Source: Nitrosopumilus sp. (GTDB taxonomy: Archaea; Thermoproteota; Nitrososphaeria; Nitrososphaerales; Nitrosopumilaceae). Taken from it: a stretch of 64,000 bases of DNA. The stretch lies in NCBI GenBank assembly GCA_965203315.1, contig CBDBCE010000004.1, positions 1-64,000 on the forward strand, given 5' to 3'. Of the stretch, positions 1-64,000 are shown piece after piece. Under the pieces are notes generated by a model. It saw only the letters and a program-made list of their open reading frames with translations, searched no databases and was not told where the DNA came from. The translations under genes and the position numbers were made by a program. The stretch's first letter is position 1. Each line of letters starts with the position of its first letter.

Positions 1-1175
1 CTATCGGACTAAACTTTGTATTTATGTACTACTTTTTAGACGACTCTGATACATCCTATGCACTATTTGGTACAACAGTTATTGGTATAATGCTAGTTCC
101 AATAATACAAAAGATTACAGATCGATACACAAACTACAAGTATAAACCCGTAAACGAGATCGCTGACTCGGCCAAGTGGGGATATGCATCATTGACTCTT
201 ATGGGGATAATCAAAGGGCTCCAGTCTACAGGCCCATTCATGATCGCACTCGTAGTCGCAATAATAGTGTCATACAGTATAGCATCAGCAGCTGCTCCTG
301 TAGGCGCCGATCCAGTACTCTATGGCATCTTTGGCACCTCGCTTACAGCAATGGCGATGTTGAGTCTTGCAGGAATTGTTCTAAGTATAGATGCATTTGG
401 ACCAATTGCAGATAATGCAGGCGGTATAGTTGAAATGACAAAGATGGGTGAAGAAAATCGTCGAATCACTGACGAGATCGATGCGGTGGGAAACACCACA
501 AAGGCTGTGACGAAAGGATTTGCAATAGCTAGTGCAGCTCTAGCTGCATTGGCCATGATTCAAGCATTCCAATACGAGGCTGCACACATCTTTGAAGGTG
601 TACTAGATCTAGACTATGGTTTGACAAATCCTGCTGTAATAGTTGGATTACTGGTAGGCGGTCTAATTCCATTTATTATTACTGGACAATTGATCAACGG
701 AGTATCGCGTGCAGCTGGCAAGATGGTTGACGAAGTAAGACGACAATTCAAAGCAGATCCAAACATACTCGAAGGTAAATCAAAACCAGACTATGCAAAA
801 TGTGTTGATATCGCAACAGTTGCGTCTATTAAAGAACTATGGAAGCCAGCAATCATAGCGATCATCGCTCCTATAATATTGGGCATACTTTTAGGTCCAA
901 CTGCTGTCGCTGGACTCTTGATGGGATCAGTGGTTACCGGCATCTTTCTTGCATACCATCTAGCAAATACTGGCGGAGCATGGGACAACGCAAAAAAGTT
1001 AGTCGAGATGAAAGGCTTGAAAGGATCTCAAGAACACAAGGTTGCTGTAGTGGGTGATATAATTGGCGATCCTTACAAAGATACAGCAGGCCCTGCACTA
1101 AACACTGTGATCAAACTACTCAATACTATTGCAATAGTATTTGTATCTGCATTTGTCGCAATCATCTCTCTTTGA
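1..1175 (+). CDS. hppA: Membrane-bound H+/Na+-translocating pyrophosphatase (C-terminal part, 5' end outside window)
   Basis: Motifs DAFGPIADNAGG, GNTTKA, GGAWDNAKK and GDIIGDPYKDTAGP. Confidence 0.95.
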   Translation, partial: IGLNFVFMYYFLDDSDTSYALFGTTVIGIMLVPIIQKITDRYTNYKYKPVNEIADSAKWGYASLTLMGIIKGLQSTGPFMIALVVAIIVSYSIASAAAPVGADPVLYGIFGTSLTAMAMLSLAGIVLSIDAFGPIADNAGGIVEMTKMGEENRRITDEIDAVGNTTKAVTKGFAIASAALAALAMIQAFQYEAAHIFEGVLDLDYGLTNPAVIVGLLVGGLIPFIITGQLINGVSRAAGKMVDEVRRQFKADPNILEGKSKPDYAKCVDIATVASIKELWKPAIIAIIAPIILGILLGPTAVAGLLMGSVVTGIFLAYHLANTGGAWDNAKKLVEMKGLKGSQEHKVAVVGDIIGDPYKDTAGPALNTVIKLLNTIAIVFVSAFVAIISL

Positions 1176-1344
1176 ATATGTGTGAGACTACTAAATTGGA
1201 GTTTACGCACCTAAACGAATCTGTTGGTGGTGCATCGGAATAGATATTCATATTCATAAGTCTGTCTCGACTATTCTACTTTAATCGCTAGTGTCTGCAA
1301 ACTAGTCAAGCAAGATATAAATGATGTTTGCCAAAATTCCAGTC

Positions 1345-1524
1345 ATGTCGTCTACTATTTCACTACCCACATGTGATTGTTGTAATCGACACATTATGCC
1401 AAACGACAAATGTGTCAAGTTTAATTGTCCTGACTGTGGCAAAAAGCTCATCTGGAGATGTCAGAGTTGTCGAGAGTCAGTTCGATCATATGTCTGCACT
1501 TTATGTAACTTTCATGGACCTTGA
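1345..1524 (+). CDS. Zn-ribbon RNA-binding protein (DUF1610/HVO_2753-like)
   Basis: Four CxxC pairs; IWRCQSCR motif; sits directly upstream of EF-1beta as is usual in archaea. Confidence 0.85.
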   Translation: MSSTISLPTCDCCNRHIMPNDKCVKFNCPDCGKKLIWRCQSCRESVRSYVCTLCNFHGP

Positions 1525-1530
1525 GTAAAC

Positions 1531-1812
1531 ATGGCACAACTATTGTTAATCACAAAGATTCTTCCGCAAGGAATTGAGATCGATCTAGATGCTGTAGCCG
1601 GTGCCATAAAGACCAATCTCAAAGAGGGAATAGTCATGAAGCGACATGTTAAAGAGCCACTTGCTTTTGGATTAGAGTTTCTAAAGGCAGAGTTTATTCT
1701 AGATGACAAAGAAGGTCAGATGGATCTACTAGAAGAGTCGGTACGTTCAACGCCTGGCGTCAGCGAGTTTGAAGTCTTGAACATGAGCCGAATGTCTGTA
1801 GATATGAAGTAG
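1531..1812 (+). CDS. ef1b: Translation elongation factor 1-beta
   Basis: [10 protein letters not shown] motif, 93 aa, synteny. Confidence 0.92.
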
Positions 1813-1820
1813 GTGATTCG

Positions 1821-3992
1821 TTGGTACGCAAAGAAGGATCTTTGCAGATGCGTGTAGGCGAAGCAAAACAGCGCGACGTTGGTAAGAAACGCGCAAGAAT
1901 TGGACCTGACGCGATGGACTTTCTAAAGGCGACTCCAGGAGACATCATTGAGATAAATGGATTGAGTTCAAGCTGTGCTGTAGTATGGCCGGTTGATGAA
2001 GATGAAAAGTTTCAGGATATAATTAGAATCGATGGTCAGACTAGAAAAAATATCCGTGCAGCACTGAACGACAAGGTCCAAGTTAGATGTGTAACATCAA
2101 AGATGGCCAAATCGATATCCCTCGTTCCAGTACACGACTCTGTCGCAGTAGATAAAGAGTTTACAGACTTTGTAAAGAACAGGCTCAAGGGATTGCCGAT
2201 AATGGAGGGAGATGAGATATCGGTTATGATTCTGGGAAACTCTATGGACTTTAAGATCATAAAGTCTTCACCCAAAGGTGTCGTAAAGATAGATCGTTCC
2301 ACCACGTTAAACATATCTGCTGATGCCGAGATCGATCGCAAGGTTCATAGAGTCACATATGAGGAGGTTGGAGGACTAGGTGTAGAGGTCAAGGCGATGC
2401 GTGAAATAGTCGAGCTACCTCTCAAACACCCAGAGCTATTTGCAAGACTTGGCATCGAACCGCATAGTGGCATCTTGTTGTATGGGCCACCTGGTTGTGG
2501 AAAGACGCTACTTGCAAAGGTCTTGGCAAGCGAGTCTGAAGCAAACATGTTCTCGATAAATGGGCCAGAGATAATGAACAAGTATTATGGAGAGACAGAA
2601 GCCAAACTGCGCGATATGTTCAAAGAAGCTAAAGATCACTCCCCTAGTATAATATTCATTGATGAGATCGATGCAATAGCACCAAAACGTGAAGAGGCAT
2701 ATGGAGACGTAGAGAAACGTGTTGTAGCTCAATTACTCGCACTGATGGACGGATTGACCGATAGGGGCAACGTCATCGTACTGGGTGCTACAAATAGACC
2801 TGATAGCGTTGATCCTGCACTCAGGAGACCAGGTAGATTTGATCGAGAGTTCGAGATATCTGTCCCAAACGAAGACGGCAGATTGGATATCTTGTTGATT
2901 CATACACGAGGAATGCCTGTGAGTGATGAGATCGATCTAAAGGATCTCGCATCTGATCTACATGGGTATACTGGCGCTGATATCAAGTCATTATGTCGTG
3001 AAGCGGCCATGAAGTCGATACGGCGATATCTTCCAGAGATTGATCTAGAGACAGAAAAGATCTCATCCAACGTACTTCAGTCTATGCAGATCAGGTTAGT
3101 GGACTTTTATGATGCTATGCATGAAGTAGTTCCTACAGCAATGCGTGAGTTTTATGTAGAACGTCCCAAGATATGGTGGAGAGATGTTGGTGGACTATGC
3201 GATGTAAAAGATGCACTCACCGATAATCTGATCGCTGCGATCAAAGAACCGAGTCGATTTACAAAGATGGGAATCAAGCCCCCTCGTGGAGCTCTAATAT
3301 ATGGACCACCTGGCTGTGGAAAGACACTGCTTGCAAGAGCTCTCGCAACCGAGACCGGAGCAAACATGATTCTAGTTCGAGGTCCAGAGATATTGTCAAA
3401 ATGGATCGGCGAGTCAGAGAAGGCAGTACGTGAGATCTTTCGCAAGGCCAAATCATCTTCTCCATGTATCGTAGTCTTTGACGAACTAGACTCCCTAGCT
3501 CGAAACAAATCTGGTGAAGGAGGTGTAGGTGAGACTGTTCTGAGTCAACTCTTGACCGAGATCGAGGAAGGAATAACATCTCGTGTGGTTGTTGTAGGAA
3601 TCACGAATAGGCCTGATATCTTGGACAACTCACTCCTTAGGACCGGTCGACTTGATCTTACCTTGTATGTTCCACCTCCAGATGAACGAGGTAGATTGGA
3701 GATCATTGAGATCTTGACAAGAAAGATGCCGCTTGCCAAAGATATCAAACTACAAGAGATCGCATTCGCAACTCAAAATTATACGGGCGCCGATCTAGCT
3801 GCGTTATGTCGTGAGGCTGCTGTCCACGCAATGAAGAGTAACTCTACAAAGATCACTAGTCAAGACTTTGCAAATAGTCTGACTTTGATAAAACCATCTA
3901 TCACAAAAGAGATCGATCAGTGGTACACATCGGTAAAGGAAAGTATATCTAATGTCGTACCAAACTCAACAGATAGGACGTTTTACGGATAA
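1821..3992 (+). CDS. cdc48: CDC48/VCP family AAA ATPase
   Basis: N-domain plus two AAA modules with GPPGCGKT Walker A and DEID/DELD Walker B. Confidence 0.96.
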   Translation: MVRKEGSLQMRVGEAKQRDVGKKRARIGPDAMDFLKATPGDIIEINGLSSSCAVVWPVDEDEKFQDIIRIDGQTRKNIRAALNDKVQVRCVTSKMAKSISLVPVHDSVAVDKEFTDFVKNRLKGLPIMEGDEISVMILGNSMDFKIIKSSPKGVVKIDRSTTLNISADAEIDRKVHRVTYEEVGGLGVEVKAMREIVELPLKHPELFARLGIEPHSGILLYGPPGCGKTLLAKVLASESEANMFSINGPEIMNKYYGETEAKLRDMFKEAKDHSPSIIFIDEIDAIAPKREEAYGDVEKRVVAQLLALMDGLTDRGNVIVLGATNRPDSVDPALRRPGRFDREFEISVPNEDGRLDILLIHTRGMPVSDEIDLKDLASDLHGYTGADIKSLCREAAMKSIRRYLPEIDLETEKISSNVLQSMQIRLVDFYDAMHEVVPTAMREFYVERPKIWWRDVGGLCDVKDALTDNLIAAIKEPSRFTKMGIKPPRGALIYGPPGCGKTLLARALATETGANMILVRGPEILSKWIGESEKAVREIFRKAKSSSPCIVVFDELDSLARNKSGEGGVGETVLSQLLTEIEEGITSRVVVVGITNRPDILDNSLLRTGRLDLTLYVPPPDERGRLEIIEILTRKMPLAKDIKLQEIAFATQNYTGADLAALCREAAVHAMKSNSTKITSQDFANSLTLIKPSITKEIDQWYTSVKESISNVVPNSTDRTFYG

Positions 3993-3994
3993 AG

Positions 3995-4291
3995 ATGGCT
4001 ATACCACTACGAAACATAATACTTGACAAGATCAAAGAGGCAGGATCTCTCACCGATGCTGAGCTCTTTAAGATGATCACAAAAGACGATCTAGTGGTAT
4101 CTAGTGCAAAATTTAACAAGATGCTTTTAGATTTGGAGATCTTGGGACTGATCAACGTTACATGGATGACCAAGGACGAAAAGCGAGTAGAGATAGCTGT
4201 GGTGGATAGTAGGGTAGATGATGTTGAGATGGAGAACAAAAAGATGCTAGAGAGAGACTACGAGTCTAGTTTTCCTGGATTTGAAGGATAG
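3995..4291 (+). CDS. Conserved hypothetical protein (winged-helix-like), co-transcribed with cdc48
   Basis: ORF starts 2 nt after cdc48; FNKMLLDLEILGLINV pattern. Confidence 0.7.
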   Translation: MAIPLRNIILDKIKEAGSLTDAELFKMITKDDLVVSSAKFNKMLLDLEILGLINVTWMTKDEKRVEIAVVDSRVDDVEMENKKMLERDYESSFPGFEG

Positions 4292-5179
4292 TTAGTATAG
4301 ATTATAATGAAATGCTGCATCTAGCGCTACTGCTACAAATATTATCGTCAGATATGGTGCAGTAACCTTGTATGCCTTCCAAGCAAACTCGGACGTAGGA
4401 TTGTTTGTGAGTTTGTAATGGTATACGAGCATTAGTGAACCCGACGCTGCTGCAATTATTGTATACACTAGTCCCATACCATCTGGAATGAGTCCCAATA
4501 TCAGCGAATATGGCAGCAGTATTATTGTATTTGCGAGTATATACTTTGACGTCTTGTCCATACCAACCACCACTGGCAGCATTGGGACATTTGCTTGCGC
4601 ATACTCGTCCTTGATCTTCATTGCAAGGCACCAAAAGTGAGATGGCGTCCACACAAAGACCAAAAAGCCTACAAGAAACCCTAATAGATCCATGCTTGCC
4701 GTAGCTGCTGACCAACCGGCCCACGCAGCAGCACTGCCTGCAATTCCACCAATTACGATATTGGATGTGTTTAGTCGTTTTAACCATATCGTATAAATTA
4801 CAACATACGAGAATATGCCTACCGCTATAAAGAATGCCGATACTGGATTTAGTGCAACAAAGCCGTATACGACAGATATGCAACTCAGTATCATACCGTA
4901 CAGCAGTACATGCGTTGCAGATATTCGTCCAGAAGGAATCGGTCTAGTACTGGTTCTACTCATCTTTGGATCGATGTCTCTGTCATAGTAGTGATTGAGT
5001 GCGCTAGAACCTGCTGATGCGAGTGCGCCTGCTACAACTATGTGCAGATATGCCCAATAGTCTAACGGTGGTACATTTGGTACCAACATACTTGCAGCAA
5101 ACATAGAAGTAACTGCTGTTATGACCAACAGAACTACTATGCGTGGCTTTGATATCTCGATCAGTTCTTGGACTCCCAA
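4292..5179 (-). CDS. cyoE: Protoheme IX farnesyltransferase (heme O synthase)
   Basis: UbiA family: NHYYDRDIDPKMSRTSTRPIPSG, WTPSHFW, EYAQANVPMLP. Confidence 0.93.
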   Translation of the reverse strand: MGVQELIEISKPRIVVLLVITAVTSMFAASMLVPNVPPLDYWAYLHIVVAGALASAGSSALNHYYDRDIDPKMSRTSTRPIPSGRISATHVLLYGMILSCISVVYGFVALNPVSAFFIAVGIFSYVVIYTIWLKRLNTSNIVIGGIAGSAAAWAGWSAATASMDLLGFLVGFLVFVWTPSHFWCLAMKIKDEYAQANVPMLPVVVGMDKTSKYILANTIILLPYSLILGLIPDGMGLVYTIIAAASGSLMLVYHYKLTNNPTSEFAWKAYKVTAPYLTIIFVAVALDAAFHYNLY

Positions 5180-5291
5180 TCTGATATCGTCTCTCTTGGA
5201 GGCATTTAATTTGTTTCACTATCTAGAATCATGTGTCTTTGGCACCAAATTTCCAAAGGAATAAGTATATCGCTACTATCGCTACAGTTGT

Positions 5292-6089
5292 ATGAGTAAT
5301 TGGGATCTCATGATGCCAGGTATGGGACTCACTGCCATCGGTTTGGCTGGTCTCACTATATCATATGCAGATATTGCACACACCTTTATTGATGGAATGC
5401 ATGCCTTGACGGGCTTGACCATGTTTATAGGGCTGATTTTTTTGTCCGTCGGAATCTTGGACGGTGGTATCTCGACTAGCAATAGAGCCAAAGCCACAAC
5501 ATTGGTGATACTATCGATCGCATTAGGATTTGGAATGTTTGCGTTTACGATGAATACATCCAACTATACAGTAACACTAGCTGGAATATTGATGGCTATT
5601 GCATTTCCATCCATACTGATCGCATACGTTGCGATGAAACATCCAAAGTTTCTCAAACCTGTGGGATCTATTGCAGGCATTGCAGGCGCTACTGGCATAA
5701 TAGTGTGGGTTGCGTTTGGATTTGTGAGTCCAGATACATATATGATTCCACAAGCTATAGTAGTTCCTGAAGAACCACAAGAGATAGAGGTAGAGATAAT
5801 CGGTGAACTCTTTACAGTTGAGGTGCTCCCCGAATCGTCGATCAGTGGTAACCCTGGATATGATCCCGAAGATATTACCGTTGTACAAGGAGATGGGATC
5901 GAGTGGTTCAACAATGATACACTGGCTCACACTGTGACTAGCTTTGAGGACTTTGGTGAGACATTTGACTCTGGTCTGTTTGATGCAGGCGGGACATATA
6001 CACTAGTAACTACTGAGATGGATCCTATCACGTACGATTACTTTTGTAGCGTTCATCCATGGATGCGAGGAACTATAACGATCGAATAG
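5292..6089 (+). CDS. Membrane-anchored blue copper (cupredoxin) protein
   Basis: About 5 N-terminal TM helices; HTVTS...YDYFCSVHPWM type-1 Cu motif. Confidence 0.9.
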   Translation: MSNWDLMMPGMGLTAIGLAGLTISYADIAHTFIDGMHALTGLTMFIGLIFLSVGILDGGISTSNRAKATTLVILSIALGFGMFAFTMNTSNYTVTLAGILMAIAFPSILIAYVAMKHPKFLKPVGSIAGIAGATGIIVWVAFGFVSPDTYMIPQAIVVPEEPQEIEVEIIGELFTVEVLPESSISGNPGYDPEDITVVQGDGIEWFNNDTLAHTVTSFEDFGETFDSGLFDAGGTYTLVTTEMDPITYDYFCSVHPWMRGTITIE

Positions 6090-6091
6090 TA

Positions 6092-6481
6092 TTGCAACTA
6101 GTAATATCTCCCAAACAGTGTGAACAGTTAAAGCAGCATGCCATGTCCCAAGCACCAAACGAATCATGTGCTCTTTTGTTTTGTCGCGGTGATATCATAC
6201 ATGATATATTTCTAACAGAGAATGTGTTGAACTCGTCGACTAGATTCAGTATATCTCTAGAGCAGTTACGTCTAGCATACAAAATTGCAGAGACACAAAG
6301 TTTTGATACGGTTGCAATATTTCACTCTCATCCAAACTCTATCGCGTATCCGTCAAAGACTGACGAACAGTTTATGTACGTCAATCCTGTTCCGTGGTTG
6401 ATATACTCTGGTGTTACTTGCAAGTTCAAGGCATTTATTCTAGATGTTGACGTATTGGAGATTCCACTTGTTGTATTATAG
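6092..6481 (+). CDS. JAMM/MPN+ (M67) metallopeptidase; start uncertain
   Basis: PNESCA and FHSHP...PSKTD motifs. Confidence 0.88.
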   Translation: MQLVISPKQCEQLKQHAMSQAPNESCALLFCRGDIIHDIFLTENVLNSSTRFSISLEQLRLAYKIAETQSFDTVAIFHSHPNSIAYPSKTDEQFMYVNPVPWLIYSGVTCKFKAFILDVDVLEIPLVVL

Positions 6482-7197
6482 CGTACAAGTGTGATTTGTG
6501 TACTCTTGAGTTCTAGTACAACATATCAACGAAAAATAAGTTTCGACATAAATAACATGATCAAATCTTTATGAATCAAAATGTAAGGATCAAACTTTTT
6601 TTATATTTCAAGATGGAGTTTTTAATTAATCTATATCACAGTTGATCATACTGATTCATTGTTTGTGTCAGGACTCGTTTTTGGCGATATATTTTTTGAC
6701 ACATCTTTTAGCGTAAGTAACTCTAGCAATTCCAGATCTGTTCATTGCAGTTACAATAATCGATATAAAGTATACAGAACTGAGATTTTACCACACTCAC
6801 TATAATTCTCTGATAATGGAATTATCTAACCCAATAACCATTTTATGTAGACGTAATTTTCACAACTTTTCAACTCGTTCTAGTTTTCCTTTACTCTTTT
6901 ATCTCTAGATCTCTCATTTTGGAAATCCTTTAGATCTCTCTATTTCACCTAATTTGCGTAGTTTTGGAATAGATTTTGGGGGCAGGCTGTATTCTAGTTG
7001 GCAATGTAAGCTAGAGTTCAAGATTCTGGTAGACTACTTCAAAGCGGAAACCGATCATCTGGAATGCAGATTACATGTTCTACTCTTTTTGCTCAAAATC
7101 ATCAACTCTGTCAACATTTCAATTTTTTCAAAGTCTGAGATTCTACAGCGCTATAGTGGCGGATACAGTTTATTTATGCCATGGAATTAGGGTTATC

Positions 7198-7455
7198 ATG
7201 GAGATTCATGTATATGATACATACGTCAAGGCAGCTGACGGCCATACGATGCATTTTGATGTAATCACCGGTGAAAAAGACCATGAAAAAGCCATCCAAT
7301 ACGGTAAAGAATGGCTAAAGTCCATTGGTGAAGAGAATGCTACAATAACCCAGAATGAATGCCAATTCTGTCACTCACAAGGTGCCCCAGCTCCAGTTGA
7401 AGAGTCGATCAAGAGAGACGGCTACTTTATACAAAAGATGGAAGGTTGTCCATAA
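7198..7455 (+). CDS. DUF2024 family protein
   Basis: VYDTYV...MHFDV and CQFCHS motifs. Confidence 0.85.
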   Translation: MEIHVYDTYVKAADGHTMHFDVITGEKDHEKAIQYGKEWLKSIGEENATITQNECQFCHSQGAPAPVEESIKRDGYFIQKMEGCP

Positions 7456-7807
7456 TTTTTTAACCATTCTCTTTTTTTAGTTTTGGCAATTTATGGATAT
7501 TATACTTTATCCGATGAATATTTTGAGTTAGTGGTTTGGGATTTGTACATAAACATCTCTCAATCACACTAGTGGTGTGTTTCATTCGTGATTACAAACA
7601 TAATACTGTTATGTGCACATTTACAGCTCACAAACGTTATTGTTCAGATCCATAAATTTCTACAGTTGAGAGTAATGTATCTATTATGCCTAGCGAGAAA
7701 TTATAGACAAACGTAAAGTTAACCATGAGCGTAATTAAAACAGTCATACAAAAGTCTAATAAAAAATCGAACTGGGAAAGTACGTATAATTGATATCTGA
7801 CGTGAGA

Positions 7808-8899
7808 CTATGTGAAAATATCTTCTAGTCTATCCTCATTTTGTGCGCGACGTATCTCCATTGCTATGCGCCTTCCCACGCCAAATGTTGTTCCGTACTG
7901 GTACTTTGTATATGGAGTTGTAGTACCTACTATGGGATTTCCGGGAACACGTAATGATACATCATACACTACTAGATCTAGATCTTTGGTTATCACACTC
8001 TGTAGTGAGAATGGTCCAATTATGCCTGGTGGATACTCTCGTCTCACGGCGTCTACAAACTTTTCTCCCATCTTGAAGACTTTTTCTAAAAGTGACTCTC
8101 TAATACTAGCCGGAGTGTGCCCTACTTCTATATTTTGTATATCTATGTCTATCTGCTCTTGTTGTCTTGCTGGTAGTGCATTATAATCATGAATATTTGT
8201 CTGTAGTCTACGTTCTATGCCAATAAAATCTACATGATCAGATATTGGCGTATGAAAAAAGTTAAAGTTCATGTATGTACCTATTGCGAGTTCTTCAATG
8301 CTTGAATTATCTAGATCACTACGTGATATTGTACCGCTCTTTATCTTCATCTCTGATTGTTCCTTGTATTCCTTGTATGATGAGACTGTAAAGAATGCAC
8401 GTTCTAGTGGTCTGTTCTTCTCTTGGACTTTAACTATGCATGGTTTGTTGATCCTCTTTGGATCTTTTAAGATCTTTGGATACTTTATCTTTGCCTTCTT
8501 TAATAGATAGTACTGTCCCTTTTCTGCTGTTCTCTCTTCGGCCTGAAAGAGTCTTCTGTTACCAAAAATTGGAACTTGAAACGAGTCTTCGATAGTCTTG
8601 TACCCTACATATGCAGTAAGTGCACGATGTGGAATGATTACAGTGCTTGATTCACGCAATTGCTTTTGGATCTTTTGTGATGCAATATCTCGAAATTTAT
8701 CCAAGATCAGTATCTTGTCTGCAATTCTATCAAACCTCTGATATGGTGTCTCTCTTCCTCTTTGACAGATTACTGTAGTTTCAAAGTTCTCATCTTTGGC
8801 GCCATCCATAACTTCCAGTGCAGAGTGACTTCCGAGAACACCTATTCTAAGATCATTATATTTCGACAAGATGTCTCTGATCTTAGACCTTTGTATCAT
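7808..8899 (-). CDS. purP: PurP-like formate--AICAR ligase (ATP-grasp, DUF1246/DUF1297)
   Basis: GSHSAL, PIFGNR, GHTPASIRESLLE, PGIIGPFSLQ, GRRIAMEI. Confidence 0.9.
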   Translation of the reverse strand: MIQRSKIRDILSKYNDLRIGVLGSHSALEVMDGAKDENFETTVICQRGRETPYQRFDRIADKILILDKFRDIASQKIQKQLRESSTVIIPHRALTAYVGYKTIEDSFQVPIFGNRRLFQAEERTAEKGQYYLLKKAKIKYPKILKDPKRINKPCIVKVQEKNRPLERAFFTVSSYKEYKEQSEMKIKSGTISRSDLDNSSIEELAIGTYMNFNFFHTPISDHVDFIGIERRLQTNIHDYNALPARQQEQIDIDIQNIEVGHTPASIRESLLEKVFKMGEKFVDAVRREYPPGIIGPFSLQSVITKDLDLVVYDVSLRVPGNPIVGTTTPYTKYQYGTTFGVGRRIAMEIRRAQNEDRLEDIFT

Positions 8900-9514
8900 G
8901 TCTTGTGATGTGTGTATTGGATATAATATAGCTATTTATGTTTGGTTTAGAAGTATTTTTGTATTTTGCATAATATTTAGCAATTAAAGTGTAATTTAGC
9001 ATAAATGTTCGTGCCCACAACCCTAGGTTTTTGGTTATTTTGTATAGATGATGTAGCAATTGAAAATTTAATTCATATTTTAATTTTTAGATTTGAAAAA
9101 TATTTTTAAAAAATGGAAACAACATAGTTGCATATCAAAGATTCAAAAACACACTTTATCGATTGTAATGGAAAGACCTTGTTGCAGCAGTGAACACAAA
9201 CATGTTAATTCAATACTACAGTAATGTATTAAACAAGATCAAAAAACAAAATGAGATGGAATTAGGTGCAGAGTATATTGAATTAATAGATAATCTGTAC
9301 AGAAATAAGATCAAATTACACAATGGTATGACGTTAGGTCAACATATCGTTTAGGCACGAAAGATAAACTTTTTATCAAAGATCATGCATGACATCTATG
9401 ACAATCTAACATCATACCAATCCTTGTGGTGTTTCATCTTTTGAGCTAGCATCTTACAAATCACAGTATGTATAATACAAAAAGTATATATAATGATTCA
9501 ACATTATTATTATT

Positions 9515-9885
9515 ATGTCTGCTGTTATCATGACCGGTCAAAATGATCAATACGAATATCCGTCACCCCGACGTACTAATCTAGATCATATAAATGGGTA
9601 TTTGATCGAACTTGTCAAGTACAAAGAAATTAAATTAGAATCTAGACCATTGAATCATCTGATCCTTGTGTCCAAGACATTCAGATAGATTATGCAGTGT
9701 TTAATCCTGTGTATGTAGAAAAACTTGATGATGATGAAGAACAGGTAATGTATGACTCAAATTATATGATTTTAAATAAACCGTATCATGTAGTTTGGAA
9801 TGGGAGGGACTTTTGGTTTATGAAAACCGAGTCTGGTTTAGAAGGATACAGAAATAATCCTGTGGGGCCTAAGCATGAAATTTAA
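9515..9885 (+). pseudogene. Hypothetical gene, possibly frameshifted (ORFs 9515-9688 and 9697-9885)
   Basis: ATG ORF stops at 9688; a different frame continues to 9885; AT-rich island. Confidence 0.35.
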
Positions 9886-10078
9886 AGCATCATTGCGGGA
9901 TCTTTCTATGGAACTCGAAACAGACAAAAACACTATTCATGAGTTTCGACCATGTCGGGGTATTTTATATGAAGAGAAGAGACTACTTCGTGATTCTATC
10001 ATCTATATAATTCATATGGGCAAAAATGGAAAACCTACTCGTCGTGAATTGAAGGTGAAAAATAATGTTAGCGCTTGA
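9875..10078 (+). CDS. Hypothetical protein
   Basis: Overlaps neighbours by 11-14 nt in an operon-like arrangement. Confidence 0.5.
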   Translation: MKFKASLRDLSMELETDKNTIHEFRPCRGILYEEKRLLRDSIIYIIHMGKNGKPTRRELKVKNNVSA

Positions 10079-10514
10079 TGAACCAACTAATCAAATTACA
10101 AATATGGGGTATATTGAAACTATTCCTCTTAAACCAATAATCCCTAGTTTTTACAAACTTGAAGACGGTACAATTATAAGCGTATTATGTAAACTCACTC
10201 ACATACTAAAAGCCAGTACTGGTACAAAACATATGAATTTAATAATTAATGATGAGGTTCATGTCTTCGTGCCTCCTGAAAAACGGATAGTACCTAACAA
10301 AATGTCAAAAAACCCCGACAATATTATTAGTAAAGATGTTACACATGTCCCAATAAAAGAAGAGTTTAATGTCTATGACATAAACGCCGACTTTACAATT
10401 AATGTTAAAACATTAGTGAGTCAAGTTGTTAAAACAAATCAAACCAATTTACGGGGAGAGCCAATTTATAAAGTGAATTTACACCCACTTATACAAATTA
10501 AACAAAAAGAATAA
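10065..10514 (+). CDS. Hypothetical protein with internal duplicated beta-rich motif
   Basis: 149 aa; YKLEDGTII / EEFNVYDINADFTINVK halves, ends GEPIY. Confidence 0.65.
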   Translation: MLALDEPTNQITNMGYIETIPLKPIIPSFYKLEDGTIISVLCKLTHILKASTGTKHMNLIINDEVHVFVPPEKRIVPNKMSKNPDNIISKDVTHVPIKEEFNVYDINADFTINVKTLVSQVVKTNQTNLRGEPIYKVNLHPLIQIKQKE

Positions 10515-10622
10515 TTTAGTTAGGCGATTACGTACATGTCTCCGCCGTGGTGCTCAGAAAAATAACTCTGGTCAAATTTTCTTAACACTGCATTGTATTG
10601 CTCAATTTCTATACAGAATACC

Positions 10623-11016
10623 ATGGTTCAAAAATACGAAGATCTCTTTCAGGCCTACAGAAGCAGTGAACGCAAACAGATACGTGATAAGATCATAGAT
10701 ATAAAGATGGTTTTGATTCACAAACACACAAAAGTACATGCGGCAGAAATCTTTGAGGTTAACGAACTAACAATTTACACTTGGATCAACAAGTACGACA
10801 AATATGGAATTATGGGTCTAAAAGACCAACCTCGTTCTGAAAGACCACCAAAAGTATCAGATGAAATACTCGAAAAGTTGATGGATGAACAAAAACCTAT
10901 ATTTCCGTTAGAGATGAAAAACATAGTCAAAAAAAAAAAGAGACAGGGTAGACTATCATGGAGATGGTTTACAATACAGGATGAAAAATCTTGATCGATC
11001 TCCCAAAGTTGTTTAA
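10623..11016 (+). pseudogene. IS630-family transposase N-terminal HTH remnant
   Basis: AAEIFEVNELTIYTWINKYDKYGIMGLKDQPRSERPPK is typical of the IS630 HTH; frame breaks after an A11 run; no DDE domain. Confidence 0.75.
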
Positions 11017-11018
11017 AC

Positions 11019-11131
11019 GAATCTCTTAGGTTTACGTGGTGTGGTATTTCACAAGACTCTTTCTGTATTTCCATTATGGGATCTTGTAGTGTTTTCTGTA
11101 ACCTTTCTATCCCACGTAAACCAAAAGATCC
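11019..11131. repeat. ~110-bp MITE-like palindromic dispersed repeat, copy A
   Basis: Terminal IR atctcttaggtttacgtgg / ccacgtaaaccaaaagat; similar to 34874, 55611 and 59181. Confidence 0.6.
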
Positions 11132-11206
11132 AAACGATTTTTTGTACTACACGAGATCCAAATAATCAAGTAAACGATATATCTACAAAACATCCGAGAT
11201 AAGTAG

Positions 11207-12277
11207 ATGCGTGCCCTAGTTTATGATAAGTATAGTTTTGATGATGACTATGCCAAGATTCTAAATGTAGTTGATATTCCCGAACCGGAACCAGGTCCTG
11301 GAGAGGTAGTCTTTACCGTACGCGCAGCTGCTCTCAATTATGACGATATATGGGGAATGCGTGGCAAGCCTCTTGCTGTACCGTTACCACATATCTCTGG
11401 GACAGATGCTGCAGGTGAGGTCACTGCAGTGGGCAGTGATGTCCAAAATATCAAAGTGGGAGATCGAGTAGTATCTCATGGAAACATCTCTTGTCGAATA
11501 TGTAGAAATTGTACGTCTGGACGTGAGTTTGACTGTAGATCTAGAATGATCTGGGGATTTGAGACCGGTCCTCTCTGGGGCGGATACTGTGAAAAGACTC
11601 ATCTACCTGAAGTAAACGTAGTCAAGATTCCGGACAATATATCCTACGAGTCAGCTGCTGCGGCATCTATGACTTTATTGACTTCATGGCACATGCTGGT
11701 TGGTCGAGCAGAGATACGGCCTGGTCAAGTCATCTTGATAATGGGTGGTGGCTCTGGAGTGGGCAATTATGGAATACAGATAGCCAAACTCTTTGGTTGT
11801 ACTGTTATTGCTACTGCCAGCTCTGACAAACTAGATCAATGTATGCATCTTGGGGCAGACTATGCTGTGGATCATAGAAAGGATGACTGGCACAGTGCTG
11901 TACGCAGTATTGCAAAGAATATTCCGAAACCATATGGAGGCGTACGTGGAGTTGACGTCATCTTTGAGCATATTGGTGGTTCACATTGGAACAAAGGGCT
12001 TACACTACTCAACTATGGCGGAACCATAGTTACGACAGGTGCCACAACTGGATATGATGCATACACTGATCTACGTCATATATTCTTCAAAGGAATCAAT
12101 ATCTTTGGATCCACTCAAGGGACACGTGCTGAATTGGAGCAAGGTCTCTACTGGATGTCTCAAGGAAAGATACGATCTGTTATCGACTCTGAATATACAC
12201 TAGATCAAGCTGCTCTAGCTCATACGAGGATGCTAAGAGGTAAAGGCGTATTTGGCAAGATAATAATCAGACCATAA
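11207..12277 (+). CDS. Zinc-binding MDR family dehydrogenase/reductase
   Basis: CRICRNC...C Zn site; GGGSGVG NADPH motif; FGKIII C-terminus. Confidence 0.9.
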   Translation: MRALVYDKYSFDDDYAKILNVVDIPEPEPGPGEVVFTVRAAALNYDDIWGMRGKPLAVPLPHISGTDAAGEVTAVGSDVQNIKVGDRVVSHGNISCRICRNCTSGREFDCRSRMIWGFETGPLWGGYCEKTHLPEVNVVKIPDNISYESAAAASMTLLTSWHMLVGRAEIRPGQVILIMGGGSGVGNYGIQIAKLFGCTVIATASSDKLDQCMHLGADYAVDHRKDDWHSAVRSIAKNIPKPYGGVRGVDVIFEHIGGSHWNKGLTLLNYGGTIVTTGATTGYDAYTDLRHIFFKGINIFGSTQGTRAELEQGLYWMSQGKIRSVIDSEYTLDQAALAHTRMLRGKGVFGKIIIRP

Positions 12278-12552
12278 ACAAGAGTTATCTTGAAAGTTAA
12301 ATCTATGGCAAATCACCCATCTGATATCATCTTGACACAAAATCTTGATCGCATGACCAGTTCTTATGTAATGCGGAGAGTCACTTATCTGATATTCAAA
12401 GAGTTAGGATAGATACCCACAGTTTGACATGCAATAACAATGATAGTGTACGAGTTTACATCAATTGACGATATACGTGTAGAATGTGAATTCGTGTGAA
12501 GGTTGGACGAATCAAAAATACGATGCAATGTGCTAGAAAAGAAACGTCTACG

Positions 12553-12580
12553 TGAACAAATTGTTCATTAGGCTTAAATA
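12553..12580 (+). promoter_or_regulatory. S-layer promoter copy 1 (palindrome TGAACAAATTGTTCA + TTAAATA box), facing the 3' end of its inverted gene
   Basis: Same sequence as found directly upstream of the S-layer ATGs at 36372 and 50345. Confidence 0.85.
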
Positions 12581-12581
12581 C

Positions 12582-12609
12582 AAACTATTGATGTGAATAT
12601 CAATAACAT
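12582..12609 (+). repeat. Putative recombination site, locus 1 left: AAACTATTGAT-GTGAAT-ATCAATAACAT
   Basis: Inverted relative to 17725-17752; one of six homologous sites. Confidence 0.85.
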
Positions 12610-12824
12610 GTATAATTGTACAGGTTGTACAAGTGCTTGTAAAGTTATCTGACATGACCTTTTACAGTCTATTAGTCTACGTACCTACTTCACATCTCTT
12701 GTATCAAGTATCTTGTGAATGAGTAATATTGTATAATGCAAGAGTCAAGAATGAAGGAGTAGAGATCATCGTATATTGTCATTGACACTGTATGTAGATA
12801 TCACTATGCATAGTTGTATCATAT

Positions 12825-12840
12825 AAAAAAAGAAAAAAAA
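12825..12840 (-). terminator. Oligo-T terminator of S-layer gene 1
   Basis: T8-C-T7 on the minus strand, 9 nt after the stop codon. Confidence 0.7.
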
Positions 12841-12848
12841 GGTTTGAA

Positions 12849-15800
12849 CTAGTTTACAGTTATTGTTGTTGTCTGTTGTGGAGATAGTGCAGTTGGTATA
12901 GTCAACGACTCCCATGCAAATACGGTAATTGTGTATTCACCGGATGCTGTTGGTATCCAAGACTGAGATGGACTAAACGACTGAGATGGTGTTAGTGAAC
13001 CATCAATCCAAGACAGAGATACTGTAACGCCATCGCTATCTTGAATTTGTACCAAGTATGCAAATGGCTGGTCTTTGTCTTGTGTGTTTGTCAAATCTGC
13101 AGTGATCTGGACTTGTTGATCTATTGATACTGTACTGAGTGTTGTACCTGTAGAGTCTACTATTCTCAACGACTCGATCTTTACTCGTTCTAGAGGAGGT
13201 ACTATTGTTCCTATTATGGTGGTTGCAGTGATGTCTTCAGAGTCGCCTGTATTGTATGGAGCAGGTAGAGTGTTGTCGCTGTACTTTGCAGTGACTGTGT
13301 CTCCTTCTTCTGTGGATAGTTTGTGACCGCCTGATTGGACAGAGAGTCCAAAGAATACAGTACCTTCAAAGATACCACTTGCTGGTTGAGTCTCTGTTAC
13401 TGTAAGGGTTATTCCACTAGGTGCACTAGAAGACCATACTTTGACCTCAAAGTTGTCTGCAGATTCTGGATTCAAGTTCATGTCGGGATCGATTACACGT
13501 AGTACGCCTGTAGCTGTAGCAGGATAACTTGCTTCTAGCCACTGAACCTCACCAATGTTCCAACGGATTAGAGCAGACTTGCGAACAGTCTCTTCGTCAG
13601 AGAACTCGAATGATACCTCGAGTCCGTCGTCGTTGTCTGTTGGTAATAGTCCATCGGTTGGTCCTTTACAGCTATCACATGTACGACCTGTGACGTCTTT
13701 ACCGTTCTCTCCTGTGGAATCATCACCGTCTGCGTCGTACGAGAATCCTGTCAGTATTACTTCACCTGTAAAGATACCAGTGTTTGTACCTGTCTCTACG
13801 AGTTTGTAGTTTTTAATGTCGTCGGATCTTGTAGCAACACGCACTGGATATGGATCCGCACCAATCTCGTCTACTTGGTTTGTGTTTAGGTTGTGATCAG
13901 GAGCTGTTACAGTAATGAATACCTTGTCGGTCCAACTGTATACGCTTTGATCTAGTTCTATTGTAGCACCAAAGTTTGATGTGAATACCGTTCTGTCGAT
14001 ATCTTCTGTATTATCACCTACAAAGTCTGCACCTGATGGTCCATAGTCGGTGTATTCTAGCTTGATCTCTTCACCACGCTCTAGTCTGTCGTTGTCTATG
14101 GCCTTGGGAACAGATATGACCACTTGGAAGATACCTGTGCTAGGACCAGTCTCTCGTAGAGAACCTGGTTCTGCATCGAATATACCTTCACTCAGATTCT
14201 TGGTACCTGCGTCCGAGTCCCACTTTATCAGATCAAGTGTGTATGTTTCGCGTGTACCGCTGTCTAGATCAAGGTCTGGATCGATGAGTGTTACGATCAT
14301 GTCCGAGCCTATCACATATACAGACTTGTCTGTCTGTAGAGCACCGTTTCGTAGATCAAAGGTAGCAGAGTCTGTGACTGTACGTGGGTTACCAGAAGCA
14401 TCTGTTGTATCGTTGTACTGTACGGTAAGGATATCACCTTGTAGGATGCATGTACGGCTTGTTGTACCGTCAGCTATTGTTCTACTTGGACAGTCACTGC
14501 CACTTGGCCCATCTATGTAAGATAGATCAAAGCTTACTTCGAACACTCCAGATTCAGGAGATGTCTCTGTTAGAGCACCAAACTTTGCTGGCTCTGGACA
14601 TTCACCACCACTATCTCGTGCATTAGTGTACTTTAACTCTGCCAAGAGATATGCTGTCTGTTTCGTTGTCTTTTCAGCGTCTGTAGCATCAGTATATGCC
14701 TGTAGTGCATCATCTCGTATCTGTTTTAACTTGCTGATTGCATCGCTTGCGTTTGAATCTTCGCCACCAGCATGACCTATTGCACACTCGTCACCACTGC
14801 GAGAGATCGTGACCTTTACTGGACCATTTCCGTCCTCGTCTTCGATCTTGTCCTCACCTGTAGGATTCAAGTTGTAATCTGGGTCGTTTACTTGAACATA
14901 GACTTTGACTGTACCTAGTGGAAGAGGTTCAGGAGGATTCTTCATGTCCAAGAATCCTGAAGAGCCTGGGTCTGTATCAGTGCCGTATGGAACTGGATAT
15001 ACAGTTCTATCTAGCGATACAGAGCCTGTACTTGCACCAATCGATGCAGAGTCACCAGCTGTGACTATCTGACCAGATGCATCTCTAAAGTCTAGATATG
15101 TTACGCCAATATCTTTGCCGCTTGTAGGTGTGTTAGGGTTTCTCGTGTTTACTGTATCGTCGTCATTAAAGTTGCATACTTGTTTTGGTATAGAAAATGA
15201 ACCTGTAAAGACTCCTGTACTGGATCCGGTCTCTTGTAGAGTGAATCCGGTTTTAGCGAGTCCGTTCTGAATGTTATTATCTAGGTCACATGCGCCAGAT
15301 TTCCATCTCTCACCACCAATGGTTACTTCGAGTAGCATTCCTAGTGATTTGCCACCTGGTAGTAGAGACTTGTACTTGATACCAGCTACATTGGTTACAC
15401 TCATGCCTACTTGATCTCTATCTGTGTCATTGTGGTTACTGTCCATCACTACCGTATAGGTATCAGCACGATCAGGATCTGTATTCAGATCAGAGTCCTC
15501 TAGTGTGATTACGACATTGCTGCCTACACTGTATGTCTCTGCGTTCAGAGATACCACACCACTAGAGGTTGCGATATCTTGTTGATCAGAGACCACAGCC
15601 ATGTTGCCGTTCGAGTCTATGTCTGCATAGTTTACTCGAGCATCAGAGCCTGTAATGTCCTCAAAGGCGATGAATTTGACTTCGTTGCCTATTGGGGTGA
15701 TGCTTTCGTATATGAAACCAGTTTTGATTAATTGCTTAGCTTCATTTTCAACGAATTGGTCATGTACCATAACATCAAGTTGGTTTACCATAACGTACTC

Positions 15801-17726
15801 TAGCGTTCCTGTAAAGGTGCTGGTGTTCTCGCCAGTCTCTTCTACCTCGACTCGTATAATCTGGTTTGCAACTCTCTCATCTGCTTGTGCACCATCATTA
15901 TAGAACCCATAGGAGAAGAAATCTGAAACTATTGGATATTCCTCGCCTCCTACAAATTTAAAGGGACTTGGGAAGTGTAGTGATAGTAGAAGTGGTGTAT
16001 TATCGTCTACGTTGACTTTATTTGATAGTTCTGCACCGGATATTGAAAAGTATGCACCCATATACCCACCACCACCAGCGGAATGAGCAGCTTGGACACC
16101 CCACGATGTCATGTCTCTGAGGTCATTAGTAAGAGAGTATGGGAAATCATTATTAGTAGAGCCCTTAAGAGATGCACCATAAATCACATTCCTGTCATTG
16201 TCGAGTAAGACAAGAGTGCCATCTATGCCATCTATACCAAAGATACTATAATCATAGTTGAATAGATTGCGACCTGTAAAGTTACCAACGCCGTTAAGCC
16301 CATCGTCATTGATTGATTTACGAAGATCTCCAAAAGTACCGAATGGAATAGCAACCGTGTTGACAGTAGTATTAGTAGCGACTGATATGATACCTCGGTG
16401 ACTATCATCGACGGTGTAATTTAGTACGTATATGCCACTTTGACTGGAATCTGTCGAATATGTTGGAGTGTTAATCGATCCAGTATTGTATCCATAGATT
16501 GTAATTGTATCAGTAGAACTGACACCGTCCTTTAGTGTATGTGGATCACCCGTCATGAATATTGGAATTCTTGCGTCTGGATTGGTTATCGTTTGATCGT
16601 CTTCTGCATCACTGTTGAGGTTTTGATCTGCATCGACTATGGTTAGGTCTATCTTTTCACCAGAGTTCCATGTACCGTCCTTGATATCGAGGTCTACTGT
16701 AGCAGTTGTGAGTCGTACGTTTACAGATACAGTTTCATCACTATACGTGATTTGAGTATTTTGACCGCGTGGTGCATTATCTTGAACCATTATGGGAGAC
16801 TTGTCATCGTTGGTGATGGTAAATACGCCCGTGTTCGGACCAGTCTCTTCAAAGATGTAATTTGTAGTACCCGATTCTAGTTGTAGTAGATCATTAGTGT
16901 CACTAGATCCTATGTCATCTATGCTAAAGCTACACTTGTCATCTTTACAACCAAGATTGGTACTAGTTGGCATGATCGGTCGCTTTTCAGATTCACGAAT
17001 CTTGCTAGAATTATTATCGTACATGTATGTTGGAACACCACCATCTACTGCATATCTCCAGACATCTTTAGTTGTCGGATCTATGTTTAGTATATGGTCA
17101 GTTATCTTTACGTGTACGTGAGAGTTTCTCGGATATGATGTTCTGTCTAGTGTAAGATCATTGTTTACAGAGTCATCATATGTGATCGATATTGTTTGTG
17201 GCGATCCAGCCTTGTGATACACTATGTTAAAGGTATCATCGAGTTCAAAAGACTTTACTATATCAGTGGCGTTTCCAGTCTTCTCGCCAATAGTAATGCC
17301 TGCTTGCCTAACGATATTTTTCACTTTAGGCTGACCATCATCAGTAGAATGCCACAAATTCTGGGCATCGTCAAATGAAGGAGTATTGCCATCAGGATCA
17401 TCAACCGCTCTAAAGTACCCATACCAATTGCCATCAGTGTGTCTATGCATCTTTAGCGTTGTGTCATCAACAGTTACACGAGGCTCAGCATCGTCTGCAT
17501 CACGGATCAACGGATCATTTACAATTACTTGCACTATCTGTAGTCCACCAAAGGTGTTCTCGAACCTAGAGCCATATCCATTTGGATCAGCAGCTGAGAC
17601 GTATAGGTTTGGTGTCGACTGGGCGTAAACTGGCTCCATGCTCGGCATAGCAAAGGTCAGTCCGCCTGCGACCATTATTGTCATTAGTATTAAACTAGTT
17701 GTTTTTCGTCCTATTTCGTTATTCAT
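12849..17726 (-). CDS. S-layer protein paralog 1 (SlaA-like, 1625 aa)
   Basis: Signal peptide MNNEIGRKTTSLILMTIMVAGGLTFA; repeated ETGxNTGxF motifs; C-terminal QSFSPSQSWIPT...FAWES, as in Nitrosopumilus S-layer proteins; true start is the ATG at 17726. Confidence 0.9.
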   Translation of the reverse strand: MNNEIGRKTTSLILMTIMVAGGLTFAMPSMEPVYAQSTPNLYVSAADPNGYGSRFENTFGGLQIVQVIVNDPLIRDADDAEPRVTVDDTTLKMHRHTDGNWYGYFRAVDDPDGNTPSFDDAQNLWHSTDDGQPKVKNIVRQAGITIGEKTGNATDIVKSFELDDTFNIVYHKAGSPQTISITYDDSVNNDLTLDRTSYPRNSHVHVKITDHILNIDPTTKDVWRYAVDGGVPTYMYDNNSSKIRESEKRPIMPTSTNLGCKDDKCSFSIDDIGSSDTNDLLQLESGTTNYIFEETGPNTGVFTITNDDKSPIMVQDNAPRGQNTQITYSDETVSVNVRLTTATVDLDIKDGTWNSGEKIDLTIVDADQNLNSDAEDDQTITNPDARIPIFMTGDPHTLKDGVSSTDTITIYGYNTGSINTPTYSTDSSQSGIYVLNYTVDDSHRGIISVATNTTVNTVAIPFGTFGDLRKSINDDGLNGVGNFTGRNLFNYDYSIFGIDGIDGTLVLLDNDRNVIYGASLKGSTNNDFPYSLTNDLRDMTSWGVQAAHSAGGGGYMGAYFSISGAELSNKVNVDDNTPLLLSLHFPSPFKFVGGEEYPIVSDFFSYGFYNDGAQADERVANQIIRVEVEETGENTSTFTGTLEYVMVNQLDVMVHDQFVENEAKQLIKTGFIYESITPIGNEVKFIAFEDITGSDARVNYADIDSNGNMAVVSDQQDIATSSGVVSLNAETYSVGSNVVITLEDSDLNTDPDRADTYTVVMDSNHNDTDRDQVGMSVTNVAGIKYKSLLPGGKSLGMLLEVTIGGERWKSGACDLDNNIQNGLAKTGFTLQETGSSTGVFTGSFSIPKQVCNFNDDDTVNTRNPNTPTSGKDIGVTYLDFRDASGQIVTAGDSASIGASTGSVSLDRTVYPVPYGTDTDPGSSGFLDMKNPPEPLPLGTVKVYVQVNDPDYNLNPTGEDKIEDEDGNGPVKVTISRSGDECAIGHAGGEDSNASDAISKLKQIRDDALQAYTDATDAEKTTKQTAYLLAELKYTNARDSGGECPEPAKFGALTETSPESGVFEVSFDLSYIDGPSGSDCPSRTIADGTTSRTCILQGDILTVQYNDTTDASGNPRTVTDSATFDLRNGALQTDKSVYVIGSDMIVTLIDPDLDLDSGTRETYTLDLIKWDSDAGTKNLSEGIFDAEPGSLRETGPSTGIFQVVISVPKAIDNDRLERGEEIKLEYTDYGPSGADFVGDNTEDIDRTVFTSNFGATIELDQSVYSWTDKVFITVTAPDHNLNTNQVDEIGADPYPVRVATRSDDIKNYKLVETGTNTGIFTGEVILTGFSYDADGDDSTGENGKDVTGRTCDSCKGPTDGLLPTDNDDGLEVSFEFSDEETVRKSALIRWNIGEVQWLEASYPATATGVLRVIDPDMNLNPESADNFEVKVWSSSAPSGITLTVTETQPASGIFEGTVFFGLSVQSGGHKLSTEEGDTVTAKYSDNTLPAPYNTGDSEDITATTIIGTIVPPLERVKIESLRIVDSTGTTLSTVSIDQQVQITADLTNTQDKDQPFAYLVQIQDSDGVTVSLSWIDGSLTPSQSFSPSQSWIPTASGEYTITVFAWESLTIPTALSPQQTTTITVN

Positions 17727-17752
17727 GTTATTGATATTCCAATCAATAATTT
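17725..17752 (-). repeat. Putative recombination site, locus 1 right: AAATTATTGAT-TGGAAT-ATCAATAACAT
   Basis: Overlaps the start codon; followed on + by gcaaat, like the right flank of locus 3. Confidence 0.85.
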
Positions 17753-18117
17753 GCAAATGATTGAAAGATACACATCTAACGATATGTGTTGAAGCAACAA
17801 ATCAAACAGATTTCAGTCTCGACTATTGCATTGTCATCTTGTCTTGAAATATGGCAGAAACTTTGAATTACGCAATATTTTACTATATAATTCTGATCTC
17901 TATTAATTCAAGTCTTAGATGTAACATCTTCACAACATCCACAATATTTGTCAGACCAACGCTTTGACGAATTAGTAGTTTGGAGGATCAGTACAGAAAC
18001 ATTGCATTAGGATATGCCTGTTACAAAGTTTCATGTCTTTTCATAGGATGGAGCCTAGTACGTTGCATACATTAGAACGGTTGAATTATATACAAAAATC
18101 GGTGATCAAAAGCTAAC

Positions 18118-18492
18118 TTGGTAGGCGAGCTGGCAGGCAACTATAGTGTTATAGTGTTAATGTTTGGTTTTGCATGTGCAGCCATGGCTCCTGCTTTACT
18201 CGTATCTAGAATGATCTCTCCCAGAAAACATAGTAACCCTGTAAAGTTTCTTCCAATGGAATGTGGTCAAGTGCCTAGTGGTGCAGGACGTACTCACTTT
18301 ATGATGCAATATTATCCCTATATCTTGATGTTTGTAATATTTGACGTAATGGCGATCTTTCTATATGCATGGGGTACGGCACTCTTTGAGATACCAAAGG
18401 CAGCTACACTCCCAATGATGGGTTTCTTGGCAATAATGTTTGGAGCCATGGCATTTGCATTATATCAATCTGGAAAGCGACGAATATGGTAG
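18118..18492 (+). CDS. nuoA: NADH-quinone oxidoreductase subunit A
   Basis: PMECGQ, YILMFVIFDV motifs. Confidence 0.93.
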   Translation: MVGELAGNYSVIVLMFGFACAAMAPALLVSRMISPRKHSNPVKFLPMECGQVPSGAGRTHFMMQYYPYILMFVIFDVMAIFLYAWGTALFEIPKAATLPMMGFLAIMFGAMAFALYQSGKRRIW

Positions 18493-18532
18493 TTATTTAT
18501 ACAAAGAACTCGTATGGTAATAGGAGATAAAA

Positions 18533-19048
18533 ATGCTCAAAGATTTGGTAACTCCAGAGAACGCAAATGTCTTCGTAGGTAAACTAGGCGATATTTTAGT
18601 AAAAGCTATTGACAAACCACTTGGATATGCGATCAATTGGGGTCGAATATGGTCATTATGGCCAGTTCATATAGAGACTGCGTGTTGTAGTGTGGAGTTT
18701 GGAGCAGCATCAAGTCCTAGATATGATGTTGAACGATTTGGTATAATCGAAGCATTTGGTTCACTACGTCAATGTGATCTAGTTGTAGTCCAAGGAACTA
18801 TTACAAGAAAGATGGCTCCTCGATTGAGACTAGTATATGATCAGATGCCGGAACCAAAGTATGTTATTGCAATGGGCGCATGTGCAATTACTGGTGGACT
18901 ATACTTTGACTCGTATAATGTACTTCCAGGAATTGACGGTGTGATTCCAGTAGATGTGTATGTGCCAGGTTGTCCTCCAAGACCCGAGACACTGATACAA
19001 GGTTGCATGTTATTACAAGAAAAGATCAAACGACTCAAAGCGCGCTAG
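18533..19048 (+). CDS. nuoB: NADH-quinone oxidoreductase subunit B
   Basis: ACCSVE, MGACAITGG, PGCPPRPE. Confidence 0.96.
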   Translation: MLKDLVTPENANVFVGKLGDILVKAIDKPLGYAINWGRIWSLWPVHIETACCSVEFGAASSPRYDVERFGIIEAFGSLRQCDLVVVQGTITRKMAPRLRLVYDQMPEPKYVIAMGACAITGGLYFDSYNVLPGIDGVIPVDVYVPGCPPRPETLIQGCMLLQEKIKRLKAR

Positions 19049-19582
19049 ACATGATAATAAGACATATGATTAATCTTACCGATCTCGAATTCTAGTCAAA
19101 TGGTAAATATCACAACACTAATTTTGACAAATTTTGAACATGATGCGAATCTGTCAAATATCGTAAACTTTAGATGCTTGACCCAAAAACACGTATTTTG
19201 AATTTATCGTGTATTGTTCCCTGACAAGTTACAGAATATGATGGTTGTTTTCCTGTACTAGTTTTTTAGGCTATTGCATATGCGATGTCTCAATTTAGAC
19301 TAGTCCGCACATTACAAAATGCTATACAATCCGAATTATTTTGAATCAAATCTGGTGCCGATCATGATTTCGGCTGTAATCCACCAAGTCGATCATGTAC
19401 TAGAATGTCAAAATCACTTATTCTGTATTCCGACATGTCTGTTTGGCGTTGGCGTAACCGCTTACGTATTAGAATATAATCATCTAGCTCACATGCTAGT
19501 CTCATATCTTGGCTAGAGAGTTACTAAGATAAAATAACGCGAGGCTCAATATGTTTTTATGTTGTGATATAGTAATACTAGT

Positions 19583-19674
19583 ACTCTGGTACCCCACAGG
19601 TATCGGTGAGAGTGGTTGTTGCGTCTAGTAATGACTACGGGGAGGATAAGGGGGAGCGTTCTCCCCCCCTCCTG
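19583..19674 (-). ncRNA. Putative structured RNA downstream of DUF3800 gene
   Basis: GC-rich stretch starting right at the stop codon; hairpin GGAGG-GGGGGAG-AACG-CTCCCCC-TTAT-CCTCC and ACTCT...AGAGT pairing. Confidence 0.55.
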
Positions 19675-20415
19675 TTAAATTATCTTCAAACCGTAACCAA
19701 CATACTGTCCATCTCTAGAATAGAATTTATCCTTAAGCATAGAATAGTATCTATTCCAATATTGCACATGTACATCGCTTGAGCTATTTACTCGATGATG
19801 TTTACGCATACAGTATGCTACACAGTCTGCAATCTGCACTAATTCATTCCATCTAGAATTAGTAAACAACACTCCACTCATCAAATAATTAAAGTTTGAA
19901 TGTATTGTACCTTTATTTAGTATTGGTTCTAGTTTGGATTGAAGTTTTTGATCTTTCATTCCAGCAGAATCTATGATCGTCATCCCATATTCTAGAGATT
20001 CATTAGCCTTTTGAAACATATTGTTTCTTTGTGCCAAATAACGGTTAAACCGCTCAAGTACAGGTATGTATCCAAACACTTCATTGTCTAGATATTTTCT
20101 TTTTTTATCAACAATAACTCCAATAATATCTAGATCAGTCTCTTTAGCAGTTATGAATTCAAAGAGATCATCAAATATTGAATATGTGGCGTTTAGAGAT
20201 ATTTTTTTGTATATGCCACTACGATTAAGTATGTCTTTTACGTGAAGTTCTACATTATCTGGATGAATATCTGGAAAGTGTTTAGATTTGATATTCCTGA
20301 TTTCTCTTTTTATGTGGCGCCAAGAGTGGTCGTGAATGATTATTGCTGCTAGTACAAAATTTTCAGGATCGCTATACTCTGGTCCTCCAGATGAGTCAAT
20401 ATATGACAGATACAT
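19675..20415 (-). CDS. DUF3800 domain protein (RNase H-like)
   Basis: N-terminal YIDSSG, ELHVKD and C-terminal VQIADCVAY motifs. Confidence 0.85.
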   Translation of the reverse strand: MYLSYIDSSGGPEYSDPENFVLAAIIIHDHSWRHIKREIRNIKSKHFPDIHPDNVELHVKDILNRSGIYKKISLNATYSIFDDLFEFITAKETDLDIIGVIVDKKRKYLDNEVFGYIPVLERFNRYLAQRNNMFQKANESLEYGMTIIDSAGMKDQKLQSKLEPILNKGTIHSNFNYLMSGVLFTNSRWNELVQIADCVAYCMRKHHRVNSSSDVHVQYWNRYYSMLKDKFYSRDGQYVGYGLKII

Positions 20416-20777
20416 ATCACAAATATTGTGACAAGGAATATTTATCGTTGATCATGTGTACACATTTATTCTACTTGGCATCTGGTTTTCCCTCTTCGAA
20501 TCTTAATACTTTGCATCGAGTCTGTACATATTCTGCACTACATGTTGATCGAATATACAACACAAGATGTTTTAGACCTCTATAGACTCCAAATGGTCAA
20601 ATTAAACCAAAATTATACCAAAGTGCAAAAGTATTTTCCAAGGCGACAACAAAAGAACGCATATGTACTTTTATGAACGTGTTCCTCTTGTAATAACGAC
20701 AGCGTATATGTCATTTCTTTAGGTAAAATCGTTCGAATGATGTCCTTTTGATTTCCGTAAAGATGTATTCATAATTA

Positions 20778-22476
20778 GTATGAGGTTAGGTCTCACGCAC
20801 AACTTTTAGGAGTGTATCATAGACGTTGAGACCTTGTTGCTCCCATGTTGTTACACATGTAAAGATATTGCCAACTCGTCGTTTACTCTCCTCAGATACG
20901 ATACGTTGAGTTACCTTGCGGAATAGCACCATTGATCGTATAGCTCGCTCTGCTCTGTTGTTTGTGTATTCCATACCATAGTATAGCACAAATGTGTATA
21001 GATCATCTGCAGCATTAGCTAAATGAACTCCAAATTTGCGACAAGCTTCGTTGTCTAGTTTCTTGTACTCTGCTGCAAGTGATAATGTCTTTTGCACTAG
21101 ATCATCTACTCTGTATTTTAGGTATATGTCCACATGATTGGGATTGTCCACCTGTAGTGCTTTTGCAATTTCAAGTAGTTTCTGTAATCTTTTGTACATT
21201 AGTACAGTATGTACGTCACACATTGTATCTTTTGCATTTCGCAGTATGTGCGCCCAACAACGTTGCCGTACATTGAATAGTTTGTACACGACATATCCAT
21301 CCGACACGAGTGGTATCAGAATATACTTTTTGAACGTTTTTTCTAGAAAATCTTTTGTACGCTCTGGCGATATGATGAATTGCGTACCATAATCGCCGAC
21401 AAGAACCCAGACCCATCCCAATTTCGCAGCAAGGGACATCGACGTCTCATCCATGTAGATTACCTTGGATTTTAGGTTCATTCTCTCTATTTTTTTGACA
21501 TATTTGTCTAATTTATCGGCAATCGTGTCTATTGCCCCCGTTACCATCTTTTTAGATATACACGGGTCTAGGCATTGAAGAGTACTAGTTATTGTTCTGA
21601 TACTACAGCCATTCTTTCTCATTATGGTTGCAATCACGCCTAGAATTGGGCACAACATTGTGTTGTGTAGTATGTCTGGGATGCTGTCGAATGTATCGCC
21701 TGATGCGCCACAATCTCTACAGTTGTAAAAGTATCCGATATGGAGTATGTGCAATATTATGATCTGTATGTCAATCGTTCTCTTTTGTCTAGACCTCTTG
21801 TTGTCAACATGCTTACTGCCACATCCATCACACTTTTCTTTTTTATGATGTCTTGTCTTGTCTGTTTTTATGTTGTCGGAAACTCCTTTGTGACCCTTGT
21901 CTTGTCCTGCTTTTTTCCATTCGCTTTTAGATTTTCTTGTACCCTTTTTTACATGATCTGGTTGTTTTGATGAGGGTACGTTAGAATTGTCGAGCTGCTT
22001 GCGTCTCGTTTCTTTGTTCTTGGCCTGTGCTGTTTGTACCTCTATCTTTTCTTTTTTACCCTCTATCTTTTTTCTGGTGTTACGAATCTTGGTCTGTGAT
22101 AGTTGTTGACCACGTTCTATAATTTTGATCATCCTTTGGAATACATTAAAACAATCATTGATTGAATTTGGAGATACTTGGAGTCCCATAATTGTAGCAA
22201 GTAAAATCTCGTACAGTTTCATATTCATTCTCTTCTGCTTTGCAACTTGTTTTTGTAGACTCGTAATGGTCTCTTGTTGTTGTTCGATGGTATCATTTTG
22301 CTGCTTGACAGTATCCTCTAGATCTGCTATCTTGGCAGATGTCTCCCTATCTTTCTTGGTAGTCTTTTGTCTCGCGATCTGTCTAGACATTGTCATAATT
22401 GGTAGTATTTGGATTTAGCCTAGATTATCTAGAAAAGTTGTCCCTTTGGGTAGATCTTTTAGACCTAACCTCGTAC
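20778..22476 (-). mobile_element. IS66-family element (single-ORF, ISBst12-like), 1699 bp
   Basis: TIRs GTATGAGGTTAGGTCT / revcomp GTACGAGGTTAGGTCT; 8-bp TSD CATAATTA at 20770-20777 and 22477-22484. Confidence 0.9.
20786..22396 (-). CDS. IS66 family transposase
   Basis: Coiled coil, NSNVPSS, GQDKGHKG, CxxC...CxxC Zn finger, MDET, SDGY..Y, QRCWAH, TNNRAERAIR. Confidence 0.92.
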   Translation of the reverse strand: MTMSRQIARQKTTKKDRETSAKIADLEDTVKQQNDTIEQQQETITSLQKQVAKQKRMNMKLYEILLATIMGLQVSPNSINDCFNVFQRMIKIIERGQQLSQTKIRNTRKKIEGKKEKIEVQTAQAKNKETRRKQLDNSNVPSSKQPDHVKKGTRKSKSEWKKAGQDKGHKGVSDNIKTDKTRHHKKEKCDGCGSKHVDNKRSRQKRTIDIQIIILHILHIGYFYNCRDCGASGDTFDSIPDILHNTMLCPILGVIATIMRKNGCSIRTITSTLQCLDPCISKKMVTGAIDTIADKLDKYVKKIERMNLKSKVIYMDETSMSLAAKLGWVWVLVGDYGTQFIISPERTKDFLEKTFKKYILIPLVSDGYVVYKLFNVRQRCWAHILRNAKDTMCDVHTVLMYKRLQKLLEIAKALQVDNPNHVDIYLKYRVDDLVQKTLSLAAEYKKLDNEACRKFGVHLANAADDLYTFVLYYGMEYTNNRAERAIRSMVLFRKVTQRIVSEESKRRVGNIFTCVTTWEQQGLNVYDTLLKVVRET

Positions 22477-22979
22477 CATAATTACACACATACTATTCTA
22501 CAATCTATTTGGAAAATACTTTCACACTTTGGTATATTACAAGGTTCCATTGTTTTCTAGTCATAAAATTAAGTGGTTAGACATCCCATATACTTGAACG
22601 TCAAAAATCACTTCTTCTGTATTCCGAGATGTCTGTTGCATGCCAACGTCACCACTTTACCATATTCGTATCATTTTTAACTGATCCCAGCGTCTAGGTT
22701 ACTGCTCGAGTTGTTAGCTTTAGCATTCTGGATGGCTCTTTTAGATGAATTTTTGGTGAATTGACAGTTAGGATTTGCACGAAAACATGTGGATTAGAGT
22801 CACCGCATACAGTTTTGTGCTTTACGGCCAAAGCATTCTGAATATTCATGGCATAAAGATCATATCTGATATAGAGAGCATTGACCGTGACCAAACACAT
22901 TTCGTATAATTCATTCGTATCAAAGATACGGATCAAAGAGTAGAGATTATTAAATATATATTCTAAAATCTATTAGATA

Positions 22980-24626
22980 ATGAATGGAATAACTACACTG
23001 ACTGTTCTTACAGTCTGCCTTGTGGGCACAATGCTGATTTCCACAGCAGTAGCTGAGAACATAGAAGACTTGGAGCAAGCAATAGCAGAACTCAACAAAA
23101 AGTACGGCGTATCAGAAACTCCTACACTGACTGATGAACAACGGGCCGAGTACGACAAACGTGTACAAGCGATCAATAAAGAATACTCTGACATATACGA
23201 CGAGTTGTCAAAAAAGATTGCAGCTATAGATGTTGAGTTTGGTATTCAACCCTGGCCTGAACTCACTGACGAACAATGGGATGCATATCATCGAGAGATC
23301 GACGCAGTATTTGAAAAATACTATCCCGCTGGAGTCGGCAATAATGGCACAGATGTATCTGACGAGGTCTCAGAGTTTAACAGTAAAGTTGCAGAACTCA
23401 ACAAAAAGTACGGCGTATCAGAAACTCCTACACTGACTGATGAACAACGGGCCGAGTACGACAAACGTGTACAAGCGATCAATAAAGAATACTCTGACAT
23501 ATACGACGAGTTGTCAAAAAAGATTGCAGCTATAGATGTTGAGTTTGGTATTCAACCCTGGCCTGAACTCACTGACGAACAATGGGATGCATATCATCGA
23601 GAGATCGACGCAGTATTTGAAAAATACTATCCCGCTGGAGTCGGCAATAATGGCACAGATGTATCTGACGAGGTCTCAGAGTTTAACAGTAAAGTTGCAG
23701 AGATCGACAAAAAGTACGGCATGCCATCAACCCCTACACTAACTGACGAACAATGGGCCGAGTACGACAAACGTGTACAAGCAGTATATGCAGAGTATGA
23801 AGATGTCTATGAAGAGATCGATGCCAAGTTTTTAGCACTTGATAAAGAGTTTGGAATAGTTCGTTATCCTGAATTGACCGAAGAGCAGCGGAATGCATTT
23901 GACAAAGAGATGTCTGTATTGCATGACAAACTGAATCCATTTGGAGCAGCGTCTGACTATGACATGGATCCAGAACTCGTTGCACAACTCAAAGAGATCG
24001 ACAAAAAGTACGGCATGCCATCAACCCCTACACTGACTGACGAACAATGGGCCGAGTACGACAAACGTGTACAAGCAGTATATGCCGAGTATGAAGATGT
24101 CTATGAAGAGATCGATGCCAAGTTTTTAGCACTTGATAAAGAGTTTGGAATAGATCACTTTGTTCTATCTCCCGATGACTGGGAAGCATATGATCGAGAA
24201 CTATCTGCTCTTCTTGCCAAATTTGATGTAGAACAAACGTTTGGAGCTGCAAGTACTGGTTTAAATGGGACTATATCTGTAGACCTCACTTCTGCTGAGA
24301 TAGAGTATGAGAAACAGATGAGAGCTATATTCTCCTCATTTGGATTCATCGACTTTGATAAACTCGAGACTCTGCCATCTAGTTTTTGGCGTGGCATTGA
24401 GGATATTGATACAAAGTATGCTGATCACCTAAACTTGATAGGCGATCCGTATGCTAGTAAGAACAAGACTGGATCATATGAGATTCTCTCATCCGAGTAT
24501 CTTCCTACAGTTCGCAAACTATGTGGCGACATTGAATGTGTACCCTTGCTTACACCATCTCAAATTGAGGACTTGGACGAACAATTGTCAAAACTTCAAA
24601 AAAAGTTTGACAATGGTGAACTCTAA
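22980..24626 (+). CDS. Secreted acidic tandem-repeat protein (PxLTxEQ repeats)
   Basis: Signal peptide; repeated ~50-aa helical units. Confidence 0.8.
   Translation: MNGITTLTVLTVCLVGTMLISTAVAENIEDLEQAIAELNKKYGVSETPTLTDEQRAEYDKRVQAINKEYSDIYDELSKKIAAIDVEFGIQPWPELTDEQWDAYHREIDAVFEKYYPAGVGNNGTDVSDEVSEFNSKVAELNKKYGVSETPTLTDEQRAEYDKRVQAINKEYSDIYDELSKKIAAIDVEFGIQPWPELTDEQWDAYHREIDAVFEKYYPAGVGNNGTDVSDEVSEFNSKVAEIDKKYGMPSTPTLTDEQWAEYDKRVQAVYAEYEDVYEEIDAKFLALDKEFGIVRYPELTEEQRNAFDKEMSVLHDKLNPFGAASDYDMDPELVAQLKEIDKKYGMPSTPTLTDEQWAEYDKRVQAVYAEYEDVYEEIDAKFLALDKEFGIDHFVLSPDDWEAYDRELSALLAKFDVEQTFGAASTGLNGTISVDLTSAEIEYEKQMRAIFSSFGFIDFDKLETLPSSFWRGIEDIDTKYADHLNLIGDPYASKNKTGSYEILSSEYLPTVRKLCGDIECVPLLTPSQIEDLDEQLSKLQKKFDNGEL
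23085..23696 (+). repeat. Perfect 306-bp tandem duplication within CDS
   Basis: 23085-23390 equals 23391-23696; a second near-identical ~160-bp pair at ~23700 and ~23994. Confidence 0.9.
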
Positions 24627-24698
24627 CCTCTTTTTCTTTATTTCCAAACAATCTAGTCTAACAATAGTTGAATTTATGATCGCTATCGATCGTTAACA

Positions 24699-25061
24699 AT
24701 GAAACATGATGCAATATCTGATCGGCTCTTTATGTCTTATGTGGCTTGGCAAGATTTGATGCGATTCTCAAAGATACATGTCAAGAGGATCTACGATTTA
24801 TGTGAGATGGAATGGTTACAGAAAAAGCACCGCAAGATTCTGTGGGGGAAATTACAGAAAAAGCCTTGCGAAATACAATCTTGCATAAATCGAAGAGATC
24901 CAATGTCTTATTACCTAGATCGATACACCGGTAAACCATGCTCTATTAGATCTGTCAGCAAAATCTGTGCCGTGAGGAGATGGCAAATGTTCAATTATCG
25001 AGATTTTGACTATGATCTAGATATGTTAAGCCATTGTGGCATGTTTGGGACTGATCTTTGA
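24699..25061 (+). CDS. Hypothetical protein
   Basis: 120-aa ATG ORF; no recognised motif. Confidence 0.4.
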   Translation: MKHDAISDRLFMSYVAWQDLMRFSKIHVKRIYDLCEMEWLQKKHRKILWGKLQKKPCEIQSCINRRDPMSYYLDRYTGKPCSIRSVSKICAVRRWQMFNYRDFDYDLDMLSHCGMFGTDL

Positions 25062-25252
25062 TAGAATGGCCTGTTTTGTACAAGTCGATATGACACCGTA
25101 CGTGAATGAGAAATGTATTAAATAACCTCGCTCATACCTGCCATTAAAGTCATGACTTGTAACAATCTTTACCTTGATCGTACAAAAACCATATCAGATC
25201 GTTGTCCAAAAATCCTAAATAACGTTCAGATTGCCTCATGGCTAGGAACTAG

Positions 25253-25873
25253 ATGATGAGTACCGATCCATCAAAACAATCAAGTGACAACTCTGCTAGA
25301 TCTGATAAAGCAGAACCTCCTAAACCAGCTACACCACCCAAACCCACGACAGTCGCAAAACCCACATCAGAGCCTGAACTACCGGCATTTGAGAAAGGAA
25401 TCTCTGACAAGTTGGTAGCCAAGTTTGGAGACAAGATCGAGATTGCATTTGTTAAACCGGATCGAATCCGTGTAAATGTAGATCGATCAAATATTCACAC
25501 TGTCGCAGAGTTTATTCGTGACGCTTTAAACTACGATCATGTCGAGTCTGTAACCGGTGTTGATCTGCCTAAAGAGAAAGCAATCGAGGTTGTATATCAT
25601 ATCGGTTCGTATACGGATCCGTCACTTGCAAGACAACTACTAGTACTCGTAACTAGAGCACAACGTGAAGAGAATCCGATACCTGGAAATGACGCAACTA
25701 GACTACCTAGCCTTAGAGATATATTTTACAGTGTAGAATTTCACGAGAGAGAGGTCTTTGAGATGTTGGGAGTTTTCTTTGAAGGACATCCAGATAATCG
25801 ACGGCTATTGTTGCCTGAAGATTGGGCAGATCTGCCACCACTTCGAAAGGACTTTGCCATAAAGGGAAGATAG
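25253..25873 (+). CDS. nuoC: NADH-quinone oxidoreductase subunit C
   Basis: HEREVFEMLGVFFEGHPDNRRLLLPEDW..PPLRKD. Confidence 0.95.
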   Translation: MMSTDPSKQSSDNSARSDKAEPPKPATPPKPTTVAKPTSEPELPAFEKGISDKLVAKFGDKIEIAFVKPDRIRVNVDRSNIHTVAEFIRDALNYDHVESVTGVDLPKEKAIEVVYHIGSYTDPSLARQLLVLVTRAQREENPIPGNDATRLPSLRDIFYSVEFHEREVFEMLGVFFEGHPDNRRLLLPEDWADLPPLRKDFAIKGR

Positions 25874-27010
25874 ATGACCGCAGAACTGCCACCAGGACTA
25901 GCACTCCAAAAAGTCGATGAACGAATCATGACACTCAACGTTGGTCCACAACATCCAGGTTCAGGTCATATGAGAATAGTGGTTCAGATTGATGGTGACT
26001 ATATTGTAGCATGTGATCCAGACCCTGGTTATGTTCATCGTGGTGAAGAAAAGATGGCTGAATATCGTAACTATATAACAAATATCCCCCACTTGGAACG
26101 ACCAGTGATACATGACTCTTGCAATATATTGTATCCCTATGTGTTGGGCGCAGAAGAGATCCTTGGAATTGAGGTACCAGAGCGAGCAAAATACGTTCGA
26201 GTTATAGCATCCGAGCTGAATCGTTGCATATACACCATGTATTGGCTTGCCATCTATGGGATCTTTTTAGGACACTCTACGATGTTTATGTGGCCTTCTG
26301 GCGATCGTGAGCTGTTGATAGATCTGATGGAAAAGATGACCGGAGCTAGAGTTACTCATGCCCACTTTGTACCAGGCGGTGTTCGAAATGATCTACCTCC
26401 AAACTTTGAAGATATCTGTCTACGTCAAGTAAACTATTTTGAGAAGCGTATTCGAGAGTATGCTGATATCTTTTACGACAATCCTATACTCCAGTCTCGT
26501 ACTCGGGATACAGGAGTTCTCTCGAGGCAAGATGCCATTAGACTTGGAACTACGGGCTCGGTTCTTAGAGCTAGTGGCGTTGACTATGATCTTCGAGTGA
26601 AAGAACCATATGATGTATACGAAGAGCTTGATGTTCATACCAACGTCATGAACGAAGGTGACTCTTATTCACGTTCTAAAGTTCCATGGCTAGATATGCT
26701 TGAGAGTTGTAATATCATTCGGCAGGCATTAGAAAAGCTACCAAAGTCAGGATCTGTTCGTACAAAACTAAAACCAAATCCCAAGACAAAGGGACCTGCT
26801 ACAGTATACAAGCGAGTCGAGTCAGGTCGTGGCTCTCTTGGCTGTTATATTATATCTGATGGCAAGCCTGAACCATATCGAGTCAAGATGAGTGTTGGTT
26901 CTTTTCGAAATCTAATTGCGTTACCATATCTTCTAAAGGGCGAGAAACTTGGAAATATGCCTTCTGTATACTGGAGCTTGAATTATTGGCCTGTGGAGGC
27001 AGATAGATAA
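25874..27010 (+). CDS. nuoD: NADH-quinone oxidoreductase subunit D
   Basis: NVGPQHP, GYVHRGEEK, C-terminal EADR. Confidence 0.96.
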   Translation: MTAELPPGLALQKVDERIMTLNVGPQHPGSGHMRIVVQIDGDYIVACDPDPGYVHRGEEKMAEYRNYITNIPHLERPVIHDSCNILYPYVLGAEEILGIEVPERAKYVRVIASELNRCIYTMYWLAIYGIFLGHSTMFMWPSGDRELLIDLMEKMTGARVTHAHFVPGGVRNDLPPNFEDICLRQVNYFEKRIREYADIFYDNPILQSRTRDTGVLSRQDAIRLGTTGSVLRASGVDYDLRVKEPYDVYEELDVHTNVMNEGDSYSRSKVPWLDMLESCNIIRQALEKLPKSGSVRTKLKPNPKTKGPATVYKRVESGRGSLGCYIISDGKPEPYRVKMSVGSFRNLIALPYLLKGEKLGNMPSVYWSLNYWPVEADR

Positions 27011-28308
27011 TGTCTGTTATTGCGCCAAACTTTAAACTGAGCGAGTTTATCAAATCTATTCTAGATAATCTCTTTTGGATATTGGTACTGATGTCTCTAG
27101 TAGGCATTCCAGCTGTTCAGATAGTCCTGTTTTATGTCGAGATGCCCGTTATCGATGGCGAACTATTAACACCATTTCTAGCATTCACTTGGTTGTCGGA
27201 TCCATCTAGAATTCTTCCTATAGTTCATGCGTTTATGGCAACTGATCTATTTCGTATTGCTGCATTTCCAGGGTTTGGATTTGCAGCACTCTTGGCCGCA
27301 GGTACGATCTTTGTTGAACGCAAGATGCTTGCAAAACTTCAACTACGTGTAGGACCATTCTACTGTGGCAAGATAGAAGGAATTCTACAACTTGCAGGTG
27401 ATGGACTCAAACTTATCTCAAAGGAGATAATAATTCCAGCAAAAGCAGACAAGCCACTTTTTTGGGCAGCTCCTGTACTGTTTGTAGGAACAGCTGCTGC
27501 ATTCGTCTCATTGATCCCGGTAGCTCCTGGATGGGTGGTAGCTGATATTGACATGGGACTACTTGCCGTATTTGCAGTGATTGGATTCTTTCCTATAATT
27601 ACGATTCTATCTGCATGGTCTGCAAACAGCAAGTTTCCATTCATTGGTGGTATACGCGCTCTATTTCAGATGGTCTCTTTTGAGATTCCACTGATACTCT
27701 CATTACTTGGTGTTGTGATAGTAACTGGAACTCTTAATTTGTCTGAGATATCCGCTAGCCAGTCGTTCTTTCCATGGATAATATTCCTACCAATTGGCGC
27801 AATAGTCTTCTTTATTACAATGCTAGCAGAACTAGAAAGGATTCCATTTGATCTACCTGAAGCAGAGAGTGAGATCGTTGCAGGCTGGCTGACAGAGTTT
27901 TCTGGAATGATGTATGGGCTGGTTCAACTAGGAACATATCTCAAACTGTATGCATTTGCAGCTCTCTTTGTTGTAATATTTCTAGGTGGATGGAACGGTC
28001 CAATGATCGTACCACCATTCCCATCCGAGATAATTACAGAAGGAATCCATCTCGGTCCTGTAACCGCAAAGATTCCTGGACTACCACTATTCACTCAAGA
28101 GATGCTAAATGGAACGATCTGGTTTGTACTAAAGACGGTCGGCGTAATATTCTTCATACTCTTACCTCGTGGCGTATTTCCACGAATCCGTATCGATCTA
28201 CTCTTGAGTCTCGGCTGGACCAAACTCATCGGCCTCTCATTCGTTAACATCTTTATTGCACTAGGATTGCTTTATGCTGGAGTACTAGGACCTGGAGGAC
28301 TACAATGA
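27010..28308 (+). CDS. nuoH: NADH-quinone oxidoreductase subunit H
   Basis: ERKMLAKLQLRVGP, PFDLPEAESEIVAG, PRIRID. Confidence 0.96.
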   Translation: MSVIAPNFKLSEFIKSILDNLFWILVLMSLVGIPAVQIVLFYVEMPVIDGELLTPFLAFTWLSDPSRILPIVHAFMATDLFRIAAFPGFGFAALLAAGTIFVERKMLAKLQLRVGPFYCGKIEGILQLAGDGLKLISKEIIIPAKADKPLFWAAPVLFVGTAAAFVSLIPVAPGWVVADIDMGLLAVFAVIGFFPIITILSAWSANSKFPFIGGIRALFQMVSFEIPLILSLLGVVIVTGTLNLSEISASQSFFPWIIFLPIGAIVFFITMLAELERIPFDLPEAESEIVAGWLTEFSGMMYGLVQLGTYLKLYAFAALFVVIFLGGWNGPMIVPPFPSEIITEGIHLGPVTAKIPGLPLFTQEMLNGTIWFVLKTVGVIFFILLPRGVFPRIRIDLLLSLGWTKLIGLSFVNIFIALGLLYAGVLGPGGLQ

Positions 28309-28802
28309 AGACTGCAACAGGAATAATTAAGGCGCTAAACTCTGGAGTAAAACACATCGCTGTAAAACGATTTACACTTCGCTATCCAGAACAGAAACTA
28401 AAGTTTGTGGGCGATGGCTACCAGTTTGATCCATCAACAGGCGTAGGAATAGCTGGAATCAAAGGCAGACATATGTTATTTCATGATCACTGCACTGGAT
28501 GTCAACTCTGTTCTATAGCATGTGAGGGTGTAGCTGAGGCCATTGCAATGGTCAAAGTTCCAGAGGAGCATAAACAGAACAAGAAATCGATAATGCCACA
28601 GATCGACTATGGCAAATGCGTCTTTTGTGGACTATGTGTTGACGCATGTCCGTTTTACGCACTATACATGACCAATGACTACGAGCTCTCATCATTTACA
28701 AAGGAGGGACTCATCTATACTCCTGCTCAACTCGCGGTCAAGCCATATGTTGTTCAAGACAGTGAGATCAAGATTACCGACAGAGGTGCAACTCATGGCT
28801 GA
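28305..28802 (+). CDS. nuoI: NADH-quinone oxidoreductase subunit I
   Basis: Two CxxCxxCxxxC 4Fe-4S motifs. Confidence 0.95.
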   Translation: MKTATGIIKALNSGVKHIAVKRFTLRYPEQKLKFVGDGYQFDPSTGVGIAGIKGRHMLFHDHCTGCQLCSIACEGVAEAIAMVKVPEEHKQNKKSIMPQIDYGKCVFCGLCVDACPFYALYMTNDYELSSFTKEGLIYTPAQLAVKPYVVQDSEIKITDRGATHG

Positions 28803-29307
28803 TGCGTTGTTTCTAGCACTCTCTGTAATTACTATCGGTTCTGCGATCGCAGCCCTAGAGTTGCGCTCGTTGATATATGGTTCAATAGCTCTGATGGGAA
28901 CTCTTGGAGGAATCGCTGGATTCTTCTTTCTACTCGACTCACCATTTGTAGCTCTCTTTCAACTAGCTGTTTACGTTGGCTCTATAGCCGTTCTCATACT
29001 GTTTACAGTAATGTTGGTAAAACGAGAGTTGATATTCAAGAGCATAGAGGATCGTAGACGCAAGTTTGCCGGTGTTGGGCTGATGTTCGTCGTCATGGTT
29101 GGACTAGGAGCAGTCTTTTTGGACTCTGGAATAAAGTCTATCGATACAGATGAACCTGCTGCAGAGTTTCGTGATATTGGGACAAGCTTTGTAACATATT
29201 ATTGGCCTGCACTAATACTGATGGCACTAATTCTTGCAGGTTCAGTCATAGGTGCGTTGGTTCTAGCTAAACGGGAGGATTTGGAGGATGGCCAACGAGT
29301 TAGTTGA
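28795..29307 (+). CDS. nuoJ: NADH-quinone oxidoreductase subunit J
   Basis: QLAVYVGSIAVLILFTVML; start ATG at 28795. Confidence 0.93.
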   Translation: MADALFLALSVITIGSAIAALELRSLIYGSIALMGTLGGIAGFFFLLDSPFVALFQLAVYVGSIAVLILFTVMLVKRELIFKSIEDRRRKFAGVGLMFVVMVGLGAVFLDSGIKSIDTDEPAAEFRDIGTSFVTYYWPALILMALILAGSVIGALVLAKREDLEDGQRVS

Positions 29308-29593
29308 CTTTGCTCTGGTCTCTGTAGCATTACTGGGGATTGGCATATACGGACTAGCTGTAAAGCGCAACTTTATCCGTATGCTATTTGCGATCGAGAT
29401 AATCATTAACGCAGCAAACCTGAACATCATCGCCTTTGGCAGATTCTTGCCAGATGCAGCAGGTCAGTCATTTGCTCTCTTTTCTATCGCAATAGCGGCA
29501 GCAGAGGTAGGTGTCGGACTATCTCTGATAATCGTCGCGTATCGTATGTATCAAAAGATCGATATTGCAGACTTTAGGAGCTTGAAGGGATAA
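29288..29593 (+). CDS. nuoK: NADH-quinone oxidoreductase subunit K
   Basis: IEIIINAANL, AIAAAEVGVGL. Confidence 0.95.
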   Translation: MANELVDFALVSVALLGIGIYGLAVKRNFIRMLFAIEIIINAANLNIIAFGRFLPDAAGQSFALFSIAIAAAEVGVGLSLIIVAYRMYQKIDIADFRSLKG

Positions 29594-31143
29594 TGGAGTA
29601 TGCATTATTGCAGGCAGTATTTCTGCCTCTGCTGTTATCTCCAGTGGCATATATCGTAGGCCGCAAAGCAGGTCCTACACCTGCAATGTGGCTGACATTT
29701 GGAATCTTGTTGTACAGTACAGTTCTCGTCATCAATGCAGCCATGTCTGGAACGGTACAAGAGCACTATCCATGGACTGAACAGTTTGGCGAGTTTGGTC
29801 TACTATTAGACGGTCTCGCATCTCCATTTGCGATTATAATCTATGTACTATCTACAATACTTGTAATATACTCCAAGCCCTACATGATACACAAGTTTCA
29901 CGAACAATACGAGGAAGAGAAAAAGATCAACTCTTCAACTAGCGGTCAAGCATCAATAGTTGGTTCATCATTACCCGAGTATGTAAACGCAAAGTCGGGA
30001 CTCTACTTTGCATTATATCTGGTCTTTGCAATGGGAATGCTTGGAACAGTCCTTGCTACAAATCTGATCGAGTTTTACATATTCTTTGAAGTGATGCTGA
30101 TTCCAGGTTTCTTTCTAGTTGCTCTCTGGGGCGATGGTCCACGACGAAAGATCGGACTGATGTTCCTCTTTTGGACACATGCAGGTGCTGTTGTACTGTT
30201 ACTTGGCTTTCTGATGATCGGATTGACCATAGGTAGTTTCGACTTTGCCGATATCGCCGAGTCAGAGATCCCTTCTGATATTGTTCTGGTATCTGCAGTT
30301 GCTATATCTATAGGTCTGGGAGTAAAACTCGCCGTCTTTATGTTTCATATATGGTTGCCGTATGTACATGGCTCGGCACCTACCCCCATCAGTGCACTAT
30401 TGTCACCTGCAATGATCGGAATCGGCGCATATGGAATCTTTAGGTTGATCGTAGAGTTTCTTCCATCCACGTTTGCTGATCTATCTATATGGTTTCACAT
30501 CTGGGGGTTGGTTACGATGATCTATGGAGGTGCTATGGCACTCATGCAAGATGATATCAAACGTCTCTTGGCATACTCTAGTATCAGTCAGATGGGATAT
30601 CTGCTGTTTGGTATAGGATCGGCATCGGTTCTAGGTCTTGCAGGAGCTGAGATGATGTACGTTACACACGGACTAGGTAAAGGACTACTCTTCATGATGG
30701 CTGGGATAATCATAGTCAAGGTTGGAACTAGGAGTATCTCCAAACTTGGTGGTCTTGCAAGTAAGATGCCGATAACTGCCGTCTGTGCTGTGATCGGAGC
30801 ATTAACCATAATGGGCGTTCCACCAACTAGTGGATTCATGGGTGAGTGGATCCTATTCTATGGCGCACTAGAGACCGCAGTGCAAGATGGCTCTACACTT
30901 CGTGCTGTAACGTTTGCTCTAGGTCTAGTAGCAACTGCTCTCACGATGTCATACATGTTGTGGATGTTGAAACGAGTATTCTTTGGCAAGACCCCTGAAC
31001 ACCTCAAAGAGGTTAAAGATGGTGGATGGCACATGACTGCACCAATGATGGTTCTTGCTGGCTTTACAATAGTTCTTGGAATATATCCTGACATCTTTTT
31101 GGAGTCCATTATTCCGTACATGAGTGGGGTGCTTGGTGTATAA
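29593..31143 (+). CDS. nuoM: NADH-quinone oxidoreductase subunit M
   Basis: FHIWLPYVHGSAP, LAYSSISQMG, GFMGE. Confidence 0.93.
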   Translation: MEYALLQAVFLPLLLSPVAYIVGRKAGPTPAMWLTFGILLYSTVLVINAAMSGTVQEHYPWTEQFGEFGLLLDGLASPFAIIIYVLSTILVIYSKPYMIHKFHEQYEEEKKINSSTSGQASIVGSSLPEYVNAKSGLYFALYLVFAMGMLGTVLATNLIEFYIFFEVMLIPGFFLVALWGDGPRRKIGLMFLFWTHAGAVVLLLGFLMIGLTIGSFDFADIAESEIPSDIVLVSAVAISIGLGVKLAVFMFHIWLPYVHGSAPTPISALLSPAMIGIGAYGIFRLIVEFLPSTFADLSIWFHIWGLVTMIYGGAMALMQDDIKRLLAYSSISQMGYLLFGIGSASVLGLAGAEMMYVTHGLGKGLLFMMAGIIIVKVGTRSISKLGGLASKMPITAVCAVIGALTIMGVPPTSGFMGEWILFYGALETAVQDGSTLRAVTFALGLVATALTMSYMLWMLKRVFFGKTPEHLKEVKDGGWHMTAPMMVLAGFTIVLGIYPDIFLESIIPYMSGVLGV

Positions 31144-33215
31144 TGGCTACAGAGATTCTTGGATTTGAGATAGGTTCTGCTAGTGCATGGCTAGTATGGA
31201 TCTTGCCCTTTATTGCTGCACTGATAATGCCAGGAATCGGCAAGCTCTCAAAACAGGCGACAGGATATGTTGCAGTCGGATTCGCATTGATGAGCGCACT
31301 CTCTGCTGCTTCACTCATTCCAGTAGCTCTTGAGGCACACGAGATACACGATCAGATAATGTGGATCGAGTCTATCGGTCTAAAAGCAGGGGTCTTGGCA
31401 GATCCGTTATCCATAATCATGGCAAATGTAGTTGGCTGGATATCATTTCTGATTATGATATATAGTACAGGATACATGAAGGGTGATCCGAACATCACTC
31501 GTTTTTGGTTCTGGATGATGTTCTTTATAGGCTCTATGCAGATCATCGTACTGTCTGATAATCTACTCCAAGTCTTCTTTGGTTGGGAGGGAGTGGGACT
31601 CGCATCATACGCGCTGATCAGTTTCTGGTACCGAGACAAAAAGAAGGATCATGTTGGCGTCGAGGGAAGAACGGTTCTGGGGCTCTTGGACTATTATGCG
31701 CCGACACACGCCGGCATGAAGGCGTTCATTATGACAAAGATTGGTGATATTATGATGCTAGCTGGCATGTTCTTGATATTTCTCTTTGCAGGTACGTTTG
31801 GATTTCGTGAACTGGTACAAGATACTGCGTGGGCAGCTACAATGTCCGCACAAGGTCTATTGGTTCCTGCATTCGTTCTTCTCTTTGGTGGTGCTATAGG
31901 CAAGTCGGCCCAGTTCCCACTAAACGAATGGTTGCTCGAAGCGATGACCGGTCCAACTGCTGTATCTGCATTGATTCATGCTGCTACGATGGTCAAGGCT
32001 GGCGTCTTTCTAGTCGCACGACTGGGTCCAATAGTATTTGCTCTAGCTGCTGCAGGAATACTTGCTGAGCAGTTCTTTGAGATTGTTGCATGGGTTGGTG
32101 CAATTACTGCTCTCCTTCTTGCTACTCAAGGAATGGTAAATCCTGAGATCAAGAAGGTTCTTGCTTACTCTACTGGTTCTCAGATAGGATACATGATGAT
32201 GGCACTCGGCGTTGCTGGTCTATCACACCAGTATGTTGATGGATACACAGCTGGCTTTTTCCATCTGATATCACACGCAATGTTCAAGGCATCACTGTTT
32301 ATGGCAGCTGGCTCGCTATTACATGTAGTAGGATCTAGATTCATGACAGATATGGGCGGTCTTCGTAAACACATGAAGAAGACGTTTGCATTCATGTGGG
32401 CTGCTGGATTGGGACTGATGGGAGCTCCGTTTATCACAACTGGCTTTTGGAGCAAAGATGCAATCTTTGCAGCAGTATACGAGTCTGGTAGTGAGTGGGC
32501 AATTCCTCTATATGCTATTGCAGTTATTACCGCAATAATTACAGCATTCTATACCACACGTATGATTGGCATGGTCTTTTACGGCAAAAAGAGTAGACAC
32601 ATAGAAAAGATGGAGCAAGGTGGTCACCACATCCATGAAGCATCACTATCCATGTGGGTTCCTTATGGAATACTAGCTGTATTGACTATTGGTATCGGAC
32701 TGATTGGGCTCTCTGCCGAAGAGGGACTACATCATCTCTTTGAAGAGTATCTAGATCACTCGTTTGCGATACATACAGAACATTATGACAGTACATCTAC
32801 GATACTGCCCGAGTTTCTTCAAGGACTCAATCCGGTTGCGTTAGGATCGTCGTTGGTTGCATTTGCGATCGGAATTGGTCTTGGATACATATTCTACATT
32901 GGTAGATGGGCAGATCCTGTAAAGTTTGTAAACTCGAACATCTTTTTTTATGCATTACACAAGACTATGCTGAACAGATGGTATCTCAACGCAATAATCT
33001 ATTGGTGCTTTGTAGTTGCGCCTCTTTGGTTAGCACGTGCTGTGTTTAGATACTTTGAACGTACAGCGATGGACTATGGTATGAATAATGGGTTCCAAAA
33101 AGCGGTTGGCTGGGGTGCCAAAGTCGTCCAAGGAACACAAACAGGAGTATCACAGTCATATCTCTTTGTCTTTGGAGCAGGACTGCTCTTTGTAGTCTTG
33201 ATATTGATGATATAG
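31143..33215 (+). CDS. nuoL: NADH-quinone oxidoreductase subunit L
   Basis: GKSAQFPL.EWL.EAM.GPT.VSALIHAATMV, HAMFKA. Confidence 0.95.
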   Translation: MATEILGFEIGSASAWLVWILPFIAALIMPGIGKLSKQATGYVAVGFALMSALSAASLIPVALEAHEIHDQIMWIESIGLKAGVLADPLSIIMANVVGWISFLIMIYSTGYMKGDPNITRFWFWMMFFIGSMQIIVLSDNLLQVFFGWEGVGLASYALISFWYRDKKKDHVGVEGRTVLGLLDYYAPTHAGMKAFIMTKIGDIMMLAGMFLIFLFAGTFGFRELVQDTAWAATMSAQGLLVPAFVLLFGGAIGKSAQFPLNEWLLEAMTGPTAVSALIHAATMVKAGVFLVARLGPIVFALAAAGILAEQFFEIVAWVGAITALLLATQGMVNPEIKKVLAYSTGSQIGYMMMALGVAGLSHQYVDGYTAGFFHLISHAMFKASLFMAAGSLLHVVGSRFMTDMGGLRKHMKKTFAFMWAAGLGLMGAPFITTGFWSKDAIFAAVYESGSEWAIPLYAIAVITAIITAFYTTRMIGMVFYGKKSRHIEKMEQGGHHIHEASLSMWVPYGILAVLTIGIGLIGLSAEEGLHHLFEEYLDHSFAIHTEHYDSTSTILPEFLQGLNPVALGSSLVAFAIGIGLGYIFYIGRWADPVKFVNSNIFFYALHKTMLNRWYLNAIIYWCFVVAPLWLARAVFRYFERTAMDYGMNNGFQKAVGWGAKVVQGTQTGVSQSYLFVFGAGLLFVVLILMI

Positions 33216-34709
33216 GTGAGTATGATGATTGAACCAACCTCTACCCCACTAGTAATTATTGCAATACTGGGAACTGTCGGTATAATCCTACCTATAATCA
33301 GCATCGCAAGGCGAGAGAGTGGCTCCAACTCGTTCTATGCCGTAATTGCATTTGCGGCACTGATCCTATCTATGGGCCATGTTGGTTATCAGATGATCAC
33401 AGAACATGTAGTGCCTAGCGCTCTCTTTTCTGAAGATGTTCTAGTCGATGACGCATTTGGTGGGTTCTTTGCTATCGCAATGTTGATTGTCGCATTGTTT
33501 ACTACTGTTGGATCATTTAATTATATGCGTAAACACAACTCGCCTGCTGTATACTATTCTCTCATATTGTTATCTACAGTTGGCATGGTTCTTGTTGCAT
33601 ACTCTACTGATCTCGTAATGCTCTTTGTTGCATGGGAGTTGATGAGCATTCCAACATATGTTCTAGTCGGATTTGCAAAACGTAACCCCAGCTCAAACGA
33701 AGCAGCCCTCAAATACTTTCTGTTTGGAGCATTATCCTCTGCAATAATCGTATACGGTATATCTCTTGCATATGGTCTTACTGGATCTACTAACATTGGA
33801 GACGTTCTAGTCGGATTTGCAGCACTAGATCCATCACTACTGCCACTAGCTCTACTCTCTGTTGGAATGTTTATTGCAGGATTTGGTTTCAAGATGGGTC
33901 TCGTTCCATTTCATCAGTGGTTACCAGATACGTATGAGGGCGCTCCAGCTCCGATCACCGCACTCTTGGCTGCTGCTACAAAAAAGGCAGGATTTGCAGC
34001 AACAATCCGAATCGTTGTATTGGGGATGGTTGTACTCAACTTTGACTGGACACTTGCTCTTGGTGTACTTGCAGTTATGACCATGACCGTTGGCAATGTA
34101 GCAGCAATAATGCAAAAGAGTATTACACGAATGCTTGCATACTCTAGTATTGCTCATGCTGGATACATACTGATCGGACTTGCAGTTGCACCACATACTG
34201 CACTAGGTCTACAAGGTTCGTTGTATCAGATATTGAATCATGCTGTGATGAAGGGAGCTGCATTTATTGCAATAGCTGGTATCGTCACAACTCTTGCTGT
34301 AACACACATCGACAAACTACGTGGACTAGGACGTAGAATGCCTGTGACGTCATTGGGTCTAGTTGTGTCTCTGTTTGCTCTGGCTGGTGTTCCTCCGCTT
34401 GCTGGATTTTGGAGTAAGTTGATGCTATTTGGAGCAGCACTTGATGCCACTAGTGCAATATCTTGGGCTGCATGGCTTGCAATAGCTGGTGTTCTCAACT
34501 CTGCACTATCTCTTGCGTATTATGGTTGGTTAACTCGCAAGATGTACTTTGAAGGTGAGACAGAAAAGCGCACAAGAGAGCCACGTTCTGTAATGGGTGT
34601 TATGATCTCTGCTACTATATTTCTAGTCGCATTTGGTGTATATCCGGAACCAATATTGCAGTTAGTCGAGTTTGCAGCACCTGTCATTGATATCTCACAG
34701 CTTCCATAG
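33216..34709 (+). CDS. nuoN: NADH-quinone oxidoreductase subunit N
   Basis: EAALKYF, FKMGLVPFHQWLPDTYEGAP, AYSSIAHAGY. Confidence 0.95.
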   Translation: MSMMIEPTSTPLVIIAILGTVGIILPIISIARRESGSNSFYAVIAFAALILSMGHVGYQMITEHVVPSALFSEDVLVDDAFGGFFAIAMLIVALFTTVGSFNYMRKHNSPAVYYSLILLSTVGMVLVAYSTDLVMLFVAWELMSIPTYVLVGFAKRNPSSNEAALKYFLFGALSSAIIVYGISLAYGLTGSTNIGDVLVGFAALDPSLLPLALLSVGMFIAGFGFKMGLVPFHQWLPDTYEGAPAPITALLAAATKKAGFAATIRIVVLGMVVLNFDWTLALGVLAVMTMTVGNVAAIMQKSITRMLAYSSIAHAGYILIGLAVAPHTALGLQGSLYQILNHAVMKGAAFIAIAGIVTTLAVTHIDKLRGLGRRMPVTSLGLVVSLFALAGVPPLAGFWSKLMLFGAALDATSAISWAAWLAIAGVLNSALSLAYYGWLTRKMYFEGETEKRTREPRSVMGVMISATIFLVAFGVYPEPILQLVEFAAPVIDISQLP

Positions 34710-34873
34710 TCTGCTGGACGCAAATGCACTCTCGAGTTTGCAATATTTGTTGTTTGATGGGTATTATGCACAATTCTCATATGGCATGTTTATAGTTAAA
34801 CAAAGCGATTGGGGGGGGTGGGTGGGATTATCGCGCCTCCAAACTATTGTTGAGTAATTTGAAAGTCGTAAAT

Positions 34874-34985
34874 GGATACAATTTTTTGATTCATCTGTAA
34901 TTACACTTCACAAGACTTTTTCACTACTAAATTCTCATAGTACTTTTTCTGTAAAAATTCCATCAGGTGTAAATCAAAGAGATCC
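34874..34985. repeat. MITE-like dispersed repeat, copy B
   Basis: Shares ttcacaagact, ttttctgtaa and gtaaatcaaagagatcc with copy A. Confidence 0.5.
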
Positions 34986-35058
34986 TTTGATAGTGATTAT
35001 GTCACGTTGGCAGATTCAGTTCTTGAGATACTAAAACATTCACCTATGCGATTCAAAT

Positions 35059-35931
35059 CTATCCCTTAAATGATGTAAACTGGATCAGATTATCTAGATC
35101 GTTCTTTGCTTTACAGTCTGAAATAGATCGTAGTCCAGAACGTGCTCTGTCTGTATATTTCTTTAAGAGCTCTTCCATCATGTCAAATACGTCTCTTGGA
35201 TCTGAACTTTTCTTGATCAATAGATTGAACAACTTGTCTTCGTTCTTCCAGTCTAACAGATCGTCTCGGATCTGATATGCTATTCCTATGTTCTTACCGT
35301 ACTCTGTTAATGATGCAATCTGATCCTCTCTTCCTCCCGCAATTATTGCACCCGTCCTTGCGGCAACCTCGAATGCAGTAGCAGTCTTGTACTCTATAAC
35401 TTTGAGATAGTCATCAAATGTTAGATCCTCACTAGTCTCTAACCTGTTCTCGATCATCTCACCTTCACTCATTAGCATGGCAGTCGTAGCCAAGTCCTTC
35501 GTTATTCTTGGATTGTCAAGTCTAGATGAGATTGCAAGGATCAACCCCAGAACAAAGTCTCCTGTAAGAATACTGGTATTGTATCCATATTTTATGTGAA
35601 AGGGATCTTTTTGTCTACGCACCGTCTCGTTATCTATGATATCATCATGTATTATCGACTCCATGTGTAGAAACTCAACTGCACATGCTGCTGCCAACGT
35701 ATTATCGTCTACGTTACCAACTGACTCGGCAGACAAGATCAATATCAGAGGTCTGATTCGTTTTCCTCCTTCCAGTGAGTATCTTAGTGGATCTATGAAC
35801 TCTGATTCGGAGTATAGACGTAACTCCGACTCTAGAGCATCGTTGATCTTTTGAATATACTTGTCACAAGACTCATGTAATGGATTGATCTCAATGTTCT
35901 TTCGATCCAATTGATCAAAAACCTTACTCAT
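35059..35931 (-). CDS. Polyprenyl (geranylgeranyl) diphosphate synthase
   Basis: GGKRIRP, HDDIID...RR, YQIRDDLLD motifs. Confidence 0.92.
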   Translation of the reverse strand: MSKVFDQLDRKNIEINPLHESCDKYIQKINDALESELRLYSESEFIDPLRYSLEGGKRIRPLILILSAESVGNVDDNTLAAACAVEFLHMESIIHDDIIDNETVRRQKDPFHIKYGYNTSILTGDFVLGLILAISSRLDNPRITKDLATTAMLMSEGEMIENRLETSEDLTFDDYLKVIEYKTATAFEVAARTGAIIAGGREDQIASLTEYGKNIGIAYQIRDDLLDWKNEDKLFNLLIKKSSDPRDVFDMMEELLKKYTDRARSGLRSISDCKAKNDLDNLIQFTSFKG

Positions 35932-35945
35932 TAGTAATTAAATCT

Positions 35946-36039
35946 TGGTGCTCCAGCCGGGACTTTCATCACTTGATTTTGAACCCGGGATCACTGCCTT
36001 GAAAGGGCAGTATGCTTGACCGGTCTACACCACTGGAAC
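35946..36039 (-). tRNA. tRNA-Glu(TTC) with 15-nt intron at position 59/60 (35963-35977), CCA encoded
   Basis: Cloverleaf with anticodon arm CTGCC-CTTTCAA-GGCAG; T-loop expanded to 22 nt, forming a bulge-helix-bulge. Confidence 0.9.
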
Positions 36040-36315
36040 CCAGTCAAAGTTTATCTCTTAACCATAAAATCTTTTGTAGTGTGATGTCATCGATGTGAGT
36101 TGCTTTACGTCTCTACAATTTCCCCCCTGTTATCAGTTAGGAATGGTTTTGCAGATCTTTAGATATCATCCTTTCAAGCACCGTCAAGAAAATACTGTCG
36201 TGTGCGTGACCACTCTGTCAAAACATGCCTCTGAGTATCTATTGCGAAGCAAGTTTCCTGAGATGTAATATGCAGATCTTTTGAAATTGATATATGTCGA
36301 TGCTGTGTGAAGTTC

Positions 36316-36344
36316 ATGAACAAATTGTTCATTAGGGTTAAATA
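36316..36344 (+). promoter_or_regulatory. S-layer promoter copy 2 (palindrome ATGAACAAATTGTTCAT + TTAAATA)
   Basis: TTAAATA at -34..-28 from the ATG, consistent with a leaderless transcript. Confidence 0.85.
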
Positions 36345-36345
36345 C

Positions 36346-36379
36346 AAACTCTTGATGAGATTATCAATAACATGAATAA
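36346..36379 (+). repeat. Recombination site/IR, locus 2 left (spacer GAGATT)
   Basis: Perfect 34-bp inverted repeat of 41532-41565. Confidence 0.92.
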
Positions 36380-39300
36380 CGAAATAGGACGAAAAACAAC
36401 TAGTTTAATACTAATGACAATAATGGTCGCAGGCGGACTGACCTTTGCTATACCAAGCATGGAGCCAGTCTATGCCCAGTCGACACCAAACTTGTACGTG
36501 TCAGCTGTTAGTGAAAAGTTTGACAACACCTTTGGCGGACTCCAAATTATAGAGGTCGTTGTATCTGATCCGCTAATAACTGATGAGGGAGATGCAGCTC
36601 CCAGAGTTACTGTTGATGACGAAGATCTCCCAATGCATCATGCTGGAGACGGCTCGTGGTATGGTTGGTTTATGGATAAAGACAGAGACGCCAATGATGA
36701 TGGCGACGTTCTCGATATAGTTGAGGGAGATTATGACTATGCAAATAAATTATCCGAGTTTAAACAACTTAATTTCCCAGAAAATAGAGGCAATACAGCA
36801 AAGATAGCACCAGAATTTCTATACCTTGATCTTGACTATGGTGAAGAGATCGACGTAGTGTATAACAAAGCTGGAAACCCTCAAACGGTAACACTCACAT
36901 ACGACAAATCTAAAAACAACTCTATCGAACTTGATCGGGACTTTTACACACCTGGCGCAGAGGTACATGTTACAATTACTGACCATGTACTCAATATAGA
37001 TCCAACTAGCAAAGATGTCTGGCAGTTTCCTACGATCGACAGCACTAGTAGTACATACCCTTGGATGAAAGTAGGTGAAGCCATGGGAAGATTGAAACTA
37101 AATCCAGAGACAAATTATGTTGGCATGTATGCAACACAACTCGGTTGTGACGATGATTGTGCTCTTAGAATTCCGGTAGGTACTACAGAGAATGTAATAA
37201 CGTTTGTACCATCATCTTATACTGTAGCCGAGAATTATTTCACAAATGCGGTTCTATTCATCGAAACTGGACCAAACACTGGTGTCTTTGAGTTGATTAG
37301 TGATCGCAAGGACGCGAACGACAATCCAGCTAATAAGATAATGATCAAATCAGATGCACCACGAAACACCAATACGCAGATTATATACGATCAGGATAAC
37401 GTAGCCGTAAACGTACGACTAACTGCTGCTACAGTAAACCTAGATATCGAGGACGGCACGTGGAACTCTGGCGAAAAGATAGACCTAACCGTAGTCGATG
37501 CAGATCAAAACAAAGACAGTGATGCAGAAGACGATCAAAAGGTATCTGATCCCATGTCAAGAATTCCTACATTCATCACCGGCGATCCGCATACACTAAT
37601 GGACAGTAAAGACAAGTCTGCACATACATATACGCAGGCAGGTTCCACTTGGCAGAAATATCCAATAGATCCAAATGATCGGATATACGTACGTGACTTA
37701 GATTTTAGAGTCGATGATAGTCATAGGGGAATACTGTCGTGGAATGGTTCAAATAATGTTCGCGATAAAGAACCGCTTGCACTTGCAGGAGTACATAGCA
37801 GCTTTGTTGGAGGGTTGTTTACTATTCCTTTAGGTACGCTAGGTGAACTACGTGAATCAATCCATGATGATCACACCACTAGGGGAGATTTTACAGGACG
37901 GAATCTATTCAACTATGACTTTAGCGTCTTCGATACAAACAACATACGTGTTGATCTAAACATACACAACAGTACAGGAGATGTAGTTTACTTTGAAACG
38001 CTGCTAGATAATAGCGACAGTAGACTCTCCGCGTATGATGTCACCTCTGGTATTAGAGATATAACCGGCTTTATGGTCAAAGATAGAAACAACGAGACTC
38101 TGACATATTCACTATCTAGTTCTGAATTTCTATCAAAGGTCGGTACTGACGCTCAAGTCACACTGGAAATAATACTCAAAGACGGAAATGCCTACACCAC
38201 ACCAGCATTTACTATCACCGAAGGCAAAGAATATCCCATAGTCGCAGATTTCTTCTCATATGGATTCTATGACGATGGCGCACAAGCAGGCGAGAGAGTT
38301 GCAAACCAAATCATACGAGTCGAGGTAGAAGAGACCGGTGACAACACTAGTACCTTTACAGGAACACTAGAGTACATCATGATAAACCAGCTTGATATGA
38401 TAGTGACTGATACTCTAGTAACTGGTGCTAATGTGACTGTAAATGGCAATCAATTACCATCATATCCAAGAACAGATTACATATTCGACAGCATTACACC
38501 AATAGGCAACGAAGTAAAATTCATCGCCTTTGAAGACATCACAGGCTCTGACGCGCGAGTAAACTATGCAGACATAGACTCGAACGGCAACATGGCTGTG
38601 GTCTCTGACCAACAAGATATCGCAACCTCTAGTGGTGTGGTATCTCTGAATGCAGAGACATACAGTGTAGGCAGCAATGTCGTAATAACACTAGAAGACG
38701 CAGACTTGAATACAGATCCTGATCGTGCAGATACCTATACCGTAGTGATGGACAGTACCAACATGGATCCAGATAGAGATCAAGTAGGCATGAATGTAAC
38801 CAATGTATCTGGCATCGAGTACGAATCTCTACTGCCAGGCGACAAATCACTAGGAATGCTCCTAGAGGTGACCATTGGTGGCGAGAGATGGAAATCCGGA
38901 TGTACACCTAGTATTAGTGGACTTGGTGCAACAGGATTTACTCTACAAGAGACAGGATCCAGCACAGGAGTCTTTACAGGTTCATTTGCTATACCAAAAG
39001 ATGTATGCATGGATAACAAGAAAGTAGGCGTAAGCGGCAAAGACATTGGTGTAACATATCTAGACTTTAGAGATGCATCTGGTCAGATAGTCACTGCTGG
39101 TGACTCTGCATCGATTGGTGCAAGTACAGGCTCTGTATCTCTAGATAGAACTGTATATCCAGTTCCGTATGGTCAGGGTACAACAACTGGTTCAAGAGCC
39201 CTAGACATGGCCGGAGCAAATCTTGCAGGCGGTACAGTCAAAGTCTATGTTCAAGTAAACGATCCAGATTACAACTTGAATCCTACAGGTGAGGACAAGA

Positions 39301-41276
39301 TCGAAGACGAGGACGGAAATGGTCCAGTAAAGGTCACGATCTCCCGCAGTGGTGACGAGTGTCTAATAGGTCACGCAGGCGGTGAGACATCAATCGCAAC
39401 CGACGAGATCAGTAGATTGTTAGAAGATCGAAATACAAAGAAAGCTAGCTATGATGCAGACAAGACAAACACTGACAAACAGACAGCATATCTCTTGGCA
39501 CAACTAAAGTATGATGATGCTAGAAGTACAGGTGGTGCATGTCCGGTTCCAGAACCGTTTGGTGCTCTAACGGAGACATCTCCTGAATCAGGAGTGTTCG
39601 AAGTAAGCTTTGATCTATCTTACAAGATAGGACCAAGCAGTACCGACTGTCCAGCTACTGGAGATAGCCGTACATGTATCCTACAGGGGGATATCCTCAC
39701 CGTACAGTACAACGACACTACAGATGCTTCTGGTAATCCACGTACAGTCACAGACTCTGCTACCTTTGATCTACGAAACGGTGCTCTACAGACAGACAAG
39801 TCTGTATACGTTATAGGCTCGGACATGATCGTAACACTCATCGATCCAGACCTTGATCTAGACAGCGGTACACGCGAAACATACACACTTGATCTAATAA
39901 AGTGGGACTCGGACGCAGGTACCAAGAATCTGAGTGAAGGTATATTCGATGCAGAACCAGGTTCTCTACGAGAGACTGGTCCTAGCACAGGCATATTCCA
40001 AGTGGTCATATCTGTTCCCAAGGCCATAGACAACGACAGACTAGAACGAGGCGAAGAGATCAAGCTAGAATACACCGACTATGGACCATCAGGTGCAGAC
40101 TATGTAGGTGATAATACAGAAGATATCGACAGAACGGTATTCACATCAAACTTTGGTGCTACAATAGAACTAGATCAAAGTGTATACAGTTGGACCGACA
40201 AGGTATTCATCACTGTAACAGCTCCTGATCACAACCTAAACACAAACCAAGTAGACGAGATTGGTGCTGATCCATATCCAGTGCGTGTTGCTACAAGATC
40301 CGACGACATTAAAAACTACAAACTCGTAGAGACAGGTACAAACACTGGTATCTTTACAGGTGAAGTAATACTGACAGGATTCTCGTACGACGCAGACGGT
40401 GATGATTCCACAGGAGAAAACGGTAAAGACGTCACAGGTCGTACATGTGATAGATGTAATGGACCAACCGATGGACTATTACCAACAGACAACGACGACG
40501 GACTCGAGGTATCATTCGAGTTCTCTGACGACGAGACTGTACGCAAGTCTGCTCTAATCCGTTGGAACATTGGTGAAGTTCAGTGGCTAGAAGCAAGTTA
40601 TCCTGCTACAGCTACAGGCGTACTACGTGTAATCGATCCCGACATGAACTTGAATCCAGAATCTGCAGACAACTTTGAGGTCAAAGTATGGTCTTCTAGT
40701 GCACCTAGTGGAATAACCCTTACAGTAACAGAGACTCAACCAGCAAGTGGTATCTTTGAAGGTACTGTATTCTTTGGACTCTCTGTCCAATCAGGCGGTC
40801 ACAAACTATCCACAGAAGAAGGAGACACAGTCACTGCAAAGTACAGCGACAACACTCTACCTGCTCCATACAGTAAAGGCGACTCTGAAGACATCACTGC
40901 AACCACCATAATAGGAACAATAGTACCTCCTCTAGAACGAGTAAAGATCGAGTCGTTGAGAATAGTAGACTCTACAGGTACAACACTCAGTACGGTATCA
41001 ATAGATCAACAAGTCCAGATCACTGCAGATTTGACAAACACACAAGACAAAGACCAGCCATTTGCATACTTGGTACAAATTCAAGATAGCGATGGCGTAA
41101 CTGTATCTCTGTCTTGGATTGATGGTTCATTGACACCATCTCAATCGTTTAGTCCATCTCAGTCTTGGATACCAACAGCGCCAGGCGAATACACAATCAC
41201 CGTATTTGCATGGGAGTCGTTGACTATACCAACTGCACTATCTCCACAACAGACAACAACAATAACTGTAAACTAG
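36372..41276 (+). CDS. S-layer protein paralog 2 (SlaA-like, 1634 aa)
   Basis: Same signal peptide and near-identical C-terminal third as paralogs 1 and 3. Confidence 0.9.
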   Translation: MNNEIGRKTTSLILMTIMVAGGLTFAIPSMEPVYAQSTPNLYVSAVSEKFDNTFGGLQIIEVVVSDPLITDEGDAAPRVTVDDEDLPMHHAGDGSWYGWFMDKDRDANDDGDVLDIVEGDYDYANKLSEFKQLNFPENRGNTAKIAPEFLYLDLDYGEEIDVVYNKAGNPQTVTLTYDKSKNNSIELDRDFYTPGAEVHVTITDHVLNIDPTSKDVWQFPTIDSTSSTYPWMKVGEAMGRLKLNPETNYVGMYATQLGCDDDCALRIPVGTTENVITFVPSSYTVAENYFTNAVLFIETGPNTGVFELISDRKDANDNPANKIMIKSDAPRNTNTQIIYDQDNVAVNVRLTAATVNLDIEDGTWNSGEKIDLTVVDADQNKDSDAEDDQKVSDPMSRIPTFITGDPHTLMDSKDKSAHTYTQAGSTWQKYPIDPNDRIYVRDLDFRVDDSHRGILSWNGSNNVRDKEPLALAGVHSSFVGGLFTIPLGTLGELRESIHDDHTTRGDFTGRNLFNYDFSVFDTNNIRVDLNIHNSTGDVVYFETLLDNSDSRLSAYDVTSGIRDITGFMVKDRNNETLTYSLSSSEFLSKVGTDAQVTLEIILKDGNAYTTPAFTITEGKEYPIVADFFSYGFYDDGAQAGERVANQIIRVEVEETGDNTSTFTGTLEYIMINQLDMIVTDTLVTGANVTVNGNQLPSYPRTDYIFDSITPIGNEVKFIAFEDITGSDARVNYADIDSNGNMAVVSDQQDIATSSGVVSLNAETYSVGSNVVITLEDADLNTDPDRADTYTVVMDSTNMDPDRDQVGMNVTNVSGIEYESLLPGDKSLGMLLEVTIGGERWKSGCTPSISGLGATGFTLQETGSSTGVFTGSFAIPKDVCMDNKKVGVSGKDIGVTYLDFRDASGQIVTAGDSASIGASTGSVSLDRTVYPVPYGQGTTTGSRALDMAGANLAGGTVKVYVQVNDPDYNLNPTGEDKIEDEDGNGPVKVTISRSGDECLIGHAGGETSIATDEISRLLEDRNTKKASYDADKTNTDKQTAYLLAQLKYDDARSTGGACPVPEPFGALTETSPESGVFEVSFDLSYKIGPSSTDCPATGDSRTCILQGDILTVQYNDTTDASGNPRTVTDSATFDLRNGALQTDKSVYVIGSDMIVTLIDPDLDLDSGTRETYTLDLIKWDSDAGTKNLSEGIFDAEPGSLRETGPSTGIFQVVISVPKAIDNDRLERGEEIKLEYTDYGPSGADYVGDNTEDIDRTVFTSNFGATIELDQSVYSWTDKVFITVTAPDHNLNTNQVDEIGADPYPVRVATRSDDIKNYKLVETGTNTGIFTGEVILTGFSYDADGDDSTGENGKDVTGRTCDRCNGPTDGLLPTDNDDGLEVSFEFSDDETVRKSALIRWNIGEVQWLEASYPATATGVLRVIDPDMNLNPESADNFEVKVWSSSAPSGITLTVTETQPASGIFEGTVFFGLSVQSGGHKLSTEEGDTVTAKYSDNTLPAPYSKGDSEDITATTIIGTIVPPLERVKIESLRIVDSTGTTLSTVSIDQQVQITADLTNTQDKDQPFAYLVQIQDSDGVTVSLSWIDGSLTPSQSFSPSQSWIPTAPGEYTITVFAWESLTIPTALSPQQTTTITVN

Positions 41277-41284
41277 TTCAAACC

Positions 41285-41302
41285 TTCTTTTTTTCTTTTT
41301 TT
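41285..41302 (+). terminator. Oligo-T terminator of S-layer gene 2
   Basis: ttctttttttcttttttt just after the stop codon. Confidence 0.7.
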
Positions 41303-41531
41303 ATATGATATAATAATGCACAGTAATAGCTGCATATGGTAAAGATAACAGTAACCGTATGTGATAGTACTACATACATCACGTTATAATACAATGATCT
41401 CTACTCTTACATTATACAATACTGCTCATTCACAAGATACTTGATATGAGAGATCTGAACTTGGTGTGTGGTCAATAGACTATAAACATCATGCTAAACT
41501 TTGCACAGGCACATTGCACAGCCTGTACCAA

Positions 41532-41565
41532 TTATTCATGTTATTGATAATCTCATCAAGAGTTT
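41532..41565 (-). repeat. Recombination site/IR, locus 2 right
   Basis: Reverse complement is AAACTCTTGATGAGATTATCAATAACATGAATAA, identical to 36346-36379. Confidence 0.92.
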
Positions 41566-41715
41566 AGCTAATTGGGAATGTGTGTACGCGATTAGATAGA
41601 TCATATAACGAATATCAAAAAAATCAGGTATTTCGTATAACCTTCTATTTTGTTGTCCGCCTGATCGCCATCTTTTATAACAAAGATTTTTTACTACCTT
41701 TTCTGTAGAGTTCGT

Positions 41716-42339
41716 ATGGATATCACACAGATAAATAGACTAGTGGAACAATATAGTCTGCTAAAACACCCATTTTACCAAATGTGGTCAGATGGCAAGC
41801 TCACACTCGAATCTCTATCAGGATACTCTAAAGAATACTTTCAACTAGTAAAATCTGTTCCAGTGTTTATGGATCCTATAGTGTCAAAAGCACCAAAACA
41901 TTGGGTTGACGAATTAGTTGCAAATCAGCAAGAAGAACAAGATCATATTACGCCTTGGATATCTTTTGCAACACACTTGGGCATATCTGAAGATGAGTTG
42001 TTGTCATATACAGGCACAACTGAGACTAGACAAGCTATATCTGATATGAATACGCTGATGCAGACTTTTGAGTCAGGTGCTATTGCAATGTATGCATTTG
42101 AGAAAGAGATTCCAAAGATCAGCCAAACCAAACTTGACGGACTAGGTACATTCTATAATATCACTGACAAGGCAGCAACTCGTTACTTTGAGTTACATAC
42201 AGAAGCTGACGTACGACACGCTCGTTCATGGCAACAGATAATCGAAGAGATCCCTAATGATGATGTACGTTCGGCAGAAGAGTCATTGATAGCTCAGAAT
42301 TTGCTTTTAGATGGATGTTACAAAAACTATTGCTCATAA
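41716..42339 (+). CDS. PqqC/CADD-like (heme-oxygenase-like diiron) protein
   Basis: LLKHPFYQMW..G.L, EEQDH, YFELHTEADVRH. Confidence 0.85.
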   Translation: MDITQINRLVEQYSLLKHPFYQMWSDGKLTLESLSGYSKEYFQLVKSVPVFMDPIVSKAPKHWVDELVANQQEEQDHITPWISFATHLGISEDELLSYTGTTETRQAISDMNTLMQTFESGAIAMYAFEKEIPKISQTKLDGLGTFYNITDKAATRYFELHTEADVRHARSWQQIIEEIPNDDVRSAEESLIAQNLLLDGCYKNYCS

Positions 42340-42374
42340 CATTTTATACCTAAAGACGGTTTTGAATTGTTGTG

Positions 42375-42448
42375 GGGCCCGTAACTCAGCTTGGTAGAGT
42401 GGCCGGCTCATAACCGGCAAGCCAAGGGATCGAAGCCCTTCGGGCCCA
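42375..42448 (+). tRNA. tRNA with CAT anticodon, probably tRNA-Ile2 (agmatidine-modified)
   Basis: Cloverleaf GGGCCCG...CGGGCCCA; GCCGG-CTCATAA-CCGGC; acceptor stem is Ile-type rather than initiator Met. Confidence 0.85.
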
Positions 42449-42603
42449 CTTTCAATTAGTTTTAAAACTATAACGTATCGTTGTACGATGGCTGCGATGA
42501 AGAATCAGAGTTATATCTGACCGTATGATGTAAAGGCATTTGTCTGAGCTGCCTCCATTCATATCACGCTTGATTTATTTTGGAACAAAAGTGGTAATAT
42601 ACG

Positions 42604-43677
42604 ATGCCCGAGATCTGGCTCAACTATGGTATAACTGATGTTGTCCTCGATTTGAGATCAGAGATCATTAAAGATCAAGTTCGTGCAGATGGTGATACAT
42701 TTGGTGGTACACTTGACGATCAAGGTATTGTAGAAAGGCTTGCTTCTCTAGATATATCTAAAGAGTTGAATCTAGTCGTACTCAATAACTCTACTTTTAT
42801 TCAGCACGTCATAACCTCGATCTTTAATCTATGTGAAACAGAATCTAAACCATTCCCACACATCTTTGCAGATGCCTCAATATCAAATATGATACGAGCT
42901 GGTCTTCCACAAGGCAGTAAGGTAGAACAATTTAAAACAGATCAGGTCAACTCTGATCTAGTCTTTGTATCAGAGATCGAGTTTGATGGTCTATTTGGGT
43001 TTGAGACGATTGCAACTAGACTCCTCAAGAGGTTTGGTGATGATCTGATGCTTACTGCATACAATAGACGATCATCAGATGTACCATTACCTGGTCAAAC
43101 AACATCTAGTATCCAAGTAGCAAAAGACTTTGCTAATAACTTTGAGATCCAAGGAATCGAACTAGTCACAAACTCTGATGGCATCTCTGATATTGTGGTG
43201 GGTCATCCAAGTAGTCTCGATTTGATGCAATTAAATCATACAAAGAGTATGGGTCAACATCCTGTCGTGGTGGCAAGTACAGGCAAGTATACCAGCAACA
43301 ACACATTATGCAGATCACTTGCATCCTTGTGGAACTGTACTCACGCAGTAAACAGAGGTGGACTTGTTGTAATGATTGCCGAATGTAGTGAAGGATTAGG
43401 TTCTCCTGCCTTGCAACAATATGTCGAAGGCAGAATAGATATCGATCAGATATCGAATCCTTCTGAATATCTATCTGGACTAGAAGATCTACTATTCTTA
43501 TCAAACATCAAAAAGGATCTAAAGATTGCCATGTTGTCAGTTTTACCAGAGTTTTATGTCAAACGACTAGATATTGTACCACTACAAAGTGCTAAACACG
43601 TCATGCAATATCTATCTAGTTACAAAAAACACAAAGTTGTTGTCGTACCAGACGCCGCAAGACTAGTTTTTGTCTAA
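42604..43677 (+). CDS. LarA/DUF2088-like protein
   Basis: N-terminal IWLNYG; GGLVVMIAECSEGLGS; C-terminal VVVVPDA. Confidence 0.7.
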   Translation: MPEIWLNYGITDVVLDLRSEIIKDQVRADGDTFGGTLDDQGIVERLASLDISKELNLVVLNNSTFIQHVITSIFNLCETESKPFPHIFADASISNMIRAGLPQGSKVEQFKTDQVNSDLVFVSEIEFDGLFGFETIATRLLKRFGDDLMLTAYNRRSSDVPLPGQTTSSIQVAKDFANNFEIQGIELVTNSDGISDIVVGHPSSLDLMQLNHTKSMGQHPVVVASTGKYTSNNTLCRSLASLWNCTHAVNRGGLVVMIAECSEGLGSPALQQYVEGRIDIDQISNPSEYLSGLEDLLFLSNIKKDLKIAMLSVLPEFYVKRLDIVPLQSAKHVMQYLSSYKKHKVVVVPDAARLVFV

Positions 43678-44789
43678 AATATACATGCGGTTCGTACTAG
43701 TGGGATACAGATATTCTCTGGTATTGGCACACATAGTACCGCAATAACAATTATGCCAATATACGATAATTTGCGCGTATTTGAGAGTGGTGTTATGTCA
43801 TCTAGGGGTTGTGCACTAAGACTATTCCTGCTCCAAAAATAAAAGATTAGTGCCGCGACCTCGAAACCTATCACAGCAAGAACTAGAAAACTTGAATATG
43901 TTGTATACTTGTGAATCTTTGCACCTAGAACAGTTCGTGCCATATGTCCTCCATCTAGTTGCCACGCTGGCATCAAATTTAGAAATGTAATAAAGAATCC
44001 AATCCATGCAGCCCATAGAACTGGAGTGAGTATAGCTTTGTTATCTTGACCATCTTTTCCAAAGAGATCTAGTGCTGCACTGAGAAGTATTGGTTCACCG
44101 AAACTAAACTCTGACAATCTACCCTCCTCAAACATCGACTCGGCGATTACAACGTCTATGGTTGGTGCGGTATACGCACCATATACTGCTACAATCATCG
44201 CAATTATCAATCCTGCAATGGGTCCTGCAACTGCTACATCAAACAAGATCCTACGATTTGCTGTGAGACCTTTTGACTGTATAAGGGCACCAAAGGTTGG
44301 AATGCCAAATATTGGAATTCCTGGAATAAAGAACGGCCACGTCGTCTTTAGTCTATGAATCTTGGCAGCAATCATGTGGCCCAACTCGTGAACTCCAAGT
44401 ATTCCGAGTAGTGATATTGTGTATATTATGGCCATCTCGATCGGATCACCAATCTGAATGAGTGAATTTAGACCTACTGTCTTGTAGTATCCATCAACCA
44501 TCACAAATCCAACCACAACCGCAAATAGAATTCTAGGAGCCCATGCAGAGTTTAGTATGCGATGTCGCCTAGTCGTAAACTTTTGGACTATCACATATAG
44601 TTGTCCGTTCATCTCTGCAATGTTGGCCATAAATTTTATCTCTTCGAGCTCTCGTACTAGTTCCTCAAAGTTGCGTTCGATGTCTCGATCACTTATCATG
44701 TACTCTAGCGCAAACTCGCTCTTTTCGAATCCAATAATATCGAATTTAGAGCTCACGATTCTAGTTATCTGCTCTTGAACATCTTCCAT
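43674..44789 (-). CDS. Site-2 protease (M50) family
   Basis: HELGH, AGP and NLMPAWQLDGGH motifs. Confidence 0.92.
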   Translation of the reverse strand: MEDVQEQITRIVSSKFDIIGFEKSEFALEYMISDRDIERNFEELVRELEEIKFMANIAEMNGQLYVIVQKFTTRRHRILNSAWAPRILFAVVVGFVMVDGYYKTVGLNSLIQIGDPIEMAIIYTISLLGILGVHELGHMIAAKIHRLKTTWPFFIPGIPIFGIPTFGALIQSKGLTANRRILFDVAVAGPIAGLIIAMIVAVYGAYTAPTIDVVIAESMFEEGRLSEFSFGEPILLSAALDLFGKDGQDNKAILTPVLWAAWIGFFITFLNLMPAWQLDGGHMARTVLGAKIHKYTTYSSFLVLAVIGFEVAALIFYFWSRNSLSAQPLDDITPLSNTRKLSYIGIIVIAVLCVPIPENICIPLVRTACIF

Positions 44790-45322
44790 GATATCTCACT
44801 AGAAATACTCCATTAATGATCTTTTGCTTGGTTCTAGAAACTTTTCAATCTATCGGTACTCATGTTGGCACTTGTATGAATAGAATCTAGTATGTTGCAA
44901 AACATATCTGGCAGGTAAGATGCTATGCGTATCTATTCTAATCATGTCTAGTCGAGATTATGCCATCGATGACTTGATAACACATCTACATATTGATCAT
45001 TTTTATGTGCTAGATATCCGTGAGATCATTTATCAAAACGATCTTGATTGAAGTGATTTTGTTGGACATACTGATACCCACGAGTTTATTCCTGAACAAA
45101 AGACGCGTCTGGATCTATTTTATCGATGCTTGGCTATTTCTTGTACGTTCAAATAGATTGCACTACCCATAGGACATTATTCATTTCTTTTTCAATAAAT
45201 TTCTATCTCCGATCAGACAAGCTGTATTGCATGGTACTATACTAGTATCCGGATGTAGAGATCTATTCAAGATTCTAAAGAGAGGATCAGCTCATATTGG
45301 ATAAAAGGATATGAATACAAAT

Positions 45323-45940
45323 GGCGATTAGGGATGTGTGGCCCCTAAAATAATAGGGGGTGTTTTAGCAAACAACTTGATGAATCTACGGTCGTTACCA
45401 AAAATAACATATGCTGAGATCTCTATGACTCAATATCTGGAATTAATGTCGTCTAAAGAAAGCACACACAAATTTTGTACAATCAGTTCCATTCGATGAG
45501 GAATGAAAATACTGACACTGCACGTCTACAAGATGCTATTGATCAGTTGGAGATAGTTAAATCTATGAGTCGTATGATCATCGAAAACCTAGGAAATTTA
45601 CATATTCTATCACCTAAACATCAAAAAATTACAACATTCAATATGAAATATGAAGATTAGTGAAGTTTTTGGAATATGGGTGAATTTAACAACATCGCAA
45701 GTTAAAGTGACTTGCGAACTTTTGATGAACGACAGACATTTGGAGAAGGCAAGACGCGTACCCACAAGATCGAAGGATTTTGGAGATTTACAAAACAGAA
45801 CTGGGTCAAGCATCATTATGTACACCATGACAAATTTCTAGTGTACATAAAGGAGATGGAACGTCTATATAATTTCAGGGTGTACGATTTGTTCAATTTT
45901 TTGGCGAAACTGTCGTTAGGGGCCACACATCCCTAATCGC
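45323..45940 (+). mobile_element. Internally deleted IS1595-family element (MITE-like, 618 bp)
   Basis: Perfect 25-bp TIR GCGATTAGGGATGTGTGGCCCCTAA (45324-45348 / 45916-45940); 8-bp TSD ATACAAAT; remnant KIEGFW..K...YIKEMERLYNFR transposase C-terminus. Confidence 0.88.
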
Positions 45941-46245
45941 ATACAAATAATATTAGACGTCTTGTAACAGAGCATATTTTATGATGTTGTAACAATGAAA
46001 TGAAAGAACATGACTATGGCTACACTTACACGGTGTATGATTTGTATGTAGGTATACTTGTGGTATTTTCAATCAAAAAACTTTACATTGCATAATGAAA
46101 TTTAATTTTTAGATATTGCACTAGCGAAAAATTTTCCATATCTGACATAAACTCATCATTCTTATACTCTCCAAGACAGTATAATCTCGTAAAATATTTA
46201 TCGGCTAGAGCCAAAATTAAATACCCTGTTTTGGACTATCTTGTC

Positions 46246-46740
46246 ATGCAAGTCATTTCACGTCAATTTGGTGAGTGTAATATACGACAAGCTAGACCTA
46301 GCGATCTTATTCCAATAATGGAGATAAACTTGAAGACACTCCCAGAACACTACTCGGACTATTTCTATGAAAGTCTTCTTGCAGAACTTCCAGAAGCATT
46401 TCTTGTAGCAGAACTGGATAACAAGATAGTTGGGTATGTCATGTGCAAGCTAGAGTATGGTTTCTCAAACTTTAAGCGACTGGGTTTTGTAAAAAAAGGA
46501 CATGTCGTATCGATTGCTGTATTACGCGAATATCGAAAGAGAGGATTAGGTAGAGTTTTAATAGAAGAATCGATCAAGGGAGTACAATCTAAAAACTGTG
46601 ACGAGTTTTATCTTGAAGTGCGTTGTAGCAACACTGATGCTGTACGCCTCTATGAACGTTTAGGATTTAGCATTCGTCATCGACTTGCTACATATTACAA
46701 AGATGGTGAGGATGCTTATCTGATGTCGATCGAGATATGA
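46246..46740 (+). CDS. N-terminal acetyltransferase Ard1/RimI family
   Basis: LPEHY, GHVVSIAV...RKRGLG, LEVRCSN, YYKDGEDAYLM. Confidence 0.93.
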   Translation: MQVISRQFGECNIRQARPSDLIPIMEINLKTLPEHYSDYFYESLLAELPEAFLVAELDNKIVGYVMCKLEYGFSNFKRLGFVKKGHVVSIAVLREYRKRGLGRVLIEESIKGVQSKNCDEFYLEVRCSNTDAVRLYERLGFSIRHRLATYYKDGEDAYLMSIEI

Positions 46741-47150
46741 GCATCTTATCGACTCAACATCTTTGTTCTTTGGATGTAAGTTAACTAGTACTCGTTGTTC
46801 TCAACTATTCCGACAACTGTTTCAATATGCGAGATTATAATGAAGATGCTTTGAATAACTAGTTGCTCAAAGATATCCTCTTATTCCTATACAAGACTGT
46901 ATGCGTATTTCTTACACCATACGCACATTTTCAAGTACAATAAAACGTAGGTGTAATTTCTAGAGGCAAATCGATTCATTGTTGTCATGTTTGATGATTG
47001 GACATGGGCACTCAATAATACGCATACGGTCTACAAAGTATCTATTGATATTTGTTTACTATTCTGTCTTCTAGACTCAATCTAGATGCATGTAATATTT
47101 TACATACAATCTCTCAAAACAATAAATACGTCATAAGAATGCCATCCGTC

Positions 47151-47369
47151 ATGAACAGACGCAAGAGTGTGGGCGTTGTCATCTTTATACTCTGCATTGG
47201 TGGCTTTTTTCTATATGCGTATCTTTTGATGTTGTCAGAGTGGAGTCCAATAGTTTTACAACTATCGATACTAATGATAGTTGGTGGAATACTAGGTGTG
47301 GTCGCGTGGATAGGCTATGTTATGGCTACTACTAAACCATCTTCTGCCACGATCACTTCTGATGATTGA
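47151..47369 (+). CDS. Small two-TM membrane protein
   Basis: Two hydrophobic helices; WIGYVMATT motif. Confidence 0.7.
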   Translation: MNRRKSVGVVIFILCIGGFFLYAYLLMLSEWSPIVLQLSILMIVGGILGVVAWIGYVMATTKPSSATITSDD

Positions 47370-48189
47370 TTCTGACATCGACAACCGCTTGATACCATCT
47401 TGGACCTACTGCTCTAACAATCTTGGATCCTAGTATCTCTGAAGGAACACTAGCATGCTTTGTATATTCTTCTATTGCTAATCTTGGTACATCTGATCTA
47501 GATTTTGCATATGTGTGTAGATAATAGTGAATTATACCTCTAGATTTTGTAGCATGTACTGCTATGCTTAGAAACTCAGATGATCTCTCCGGAAGTAGCA
47601 TTAGAGTTCTATCTGCTTTGGGTATATCTGATGCTATCTGTGTTGCGTCTCTATTTACAGATATTACATTACCTAGTAACTTGTTGTATCTTGTGTTGAT
47701 TTGACATAGTCTTGTAGCGATCGGATTAATGTCAATATTGTATGCAGTACATCTCTTGTACTTTGCTGCAATTATTGAAAACATTCCCACACCGCCAAAC
47801 ATGTTTAATAGTATCTCTCCATCTTGAACTAGACCTGCTATTCGCTCTCGCTCGTTTGATAGCCTAGGAGAAAAGAATGCATTTTGAACATCAATCTTGA
47901 ATCTACACCCTAACTCTCTATATTCTGTCTCGGTGTTGTCTATTCCTGCTAACAACTCGAGATTGCGTGTCCGATATTCACCTTGTACGGCTGATGCTTG
48001 ATAGAATATACTCTTTGTTATCTTTACATTCTTGAGTAGGGTATCACCTATCAGATGCCGTTTGGAATACAACGAGTCTGGAATTCTAACTATGATTATC
48101 TCACCTATCTGATCAAATGCAGATATCAACTGGTCCAATTCATCTGGAGTTAGTATATCGGATAATGCGCGTTTTAGCATTCGGGTCAT
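47353..48189 (-). CDS. Trm5/Tyw2 family tRNA methyltransferase
   Basis: FDQIGEIII, FFSPRLSNERERI, MFGGVG. Confidence 0.9.
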   Translation of the reverse strand: MTRMLKRALSDILTPDELDQLISAFDQIGEIIIVRIPDSLYSKRHLIGDTLLKNVKITKSIFYQASAVQGEYRTRNLELLAGIDNTETEYRELGCRFKIDVQNAFFSPRLSNERERIAGLVQDGEILLNMFGGVGMFSIIAAKYKRCTAYNIDINPIATRLCQINTRYNKLLGNVISVNRDATQIASDIPKADRTLMLLPERSSEFLSIAVHATKSRGIIHYYLHTYAKSRSDVPRLAIEEYTKHASVPSEILGSKIVRAVGPRWYQAVVDVRINHQK

Positions 48190-49970
48190 TTTTTATAGTA
48201 AAAGTCTCCAGATGACTTTTGATTCTTGTCTAGTCTGCTATCTATCTTGTTTACTCGGGGCCTGCGACTCTTTTCATCGCGTCTGAATGACATGCCGAGT
48301 GATCTCAAGAATCTATTCATGGCATCACTTTTGGCAAGTGGTGAGGTCGCAAATCCTGATACACTGGACTGTCCCTCAAAGATCACCATCTTGTCTGATA
48401 TTAGGTCCATCAACTGTAAATCGTGATCTACAACTATAACAGATTTACCGAACGAACGTACAAACTTTTGCAGAAACTTTGCAGTAGCAATTCTATCTTC
48501 AACATCCAAGAATGCAGATGGCTCGTCTAGTGCATATAGATCAACCCTTTGTAATAGACATGTAGATATCGCAACCTTTTGAAGTTCGCCACCAGATAGG
48601 TTTTTGATCGACTTTGTGTATAGTTTTTTTATTTTTAGTGGTGCGATTATCTGTTCTTCTTCAGCACTACCTTCGATATCAGAACCGTTTGCTCTATTCA
48701 ATAATGTTATCACATCGATATCTGTGCTGTTTTGCAAGTACTGTGGTTTGTAGGCTATCTTTATCTTTTTATCAATGACTCCCGAGTCTGGTTCTATTCT
48801 TCCTGCTACCATCTTCATCATTGTGGTCTTTCCTAATGCATTTGCGCCAATAACTCCTAATACCTCACCTCTATGTATCTGTCCAGGCTCAATCGATACT
48901 GTGAATGATGGATATTCTTTTACTAGCTTGGGATATGAGACGAGCTCTGTTCCTTCGGCAAACTCGTCTGTAGATGTTGACACATCAAATGAGAACTTTT
49001 TCTCTCTAAACCTAACATTCTCGTTTGGCAGGTATCCTTCTAGAAATACGTTTATCCCAACCTTTGTTGATAAGATGTTTGATACTATTCCGTATGCTGC
49101 TGGTTCGCCGTACAAAACTTCGATATAGTCACTGAGAAAATCTAGTAAGGTTATGTCATGTTCTACGACCATGACACTCTTGCCTTCCTTTGCTAAACTC
49201 TGTATCACTCGTGCAACACCTGTTCTCTGAAAGACATCATTGTATGAAGATGGCTCATCAAAAAAATAAAACTCTGTATCTTTAGACGCTGCTACTGCCA
49301 CTGCGAGTCTTTGTAGCTCTCCACCACTCAACTCTTTGAGATTTTGTTCGAGGGATCTCTCTAGTCCTAACTCTTTTACTAGGTGATTCGCAACGCCTCG
49401 TTGATCGTATCGATCTAGTAATTCTGAACCTGTACCGTCAAAAGCTTGAGCAATGTGATGAACTTGCTGTGGTTTTATAGATGCGTGAATCTCTCCTTGT
49501 TCTATCTTTGCAAAGTGTTGTTTTAGTTCCGTTCCGCTATAATACTTTAAAATCTCGTCCCAACTAGGTGGCGACTCGTATCTGCCTAGGTTTGGTTTTA
49601 GGCTCCCTGATAGTATGTTTACCACAGTACTCTTACCCATCCCGTTTCGTCCTAGCAATCCTACTACCTCTCCATGTTTAGGGGTTGGTAGTTTGTATAG
49701 CCTAAATGAGTTTGGACCATACTGGTGAATCTTTTCACTTGCTATTTCACTTGCTAGATTTACTATGGTTATTGCATCAAACGGGCACACTTTAACACAG
49801 ATTCCACAACCATTACAGATATCTTCATCTATCTGTGCCTTGCCAGATTCTTCATCTAGAACGATACAATCTGCTCCTGACTTGTTTACTGGACAGTACT
49901 TTATACATTCTAGACCACATTTTCTAGGCTGACAGACATCTCGGTCTAGTACTGCTACTCTGTGTGTCAT
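48186..49970 (-). CDS. ABCE1/RLI ribosome recycling ATPase
   Basis: N-terminal 2x4Fe-4S; two ABC domains with LSGGELQ; RPRVNK. Confidence 0.96.
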   Translation of the reverse strand: MTHRVAVLDRDVCQPRKCGLECIKYCPVNKSGADCIVLDEESGKAQIDEDICNGCGICVKVCPFDAITIVNLASEIASEKIHQYGPNSFRLYKLPTPKHGEVVGLLGRNGMGKSTVVNILSGSLKPNLGRYESPPSWDEILKYYSGTELKQHFAKIEQGEIHASIKPQQVHHIAQAFDGTGSELLDRYDQRGVANHLVKELGLERSLEQNLKELSGGELQRLAVAVAASKDTEFYFFDEPSSYNDVFQRTGVARVIQSLAKEGKSVMVVEHDITLLDFLSDYIEVLYGEPAAYGIVSNILSTKVGINVFLEGYLPNENVRFREKKFSFDVSTSTDEFAEGTELVSYPKLVKEYPSFTVSIEPGQIHRGEVLGVIGANALGKTTMMKMVAGRIEPDSGVIDKKIKIAYKPQYLQNSTDIDVITLLNRANGSDIEGSAEEEQIIAPLKIKKLYTKSIKNLSGGELQKVAISTCLLQRVDLYALDEPSAFLDVEDRIATAKFLQKFVRSFGKSVIVVDHDLQLMDLISDKMVIFEGQSSVSGFATSPLAKSDAMNRFLRSLGMSFRRDEKSRRPRVNKIDSRLDKNQKSSGDFYYKK

Positions 49971-50287
49971 GGTGTTTAGAAAATTCTGATTGCTTTAATA
50001 CCTATTCTCAGTATACAAACGTTTCGATAAATTGAGTACATTGAAGAGCTTGGATTGATGTATGATCAGTTTTGTGCCTATTAATGGGATAAAATCCAGA
50101 TTTGAGACTATAGTCACGAACGGAATTGTTTTCTTGTTTACTCCTGCATATGTGTGGTCAGAGACGGAATTTGCCTCTGGCAGAACAGATGACACCAAAT
50201 TGTGACACAACACTAGGAAAATTATTATGTCCACGACTATAGATTCGAACTAGGAATCTAACATATTTTGTGCTAGATGATCCCACA

Positions 50288-50317
50288 AATGAACAAATTG
50301 TTCATTAGGCTTAAATA
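50288..50317 (+). promoter_or_regulatory. S-layer promoter copy 3 (palindrome AATGAACAAATTGTTCATT + TTAAATA)
   Basis: Same spacing to ATG as copy 2. Confidence 0.85.
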
Positions 50318-50318
50318 C

Positions 50319-50346
50319 AAACTCTTGATGGGAATATCAATAACAT
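50319..50346 (+). repeat. Recombination site, locus 3 left: AAACTCTTGAT-GGGAAT-ATCAATAACAT
   Basis: Inverted relative to 55451-55478. Confidence 0.85.
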
Positions 50347-53300
50347 GAATAACGAAATAGGACGAAAAACAACTAGTTTAATACTAATGACGATAATGGT
50401 CGCAGGCGGACTGACCTTTGCTATACCAAGCATGGAGCCAGTCTATGCCCAGTCGACACCAAACCTATACGTCTCAGCTGCTGATCCAAATGGATACGGA
50501 GCTAGATTCGACAACACCTTTGGTGGACTACAAGTTGTCGAAGTCATTGTAAATGATCCATTACTAACTGATTCAAATGATGCCATGCCTCGTGTTACAA
50601 TAAACGATGACATAAAGCTCAACATGACACAAGCTGGTGATGGATCTTGGTATGGATACTTTGCAGATAAAGGGCGTGATGGTAACGGTGATGATGATGA
50701 CACAGACATTACCGGATATTTCCTCAATACCGCAACTGTACAACTAGCACTAGATGGCGAACTTAATTATGATGGCCTATATGGTAGCAGTGAAGACTCT
50801 GCGCGGTTCACAGGTGTGGGTGGTTTCACAGACGATAACTTGGTCAATAATTCTCCCTCAAAGCGAGGTTCAACAGCTAAAATACTATCTGATGATGGTA
50901 ATCAAATAAAGTATCTTGATCTTGATGATGGTGACGATGTAAAGATCGTATACCAAAAGGCAGGAAACCCACAAACTGTAACCTTGACATATGACAAATC
51001 AAAGAACAATGGAATTGAACTTGACAGAAACTCGTACGCAAGAGACGCAAATGTGTACATTACTCTCACAGATCACGTACTAAACGTAGACCCAACATCT
51101 AAAGACTTTTGGCAGTTCTTTCTTGATGAAAATTCGCCTTCTGCACCGGCACATCAGCTTTTTCCAGATGATAGAGTAGTATTAGCAACTAGCAATCTAA
51201 ATGCTGCTGTTAATGGTTTCACCCATGCTCAACTTGGTTGTGACGATAACGATTGTGTGTTATCGATACCAAATGATAGCATACTTCGACTAGACGATGA
51301 TGATGACGCTACAAACAATCCCAACAATATTACCTTTGAAGAAACTGGACCAAATACCGGTGTATTTGAGATAAGAGACGATGATGGCGATACATCAATA
51401 ATGGTTGACGACAATGCGCCGAGGGGACAAAATAGTGTTATCACTTATTCTGGTAACAATGTAGCCGTAAACGTACGACTAACTACAGCTACTGTAGATC
51501 TAGATGTATCGGACGGCACATGGAACTCTGGCGAAAAGATCGATCTAACCATAGTCGATGCAGATCAAAACAAAGACAGTGATGCAGAAGACGATCAAAT
51601 GATCAAGAACCCAAATGCAAGAATTCCAACAATGATCATAGGTGATCCATACACACTAGCCGATGAGCGTACTCCACATCGTGGCAACACATACCCTACA
51701 TTCTTCTTGGATCGACCCACCGCTTATATTGTTGAAACATTTACGACAATCACTGGTGGCAAGTCACCCATCGAAACATCTTTGACGATAGATAATGATC
51801 ATCGACTGGGTCAAATACCGGCCAACAATACAGTACCTGACTTGACAACTCCGTCTAATGGCATAACTGCCAACATGTGGTTGTCTCTTGGATCCCTTTC
51901 TGACCATCAAGCAGCAATGAGTCTACAGGATGACTTTGTAGGTGTAAATCTACTAAACTATGACCTTAGTAGTGTCGGTGCTAACAAGTACTGGCTCGCA
52001 ATATATCCTAACTATGCTGTTCCTACTGGCACCAATCTCCCTTACTACGCTGAGAGATATTATGCAGAGTTGGAAGCTGATGGAAGAGGTGTATTTGATC
52101 TGTCAACCGATATGACGCACTTTGCAGCCAACAACAATACCAAGGTGACAGCAACAAATGCAAATCTACCCGTGCGTTTCGAAATGGCAATCCTTGCAGA
52201 ATTTACAAGTACATTTGATGTAAGCAAGACATATCCAATAGCTGTAGATATCTTTAGCATTGGATTCACGGGTGACGGCGCACAGGCCTCTGAACGTATC
52301 AACAATCAGATAATACGAATCGAGGTAGAAGAGACCGGTGACAACACCAGCACCTTTACAGGAACACTAGAGTACATCATGATAAACCAACTAAACGTAA
52401 ACAATGCAGATACATACAAAGACATCACTCCAATAGGCAACGAAGTCAAATTCATCGCCTTTGAGGATATGACAGGCTCTGACGCGCGAGTAAACTATGC
52501 CGACATTAACTCGAACGGCAACAATGCTACAGTCTCCGACCAACAAGATATCGCAACCTCTAGTGGTGTGGTATCTCTAAACGCAGAGACATACAGTGTA
52601 GGCAGCAATGTCGTAATCACACTAGAAGACTCTGATCTAAATACAGATCCTGATCGAGCAGATACCTATACTGTCGTAACACGAAACATGACTGGTGGAA
52701 CCACGAACATTGGTAAGGACATGGACCAAGTGGGTATCGATGTCATGTCCAAGTATGAGACTCTACTACCAGGTAAGAAATCACTAGGAATGCTACTCGA
52801 AGTAACCTTTGATGGTAAGAGATGGCAATCTGGCTGTACTCTGTCTGACGGAGTTCAGAACGGACTCGGCGAAACAGGATTCACTCTACAAGAGACCGGA
52901 TCCAGTACAGGAGTCTTTACAGGTTCATTTTCTGTACCAAAAGAGGTATGCATGGGATCTGACAAACTATCTGTAAGCGGCAAAGACATTGGTGTAACAT
53001 ATCTAGACTTTAGAGATGCATCTGGTCAGATAGTTACAGCGGGCGACTCTGCATCGATTGGTGCAAGTACAGGCTCTGTATCTCTAGATAGAACTGTATA
53101 TCCAGTCCCATATGGTCAGGGTACAGCAGGTTCTTCTAGAGCCCTAGACATGGCCGGAGCAAATCTTGCAGGCGGTACAGTCAAAGTCTATGTTCAAGTA
53201 AACGATCCAGACTACAACTTGAATCCTACAGGCGAGGACAAGATCGAAGACGAGGACGGAAATGGTCCAGTAAAGGTCACGATCTCACGCAGTGGTGACG

Positions 53301-55210
53301 AGTGTCTAATAGGTAATGCAGGCGGTACTAGATCAGTTGCAACCGATGAGATCAGTAGATTGATGCAAGATCGAGATACAAAGAGAGATCTCTATAATGC
53401 AGACAAGACAAACACCGACAAACAGACAGCATATCTCTTGGCACAACTAAAGTATGATAATGCTAGAAGTACCGGCGGTGCATGTCCAGAGCCAGAACCG
53501 TTTGGTGCTCTAACAGAGACATCTCCTGAATCAGGAGTGTTCGAAGTAAGCTTTGATTTGTCTCACAGTATAGGACCAAGCAGTACTGACTGTCCAAATG
53601 ATGGTAACTGTATCCTACAAGGTGACATACTCACCGTACAGTACAACGACACAACAGATGCTTCTGGTAACCAACGCACAGTCACAGACTCTGCTACCTT
53701 TGATCTACGAAACGGCGCTCTACAGACAGACAAGTCTGTATATGTTATAGGCTCGGACATGATCGTAACACTCATCGATCCAGACCTTGATCTAGACAGC
53801 GGTACACGCGAAACATACACACTTGATCTGATCAAGTGGGACTCGGACGCAGGTACCAAGAATCTGAGTGAAGGTATATTCGATGCAGAACCAGGCTCTC
53901 TACGAGAGACTGGTCCTAGCACAGGCATATTCCAAGTGGTCATATCTGTTCCCAAGGCCATAGACAACGACAGACTAGAACGTGGTGAAGAGATCAAGCT
54001 AGAATACACCGACTATGGACCATCAGGTGCAGACTATGTAGGTGATAATACAGAAGATATCGACAGAACAGTATTCACATCAAACTTTGGTGCTACAATA
54101 GAACTAGATCAGAGCGTATACAGTTGGACCGACAAGGTATTCATCACTGTAACAGCTCCTGATCACAACCTAAACACAAACCAAGTAGACGAGATTGGTG
54201 CGGATCCATATCCAGTGCGTGTTGCTACAAGATCCGACGACATTAAAAACTACAAACTCGTAGAGACAGGTACAAACACTGGTATCTTTACAGGTGAAGT
54301 AATACTGACAGGATTCTCGTACGACGCAGACGGTGATGATTCCACAGGAGAAAACGGTAAAGACGTCACAGGTCGTACATGTGATAGATGTAACGGACCA
54401 ACCGATGGACTATTACCAACAGATAACGACGACGGACTCGAGGTATCATTCGAGTTCTCTGACGATGAGACTGTTCGCAAGTCTGCTCTAATCCGTTGGA
54501 ACATTGGTGAGGTTCAGTGGCTAGAGGCAAGTTATCCTGCTACCGCTACAGGCGTACTACGTGTAATCGATCCAGACATGAACTTGAATCCAGAATCTGC
54601 AGACAACTTTGAGGTCAAAGTATGGTCTTCTAGTGCACCTAGTGGAATAACACTTACAGTAACAGAGACTCAGCCAGCAAGTGGTATCTTTGAAGGTACT
54701 GTATTCTTTGGACTCTCTGTCCAATCAGGTGGTCACAAACTATCCACAGAAGAAGGAGACACAGTCACTGCAAAGTACAGTGACAACACTCTACCTGCTC
54801 CGTACAATACAGGCGACTCTGAAGACATCACTGCAACCACTATAATAGGAACAATAGTACCTCCTCTAGAACGAGTAAAGATCGAGTCATTGAGAATAGT
54901 AGACTCTACAGGTACAACACTCAGTACAGTATCAATAGATCAACAAGTCCAGATCACTGCAGATTTGACAAACACGCAAGACAAAGACCAGCCATTTGCA
55001 TACTTGGTACAAATTCAAGATAGCGATGGTGTTACAGTATCTCTGTCTTGGATTGATGGTTCACTAACACCATCTCAGTCGTTTAGTCCATCTCAGTCTT
55101 GGATACCAACAGCATCCGGTGAATACACAATTACCGTATTTGCATGGGAGTCGTTGACTATACCAACTGCACTATCTCCACAACAGACAACAACAATAAC
55201 TGTAAACTAG
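50345..55210 (+). CDS. S-layer protein paralog 3 (SlaA-like, 1621 aa)
   Basis: As for paralogs 1 and 2. Confidence 0.9.
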   Translation: MNNEIGRKTTSLILMTIMVAGGLTFAIPSMEPVYAQSTPNLYVSAADPNGYGARFDNTFGGLQVVEVIVNDPLLTDSNDAMPRVTINDDIKLNMTQAGDGSWYGYFADKGRDGNGDDDDTDITGYFLNTATVQLALDGELNYDGLYGSSEDSARFTGVGGFTDDNLVNNSPSKRGSTAKILSDDGNQIKYLDLDDGDDVKIVYQKAGNPQTVTLTYDKSKNNGIELDRNSYARDANVYITLTDHVLNVDPTSKDFWQFFLDENSPSAPAHQLFPDDRVVLATSNLNAAVNGFTHAQLGCDDNDCVLSIPNDSILRLDDDDDATNNPNNITFEETGPNTGVFEIRDDDGDTSIMVDDNAPRGQNSVITYSGNNVAVNVRLTTATVDLDVSDGTWNSGEKIDLTIVDADQNKDSDAEDDQMIKNPNARIPTMIIGDPYTLADERTPHRGNTYPTFFLDRPTAYIVETFTTITGGKSPIETSLTIDNDHRLGQIPANNTVPDLTTPSNGITANMWLSLGSLSDHQAAMSLQDDFVGVNLLNYDLSSVGANKYWLAIYPNYAVPTGTNLPYYAERYYAELEADGRGVFDLSTDMTHFAANNNTKVTATNANLPVRFEMAILAEFTSTFDVSKTYPIAVDIFSIGFTGDGAQASERINNQIIRIEVEETGDNTSTFTGTLEYIMINQLNVNNADTYKDITPIGNEVKFIAFEDMTGSDARVNYADINSNGNNATVSDQQDIATSSGVVSLNAETYSVGSNVVITLEDSDLNTDPDRADTYTVVTRNMTGGTTNIGKDMDQVGIDVMSKYETLLPGKKSLGMLLEVTFDGKRWQSGCTLSDGVQNGLGETGFTLQETGSSTGVFTGSFSVPKEVCMGSDKLSVSGKDIGVTYLDFRDASGQIVTAGDSASIGASTGSVSLDRTVYPVPYGQGTAGSSRALDMAGANLAGGTVKVYVQVNDPDYNLNPTGEDKIEDEDGNGPVKVTISRSGDECLIGNAGGTRSVATDEISRLMQDRDTKRDLYNADKTNTDKQTAYLLAQLKYDNARSTGGACPEPEPFGALTETSPESGVFEVSFDLSHSIGPSSTDCPNDGNCILQGDILTVQYNDTTDASGNQRTVTDSATFDLRNGALQTDKSVYVIGSDMIVTLIDPDLDLDSGTRETYTLDLIKWDSDAGTKNLSEGIFDAEPGSLRETGPSTGIFQVVISVPKAIDNDRLERGEEIKLEYTDYGPSGADYVGDNTEDIDRTVFTSNFGATIELDQSVYSWTDKVFITVTAPDHNLNTNQVDEIGADPYPVRVATRSDDIKNYKLVETGTNTGIFTGEVILTGFSYDADGDDSTGENGKDVTGRTCDRCNGPTDGLLPTDNDDGLEVSFEFSDDETVRKSALIRWNIGEVQWLEASYPATATGVLRVIDPDMNLNPESADNFEVKVWSSSAPSGITLTVTETQPASGIFEGTVFFGLSVQSGGHKLSTEEGDTVTAKYSDNTLPAPYNTGDSEDITATTIIGTIVPPLERVKIESLRIVDSTGTTLSTVSIDQQVQITADLTNTQDKDQPFAYLVQIQDSDGVTVSLSWIDGSLTPSQSFSPSQSWIPTASGEYTITVFAWESLTIPTALSPQQTTTITVN

Positions 55211-55217
55211 TTCAAAC

Positions 55218-55235
55218 TTTTCTTTTTCTTTTTTT
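55218..55235 (+). terminator. Oligo-T terminator of S-layer gene 3
   Basis: T-tract just after the stop codon. Confidence 0.7.
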
Positions 55236-55450
55236 ATATGATACAACTATGCATAGTGATATCTACATACAGTGTCAATGACAATATACGATGATCTCTA
55301 CTCCTTCATCCTCGACTCTTGCATTATACAATATTACTCATTCACAAGATACTTGATACAAGAGATGTGAAGTAGGTACGTAGACTAATAGACTGTAAAA
55401 GGTCATGTCAGATAACTTTACAAGCACTTGTACAACCTGTACAATTATAC

Positions 55451-55478
55451 ATGTTATTGATATTACCATCAATAGTTT
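55451..55478 (-). repeat. Recombination site, locus 3 right: AAACTATTGAT-GGTAAT-ATCAATAACAT
   Basis: Reverse complement of atgttattgatattaccatcaatagttt. Confidence 0.85.
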
Positions 55479-55610
55479 GCAAATTGGAGGCGATTGCTTA
55501 TTTCGAAGGTCTTTGTAATATTGGAAGAGAGAGGAGAAACACCATGGTAAAACTAGAGAAAATATGCATTTCCATGAACATCAAAAATTTCAAGATTCAA
55601 TACACGTTCT

Positions 55611-55722
55611 GATCTTTTTGATTTATGTAGGATGGGATGTTAACAGAAAAATTACTATCCGGCTTGCATTTTTAGGAAAAAAGTCTTCTGAAACACATTG
55701 CCCACACAAGTCAAAAAGATCC
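55611..55722. repeat. MITE-like dispersed repeat, copy C (opposite orientation to A/B)
   Basis: IR gatctttttgatttatgtagg / cccacacaagtcaaaaagatc; internal acagaaaa and aagtctt. Confidence 0.55.
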
Positions 55723-55937
55723 AAACGTTTTACAACGTTACACTCTTTTTGAGAATTATGTGATGTCTTGCCAACCACCACAATATTGCAGAGACATCTA
55801 ATATTCTCCTAGTTGTCTATATCTACATTGATTAATTATGTCTAGAAAAGTCTAGTGTTGATCGATAAAGATCAGACGTGAGCTAGCAAGTTTGCCTCTT
55901 TAGTTAGATTAATAGATAACATCACTTGAGTGATAAT

Positions 55938-56056
55938 CAAGCCGGCCATAGCGTTGGGGTGCGACCCAATCCCTTTCCGAACTTGGAAGTCAAACCCAGC
56001 GTCGCTGTTGTGTTACTAAGATGCGAGAGCTCTTGGGAAGCAACAGTGCTGGCATC
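55938..56056 (+). rRNA. rrf: 5S rRNA
   Basis: GCCGGCCATAGCG...CCC.TTCCGAAC..GGAAGT.AA...GCGAGAGC...GCTGGC; terminal helix pairing; ends approximate. Confidence 0.9.
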
Positions 56057-56100
56057 TCTTATCTTGTCTAGATATCATCATCGTTTTTAATGTCGTGTAC

Positions 56101-56241
56101 ATGATTGAATGTATGTCAGTATGTTCGGTATGTGGAACCAAATGTGATAATGATATACGACTATTGAATCACATGATGGAGAAGCATGGATGGCGCAACC
56201 CAAATGTTGGTACGCCAGACAGAAACAGTCGTGGTTACTAG
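56101..56241 (+). CDS. C2H2-type zinc finger microprotein (46 aa; alternative start 56113)
   Basis: CSVCGTKCDNDIRLLNHMMEKH fits Cx2Cx12Hx4H; below the ORF-track size cutoff. Confidence 0.7.
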   Translation: MIECMSVCSVCGTKCDNDIRLLNHMMEKHGWRNPNVGTPDRNSRGY

Positions 56242-57686
56242 TTTTGTAGATAGTCTATTACAAGCCTTACTCCAAAACCGGTTGCACCTTTGGGATTGTA
56301 CGACTTTTCTTTGGTCGATGTCTGAGTCCAAGCGACTCCTGCAATATCTAGATGAACCCATGGAGTATCTTTTATTGCATTTCGTAAAAACGCAGCGGCT
56401 GCAATCGTCCCAGCAGATCGTCCAATGCCCATATTCTTCATATCTGCTACCTCCGATTTTATCATGTCCATATAGTCTTGATTTAGTGGCAGTCTCCAAA
56501 TCTCTTCAGCGGTATGCTGTGACGATTCGATCATCTTTGTAGATAATATGTCGTTATTTGAGATCATTCCTGCAACGTTTGTTCCAAGAGCAACTATACA
56601 TGCACCGGTAAGTGTAGCAAAGTCAATCATGGCCTCTGGTTTATAGTGCTGTTCACCATACGTCAAGGCATCAGCTAAAATCAGTCTTCCCTCGGCATCT
56701 GTATTTATTATCTCTGCGGTCTTGCCACTGTACAACTTTATGATGTCGCCTGGTCTATACGATTTGCCACTGGGCATATTCTCAACCGAAGGGATGATGC
56801 CTATCACATTAGCTCGTAGCTTCATGGATGATACTGCCTTCATTATGCCGAGAACTGTACATCCGCCACATTTGTCAAACTTCATCTCATCCATCTTTTC
56901 GCCGGGCTTGAGCGAGATGCCTCCTGTATCAAAGGTTACTGCCTTGCCGACCAGCACTGTGGGTCGTTTTGACGATGTAGCTCCAATATACTCTAGTATA
57001 ATCAACTTGGGCTCATTCTCACTACCTTGACCTACTGCTATTATTCCACCAAATCCTTGTCTCTGCAGATCTTGTTTTGACAGTATGTGGCAGCGCATCT
57101 TGCCTGACTTTGCTATCTCTTTTGCATACTCGCCGAGTGTTGCTGGACTACATTGATTCGGTGGCATGTTTGCGATACTCTTTGCAAGTATGACTCCTTC
57201 TGATACTGCATGGGCCTTACGTATCACACTTAACGCGCCTGCTACTTTAGTAACTATTGCTAGTTTGGGAAATATCTTTTCTTTCTTGTCTTTAAATTTA
57301 TCAAATTTGTATAATGCCATGCTTGTTCCTTCTACAACCTGTTCGATTGCAGATATTGGATCGTATATAGAACTAGACGGAATCATTATGGAATACTCGT
57401 CTAGTTTTAACTCGCGAGCCTTTTGTGCTACCAATCCAGATACATGTCTAATGGTATCATTTGTGATGTTATCTCGCTCGCCTAATCCTGCAAACAAGAG
57501 TCGTTTAGCAGGACCAACTCCGGGAACTATGGCCAATTTGCCTAGGCAACCATCCATATCTTTTAAAGTCTGCTCTATGGGCTCTTCAAACTCTTCCATG
57601 CCCATAACCTTCTTTGATCCTTTAACCACAAACGCACACAAGAGTTGGGTCTTCTTTGGAGCATGCTCTAATCTGGGCTTTATCAT
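56238..57686 (-). CDS. pepA: Leucyl aminopeptidase (M17)
   Basis: GKAVTFDTGGISLK, MKFDK, NTDAEGRL, WVHLDIAG. Confidence 0.95.
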   Translation of the reverse strand: MIKPRLEHAPKKTQLLCAFVVKGSKKVMGMEEFEEPIEQTLKDMDGCLGKLAIVPGVGPAKRLLFAGLGERDNITNDTIRHVSGLVAQKARELKLDEYSIMIPSSSIYDPISAIEQVVEGTSMALYKFDKFKDKKEKIFPKLAIVTKVAGALSVIRKAHAVSEGVILAKSIANMPPNQCSPATLGEYAKEIAKSGKMRCHILSKQDLQRQGFGGIIAVGQGSENEPKLIILEYIGATSSKRPTVLVGKAVTFDTGGISLKPGEKMDEMKFDKCGGCTVLGIMKAVSSMKLRANVIGIIPSVENMPSGKSYRPGDIIKLYSGKTAEIINTDAEGRLILADALTYGEQHYKPEAMIDFATLTGACIVALGTNVAGMISNNDILSTKMIESSQHTAEEIWRLPLNQDYMDMIKSEVADMKNMGIGRSAGTIAAAAFLRNAIKDTPWVHLDIAGVAWTQTSTKEKSYNPKGATGFGVRLVIDYLQN

Positions 57687-57713
57687 ATGTTGTGACTAGT
57701 TGTTCAGTGTTAT

Positions 57714-58000
57714 TTAGATATTGATCTTGCGACTATGTGTTATGAGACTAGCAGATCTAAGAAATACAGCACTTGTAGTCTTGCAGCCTTGCGGTTCATG
57801 ACTTTCAAACTGCGTAGACCCTCTTGGCTGTACACTGCACAAAAACCGTATCAATGGAATCAGAGCTGCTCTACCACCAAAGGCATCTCTCTCTTTGATA
57901 AACCAAAACATCTCTACTGCTGATTCGCCTAATTTTTTACGCATCTCGACCCCATCTTTGGTATAATGTCCTATGCACTCTAGCCTACCTCGTGATATGT
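57714..58000 (-). pseudogene. Possible degraded DDE transposase C-terminal remnant
   Basis: Weak resemblance of SAVEMFWFIKE...FG to the IS5/IS1182 xVExxFxxxK motif. Confidence 0.25.
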
Positions 58001-58573
58001 GATGTACTATTTTGGCAAATTTTGTACACAGATAACATCTATTATCAAATATCATGGTTGCCAACAATATATGATACGTAGCTACAAAGTTTAAGCCTTT
58101 GTAAGCGGTTACTTGCACTGTTACAATCGTATCATCGAGTATGATGAAATGTAACCTTTGTAGATGTTGTTAGAAAATTGTAGACCTAGAGAAACACAGC
58201 TGAAGATTCAATGAAATGATGACCGCCACGCATCGGTTATTTGCTCTCACAATACTCTCACCCTTGTGATGTAATCCACATTGTTGTGGCAAAACAATCT
58301 TTGATCAGACGGTGTATTGATTCGGTAATGAATACTAGACGTCTAGTATGTTGACGAGTCTTTATAATTCGAGAATCCGGTGGCAAATATAACAAGTGGT
58401 TTATGGTGATGTATTTTCACTCGTTTGTCATTACGTCTAGTGCAAGTTTTACCATATTCGTTCTAAAATGACTAAACGTAAAGATTTCGTCACACACATT
58501 TGATTATTGAAAGTCTAGGTTTGATTCAAAACTTTAGTATATGAAACCTGAATACTATGGATATAGCACAAGT

Positions 58574-59176
58574 TCATCTACTAAAAAGATCTCCGAGTGT
58601 CCCAGACTTGATTCTCTTTGTTCCGGTAATACTACGTTGTCGAGGATTTTCTAGAATGAACTCTCTTATCTGCCGTTCTATCTTTTTTGTGTTTCGTGCA
58701 GCAGGTATTGTTTCTGATTTACGATATATTGCTCTGATATTTCTAGCTAGTCTGTCTGCTGTTTTTTGATGTAAATGTATACCACAGTCTTCGATGCAAA
58801 AATACAAGTACATGTCAGATTTGACGCCTTTGAGATTATGTCTCTTTAACCAATTAAAGTAATGTTGGGTGAGCACCGGTATCATATCCGTCTCTGGATC
58901 TAGACGCATCTTTAATGCAATATCTGTTATCTTGTGTCTAAATTCAAAGTGAGTATCATACGCCAATCCTTCATGTTCGTTCCAAAACTCATCTGCGTCT
59001 AGTAGATCATCTTCATCTGAATTGATTCGACGCTTATCGACGAATTTATTTAGTCTTTTAGCGATCTTTATAGGATCTTGTTTGGACAATTTAACAAATG
59101 TGCATGCTTCATCCTCATCTTCACACGGATCCAAACTAGCTAGTTCTAAAATGATGTCTCTTATCAACTCTTCCAA
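58574..59176 (-). CDS. Hypothetical protein
   Basis: 200-aa ORF with coding-like composition; start uncertain, abuts repeat copy D. Confidence 0.6.
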   Translation of the reverse strand: MEELIRDIILELASLDPCEDEDEACTFVKLSKQDPIKIAKRLNKFVDKRRINSDEDDLLDADEFWNEHEGLAYDTHFEFRHKITDIALKMRLDPETDMIPVLTQHYFNWLKRHNLKGVKSDMYLYFCIEDCGIHLHQKTADRLARNIRAIYRKSETIPAARNTKKIERQIREFILENPRQRSITGTKRIKSGTLGDLFSR

Positions 59177-59180
59177 ACTG

Positions 59181-59287
59181 GGTTCTCTTTAATTTATGCA
59201 GGATAGCATTTTTACAGAAAAAGTACCATGGACTGGGAGCACTTTTTAGAAAAATTTTAAACCATCCCGCGTAAATCGAAGAGATCC
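59181..59287. repeat. MITE-like dispersed repeat, copy D
   Basis: tttatgcaggatag..ttacagaaaaagtac ... cccgcgtaaatcgaagagatcc. Confidence 0.5.
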
Positions 59288-59494
59288 ACTGAAATAGGAT
59301 CGTCTAGATCTCAATATCTACTAGATTAACCGACCCTCGTTTTACAATTAGTTAAAACATACAAGTCACGCATAAATTATTATGATGAATCATTGATCAT
59401 CTAGTCTTTATGTTGTTGTCTAGATCGAGAATTACAATTATTACGTCATTCATACAAGTAGATTTTTATTCAATTTATAGAGAAAACGATTCAG

Positions 59495-61159
59495 ATGGGG
59501 CTCGATTATTATACTATAAAGAGAAATATTCGACGAGCCCGTAAACTGGTGATTCGTGGTACTAGTTTGGCAGGCTCTGGTCATCCGGGTGGTTCATTCT
59601 CGATGGCAGAGATCCTGGGATCTCTATTCTTCAAACATCTCAAGTATGACTCTACAAATCCATTGTGGAATGATCGGGATCGACTGATACTGTCCAAAGG
59701 ACATGCATCACCAGGTCTCTTTGCAAATATGGCAGTAGCTGGATACTTTGCAGAGTCCGAGATTGACACTCTACGTACATTTGGTAGTAGATTACAGGGA
59801 CACCCAGATCTCAAATGTCCTGGAGTAGAGTTTTGTGGCGGTTCATTAGGTACAGGATTATCCTATTCGATCGGTGTTGCTCTTGCCGCAAAGATGGATG
59901 GTAAGAGATATCGTGTATATACAATAATTGGTGACGGTGAGTCTGATGAGGGACAGATATGGGAAGCTGCGATGACTGCAGCAAAGTACCACGTAGATAA
60001 TCTAACTGTATTTTTGGATCGGAACTTTATCCAACAAGACTCGTATACAGAAGAGATCATGCCACTAGATGTACTGGCCACAGACAATACATCTACCACA
60101 CACACAGACTTGAGATGGAAGACTAGTGAAAAGTGGCGTTCCTTTGGATGGAATGTCATCGAGATAGACGGTCATCGGATCGAACAGATCGATTCTGCTA
60201 TCACCAAATCTAAAACTCTTGTAGGCGCGCCAACGATCATAATCTCTCGAACCATAAAGGGCAAATCAGTTGAACATATGGAGAATAATCCTCAATGGCA
60301 TGGAAAAGCTCCATCTAAAGATCTTGTTCCTATAATAAATGAAGAGATCGACTCACAGTTTATGATTGCACCTTCGATAATTGCAGGAGATATGACCAAT
60401 CTCTCGAGAGAGATCAGTCGTTGCGAAGATGGTCAAGCAGATTATATTCATCTAGATGTCATGGATGGCAAGTTTGTACCAAACTATACGTTTGATCACA
60501 CAAAGATTCGTGAACTGCGACCACTAACTACAATTCCATTTGACACACATCTGATGATCAATGATCCGGTCTCTCATGTACGTGACTATATCGCTGCAGG
60601 AAGTGATATAATTACTGTTCATGCTGAAGTAACCGACGAGTTTAGCTTTGGTGAGATATGTGATGTGTTGTGTAGTGCAGGCGTTGGTATAGGTCTTGCA
60701 ATAAATCCTGATACTGTACTTCCCGAGTGGTCGTATCAATTTCTTCCAATTCTCGATCAACTCATTGTAATGTCGGTGGTACCTGGTAAATCTGGTCAAA
60801 AGTATATTGATGCAACTCATGCAAAGATGGCGCATTTGAATACGATATTATCTGATCAAAAGTTTACTGGATATATCGAAGCAGATGGGGGTGTCAATCT
60901 TGATAATGTGGGACAAGTATTTGCAGATGGCGCTCGAATATTTGTCGGTGGTGGCGCAATAGTTGGCCAAACAGATCTGAGTCTAGCTATTCAAGAATTT
61001 CGTCAAGAGTTGATTCGTTCTAGACGACGACTCTTACTTGATCGAGTCTACCAGCTAGGTGGTCAGTCTATGGTAAAACGTTGGATCAAACTACATACAG
61101 TTGGTGATACATCTCAGCGTCTAGATGACATTGCACAAGAGGTGGGATATATTGGGTGA
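59495..61159 (+). CDS. Transketolase N-terminal subunit fused to ribulose-phosphate 3-epimerase
   Basis: GHPGGS, LSKGH, GDGE...N TPP motif, then IAPSI, HLDVMDGKFVPN, EADGG. Confidence 0.93.
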   Translation: MGLDYYTIKRNIRRARKLVIRGTSLAGSGHPGGSFSMAEILGSLFFKHLKYDSTNPLWNDRDRLILSKGHASPGLFANMAVAGYFAESEIDTLRTFGSRLQGHPDLKCPGVEFCGGSLGTGLSYSIGVALAAKMDGKRYRVYTIIGDGESDEGQIWEAAMTAAKYHVDNLTVFLDRNFIQQDSYTEEIMPLDVLATDNTSTTHTDLRWKTSEKWRSFGWNVIEIDGHRIEQIDSAITKSKTLVGAPTIIISRTIKGKSVEHMENNPQWHGKAPSKDLVPIINEEIDSQFMIAPSIIAGDMTNLSREISRCEDGQADYIHLDVMDGKFVPNYTFDHTKIRELRPLTTIPFDTHLMINDPVSHVRDYIAAGSDIITVHAEVTDEFSFGEICDVLCSAGVGIGLAINPDTVLPEWSYQFLPILDQLIVMSVVPGKSGQKYIDATHAKMAHLNTILSDQKFTGYIEADGGVNLDNVGQVFADGARIFVGGGAIVGQTDLSLAIQEFRQELIRSRRRLLLDRVYQLGGQSMVKRWIKLHTVGDTSQRLDDIAQEVGYIG

Positions 61160-61160
61160 G

Positions 61161-62117
61161 ATGACAGATATGCGATCAGAGTATGCTAGATCGCTTGTGT
61201 CGATTGGAGAACAGAATTCCAGCATTGTAGTTCTTGGTGCCGACACAACAGATTCGCTTAAAACCTCAGAGTTTGGTAAGCGATTTCCTGATAGATTCTT
61301 TAATGTTGGAATTGCAGAGGCAAATCTTGTAAGTATCTCAGCTGGACTCGCAGCTTCGGGCAAGACTCCCTTTGCTAGTACATATGCAATCTTTCTTCCA
61401 GGCCGTGCCGTAGATCAGATACGTAACAACGTAGCTTATCCATGTCCAAATGGAAGAAAGGGACTGAACGTAAAACTTGTGGTATCTCATGGGGGACTCT
61501 CTGTTGGTCCTGATGGTGGTTCACATCAGCAAATAGAAGATATTGCAATAATGCGTGCTATTCCTCATATGCAAGTGATGATCCCTTCTGATACGATATC
61601 TGTTGCAGCACTAACACGCATGATGGCAGAGCAATATGGACCATTCTACATGCGAATGGCTCGTCCTAAAACTAGTCTAGTACATGATACATCACAACAA
61701 TTCGAATCAGGCAAAGGTATTGTACTGCGTGATGGTACAGACTGTACTATTGTATCCTGCGGAATCACAGTTCCACTAGCACTAGAGGCTGCAGAGATTT
61801 TATCCAGAGATCAAATATCATGCCGTGTCATCGATATGTTTTGCATCAAGCCTATCGATAACAGATTGCTCGAACGTGCAGCACGTGAGACAGGATATGT
61901 TGTAACTAGTGAAGAGCACAACATCTTTGGTGGACTTGGGTCTGCAGTAGCCGAGTCAATATCTGAGACATATCCAGTTCCAGTATATCGCATTGGAGTC
62001 CAAGATACATTTGGCGAGTCTGCACGTGATGATGAGATATCTCTCTTACTTGGTAAACATGGAATAACATCACTTAATATTGTCAATCAAGTCAAGCGTA
62101 TACGGGAGAAGATATGA
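61161..62117 (+). CDS. Transketolase C-terminal subunit
   Basis: NVGIAEAN, GPDGGSHQ, EEHNIFGGLGS. Confidence 0.93.
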   Translation: MTDMRSEYARSLVSIGEQNSSIVVLGADTTDSLKTSEFGKRFPDRFFNVGIAEANLVSISAGLAASGKTPFASTYAIFLPGRAVDQIRNNVAYPCPNGRKGLNVKLVVSHGGLSVGPDGGSHQQIEDIAIMRAIPHMQVMIPSDTISVAALTRMMAEQYGPFYMRMARPKTSLVHDTSQQFESGKGIVLRDGTDCTIVSCGITVPLALEAAEILSRDQISCRVIDMFCIKPIDNRLLERAARETGYVVTSEEHNIFGGLGSAVAESISETYPVPVYRIGVQDTFGESARDDEISLLLGKHGITSLNIVNQVKRIREKI

Positions 62118-62776
62118 AGATATTTTTAGATACGGCAAATCTTGAATCGATTAAAAAATTCAATGATATGGGTCTAGTCGATGGAATAACAACAAACCCT
62201 ACATTACTATCAAAGGAAGGCGGTGATCCAAAAGATGTCATGTCTGAGATTACATCTCTAGTCCGCGGTGATGTAAGTTTAGAGGTTGTCAGCACCGAAT
62301 ATGATAAAATGTTACAAGAAGGTCGAAGACTATTCAATTACGGTAACAACGTAGTCATCAAAGTTCCAATGACTGTAGATGGACTTTGTGCATGCAAGAC
62401 TCTCTCGTCAGAAGGAATTCCTGTAAACGTCACATTGATATTCTCGCCCAACCAAGCAATACTCGCTGCAAAGTCTGGAGCAAAGTATGTCAGTCCATTC
62501 ATTGGTAGACTCGATGATATCGGACATGATGGAATGAATCTGATATCCGAGATATTAGAGATCTTTGCTGGATATGAATATGACACCCAAGTCTTGGTTG
62601 CAAGTATTCGTCATCCACTACATGTTGTTGATGCCGCTAAACTCGGTGCTGATGTAGTCACACTTCCACCTGCAGTACTTGAAAAGATGATACATCACCC
62701 ATTAACTGATATTGGTCTAGCAAACTTTCTTGCAGATTGGAAGAAAAAATCCGACACGTCCAATACTCAGATCTAG
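62114..62776 (+). CDS. tal: Transaldolase / fructose-6-phosphate aldolase
   Basis: FLDTA, GITTNPT, IKVP, NVTLIFS, SPFIGRLDD. Confidence 0.93.
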   Translation: MKIFLDTANLESIKKFNDMGLVDGITTNPTLLSKEGGDPKDVMSEITSLVRGDVSLEVVSTEYDKMLQEGRRLFNYGNNVVIKVPMTVDGLCACKTLSSEGIPVNVTLIFSPNQAILAAKSGAKYVSPFIGRLDDIGHDGMNLISEILEIFAGYEYDTQVLVASIRHPLHVVDAAKLGADVVTLPPAVLEKMIHHPLTDIGLANFLADWKKKSDTSNTQI

Positions 62777-62804
62777 ATTTATATAAAAAAAGAATGAGTT
62801 GTTG

Positions 62805-63059
62805 TTACTTTGTCTTTCTAGAACCTGTTCCTCGACTAGAACTTATTCTTCCTTTATACTCTGGTCTAGTTTTTGGCTCTGGTGTGTCACTCAACTTTCT
62901 AGAACCTGTTCCTCGACTAGACGTTACAGTTCTCTTACCTGCTACTTTTTTGCGCGCCTCTTGGATTTTTTTAAATTCTTCACCTGACCACTTTGTAGCA
63001 TCGTCATCAACTTCGATAGTTCCTGTGCCTCTTCCAGTTCTGATCTTTATCTTACCCAT
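62805..63059 (-). CDS. Small basic hypothetical protein with repeated SSRGTGSRK
   Basis: ATG ORF with TATA-like upstream sequence; 27-bp direct repeat at 62814-62840 and 62895-62921. Confidence 0.55.
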   Translation of the reverse strand: MGKIKIRTGRGTGTIEVDDDATKWSGEEFKKIQEARKKVAGKRTVTSSRGTGSRKLSDTPEPKTRPEYKGRISSSRGTGSRKTK

Positions 63060-63715
63060 TGGATATATTGTAGAATGTCTTGTATTTATCTAAGCTTGTT
63101 TGGCTATTTTTTATGATATTGTCGAGAGATATTATCGATGATCAAACAATAGATGTATCTTGTAATCTACTAAAACCAAACAATGTCTTCTAACGCATAT
63201 CTATTTTACATGTACATAAGTTTTGCAACGTATCATATTATCGTGAATGATGAGAGATGTTTACATGATCACGCTTTAGTAAACCGATACCTCGTGAAGA
63301 GATCTGTTGAATGTATCTAAATCTCACTAGTTGTCAATACTAGTTGAATGATCACAAAACTGGTTTTGCAATATATGGATTAAATTAACAACCGTCTCTA
63401 CCTATCTTGTGAAAAGTATTCTCTATATTGCCCCTGTGGTCGCTTTTGCGTTGATACTAGTTAATGCATTCTTTGGACATCTGCTATATGGCTCTCCATA
63501 CGACCAAGACATCAACAAGTATTCGATATATGGAGTTCATGCGAAAGTCATTTTCAGGCACATATGATGTGTGATGGGTCAAATCTGACTAAATTCTCCG
63601 AGTTATTGCGGGTTTCGTGTATCTGAGGAGTAAAAAATTAACCAAAAATAGAATACGCAACAAGACAATTTTTTAAGACACTCTATGGTAAATACCAATT
63701 TGAATAAACAAGAGT

Positions 63716-64000
63716 ATGGCTAATTCGAGCGAGGAACTGGTGCTTGAACAACGACTCAAAGCAGCAGAAGAACGTGCAGATATAGCAGAAGAACAGCTCA
63801 AAGCAGCAAAAAAAGAACTCGAGCTCCCTCCATGCAAGAATATTCTTAGCAATGAAAAGACTCTATGGGAGCATACAAAGCTGGATTTTGACATGTTTAA
63901 CTTTTTGCTCGGCCTGTTTATAGAATGGATACCGGCAGCAGATGTTCACAGACAGTTTCGTAATGTTCTCATAGTACGTGGAAGAATATCCAAACTAACT
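63716..64000 (+). CDS. Partial ORF, probable IS5/ISL2-like transposase N-terminus
   Basis: Open to the window end; coiled coil, then HTKLDFDMFNFL...RGRISKLT resembles the lead-in to HTH_Tnp_4. Confidence 0.45.
   Translation, partial: MANSSEELVLEQRLKAAEERADIAEEQLKAAKKELELPPCKNILSNEKTLWEHTKLDFDMFNFLLGLFIEWIPAADVHRQFRNVLIVRGRISKLT

Follow-up and report, generated by a model that had tools for sequence, protein, structure and literature searches.

Locus 1, an S-layer gene enclosed by inverted repeats in a 64,000-nucleotide stretch of a Nitrosopumilus contig (hereafter the window), has its promoter at the end of its 3' trailer. Comparison with two sister loci in the window and with relatives of the same genus supports the conclusion that locus 1 was inverted between its repeats and cut off from its conserved promoter. 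The locus is probably one cassette of a system by which this ammonia-oxidising archaeon inverts DNA at several S-layer gene loci. That the switch is reversible and silencing is inferred, as are its biological role and an enzyme behind it. The features of the three loci are as follows; repeat arms were located by an inverted-repeat search of the window.

12553-17760: locus 1, S-layer gene between inverted repeats, promoter at the 3' trailer end
12553-12567, forward strand: perfect palindrome TGAACAAATTGTTCA preceding the TATA box, read from the sequence and present also before loci 2 and 3
12574-12580, forward strand: TATA-like box TTAAATA, -34 to -28 from the ATG of the repeat, pointing into the 3' trailer
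12581-12615: left arm of locus 1, promoter side (inverted-repeat pair, 35 nt, 89%)
12596-12610, forward strand: 15-nt invariant core AATATCAATAACATG with an ATG, from the core scan
12608-12652, forward strand: putative Cys-rich mini-ORF of 14 codons (MYNCTGCTSACKVI), starting at the ATG of the repeat when the locus is OFF
12611-12848, reverse strand: conserved 3' trailer inside the invertible segment, from cassette comparison
12849-17726, reverse strand: intact gene of S-layer protein paralogue 1, 1625 aa, with signal peptide, from the ORF and paralogue alignment
17719-17753: right arm of locus 1, on the side without the promoter; its core spans 17724-17738 (same pair, 35 nt, 89%)
17754-17760, reverse strand: TCATTTG, read from the sequence, where the ON loci have the TATA box
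36318-41565, forward strand: locus 2, ON; promoter, repeat, gene (36372-41276), trailer, repeat; arms 36346-36379 and 41532-41565 (34 nt, 100% complementary)
50291-55479, forward strand: locus 3, ON; promoter, repeat, gene (50345-55210), trailer, repeat; arms 50318-50352 and 55445-55479 (35 nt, 91%)

The block at 12553-12580 reads TGAACAAATTGTTCATTAGGCTTAAATA and is the same as that directly before the ATG at 36372 and at 50345; coordinates and block identity thus agree with the first-pass annotation, which had placed the promoter of locus 1 next to the 3' trailer of the gene. A 33-mer of this promoter occurs three times in the window, against 0 expected. Loci 2 and 3 and the S-layer genes of same-genus genomes have TTAAATA equally far upstream of their ATG, and this position and conservation suggest a promoter role. 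The palindrome is a likely transcription-factor binding site. In archaea transcription starts at a usual distance from the TATA box, and by this spacing the core within the arm probably holds the transcription start.

After the promoter and the repeat, locus 1 continues with the locus 3 counterpart of the 3' trailer in reverse-complement form, the trailers being 98.3% identical. The ATG of the gene lies at 17726 on the minus strand, inside a repeat arm, and the TCATTTG that the first reading had reported before it is indeed what the minus strand carries at 17754-17760. Beyond the gene start, the right flank of locus 3 (atcaatagtttgcaaat) has its match at 17742-17758 (atcaataatttgcaaat), again as had been described. 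When 12500-17850 was aligned uninverted to loci 2 and 3, the outer parts aligned forward and the interior reversed, which bears out the earlier statement that the flanks are in standard order and the interior alone is inverted. The in-silico inversion proposed as a check, run here on 12611-17723, brought all blocks forward and in order, colinear with loci 2 and 3. One detail requires correction: the sites had been given as 28 bp, and the arms instead measure 34-35 bp with a 15-nt invariant core.

A query with the promoter and gene start matched 90 of 150 other genomes of the genus, in most cases as a single match spanning both. In all 14 relatives' loci that were read (seven single-copy loci and seven further loci of the genomes G162, G157 and G163) the promoter lies directly before the ATG, and by this comparison the promoter-plus-gene (ON) arrangement is shown to be ancestral. 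Because the flanks of locus 1 are in standard order and the ancestral layout places the promoter before the ATG, the claim that an inversion has taken place holds. At locus 1 orientation thus goes with promoter-gene coupling, as read from the sequence, and the locus would be in the OFF state. No inverted copy was found downstream in the 14 relatives' loci, where 19-25 of 39-41 positions agreed, which is chance level; the repeat arm therefore seems to be an innovation of its own kind that was propagated along with the family. The palindrome of the relatives reads GGACAA(A/T)T(C/T)GTCC, with both half-sites altered symmetrically.

The repeat is closely tied to the S-layer loci. Seven copies of the core ATATCAATAACATG with at most one mismatch lie in the window, where 0.12 would be expected; all but one of them are the six arms, and 18 of the 19 core sites in the genome are at S-layer loci. 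As in invertons, inverted repeats bound the segment, here at seven two-armed loci of the genome; the 15-nt core is kept at both ends of all seven, the sequence immediately outside diverges, and outside the arms the loci have in common only 28-67 nt of promoter. The 6-nt spacer beside the core is identical between the arms in 5 of 7 two-armed loci and in 1 of 84 between-locus arm pairs, a degree of matching within loci reached by 7 of 100000 shuffles; spacers are mismatched at three loci, locus 1 as placed in this contig among them. Such identity points either to exchange of information between the arms of one locus or to selection for their matching, and the two arms of a locus co-evolve. Tyrosine-recombinase core sites consist of two inverted half-sites around an overlap of 6-8 bp that matches between partners, and the dyad in each arm (in locus 1 TATTGAT, 6 nt, ATCAATA) may be of this form; the arms of the cassette E857k are without the TTGAT half-site. 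Exact pattern scans for the site gave one chance match, in a Legionellales MAG, among genome contigs other than those of this genome, and no match among metagenome contigs from which this genome was excluded.

In ammonia-oxidising archaea the S-layer is the entire cell wall. The locus 3 protein matches PDB 8c8k_A (E=0, 1184 bits; residues 190-1620 against 230-1733 of the chain), so that for this paralogue homology of the NmSLP type extends over most of the length, and all copies have an N-terminal signal peptide (MNNEIGRKTTSLILMTIMVAGGLTFA..., judged by eye rather than with a predictor) together with the conserved promoter and 5' end. The paralogues are 18-40% identical at residues of about 100-750 and 95-100% identical over the last ~500. 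As far as the available part of the structural report goes, domains 1, 2 and 4 at the N-terminus of NmSLP face outward the farthest, and its C-terminal end forms the base next to the membrane; the solved homologue also gathers ammonium, and N. maritimus has a second paralogue that is 91% identical (PMC11153153). The family is thus clearly homologous to NmSLP (Nmar_1547; PDB 8C8K) and has the same promoter and 5' end in same-genus genomes, but it differs from NmSLP-type relatives in having ~12 copies instead of 1-4, a hypervariable N-terminal half and a position between inverted repeats.

Eight of the ~12 S-layer genes of this family in the genome have this promoter. By layout three are ON (loci 2 and 3 and C1:825953-831058) and five are OFF (locus 1 and those at 205.7k, 792.8k, 857.8k and 1804.9k of contig C1). 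In trees of the seven two-armed cassettes ON and OFF copies are interleaved; locus 1 (OFF) is sister to D825k (ON) and locus 3 (ON) to E857k (OFF), and the whole-segment tree needs three state changes. The 5' and 3' partitions give different topologies, and this mosaicism weakens the tree argument for switching; gene conversion between cassettes could shift interiors without inversion. No genes common to the flanks of the loci were found.

In the reading that we prefer, a cassette starts at the ATG of its gene and includes the 3' trailer and the likely terminator, about 5.1 kb in all. The 34-35-bp inverted repeats on either side of it duplicate, in inverted orientation, the 5' end of that same gene, from just past the TATA box as far as codon 3. 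Outside one arm stands a strong promoter, made up of a TATA box and a palindrome that is its putative operator; the flank beyond the other arm resembles this promoter with a ruined TATA box. Recombination between the arms would flip the whole gene. When ON, as in loci 2 and 3, the promoter would read the gene; when OFF, as in locus 1, it would read into the trailer, antisense to the gene. The paralogues vary mainly in the N-terminal part, which corresponds to the outermost, glycosylated domains in the solved homologue, so flipping different cassettes would alter the cell surface, most plausibly for escape from viruses.

Searches for an enzyme covered both the window and the genome. Pfam models detected no recombinase in the window, an IS66 transposase being the one exception, and nothing recombinase-like was found among unannotated window ORFs compared with NCBIfam; none of the loci has a site-specific recombinase linked to it. 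Serine recombinases gave 0 matches in the genome (PF00239 and PF07508). PF00589 identified two tyrosine-recombinase genes (C1:1467141-1468766 and C1:412103-413644), distant from the cassettes and with no tRNA beside either; their family is multi-copy in relatives without the repeats and is not specific to this genome. Mobile elements were considered as a source of the repeat and rejected. The genome has 14 IS110-like copies (PF01548); they insert at GGTTCTT/TTAACTTAAC-polyG, a target that has no relation to the repeat. A transposon or IS with terminal inverted repeats was likewise discarded: the ends of four IS families are unlike the repeat, and no transposase lies inside the segment. One IS110-like copy is found ~450 bp from the C1:792.8k cassette, which we take as coincidence.

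The layout of the OFF state can also be read as re-wiring, in which the flipped gene would be transcribed from a weak promoter in its new flank and the strong promoter would produce the 14-aa Cys-rich peptide, or else an antisense transcript of the conserved 3' part, 1.2 kb or longer, which could also pair with the mRNAs of ON paralogues. We regard this as rather improbable. The promoter-less flank does look like a degenerate promoter copy (CAATTTGCAAACT vs TTAAATACAAACT), nearer still to the promoter at two loci (CAAAATACAAACT). On the sense strand runs of T8 and T7 (12825-12840) directly follow the stop codon and form a likely terminator, and in the antisense direction the first T5 run comes only after ~1200 nt, its position being common to all eight cassettes. 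The mini-ORF keeps its 14 codons at six of the eight trailer-side arms, in two sequence variants separated by an indel, but locus 2 has a frameshift in it and F1804k shows read-through, and since its bases can form a hairpin, its conservation need not mean coding. Nor does an RNA find support in Rfam, which had no match at E<=1 over 12000-18500. A consensus fold of four trailer-side arms was tried and set aside as not convincing, being a weak hairpin with one compensatory pair. Small ORFs in the trailer and segment, besides the S-layer gene, were not conserved.

That the assembler misoriented the 5.1-kb interior among near-identical paralogues is highly improbable, even though the paralogues have long stretches of 95-100% identity and the assembly shows a suspicious feature here, two contigs, C1 and C5, that have their first base in common. 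These contigs are identical over 1-17739 (17.7 kb) and differ from 17740, inside the right arm of locus 1; the common part may have arisen in assembly or be a true duplication. Their branching inside the arm counts for the inversion reading and, like the three ON and five OFF paralogous loci, is an indirect hint that both orientations may occur in one population. Against a misassembly, the same promoter-to-trailer junction occurs at four other loci with different flanks, in a 1.94-Mb contig, and the unique variable region of locus 1 is joined unbroken to both arms. Seven sequencing runs from three studies carry the locus, and Logan contigs of four of them (X1, X3, X4 and X5, covering the three studies) were compared. 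Those of X1 cover, without differences, the start of the trailer and that of the gene as well as the unique flanks, leaving the core itself unbridged. In the four runs contigs end at 12582 and resume at 12588/12596 and at 17719/17724, with no joints; the promoter and core sequences held in common explain these breaks, which are therefore uninformative on orientation. The loose ends at 17732-17753 have their matches in other paralogues (the promoter flank at C1:831011, the arm at C1:857766 and a poly-G promoter). A loose end of eight letters before 17719 in X3 is too short to place; if it continued into the flank, it would represent a junction absent from the assembly.

A different history, which we hold to be unlikely, is that the inversions are fossils, rare RadA accidents between the 35-bp repeats, and that the OFF genes are silent copies serving at most as conversion donors. 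Such a history would fit the failure of the searches to find a dedicated recombinase, the mosaic paralogues, and the near-identical last ~500 residues, which frequent gene conversion predicts; homogenisation of the arms within a locus would also be expected from heteroduplex repair in homologous recombination. Two copies are moreover broken (F1804k and C6), and one, C4, carries an IS. Yet four of the five OFF genes retain intact 4.9-kb ORFs (1613-1627 aa), and the repeat with its core has been kept at both ends of seven loci where the sequence outside has diverged. The lack of the repeat arm in the relatives' loci that were read, and a dyad that appears to have the form of a recombinase core site, also speak against accidents.

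A more elaborate version of the switch is quite unlikely as a whole: combinatorial S-layer phase variation with private spacers, an unrecognised invertase, an active OFF promoter and a poly-G switch. At least seven whole-gene cassettes would flip independently at cores built of half-site, 6-nt spacer and half-site. The spacer private to each locus would act like heterospecific lox/FRT sites, permitting inversion within a locus and none between loci, and the archaeal invertase might be one of the two 540-550-aa tyrosine recombinases, of which one would now occupy the former place of the ancestral S-layer gene. The OFF promoter would make a leaderless 14-aa Cys-rich peptide, an antisense RNA to the common 3' region, or both, and poly-G tracts between TATA box and start would provide a second type of switch on other copies.

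A whole-gene inversion switch for S-layer variation is the best reading, a variant of a bacterial theme that is hardly known in archaea. Programmed inversions are a classic bet-hedging device of bacteria. In the sap system of Campylobacter fetus one promoter-bearing segment inverts between opposed cassettes, with several hundred bp of 5' homology and in dependence on RecA. Both systems have an S-layer gene family with conserved ends whose expression is, or here would be, changed by DNA inversion, but in the archaeon each cassette has a fixed promoter and the gene itself flips at 35-bp repeats. A system of the sap type was rejected for the present loci, since at eight of them a separate promoter lies outside the segment that can invert. 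In the vsa, vsp and vpma systems of Mycoplasma there is a single expression site for many genes that lack a promoter, with a gene for an Xer-like recombinase adjacent. They too have sites of ~30 bp at the 5' ends of surface genes, where inversion couples or uncouples the promoter, whereas the archaeal family has eight promoters and lacks a recombinase next to them. Gene-altering inversions and shufflons, of which Mu Gin, R64 Rci and Moraxella Piv are examples, likewise combine a fixed promoter with an invertible coding sequence and a repeat that overlaps the coding start. In the available part of a report on such programmed inversions, alternative 3' gene parts are swapped (PMC9881135). Here, by comparison with that part, the alternative reading is merely a 14-codon ORF, over several loci, so the outcome would be ON or OFF.

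Bacterial invertons offer a further parallel. The phase-variable S-layer of Bacteroides thetaiotaomicron depends on an invertible promoter (PMC4611039) and the C. difficile cwpV switch on the flipping of a small promoter or leader segment (PMC2784873). Within what the available parts of these reports describe, the likeness lies in short inverted repeats, in orientation as an ON/OFF state, in surface proteins and in a context of phage defence; the difference is that a promoter or leader segment flips there, and a 5.1-kb whole gene next to a fixed promoter here. In archaea, where inversions have been "only minimally investigated", a long-read screen of 42 data sets (36 Euryarchaeota and 6 Crenarchaeota) yielded 12 putative invertons, mostly intergenic (PMC10028968). 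These, too, are invertible DNA flanked by inverted repeats, but the available part of that report names no ammonia oxidiser and no S-layer gene. A full-text literature search found no paper on S-layer gene inversion in ammonia oxidisers.

The design is unusual in that the promoter is fixed and an entire gene is flipped at its own start codon. If the cassettes truly flip, they would constitute a natural multi-locus archaeal switch with a simple read-out by PCR or long reads. They would then also offer a handle on an archaeal invertase and a way to test which S-layer domains are used by viruses.

The source genome of the window is archaeal, 2.47 Mb in size and assembled in 7 contigs (the window opens contig C5). 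Besides other genes, including those for Cdc48, ABCE1, TYW2, PurP and plastocyanin-like proteins, the window contains three long paralogous ORFs, at loci 1 to 3:

12849-17726, minus strand, long paralogous ORF of locus 1 (gene 1)
36372-41276, plus strand, long paralogous ORF of locus 2
50345-55210, plus strand, long paralogous ORF of locus 3

No Pfam domain was found in the three ORFs. For the locus 3 protein, a match of E=0 and 1184 bits was obtained to 8C8K, a solved 'cell surface protein' whose chain is described as NmSLP, the S-layer protein of Nitrosopumilus maritimus (PMC11153153). Each gene is bracketed by an inverted repeat of 34-35 bp, with the ATG and first codons inside the repeat; the arms of loci 1 and 3 have an identical 15-nt core, AATATCAATAACATG, of which one base is changed in locus 2. 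The 33-nt promoter block, GAACAAATTGTTCATTAGG(C/G)TTAAATACAAACT, contains a perfect palindrome with a TATA-like box behind it, and occurs three times in the window, compared to zero expected occurrences. The order of blocks is promoter, repeat, gene in loci 2 and 3 (ON), and promoter, repeat, reverse complement of the 3' trailer in locus 1 (OFF), the trailer being the conserved region 3' of the S-layer gene. The first-pass annotation had read locus 1 as inverted, with the promoter displaced to the tail of gene 1, and this reading is supported. The block at the tail adjoins the repeat and then the trailer reverse complement. Where gene 1 really begins, the TATA position is indeed occupied by outer flank (TCATTTG), which is similar to the right flank of locus 3. 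The claim that the flanks are standard and only the interior is inverted also held: uninverted, locus 1 aligns forward only over its outer few dozen bases, and reverse-complementing 12611-17723 in silico made all of its blocks colinear with those of loci 2 and 3. The repeat length, annotated as 28 bp, was the only detail not confirmed.

An operator-like palindrome precedes the TATA box at 12553-12567, 36317-36331 and 50290-50304. It reads GAACAA.TTGTTC in this genome versus GGACAA.TNGTCC in relatives, the half-sites having changed symmetrically, as if site and binding protein had changed together. Each of the three loci has an ORF of 148-156 aa at an equivalent position antisense to the S-layer gene (14050-14520, plus; 39620-40075, minus; 53563-54009, minus), probably produced incidentally by conservation of the sense frame.

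The promoter/gene-start stretch was used as query against 150 further genomes from the genus, and 90 of these matched, mostly with one match covering promoter and gene start (14 of 24 in an earlier draw). Eight single-copy loci of relatives were fetched and seven assessed, with L019 outside the assessed set; in all seven the promoter immediately precedes an S-layer gene encoding 1525-1803 aa. It also precedes the ATG in 7/7 further loci (4 of genome G162, 2 of G157 and 1 of G163), one of which, L031, has a broken ORF. No inverted copy of the start region was found within 1.5-1.8 kb downstream in any of these 14 loci, the best 19-25 of 39-41 positions being at chance level. Promoter-then-gene is therefore the ancestral arrangement. 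The 3' repeat arm arose newly in this genome, and locus 1 must have undergone a flip; we regard its inversion relative to the ancestral arrangement as nearly certain.

Genome-wide, a 12-nt core occurs 19 times, 18 of them at S-layer loci (including 2 in a copy of locus 1 on contig C1). Mapping of promoter, gene start, gene end and trailer gave about 12 S-layer-type genes, seven of them at two-armed loci with promoter:

Locus 2, two-armed, ON
Locus 3, two-armed, ON
C1:825953-831058, two-armed, ON
Locus 1, two-armed, OFF
C1:205732-211071, two-armed, OFF
C1:792770-797985, two-armed, OFF
C1:857747-862979 (E857k), two-armed, OFF
C1:1804924-1810530 (F1804k), eighth promoter locus, OFF, promoter against trailer at one end, other end rearranged, ORF broken at codon 137
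C1:1845k (G1845k), 1675 aa, promoter-like flank with CAAAATA as TATA box, without 3' arm, no two-armed switch
C6:25.1k, broken S-layer copy, no two-armed switch
C4, IS-interrupted S-layer copy, no two-armed switch
C1:742k, divergent copy, no two-armed switch

Four of the five OFF genes are intact (1613-1627 aa). Outside the arms, the loci have only 28-67 nt of promoter in common, and comparison of flanks revealed no neighbouring gene common to the cassette loci. The promoter-less flank resembles a decayed inverted promoter (CAATTTGCAAACT versus TTAAATACAAACT), a resemblance that suggests an origin of the 3' arm by inverted duplication of part of the promoter and start region. Two more partial copies of the promoter block lie away from S-layer genes (C5:289119-289162 and C1:1600413-1600456).

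Several patterns bear on recombination between the arms. A 6-nt spacer just outside ATCAATAACATG varies among loci and is identical within the locus in 5/7 cases (4/7 using the C5 version of locus 1); spacers match between loci in 1/84 arm pairs, and 7 of 100000 shuffles gave five matched loci. In maximum-likelihood trees built from the seven two-armed cassettes, ON cassettes are interspersed with OFF ones; F1804k, G1845k and the C6, C4 and 742k copies were omitted because they have only one arm or are broken. The whole-segment tree needs three state changes, and its well-supported branches force three; those of the two partition trees require at least two. The 5' and 3' partitions give conflicting topologies, and some of the same pattern could thus be produced by gene conversion among the cassettes. 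Logan short-read contigs from four runs end at the shared promoter and core and contain no joints, as shared sequence alone would give; the public runs found to contain the stretch included no RNA run. A contig of run X3, from another study, carries 8 loose letters, CTGTACAA, a trailer end, before the right arm at 17719; if it continues into the 17719 flank, this would be a junction absent from the assembly, but the letters are too few to interpret.

Contigs C1 (1.94 Mb) and C5 (342 kb) start at the same base and have 17.7 kb in common (window 1-17756 and C1:1-17756), being identical to 17739 and different from 17740, within the spacer of the locus 1 right arm. In C1 the spacer is GTGAAT in both arms of locus 1; in C5 the right arm has TGGAAT instead, as does the promoter arm of the C1:831011 cassette. 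This branch is compatible with two joins at the right arm within the population sequenced. It is also compatible with an artefact of the assembler or a real duplication, and recombination between loci or population heterogeneity may account for it; C1 closes on itself, since its ends hold two halves of an H+-pyrophosphatase gene, and C5 holds unique essential genes. We infer that both orientations may coexist, that gene 1 would be silent and that the inversion may be reversible.

The locus 1 arm reads TATTGAT, 6 nt, ATCAATA, apparently the layout of a recombinase core site; the E857k arms are without the left half-site. Tyrosine recombinases need identical overlap regions, a requirement that the matched, locus-specific spacers would resemble. 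No serine recombinase was found in the genome, which encodes two tyrosine recombinases of about 545 aa. Their family is patchy and multi-copy in 7/24 same-genus genomes without the repeats, so they are candidates only. The neighbours of the ancestral S-layer gene are a ThiF-like gene upstream (C1:1464589-1465560, where upstream flanks of 4/5 relatives map) and C1:36440-37354 downstream (5/5). In relatives the S-layer gene lies 3' of the ThiF/ThiS-like gene; here, at C1:1464250-1471700, the place after the ThiF-like gene is taken by a NERD nuclease gene, a tyrosine-recombinase gene (542 aa) and genes encoding HerA-like and NurA-like products, with no S-layer remnant left in that stretch. The NERD-to-NurA-like stretch looks like an inserted island, and the presence of a tyrosine recombinase at this neighbourhood is suggestive. 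The data are accounted for about equally well by general homologous recombination across 35 bp, in which heteroduplex repair makes the arms alike. Given inversion, a site-specific enzyme and RadA-type recombination stand at roughly even odds, and that the enzyme is a dedicated site-specific recombinase is somewhat doubtful.

The genome is unusually IS-rich within its genus. Window positions 20778-22476 and 63530-64000 (on to C5:65062) hold an IS66-family element (536-aa transposase, at least nine near-identical copies) and a 1.54-kb IS (at least ten copies). There are also 14 IS110-like genes, inserted immediately after GGTTCTT in GGTTCTT-TTAACTTAAC-polyG elements, dozens of copies of a 142-nt MITE-like repeat, and a tandem array at the end of contig C2 (C2:4424-7434, period ~188 nt, ~16 copies, 90-93% identity). 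Two broken S-layer copies (C1:1810529 and C6:25086) have a second promoter type, in which a poly-G tract (G9, G11) separates a TATA-like box from the ATG. Poly-G/C tracts of 9-17 nt number 38 in this genome of 39% G+C, most of them 5-6 nt past TATA-like boxes of repeated 5' elements; they look like slipped-strand phase variation of archaeal promoters, and homopolymer errors in long reads are also possible.

By the usual archaeal spacing, a TATA box at -34 to -28 should put the transcription start within the core. The locus 1 transcript would begin like an S-layer mRNA and then enter the trailer on the antisense strand. A Cys-rich mini-ORF of 14 codons opens at the shared ATG in 6/8 trailer-side arms, in two variants with compensating indels (MYNCTGCTSACKVI or M[NY]NCT[GC]C[AT]MCLCKV):

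12608-12652, mini-ORF
41506-41550, minus strand, mini-ORF
55419-55463, minus strand, mini-ORF

Its bases overlap a potential hairpin, TTGTACA-GGT-TGTACAA, changed to TTGCACA/TGTGCAA, one compensatory change. On the sense strand T8 and T7 runs stand right behind the stop; the first T5 run in the antisense direction lies ~1200 nt downstream in 8/8 cassettes. With this late run and a 3' region 95-100% identical among paralogues, antisense RNA over the conserved 3' region of the paralogues is possible.

Cassettes of the locus 1 type work like a bacterial inversion switch, but differ in form from the Campylobacter fetus sap system, the mycoplasma vsa/vpma systems and invertible promoters. What sets them apart is the combination of a fixed promoter with a whole gene of 5.1 kb that is turned at its start codon, a separate switch for each paralogue and the lack of a linked recombinase. 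A nearby recombinase and both orientations in one population are among the defining features of invertons; the first was not found at the cassettes and the second is a possibility, and the cassettes are therefore classed as inverton-like in how they work and not as proven invertons. Full-text searches turned up no paper on inverted S-layer genes in archaeal ammonia oxidisers; a long-read screen with 36 euryarchaeal and 6 crenarchaeal data sets describes archaeal invertons as "minimally investigated" (PMC10028968).

The system is probably a working, reversible whole-gene switch. The eight full-length paralogues hardly differ in the signal peptide and the C-terminal ~500 residues, and residues about 100-750 show 18-40% identity (50-column windows). 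In NmSLP, N-terminal domains 1, 2 and 4 are described as outermost and glycosylated, and the ninth domain as the base near the membrane (PMC11153153); phase-variable S-layers are described in bacteria (PMC4611039, PMC12548429). By this analogy, a variable outside, a constant base and several switchable copies would be the pattern of surface variation against viruses.

Follow-up and report, generated by a model that had tools for sequence, protein, structure and literature searches.

The S-layer is the sole cell wall of Nitrosopumilus-type archaea, and programmed surface variation has so far been typical of bacterial pathogens and gut commensals. In the stretch of Nitrosopumilus sp. DNA analysed here (the window; 64,000 nt, CBDBCE010000004.1:1-64000), three S-layer genes each lie next to a promoter and between two inverted copies of one short site. 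Do these arrangements represent switches that turn whole S-layer genes on and off? We regard it as fairly probable that they do: that recombinase-driven, whole-gene ON/OFF S-layer switches are real in this genome, probably functional and apparently undescribed.

Anatomy of the three loci

The core of the site reads TTGAT-N6-ATCAATAACATG and is positioned between the TATA box and the ATG. Its arms, TTGAT and ATCAA, flank a 6-nt spacer and become TATTGAT and ATCAATA where the outer base is A. Sequence reading and a pattern search locate six exact cores in the window, against 0.00 expected from 100 shuffles. They lie inside the six 28-bp sites that a first-pass annotation had placed at the three loci, all of which are where it put them. 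To the left of every left site, at a distance of 21-35 nt, are the palindrome TGAACAAATTGTTCA and, after it, a TTAAATA box (from 12553, 36317 and 50290).

At locus 1, the fixed promoter (12553-12580, + strand) consists of the palindrome (12553-12567) and the TATA box TTAAATA (12574-12580). The left inverted repeat follows (12582-12615, +; core TTGAT-GTGAAT-ATCAATAACATG at 12588-12610, +), and here the promoter side joins the trailer, a stretch of about 240 nt between the T-rich terminator of the gene and the site (12611-12848, −). This is the OFF orientation. The gene for S-layer paralog 1 (12849-17726, −; 1625 aa) is intact and directed away from its own promoter. In the right inverted repeat (17719-17752, −; core 17724-17746, −) the spacer is TGGAAT in the window and GTGAAT in the C1 version of the locus (C1, C4 and C5 being assembly contigs). 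Beyond it lies the flank-side remnant of an inverted promoter copy, without a TATA box (17747-17775, −).

Loci 2 and 3 are ON, their promoters joining their genes. At locus 2, the promoter (36317-36344, +; palindrome 36317-36331, TATA box 36338-36344) leads through the left inverted repeat (36346-36379, +; core 36352-36374, +, spacer GAGATT) into the gene for paralog 2 (36372-41276, +; 1634 aa). A terminator and trailer of type B (41277-41531, +) and the right inverted repeat (41532-41565, −; core 41537-41559, −, spacer GAGATT) complete the unit. The two repeats of this locus had been described as a perfect 34-bp inverted repeat, and are indeed an exact 34-mer. At locus 3, the promoter (50290-50317, +; palindrome 50290-50304, TATA box 50311-50317) and left inverted repeat (50319-50352, +; core 50325-50347, +, spacer GGGAAT) precede the gene for paralog 3 (50345-55210, +; 1621 aa), its terminator and type A trailer (55211-55444, +), and a right inverted repeat (55445-55478, −; core 55450-55472, −) whose spacer, GGTAAT, has one mismatch to the left one. 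In loci 1 and 3 the two repeats agree at 33-34 of 43 positions, including 16 and 15 nt of uninterrupted identity. The invertible spans measure 5159, 5208 and 5148 bp at loci 1, 2 and 3.

The proposed layout, with a fixed promoter, a site between TATA box and ATG and an entire gene as the flipping unit, holds in both its architecture and its logic. The further description of a single architecture shared by the three paralogs is right about the parts, which are present at all three, and needs amending for locus 1, which lies physically the other way round from loci 2 and 3, with its promoter directed at the trailer and its ATG at the right flank. The shared right flank is likewise present, its actual nature being that of a decayed inverted copy of the promoter-proximal region in which the TATA box has been destroyed.

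Within the trailer, the site-proximal 165 nt or so are conserved at all loci and contain the palindrome TGTACA-GGT-TGTACA (alignment of seven trailers). The locus 1 trailer is 98% complementary to that of locus 3. Folding of the trailer as a structured RNA gave −20 kcal/mol in RNAalifold with a covariation term of −0.7, and there is no Rfam match there; we make no claim for it. An antisense ORF of 156 aa inside the cassette (14050-14520) has no Pfam family and was treated as due to chance.

The large ORFs had been called S-layer genes, and a match to the solved Nitrosopumilus maritimus S-layer bears this out. With phmmer, residues 141-1633 of paralog 2 align to residues 220-1733 of PDB chain 8c8k_A (E = 0, 1137 bits), and its N-terminal 108 aa also match that chain (E 1.9e-26). 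A conserved signal peptide, starting MNNEIGRK, opens every paralog.

Eight loci in one genome

The annotation had proposed a genome-wide search for TTGAT-N6 sites near S-layer genes, and this yielded eight loci, more than the three in the window. They comprise 16 exact core matches and two cores with one mismatch, always in pairs around an S-layer gene. Three loci are ON (loci 2 and 3 and C1:831k), four are OFF (locus 1 and C1:205k, 792k and 857k) and one is broken. In the seven intact loci, three of them inside the window, the two bounding site copies are in inverted orientation. The arms are invariant in 16 of the 18 sites, against a synonymous divergence of 0.47-1.0 in the variable region of the genes. 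Outer flanks are identical across the two orientations, and interiors are exactly inverted at the core in four of seven loci. The genome contains further S-layer paralogs, of a poly-G type and interrupted by IS elements.

All eight site-type cassettes carry intact ORFs (1591-1675 aa), and each locus has its own full promoter. Every OFF locus keeps a full promoter, facing the trailer, together with an intact ATG and an intact signal peptide. Ratios of dN to dS among the cassettes are 0.28-0.48, as low in OFF-OFF pairs as in ON-ON pairs. The OFF copies are thus intact and under purifying selection.

In a tree of the variable region of the seven intact cassettes, the distribution of ON and OFF needs at least three changes, and well-supported branches force three. 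Of the claim that these segments invert, the part that stands is historical: the paralogous loci, the tree and the spacers together provide comparative evidence for repeated past flips at these exact sites.

The spacers follow a pattern of their own. All eight promoter-side spacers differ from one another, and at six of the eight loci the spacers of the two sites are identical, a degree of matching equalled by 2 of 40,320 permutations. If the C5 version of locus 1 is used, five of the eight loci match, and 26 of 40,320 permutations do as well. The unequal pairs are those of locus 3 (one mismatch), C1:826k (two) and the C5 version of locus 1 (two). Spacers are equal at 205k and 792k even though variable bases directly outside or within the core are not, which fits strand exchange limited to the spacer.

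The promoter is more widespread than the site. Among 21 long ORFs, representing 20 loci from other species of the genus, 15 have the palindrome, the TATA box and a 31-nt leader of equal length before the S-layer ATG, and the same promoter element lies upstream of most of 52 full-length loci of the family. The TTGAT arm occurs in none of the 21 genus ORFs and none of the 52 family loci, and no inverted copy of the 5′ region of at least 13 nt was found within 900 or 1500 nt downstream of these 21 or 52 genes. On this comparison of sequences the site is a derived feature, since the relatives have neither the arm nor the downstream copy. A search of relatives for the core, also proposed beforehand, covered 150 other genomes of the family and found it in none. 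Collections of metagenome and genome contigs gave only chance matches to the core pattern among the at least 119 and at least 108 stretches listed; a context filter on the loci scanned from these collections passed one, a chance match in a Clostridia contig. Synteny was used to ask which flank of locus 1 is native, that of C5 (flank A) or that of C1 (flank B), through the genes between alcohol dehydrogenase and the S-layer gene in three relatives; apart from weak hits, the first 70 kb of both contigs lack equivalents of these genes.

A proposed inversion mechanism and its rivals

We propose that each S-layer paralog occupies a segment of 5.1-5.3 kb that a site-specific recombinase could flip. 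Two inverted copies of the core bound this segment. In each copy an asymmetric spacer of 6 nt separates two short arms of dyad symmetry, (TA)TTGAT and ATCAA(TA). A crossover in the core would part the fixed promoter, with its palindrome and TATA box, from a mobile portion comprising the initiator region, the ATG and the gene. In the ON orientation, a strong S-layer promoter conserved across the family would read the gene. In the OFF orientation, it would read the trailer of about 240 nt and then continue antisense to the gene, whose start faces a promoter remnant with a destroyed TATA box. Flipping may be ongoing and reversible, with orientation presumably setting expression. At least seven intact switches of this kind would be dispersed along the chromosome, the window accounting for three, so that a cell could display different combinations of S-layer variants. 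Three loci are ON simultaneously in the assembly, which is unlike an antigenic switch that works one gene at a time. Locus-specific spacers would restrict recombination to the two sites of a single locus, much as heterospecific lox spacers do.

The enzyme is expected to be encoded elsewhere in the genome, and a tyrosine recombinase is the likeliest class, as a candidate only. Two tyrosine recombinase genes are present, at C1:1467141-1468766 and C1:412103-413644, with the motif H-x-x-R ... G-H ... Y (PF00589, 38.1 and 22.3 bits); their products are paralogs of about 545 aa that are 39% identical. Both have contexts resembling defence islands, one with NERD and HerA/NurA-like genes and the other in an Ssp-like cluster with AAA_21 and SNF2. 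Recombinases of the same family are present in 9 of 40 further species of the genus, in which the site was not found. No canonical XerA or SSV-type integrase was found in the genome. Serine recombinases were sought with PF00239 and PF07508, with no hits to either in a genome rated 99.98% complete, and a switch of the Hin/Gin/Mpi type was rejected on the lack of such a gene. PF01548 (DEDD, Piv/IS110) has 14 hits, most of them near-identical IS copies of about 1.35 kb. One IS110 copy sits some 450 nt from the flank-side site of 792k, with another repeat element between, and linkage is not consistent; IS110 seems unlikely as the invertase, this copy being an ordinary insertion next to a further repeat element, with no link found. 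A reading of the cassette as a transposon with terminal inverted repeats was also set aside: the cassette contains no transposase, and the duplicated unit extends past the repeats, to a full promoter on one side and a promoter remnant on the other.

The alternative that survives best, and which we nonetheless consider unlikely, is that rare accidental inversions arose by homologous recombination between inverted repeats of 30-45 bp and that orientations are now essentially fixed. The repeats would be what is left of an ancient convergent duplication of the 5′ region of the S-layer gene, and the OFF copies would be silent donors for gene conversion, an archive and not switches. Homologous exchange clearly occurs among the paralogs, as judged from their C-terminal divergence and an inferred 40-kb rearrangement at C1:1805k/1845k. 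The C-terminal 520 aa or so are 97-100% identical, the variable part being N-terminal, and synonymous divergence (dS) is 0.09-0.18 in the C-terminal part compared with 0.47-1.0 in the variable N-terminal region; for the 1805k/1845k pair, the best account is a 40-kb inversion that used two paralogs in inverted orientation. Rare homologous recombination could also make use of inverted repeats with 15-34 exact nt, inversion is seen at the 857k locus even though both of its arms deviate from TTGAT, no recombinase gene adjoins any of the loci, and donor copies would likewise produce dN/dS below 1. Set against this, an archive has no need of the full promoter, ATG and signal peptide that OFF loci maintain. 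The derived dyad arm is conserved in the flank-side copies as well, where it plays no part in a promoter. The identity of spacers within a locus does not extend beyond the core, unlike long conversion tracts. Further, kilobases of homology between paralogs would be expected to outcompete a repeat of 15-34 nt, yet at seven of eight loci the boundary of the flipped or unflipped segment coincides with the core.

The core might instead be an operator, bound between TATA box and start site by a transcription factor that regulates all S-layer paralogs, with its downstream inverted copy a relic and the differences in orientation old and without regulatory role today. Its position between TATA box and ATG is where an archaeal repressor would block initiation, dyad symmetry suits any dimeric DNA-binding protein, and the TATA box is preceded by another conserved palindrome. 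We judge this improbable, as it would leave unexplained why flank-side copies lacking a TATA box keep the outer arm (TTGAT in eight of nine), why spacers co-vary within loci, and why the interior is exactly inverted at the core in four of seven loci.

That the orientations or some junctions are assembly artefacts of a repeated 5-kb gene family is very improbable, even though at least one junction is ambiguous in the assembly (C1 and C5 fork in the right core of locus 1, and the unplaced paralog contig C4 ends on both sides in conserved parts of the cassette), because repeats of 15-34 nt cannot mislead an assembler on the orientation of a unique 5-kb interior, the variable 3 kb are unique in each paralog, the same rule applies at seven loci, and contigs from public runs agree at locus 1 up to the repeat boundaries. 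At the fork, C1 and C5 part at 17740-17741, within the spacer, after 17,739 bases without a difference, a pattern compatible with heterogeneity and also with path ambiguity. Seven public runs contain matching sequence, five of them at least half of the sequence words and none of them listed as an RNA run, and Logan contigs (k=31) of four runs from three studies (X1, X3, X4 and X5) were compared with positions 10500-20000 of the window. These contigs cover the flanks, trailer and parts of the gene at locus 1 with 0-6 differences in most pieces and 19 in one X5 piece. In all four runs they end at 12582 and resume at 17719 or 17724 with no joints, as k=31 contigs break at repeats; they stop there because the 30-mers recur at other loci, namely in the promoters of locus 3 and 792k and the promoter-side core of 826k. 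We dropped the breaks as a sign of alternative joins, as shared 30-mers explain them fully.

Known switches and wider meaning

If S-layer genes are indeed switched by whole-gene inversion here, several bacterial systems offer partial parallels. The capsular polysaccharide loci of Bacteroides fragilis carry promoter invertons of about 200 bp, served in trans by the serine recombinase Mpi. As here, dispersed surface loci share a conserved repeat, with one inverted-repeat switch each, independent ON/OFF states and an enzyme encoded elsewhere; in the archaeon, by contrast, it is the entire 5-kb gene that inverts, the split in the promoter falls between TATA box and start, and no serine recombinase was found. 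The mpl (P35) family of Mycoplasma penetrans, vsa of M. pulmonis and vsp of M. bovis are switched by tyrosine recombinases at short core sites. They too involve site-specific inversion in a large family of paralogous surface proteins, with one switch per gene in mpl. However, small promoters flip in mpl and genes are moved to a single expression site in vsa and vsp, whereas here the whole gene inverts and each has its own promoter.

Variation of the S-layer itself by inversion among paralogs, with conserved ends and variable middles, is known from Campylobacter fetus sap and Lactobacillus acidophilus slpA/slpB, in which one promoter reaches different promoterless or silent copies; the C. fetus system is RecA-dependent. 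Cassette inversion of the C. fetus type, with a single promoter and several promoterless homologues, was rejected for the present loci, as each of the eight has a full promoter: one per cassette, giving ON/OFF and not a swap. The G segment of phage Mu, inverted by Gin, and the related Hin, Cin and Pin systems alternate between two gene sets by means of a serine invertase and a Fis enhancer. They similarly have a fixed promoter outside and flipping coding DNA inside, but in Nitrosopumilus the segment has a non-coding trailer as one of its faces.

Heterospecific lox and FRT variants, engineered for Cre and Flp, recombine efficiently only between sites of the same spacer. The archaeal sites resemble them in having the same arms and differing spacers, here with an own spacer for each locus, matched in six of eight. 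By this analogy, spacers may act as addresses that insulate many switches in a natural genome, a situation for which no description was found in the literature searched. If so, the genome would provide a natural example of spacer-addressed recombination sites.

DNA inversion switches as such exist in archaea, and in this respect the present loci are like those already reported. A survey of 42 archaeal genomes reports 12 putative invertons, all of them from Euryarchaeota or Crenarchaeota (bioRxiv 10.1101/2023.03.11.532203). Archaeal tyrosine recombinases are treated in the accessible part of a review as integrases, Xer enzymes and agents of large inversions, with phase variation mentioned there for bacteria only (PMC8371274). 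The suggestion that such switching was not known from ammonia-oxidising archaea is borne out in that no description of S-layer inversion or phase variation was found in a search of the openly accessible literature. The finding, if true, would bring programmed surface variation to a globally important, slow-growing and free-living archaeal group. Virus-host arms races in ammonia oxidisers would become directly testable, and a compact, promoter-splitting archaeal switch could serve as a genetic tool in a group that has few.

The purpose of the switches may be evasion of viruses or of a host. We speculate, at somewhat short of an even chance, that they belong to a multi-locus 'phasome' of the cell coat: at least seven whole-gene cassettes, one trans-acting recombinase, a promoter-splitting core and spacer addresses, plus a slippage layer of dozens of poly-G tracts just downstream of the TATA boxes of secreted-protein genes. 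This would be the first archaeal counterpart of bacterial contingency loci, with viruses for which the S-layer is the receptor as the probable driving force. In the solved structure, the N-terminal domains 1, 2 and 4 are outermost, and the N. maritimus S-layer is described in the accessible text as an ammonium-gathering device too (PMC11153153). About a dozen diverged S-layer copies are kept in the present genome.

A family of S-layer cassettes

Three open reading frames (ORFs) dominate the region, encoding S-layer paralogs of 1625 aa (paralog 1, 12849-17726, minus strand), 1634 aa (paralog 2, 36372-41276, plus strand) and 1621 aa (paralog 3, 50345-55210, plus strand), all counted from the ATG. 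Paralog 2 matched no Pfam family, and aligns over almost its full length with the solved S-layer protein of Nitrosopumilus maritimus (PDB 8c8k; E = 0, 1137 bits). The genes around the three loci are housekeeping genes (alcohol dehydrogenase, NuoB-like protein, polyprenyl synthase, TenA-like protein, ABCE1 and M17 peptidase), with a tRNA at 42375-42448 and a 5S rRNA gene at 55938-56057. No recombinase gene was found adjoining loci 1, 2 or 3. An IS66-family transposase gene lies at 20786-22396 on the minus strand (Pfam, 1.3e-29).

The first-pass annotation had proposed one plus-strand architecture for all three loci, and the same order of parts is indeed present at each. The palindrome TGAACAAATTGTTCA is followed, 21 nt on, by a TTAAATA box, then by the core TTGAT-N6-ATCAATAACATG, an interior of ~5.1-5.2 kb, the inverted core and a short flank that is shared in part. 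The proposed site positions were likewise confirmed, with six core matches within the window against 0.00 expected. The inverted repeat of locus 2 is an exact 34-mer; at loci 1 and 3, the two copies agree in 33-34 of 43 positions. Most notably, locus 1 has its interior inverted with respect to the other two: its promoter reads into the trailer (between gene terminator and site) at 12588-12610, and the ATG of its gene faces the right flank at 17724-17746.

The window opens contig C5 of a 2.47-Mb assembly in 7 contigs. The three cassettes first proposed do stand, but the family is larger. Searching the genome for the core near S-layer genes, as had been suggested, returned 16 exact matches and two further cores with one arm mismatch, which together define 8 loci. 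The promoter is joined to the gene (ON) at loci 2 and 3 and at C1:826-831k, and to the trailer (OFF) at locus 1 and at C1:205-211k, C1:792-798k and C1:857-863k. There are also paralogs without sites. In two, a G9 or G11 tract separates a TTTATAT box from the ATG, and the reading frame breaks after ~135 aa; one has a G12 tract within the signal-peptide region and is out of frame; and one, on the 6.7-kb contig C4, which has no placed junctions, is interrupted by an IS66-family element, of which the genome holds about a dozen near-identical copies.

Origin of the site

The site was compared with S-layer genes of other species in the genus (20 loci, 21 long ORFs, of which 15 start with an MNNE motif) and in the family (52 full-length genes among 80 loci). 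In both sets, the same kind of palindrome and the same TATA box precede the ATG, and the leader has the same length, ending ...TCAATAACATG. Since promoter and leader are shared, the right arm of the core together with the ATG represents ancestral 5′ sequence. The TTGAT arm, which gives the core its dyad symmetry, was found in none of the genus-set or family-set genes. Further, an inverted downstream copy of the -60 to +12 region is absent from both sets, the best exact match being ≤10 nt in the genus set and ≤12 nt, at unrelated places, in the family set. The core itself was present in 0 of the 150 other family genomes searched. The feature is real, non-random and lineage-specific.

The flank-side copies are decayed inverted copies of the promoter-proximal region that have lost the TATA box (compare ...CCTCCAAAATACAAACT with ...GGCTTAAATACAAACT). 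Consequently, the module is asymmetric by construction, with one live and one dead promoter. Some relatives carry two oppositely oriented S-layer homologues, a few kb to 19 kb apart, as at C1:1049866-1062499 of the relative's genome G152 (L296) and on OZ242041.1 (L363, L395). Such pairs may resemble the ancestral state that gave rise to the inverted repeat.

Two palindromes accompany the sites. The promoter palindrome, GAACAA-N-TTGTTC (12553-12567, 36317-36331 and 50290-50304), reads GGACAA...(T/C)GTCC in other species (relatives L282-L301 and L316-L391); its two halves have changed together, as they would if a dimeric regulator of the S-layer promoter bound there. The other palindrome is in the trailer, 8 nt inward of the trailer-side core (12618-12634, 41513-41530 and 55426-55442). 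Type A trailers have TGTACA-GGT-TGTACA here, and those of type B (C1:792k and locus 2) have TGCACA-GGC-TGTGCA; because the types differ on both sides, its symmetry has been kept, and it may be an accessory protein site. The ~165 nt of trailer nearest the site are conserved in all loci, and the remainder is variable.

Probable switching between ON and OFF

We consider it probable that these loci are recombinase-driven whole-gene ON/OFF switches for S-layer variants, which would be relevant to archaeal cell-surface and virus-host biology. Systems for comparison include Bacteroides Mpi, Mycoplasma mpl/vsa, C. fetus sap, phage Mu Gin and lox spacer variants. Such a system had been thought undescribed in ammonia-oxidising archaea, and full-text literature searches indeed turned up no account of S-layer inversion or phase variation in this group. 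In the available part of its text, a long-read survey of invertons covers 42 archaeal genomes, all Euryarchaeota or Crenarchaeota (bioRxiv 10.1101/2023.03.11.532203).

ORFs are intact in all eight site-type cassettes. In the variable region, where dS is 0.47-1.0, every pair has a dN/dS of 0.28-0.48, and OFF-OFF pairs are as low as ON-ON pairs (e.g. 0.28 for 205k vs 792k on C1). By this measure, the OFF copies do not appear to be dead. In a maximum-likelihood tree built from the variable region of the 7 intact cassettes (1845k on C1 was omitted because its switch is broken), the ON/OFF label needs three changes, all forced by well-supported branches; as recombination between paralogs can distort the tree, at least two or three flips is the safe reading.

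The main alternative is that inversion is rare and homology-driven, the OFF copies being retained as an archive; we regard this as unlikely. Homologous recombination has probably acted elsewhere in the family. At the eighth locus, the partner sites (C1:1804964 and C1:1845277) are in direct orientation on one strand, separated by 40 kb, with identical outer bases and an identical spacer (GATAAT); at 1805k the gene end of the cassette carries a promoter of the poly-G type, and at 1845k the 3′ end of the gene has no site. We infer a 40-kb inversion, which would have arisen through homologous recombination of an OFF cassette with an inverted paralog of the poly-G type. Among paralogs, identity is 96% in the signal peptide, 23-80% over the following ~1100 alignment columns and 97-100% in the last ~520 residues, where dS is 4-8 times below that of the variable region; this suggests that the C-terminal part has undergone concerted evolution. 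In the available portions of the structural literature, N-terminal domains 1, 2 and 4 of the N. maritimus S-layer are outermost and bear most glycans, and the C-terminal domains face inward (PMC11153153). Hence the part that varies is the one that is exposed. N. maritimus has two S-layer paralogs, the second induced in biofilm (PMC11153153, PMC12448741), and the same portions of these papers do not mention inversion.

The spacers provide evidence that the two sites of each locus interact. All eight promoter-side spacers are mutually different, and spacers are identical at both sites in 6 of the 8 loci, a result equalled by 2 of 40,320 permutations (5 of 8 loci and 26 of 40,320 when locus 1 is taken in its C5 version). 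The 205k and 792k loci each have a spacer of their own that is the same at both sites, but variable bases just outside the left arm differ between partner sites, as does the base following the ATG at 792k and locus 1. Homogenisation is therefore confined to ~23 nt at most. Staggered strand exchange across a spacer, followed by segregation, would probably leave such a pattern; long conversion tracts probably would not.

The two versions of locus 1 derive from a fork in the assembly. C1 and C5 are identical for 17,739 bases (window 1-17739 = C1:1-17739) and diverge at 17740, within the right-core spacer, each continuing into unique sequence. C1 closes on itself via the shared stretch, with a 684-aa ORF spanning its end and start, and its version of the right junction restores a perfect spacer match to the left site. 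The fork may mean that the genome exists in alternative forms, or it may be no more than path ambiguity within a repeat family. Contigs (k=31) from public sequencing runs over locus 1 end at the repeated promoter and core and showed no joints. The 1.9 kb at 17719-19630 (right flank and NuoB-like gene) has 3-5.6x its neighbours' depth in runs X3 and X4 and is not raised in X1 and X5; this could reflect a second strain or a repeated piece.

Candidate enzymes and poly-G tracts

No serine recombinase, SSV-type integrase or canonical XerA was found in the genome, which is rated 99.98% complete. It encodes two tyrosine recombinases of ~545 aa, 39% identical and both with H-x-x-R ... G-H ... Y in sequence, located within C1:1459000-1477000 (L314) and C1:404000-422000 (L315). 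One gene is flanked by a NERD nuclease gene on one side and by HerA/NurA-like genes on the other, and the second adjoins an Ssp-like phosphorothioation cluster, an AAA_21 ATPase and an SNF2 helicase. Both contexts resemble defence islands, and the two enzymes look like island integrases. Of 40 other species in the genus, 9 have members of their family, at ≤59% identity and often in multiple copies. The standing of the two enzymes as default candidates comes solely from the core, whose form is the one expected for this enzyme class. The opposed S-layer homologues in G152 have a ~513-aa member of this tyrosine recombinase family 13 kb away. There are 14 IS110-family matches in the genome; no link of these or of the IS66 copies to the sites was found.

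Elsewhere, this 39%-GC genome has 38 poly-G/poly-C tracts of 9-17 nt (e.g. C5:81629, C5:267558, C1:136717, C1:199997, C1:318570 and C6:25086), none inside the window. They group into repeated promoter families; in 27 of them a TATA-like hexamer stands ≤28 nt upstream (G strand), and several tracts precede signal-peptide ORFs (506, 763, 246 and 1325 aa). These tracts are candidate slipped-strand contingency promoters in an archaeon.

Follow-up and report, generated by a model that had tools for sequence, protein, structure and literature searches.

Six copies of a short, dyad-centred sequence in the window (the whole 64-kb stretch of DNA analysed here) are likely to be the crossover sites of a site-specific inversion that flips whole S-layer genes relative to fixed promoters. 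Three paralogous 5.1-kb cassettes are each bounded by a 34–35-nt inverted repeat. The left repeat copy comprises the 26 nt from TATA box to ATG together with the first two codons, and the right copy is an inverted duplicate of this leader, placed ~250 nt past the stop codon. In the mechanism proposed, exchange inside the repeat would have two outcomes. In one, the TATA box would be joined to the ATG and its gene (ON, as at loci 2 and 3); in the other, the TATA box would be joined to the cassette's non-coding 3' end and the gene would be left at a promoterless flank (OFF, as at locus 1). The element recognized is most likely the dyad TTGAT-N6-ATCAA, which would be bound by a dimer, its right half being old leader sequence and its left half new in this lineage.

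Paired sites around three S-layer genes

The site at 36346–36373, read directly from the window, is AAACTCTTGATGAGATTATCAATAACAT. Its core, TTGAT-N6-ATCAA, has six exact matches in the 64 kb (starting at 12588, 17731, 36352, 41544, 50325 and 55457), against a mean of 0.26 expected from 100 dinucleotide-preserving shuffles of the window, none of which reached six. The core is found solely at cassette ends. When up to two mismatches are allowed, the window shows no enrichment (77 matches found versus 71.6 expected), indicating that there are no degenerate extra sites and that the motif is restricted to the six. They make up three inverted pairs, with partners ~5.1 kb apart and each pair bounding one gene:

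12582–12609 (repeat 12581–12615), + strand: locus 1 left site; spacer GTGAAT; promoter half joined to cassette 3'-end half (predicted OFF junction)
17725–17752 (repeat 17719–17753), - strand: locus 1 right site; spacer TGGAAT; has the gene's ATG and faces a promoterless flank
36346–36373 (repeat 36346–36379), + strand: locus 2 left site; spacer GAGATT; fills the 26 nt from TATA box to ATG
41538–41565 (repeat 41532–41565), - strand: locus 2 right site; spacer GAGATT; 34/34 identical to the left site
50319–50346 (repeat 50318–50352), + strand: locus 3 left site; spacer GGGAAT
55451–55478 (repeat 55445–55479), - strand: locus 3 right site; spacer GGTAAT; the sole site with central TA

Placed in a common orientation, all six sites have the invariant right arm ATCAATAACAT and a left arm of the form AAA(C/T)T(A/C)TTGAT, and the central dinucleotide is GA in five of them. 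The arms, spacers and central dinucleotides had already been given in a preliminary description of this DNA, and realignment of the six sites in one orientation reproduced every reading exactly. Variable positions over the six sites are 12, 13, 14 and 16 in the spacer and 4 and 6 in the arm. Within the 28 nt, differences between partners are limited to positions 4, 6, 12, 13 and 14, that is, to the outer half that stays with the flank, and positions 15–29 are identical between partners at every locus. The partner differences are at positions 4, 12 and 13 for locus 1, and at 6 (C/A) and 14 (G/T) for locus 3. The repeat common to both ends exceeds 28 nt, extending through the ATG into codon 3, and matches at 34/34 nt for locus 2, 32/35 for locus 3 and 31/35 for locus 1. 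It is asymmetric about the dyad centre, reaching 14–15 nt leftward and 20 nt rightward.

The genes enclosed by the sites are three paralogues of ~4.9 kb each:

12849–17726, - strand: locus 1 S-layer protein gene; 1625 aa from its ATG (P0004); inverted relative to its promoter
36372–41276, + strand: locus 2 S-layer protein gene; 1634 aa; predicted ON orientation
50345–55210, + strand: locus 3 S-layer protein gene; 1621 aa (P0005); predicted ON orientation

The locus 2 protein matches PDB 8c8k chain A, the cell surface protein of Nitrosopumilus maritimus, over residues 141–1633 (E = 0, 1137 bits), and the cassette proteins thus have full-length homology to a structurally solved S-layer protein. 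A separate homologue search returned 1534 proteins, and those that were named come from Nitrosopumilus, Nitrosarchaeum and other Nitrosopumilaceae. Overall protein identity among the three paralogues is 66.5–70%, with 13–53% in alignment columns ~100–700 and 97–100% over the last ~530 residues; the DNA matching this conserved C-terminal part spans 1.65 kb and is 97% identical between loci. A variable region at ~100–700 combined with a near-identical C-terminus is the pattern that would be expected of alternative coats. N. maritimus is described as having two S-layer paralogues, one of which is dominant on cells (PMC11153153). A 199-aa ORF near locus 3 could be assigned to no family and has no usable match in the protein atlas, and the only Rfam matches in the window are one 5S rRNA and one tRNA.

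Fixed promoters and the inverted cassette of locus 1

At all three loci the left site is preceded, on the + strand, by a 29-nt block (direct-repeat family D8) that contains, in order, the 15-nt palindrome TGAACAAATTGTTCA, TTAGG(C/G) and the TATA-like TTAAATA. The 18-nt core of this block occurs three times in the window, even with three mismatches allowed, and all three occurrences are on the + strand and are left flanks:

12553–12581, + strand: fixed promoter of locus 1; TGAACAAATTGTTCA, TTAGGC and TTAAATA; outside the invertible segment
36317–36345, + strand: fixed promoter of locus 2; family D8, promoter motif
50290–50318, + strand: fixed promoter of locus 3; family D8, promoter motif

At loci 2 and 3, the promoter block is followed by the site and then by the gene's ATG. 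At locus 1, it is followed by the site and then by the reverse complement of the cassette 3' end, such that 12581–12840 of locus 1 and the reverse complement of 55220–55479 of locus 3 share 98% identity (inverted repeat I4). The locus 1 gene points away from the promoter, and its ATG lies at the right-hand site, next to a flank that lacks the promoter motif. Both recombinant junctions of locus 1 fall inside the repeat, with promoter homology on one side and 3'-end homology on the other. Both orientations relative to the fixed flanks are represented only across the paralogous loci, locus 1 being flipped and loci 2 and 3 not, and the inversion is deduced from this comparison within one assembly. 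The earlier designation of these sequences as recombination sites is supported by the inversion of the locus 1 cassette relative to its promoter. Taken together, a promoter confined to left flanks, a locus 1 gene facing away from it and junctions inside the repeat argue strongly that these are crossover sites for whole-gene ON/OFF inversion.

The position of the crossover can be narrowed with polymorphic bases, as the preliminary description had suggested. The base that follows the ATG, at position 30, is A when linked to the gene and T when linked to the 3' end, and this holds at loci 1 and 3 in either orientation. Since this base has travelled with the cassette, the locus 1 exchange must have occurred between site positions 1 and 29, and not outside the repeat. 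Position 6 (A/C) was considered as a finer crossover marker and rejected as uninformative, being A/A at locus 1 and C/C at locus 2.

The orientation of locus 1 could be a misassembly, which is improbable because the repeats are just 35 nt long and because the contig spans three near-identical 1.65-kb repeats, suggesting that it was built from long reads. In another reading, the repeats would be the terminal inverted repeats of a mobile unit that depends on a transposase, for instance the IS66-family enzyme encoded at 20786–22396. Three copies of one unit with short terminal inverted repeats, in a window that also has transposase genes, would suit such an element. However, the loci stay homologous over a further 29 nt outside the left repeat, within the promoter, and not beyond that; the flanks are without target-site duplication; and the inversion at locus 1 affects the cassette but not the promoter lying beyond the repeat. 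We consider terminal repeats of a transposon to be extremely unlikely.

If the segment does invert, its orientation would be expected to switch gene expression, a prediction made from sequence logic only, the promoter motif being present solely at the left flanks. Archaeal promoters have a TATA element centred about 26–27 nt before the transcription start, which would place the start point inside the right arm, a few nt ahead of the ATG. At the transcript start of the OFF state, predicted RNA structure is no better than in shuffled sequences (z = 0.75, 0.06 and 0.75).

Ancestry of the leader and the search for a recombinase

The leader was compared with those of related S-layer genes. The relatives were 49 loci of S-layer homologues identified by a scan of genome contigs, with best-segment identity of 27–63%; the set includes none of the close relatives seen at the protein level, P0003 and P0006 (75% and 68%) and P0008 and P0009 (58% and 57%). 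Removal of 12 loci without an aligned N-terminus left 37 for the upstream comparison, and removal of a further four in which the ATG was not aligned (L022, L038, L040 and L046) left 33 relatives for the leader counts. The window's promoter plan, consisting of the palindrome, TTAGG, the TATA box and 26 nt to the ATG, is present ungapped in all 33. At the left end, column matches to AAACT are high, yet the exact 5-mer occurs in just 9/33 relatives. Just before the ATG, CAATAAC shows very high column matches and is found in 31/33, while TCAATAAC is found in 16/33 and ATCAA in 4/33. TTGAT was seen at the window's position in 0/33. The relatives' stretch that matches the inner left arm and spacer is A-rich, whereas the centre of the window's sites is not.

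The 3' copy is similarly confined to the window's loci in this comparison. A repeat of the start region in the 3' flank was found in none of 30 full-length relative loci (three gave trivial 13-point matches), and an inverted repeat bracketing the gene as in the window was found in none of 41 relative loci of at least 8 kb. A general inverted-repeat search of the same 41 loci gave matches in three: in L001, two convergent S-layer genes are homologous over a long stretch, and the short repeats in L002 and L038 do not enclose the gene as in the window. Of the 49 relative loci, 9 contain the core pattern (11 matches), in no case at a gene boundary. Because the leader is common to 33 S-layer genes that are free of the repeat, the outer arm bases represent ancestral promoter and leader sequence. 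The absence of TTGAT from all 33, together with the absence of a 3' repeat in relatives, indicates that this lineage added the dyad and the 3' copy to a conserved promoter. The lineage would have gained a left TTGAT that completes a dyad with the pre-existing ATCAA, and an inverted 34-nt copy ~250 nt after the stop codon. Conservation of the left site is confounded by its promoter function. Conservation of the right site over its neighbourhood is modest, since the 3' ends of loci 1 and 3 have recently been homogenised (98%).

The position and ancestry of the left site also bear on the idea that the palindrome is a transcription-factor operator only, located between TATA box and start codon, and has no connection with the locus 1 rearrangement. 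The site does lie within the core promoter, much of it is ancestral promoter and leader, and the additional palindrome further upstream shows that the promoter is regulated. However, an operator would leave unexplained both the inverted copy ~250 nt past the stop codon of all three genes and the placement of the locus 1 junctions exactly in the palindrome, and this explanation is very unlikely.

A dedicated recombinase would be expected under the inversion reading, and its gene was sought in and around the cassettes. A Pfam search of the 35 ORFs of at least 100 aa in the 64-kb window, which is part of a 341,628-nt contig, detected no tyrosine recombinase, serine recombinase or IS110-type protein, and a lenient rescan (E up to 1) of the seven unassigned ORFs in the window detected no recombinase. 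The same was true of a Pfam search of 41 of the 57 intergenic stop-to-stop stretches (the other 16 being short or overlapping) and of three antisense ORFs inside the cassettes. Hin/Gin-type systems usually carry an invertase gene in or beside the invertible segment; no Resolvase-domain protein was present among the ORFs and stretches scanned here. The mobile-element genes in the window are the IS66-family transposase gene at 20786–22396 and a lone helix-turn-helix ORF at 10593–10994, which is of the type seen at the N-terminus of IS630 transposases, as judged by comparison with a complete element in L043. Near the S-layer genes of relatives (663 ORFs at 49 loci), a weak screen with two crude motif patterns gave two matches, one to an IS630-type DDE transposase and the other to a protein without a family. 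Comparison of promoter plus site with phage genomes gave a single chance-level match, to a Bacillus phage (E = 0.1).

These results give some room to a history without a dedicated enzyme, in which the repeats are relics of an inverted leader duplication and locus 1 underwent a single flip, by RadA-dependent or illegitimate recombination between these short repeats. Consistent with such a history, no recombinase was found nearby, the repeats are imperfect at two of the three loci, and a single inverted locus is seen. However, an identical arrangement of short repeat pairs has been kept at three separate loci, and 34 nt is very short for homologous exchange, with no long inverted homology within any locus. 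Relics would also not account for a lineage-specific dyad made inside a conserved leader (TTGAT in 0/33 relatives) or for a 3' copy that has no other evident role. We therefore regard an origin without a dedicated enzyme as quite unlikely, and site-specific inversion remains the preferred reading.

Site geometry, enzyme class and known systems

The site had been described as an 11-6-11 pseudo-palindrome of the Xer/dif type. In bacteria and archaea, dif is reported to consist of two 11-nt inverted arms around a 6-nt spacer, with cleavage points at the spacer edges (PMC8371274, PMC2958812), and in Thermococcales the arms have few or zero mismatches (PMC2958812). The latter paper (Cortez) does not mention Thaumarchaea and so provides no dif sequence of theirs for comparison. 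The 11-nt arms in the window are complementary at 7/11 positions (C variant) or 8/11 (A variant), and this complementarity is confined to the inner 5–7 nt; among the outer six arm positions, 2–3 pair, which is about chance for an AT-rich composition. The near-perfect inverted arms of archaeal dif are therefore not seen here. In all six sites, however, the inner dyad TTGAT/ATCAA is perfect, with exactly 6 nt between its halves. An alternative 13-8-13 parse pairs 8–9 of 13 positions and is no worse than 11-6-11. The 11-6-11 reading is thus partly supported: the 6-nt gap between perfect inner arms holds up in 6/6 sites, whereas an 11-nt arm design does not, arm symmetry being 7–8/11 and the outer bases being ancestral leader. 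Bacterial dif has symmetric inner and asymmetric outer arm parts, since XerC and XerD differ. The geometry is compatible with an Xer-like enzyme but does not identify one. Six sites arranged in inverted pairs are not dif itself.

The spacers had been called locus-specific, and this is true of locus 2, where GAGATT occurs twice and is unlike all others. It does not hold for loci 1 and 3, whose four spacers differ by 1–2 nt, within loci as much as between them. Partner spacers differ at no position at locus 2, at two at locus 1 and at one at locus 3, and partner central dinucleotides are GA/GA at loci 1 and 2 and GA/TA at locus 3. The preliminary description had predicted that under a tyrosine model locus 2 switches freely while loci 1 and 3 are impeded, and that under a serine model locus 3 may be locked ON; these predictions follow logically from each model. 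With a tyrosine enzyme and a 6-nt overlap, the mismatches of loci 1 and 3 would fall on just one side of the overlap. For Xer and Cre, a one-sided overlap mismatch would hinder one of the two strand exchanges without necessarily preventing recombination altogether. With a serine enzyme exchanging at positions 14–15, loci 1 and 2 would be competent and locus 3 would be blocked by its TA. That the sole inverted locus is the one with the most mismatched spacers argues weakly against a strict requirement for 6-nt identity. The spacer mismatches of locus 1 could postdate the flip. Given the imperfect repeats and the central mismatches at loci 1 and 3, the system could also be decaying.

A serine invertase would flip the segment by cutting with a 2-nt stagger at the central GA (positions 14–15), so that positions 1–13 remain with the flanks and positions 16–28 move with the cassette. 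The distribution of polymorphisms is compatible with such a cut, in that within-locus differences occur only at positions 4, 6, 12, 13 and 14 and positions 15–29 are identical. An asymmetric GA centre is common to five of the six sites, and locus 1, the inverted one, has matching GA centres despite its two spacer mismatches. However, symmetry in these sites lies 4–8 nt from the centre, whereas half-site contacts of the hix/gix type are outer, and no serine recombinase was found among the ORFs and stretches scanned in the window. GA centres at five sites would also leave exchange between loci unrestrained (for example, between 41532–41565 and 50319–50352), and locus 3 would be locked by the T that its right site carries at position 14. 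In addition, serine recombinases are not known to be common in this archaeal group. Inversion driven by a serine enzyme is accordingly judged rather unlikely. On enzyme class as a whole we lean towards a tyrosine recombinase, held with about even confidence, over a serine recombinase, which has a clearly smaller share; the overlap would be 6–8 nt and centred on the dyad. This lean comes from inner-arm symmetry flanking a variable, asymmetric 6-nt centre and from the prevalence of tyrosine enzymes in archaea. Because the loci carry natural polymorphisms at positions 4, 6, 12–14 and 30, the exchange point, and hence the enzyme class, is readable from long reads.

Inversion of surface-antigen genes by Xer-like tyrosine recombinases, and not by classical invertases, has been described for Vpma/Xer1 of Mycoplasma agalactiae and for the Ureaplasma mba locus (PMC5634654, PMC3599477). 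Functionally, the proposed system would resemble these most closely, in that all involve paralogous families of surface proteins and site-specific inversion at short repeats. In the Mycoplasma and Ureaplasma systems, the switch repeats are at the 5' end of the genes, between expression signals and gene body, and one expression site serves several silent genes, with the recombinase gene adjoining the locus. Unlike these bacterial systems, the present one has an archaeal host and gives each gene a private promoter and a dummy partner site; a whole 4.9-kb gene would flip, and no recombinase was found nearby. With Xer/dif, including archaeal XerA, the sites share inverted arms around a 6-nt centre and 28 nt that can be parsed as 11-6-11. 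However, dif is a single-copy site for resolution, whereas here there are six copies in inverted pairs, with arms complementary at 7–8/11 and outer bases inherited from promoter and leader.

Other inversion systems differ mainly in what is flipped. The hix and gix sites are short, imperfect inverted sites that bound a segment controlling a surface protein, and their partners share an asymmetric central dinucleotide; they are 26 nt long (12-2-12), require an enhancer and Fis, and have the promoter or alternative gene parts inside the segment. Here, unlike in Hin/Gin systems, the promoter is outside the segment and no invertase gene was found in or beside it. In the sap system of Campylobacter fetus, S-layer variants are exchanged by inversion among paralogues with conserved and variable parts. 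That process is RecA-dependent, its repeat consists of several hundred nt of conserved 5' coding sequence, and a segment bearing the promoter flips between genes; in contrast, the repeats here are 34–35 nt with a dyad core, and it is the gene that would flip. Promoter invertons such as fimS, the Bacteroides capsule promoters and cwpV likewise turn surface structures ON and OFF by means of short inverted repeats, and the cwpV switch of Clostridioides difficile is described as ON/OFF phase variation by inversion (PMC2784873). However, promoter invertons flip a few hundred nt containing the promoter or leader, whereas here the promoter is static and 5.1 kb with a whole gene would flip. The crossover site is also unlike theirs in lying inside the core promoter, between TATA box and ATG.

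Programmed DNA inversion is a standard bacterial route to surface variation. In archaea, invertons are called 'minimally investigated' in a long-read survey (PMC10028968), whose 42 archaeal datasets are given as 36 from Euryarchaeota and six from Crenarchaeota, with none described as Nitrososphaerota. Full-text literature searches returned no description of inverting S-layer genes in ammonia-oxidising archaea. Inversion of surface genes is itself known; what appears novel here is the archaeal host, the flip of a whole gene, the private promoters with dummy sites and the location of the site in the core promoter. The layout is unusual in that the gene rather than the promoter flips and in that the crossover site has been carved from the core promoter.

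A stronger version of the inversion reading is active, reversible S-layer phase variation, in which a recombinase encoded elsewhere in the genome flips three alternative coat genes independently. We consider such ongoing switching possible, if somewhat doubtful. Recombinase and transcription machinery would then compete for one 26-nt stretch. The loci would be told apart by their differing central 6 nt, which would act as addresses preventing recombination between loci and, with it, the loss of essential genes, the nuo operon among them. With a cassette OFF, the strong S-layer promoter would drive antisense transcription of the 3' region common to the three paralogues.

In ammonia-oxidising archaea, the S-layer is the first structure that a virus meets. 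It has also been described as their ammonium-concentrating device (PMC11153153). Switching among coat paralogues whose outer domains differ, if true, would bear on virus–host dynamics, on how strain heterogeneity in metagenomes is interpreted and on which form of the S-layer cells carry.

Sequence elements at the promoters and site copies

Each of the three S-layer genes carries the same 15-nt palindrome, TGAACAAATTGTTCA, just 5' of its TATA box, at the following positions:

12553-12567, promoter palindrome, locus 1
36317-36331, promoter palindrome, locus 2
50290-50304, promoter palindrome, locus 3

A palindrome just upstream of the S-layer TATA box was found across the Nitrosopumilaceae; in the relatives among the fetched homologue loci (L005-L044) it takes a GGACAA...TTGTCC-type form and lies ~45-60 nt before the ATG. 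Across the 33 loci that were aligned, the region from the promoter to codon 8 is strikingly conserved, while the encoded proteins are only ~40-60% identical. The upstream palindrome is probably a binding site for a conserved regulator.

Directly inside the 3'-end-linked site copy, that is, the partner site joined to the 3' end of the cassette, all three cassettes contain a YTGTRCA-like heptamer in three directly repeated copies, spaced ~9-13 nt apart:

12616-12650, heptamer repeats, locus 1
41497-41531, minus strand, heptamer repeats, locus 2
55411-55444, minus strand, heptamer repeats, locus 3

The pattern is retained at locus 2 despite base changes, and RNA folding of the heptamer-repeat region was unremarkable. 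The array could be an accessory protein-binding region, a candidate feature present at one partner site only.

Genes and repeats around the cassettes

Several features of the surrounding sequence were recorded:

10593-10994, 133-aa ORF, 1.6 kb left of locus 1, with HTH_32/28/29 domains only
42375-42449, tRNA-Met, ~800 nt right of locus 2
55938-56057, 5S rRNA gene, ~460 nt right of locus 3
59495-61159, 554-aa ORF with a transketolase N-terminal domain and a ribulose-phosphate 3-epimerase domain
24796-24905, ~100-nt repeat element
34936-34989, minus strand, ~100-nt repeat element
55621-55700, ~100-nt repeat element
59181-59291, ~100-nt repeat element
19049-25252, insert encoding a DUF3800 protein, an IS66-family transposase, a 548-aa protein and a 120-aa ORF

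Given the tRNA-Met and 5S rRNA genes beside loci 2 and 3, the S-layer cassettes are placed among housekeeping genes rather than within an obvious mobile island. The HTH domains of the 133-aa ORF correspond to the N-terminus of an IS630-type transposase that is whole in another fetched locus (L043, 23693-24688), and this ORF is probably a transposase remnant. The 554-aa ORF, which is followed by the C-terminal half of transketolase and then by transaldolase, looks like a fused pentose-phosphate gene.

The four ~100-nt elements share an invariant core, TTACAGAAAAA, and occupy intergenic or ORF-edge positions; one of them lies outside locus 3, 140 nt from its right site. Elsewhere, the ~6-kb insert splits the nuo operon between nuoB (18533-19048) and nuoC (25253-25873); its 548-aa protein contains 306-nt tandem repeats, two copies of which (23085-23690) are 100% identical.

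The shared 3' part of the S-layer genes

The three S-layer genes have a 3' part of 1.65 kb in common:

13200-14473, shared 3' part, locus 1
39666-41304, shared 3' part, locus 2
53586-55234, shared 3' part, locus 3

DNA identity reaches 97% over this part, whereas the 5' two thirds are far more diverged, which points to either gene conversion or strong constraint on the cell-proximal domains as the likely source of the similarity.

A different arrangement was seen in a relative, Nitrosopumilus sp. OZ250186.1 (L001, 13024-19358), where an S-layer gene pair lies tail to tail. Its 3' parts contain inverted homology of up to 817 nt, and the inverted-repeat search found the pair to be without short flanking repeats.

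In the window, the shared stretch of locus 1 is inverted relative to those of loci 2 and 3. Homologous exchange between the locus 1 stretch and either of the others could therefore invert large chromosome segments.
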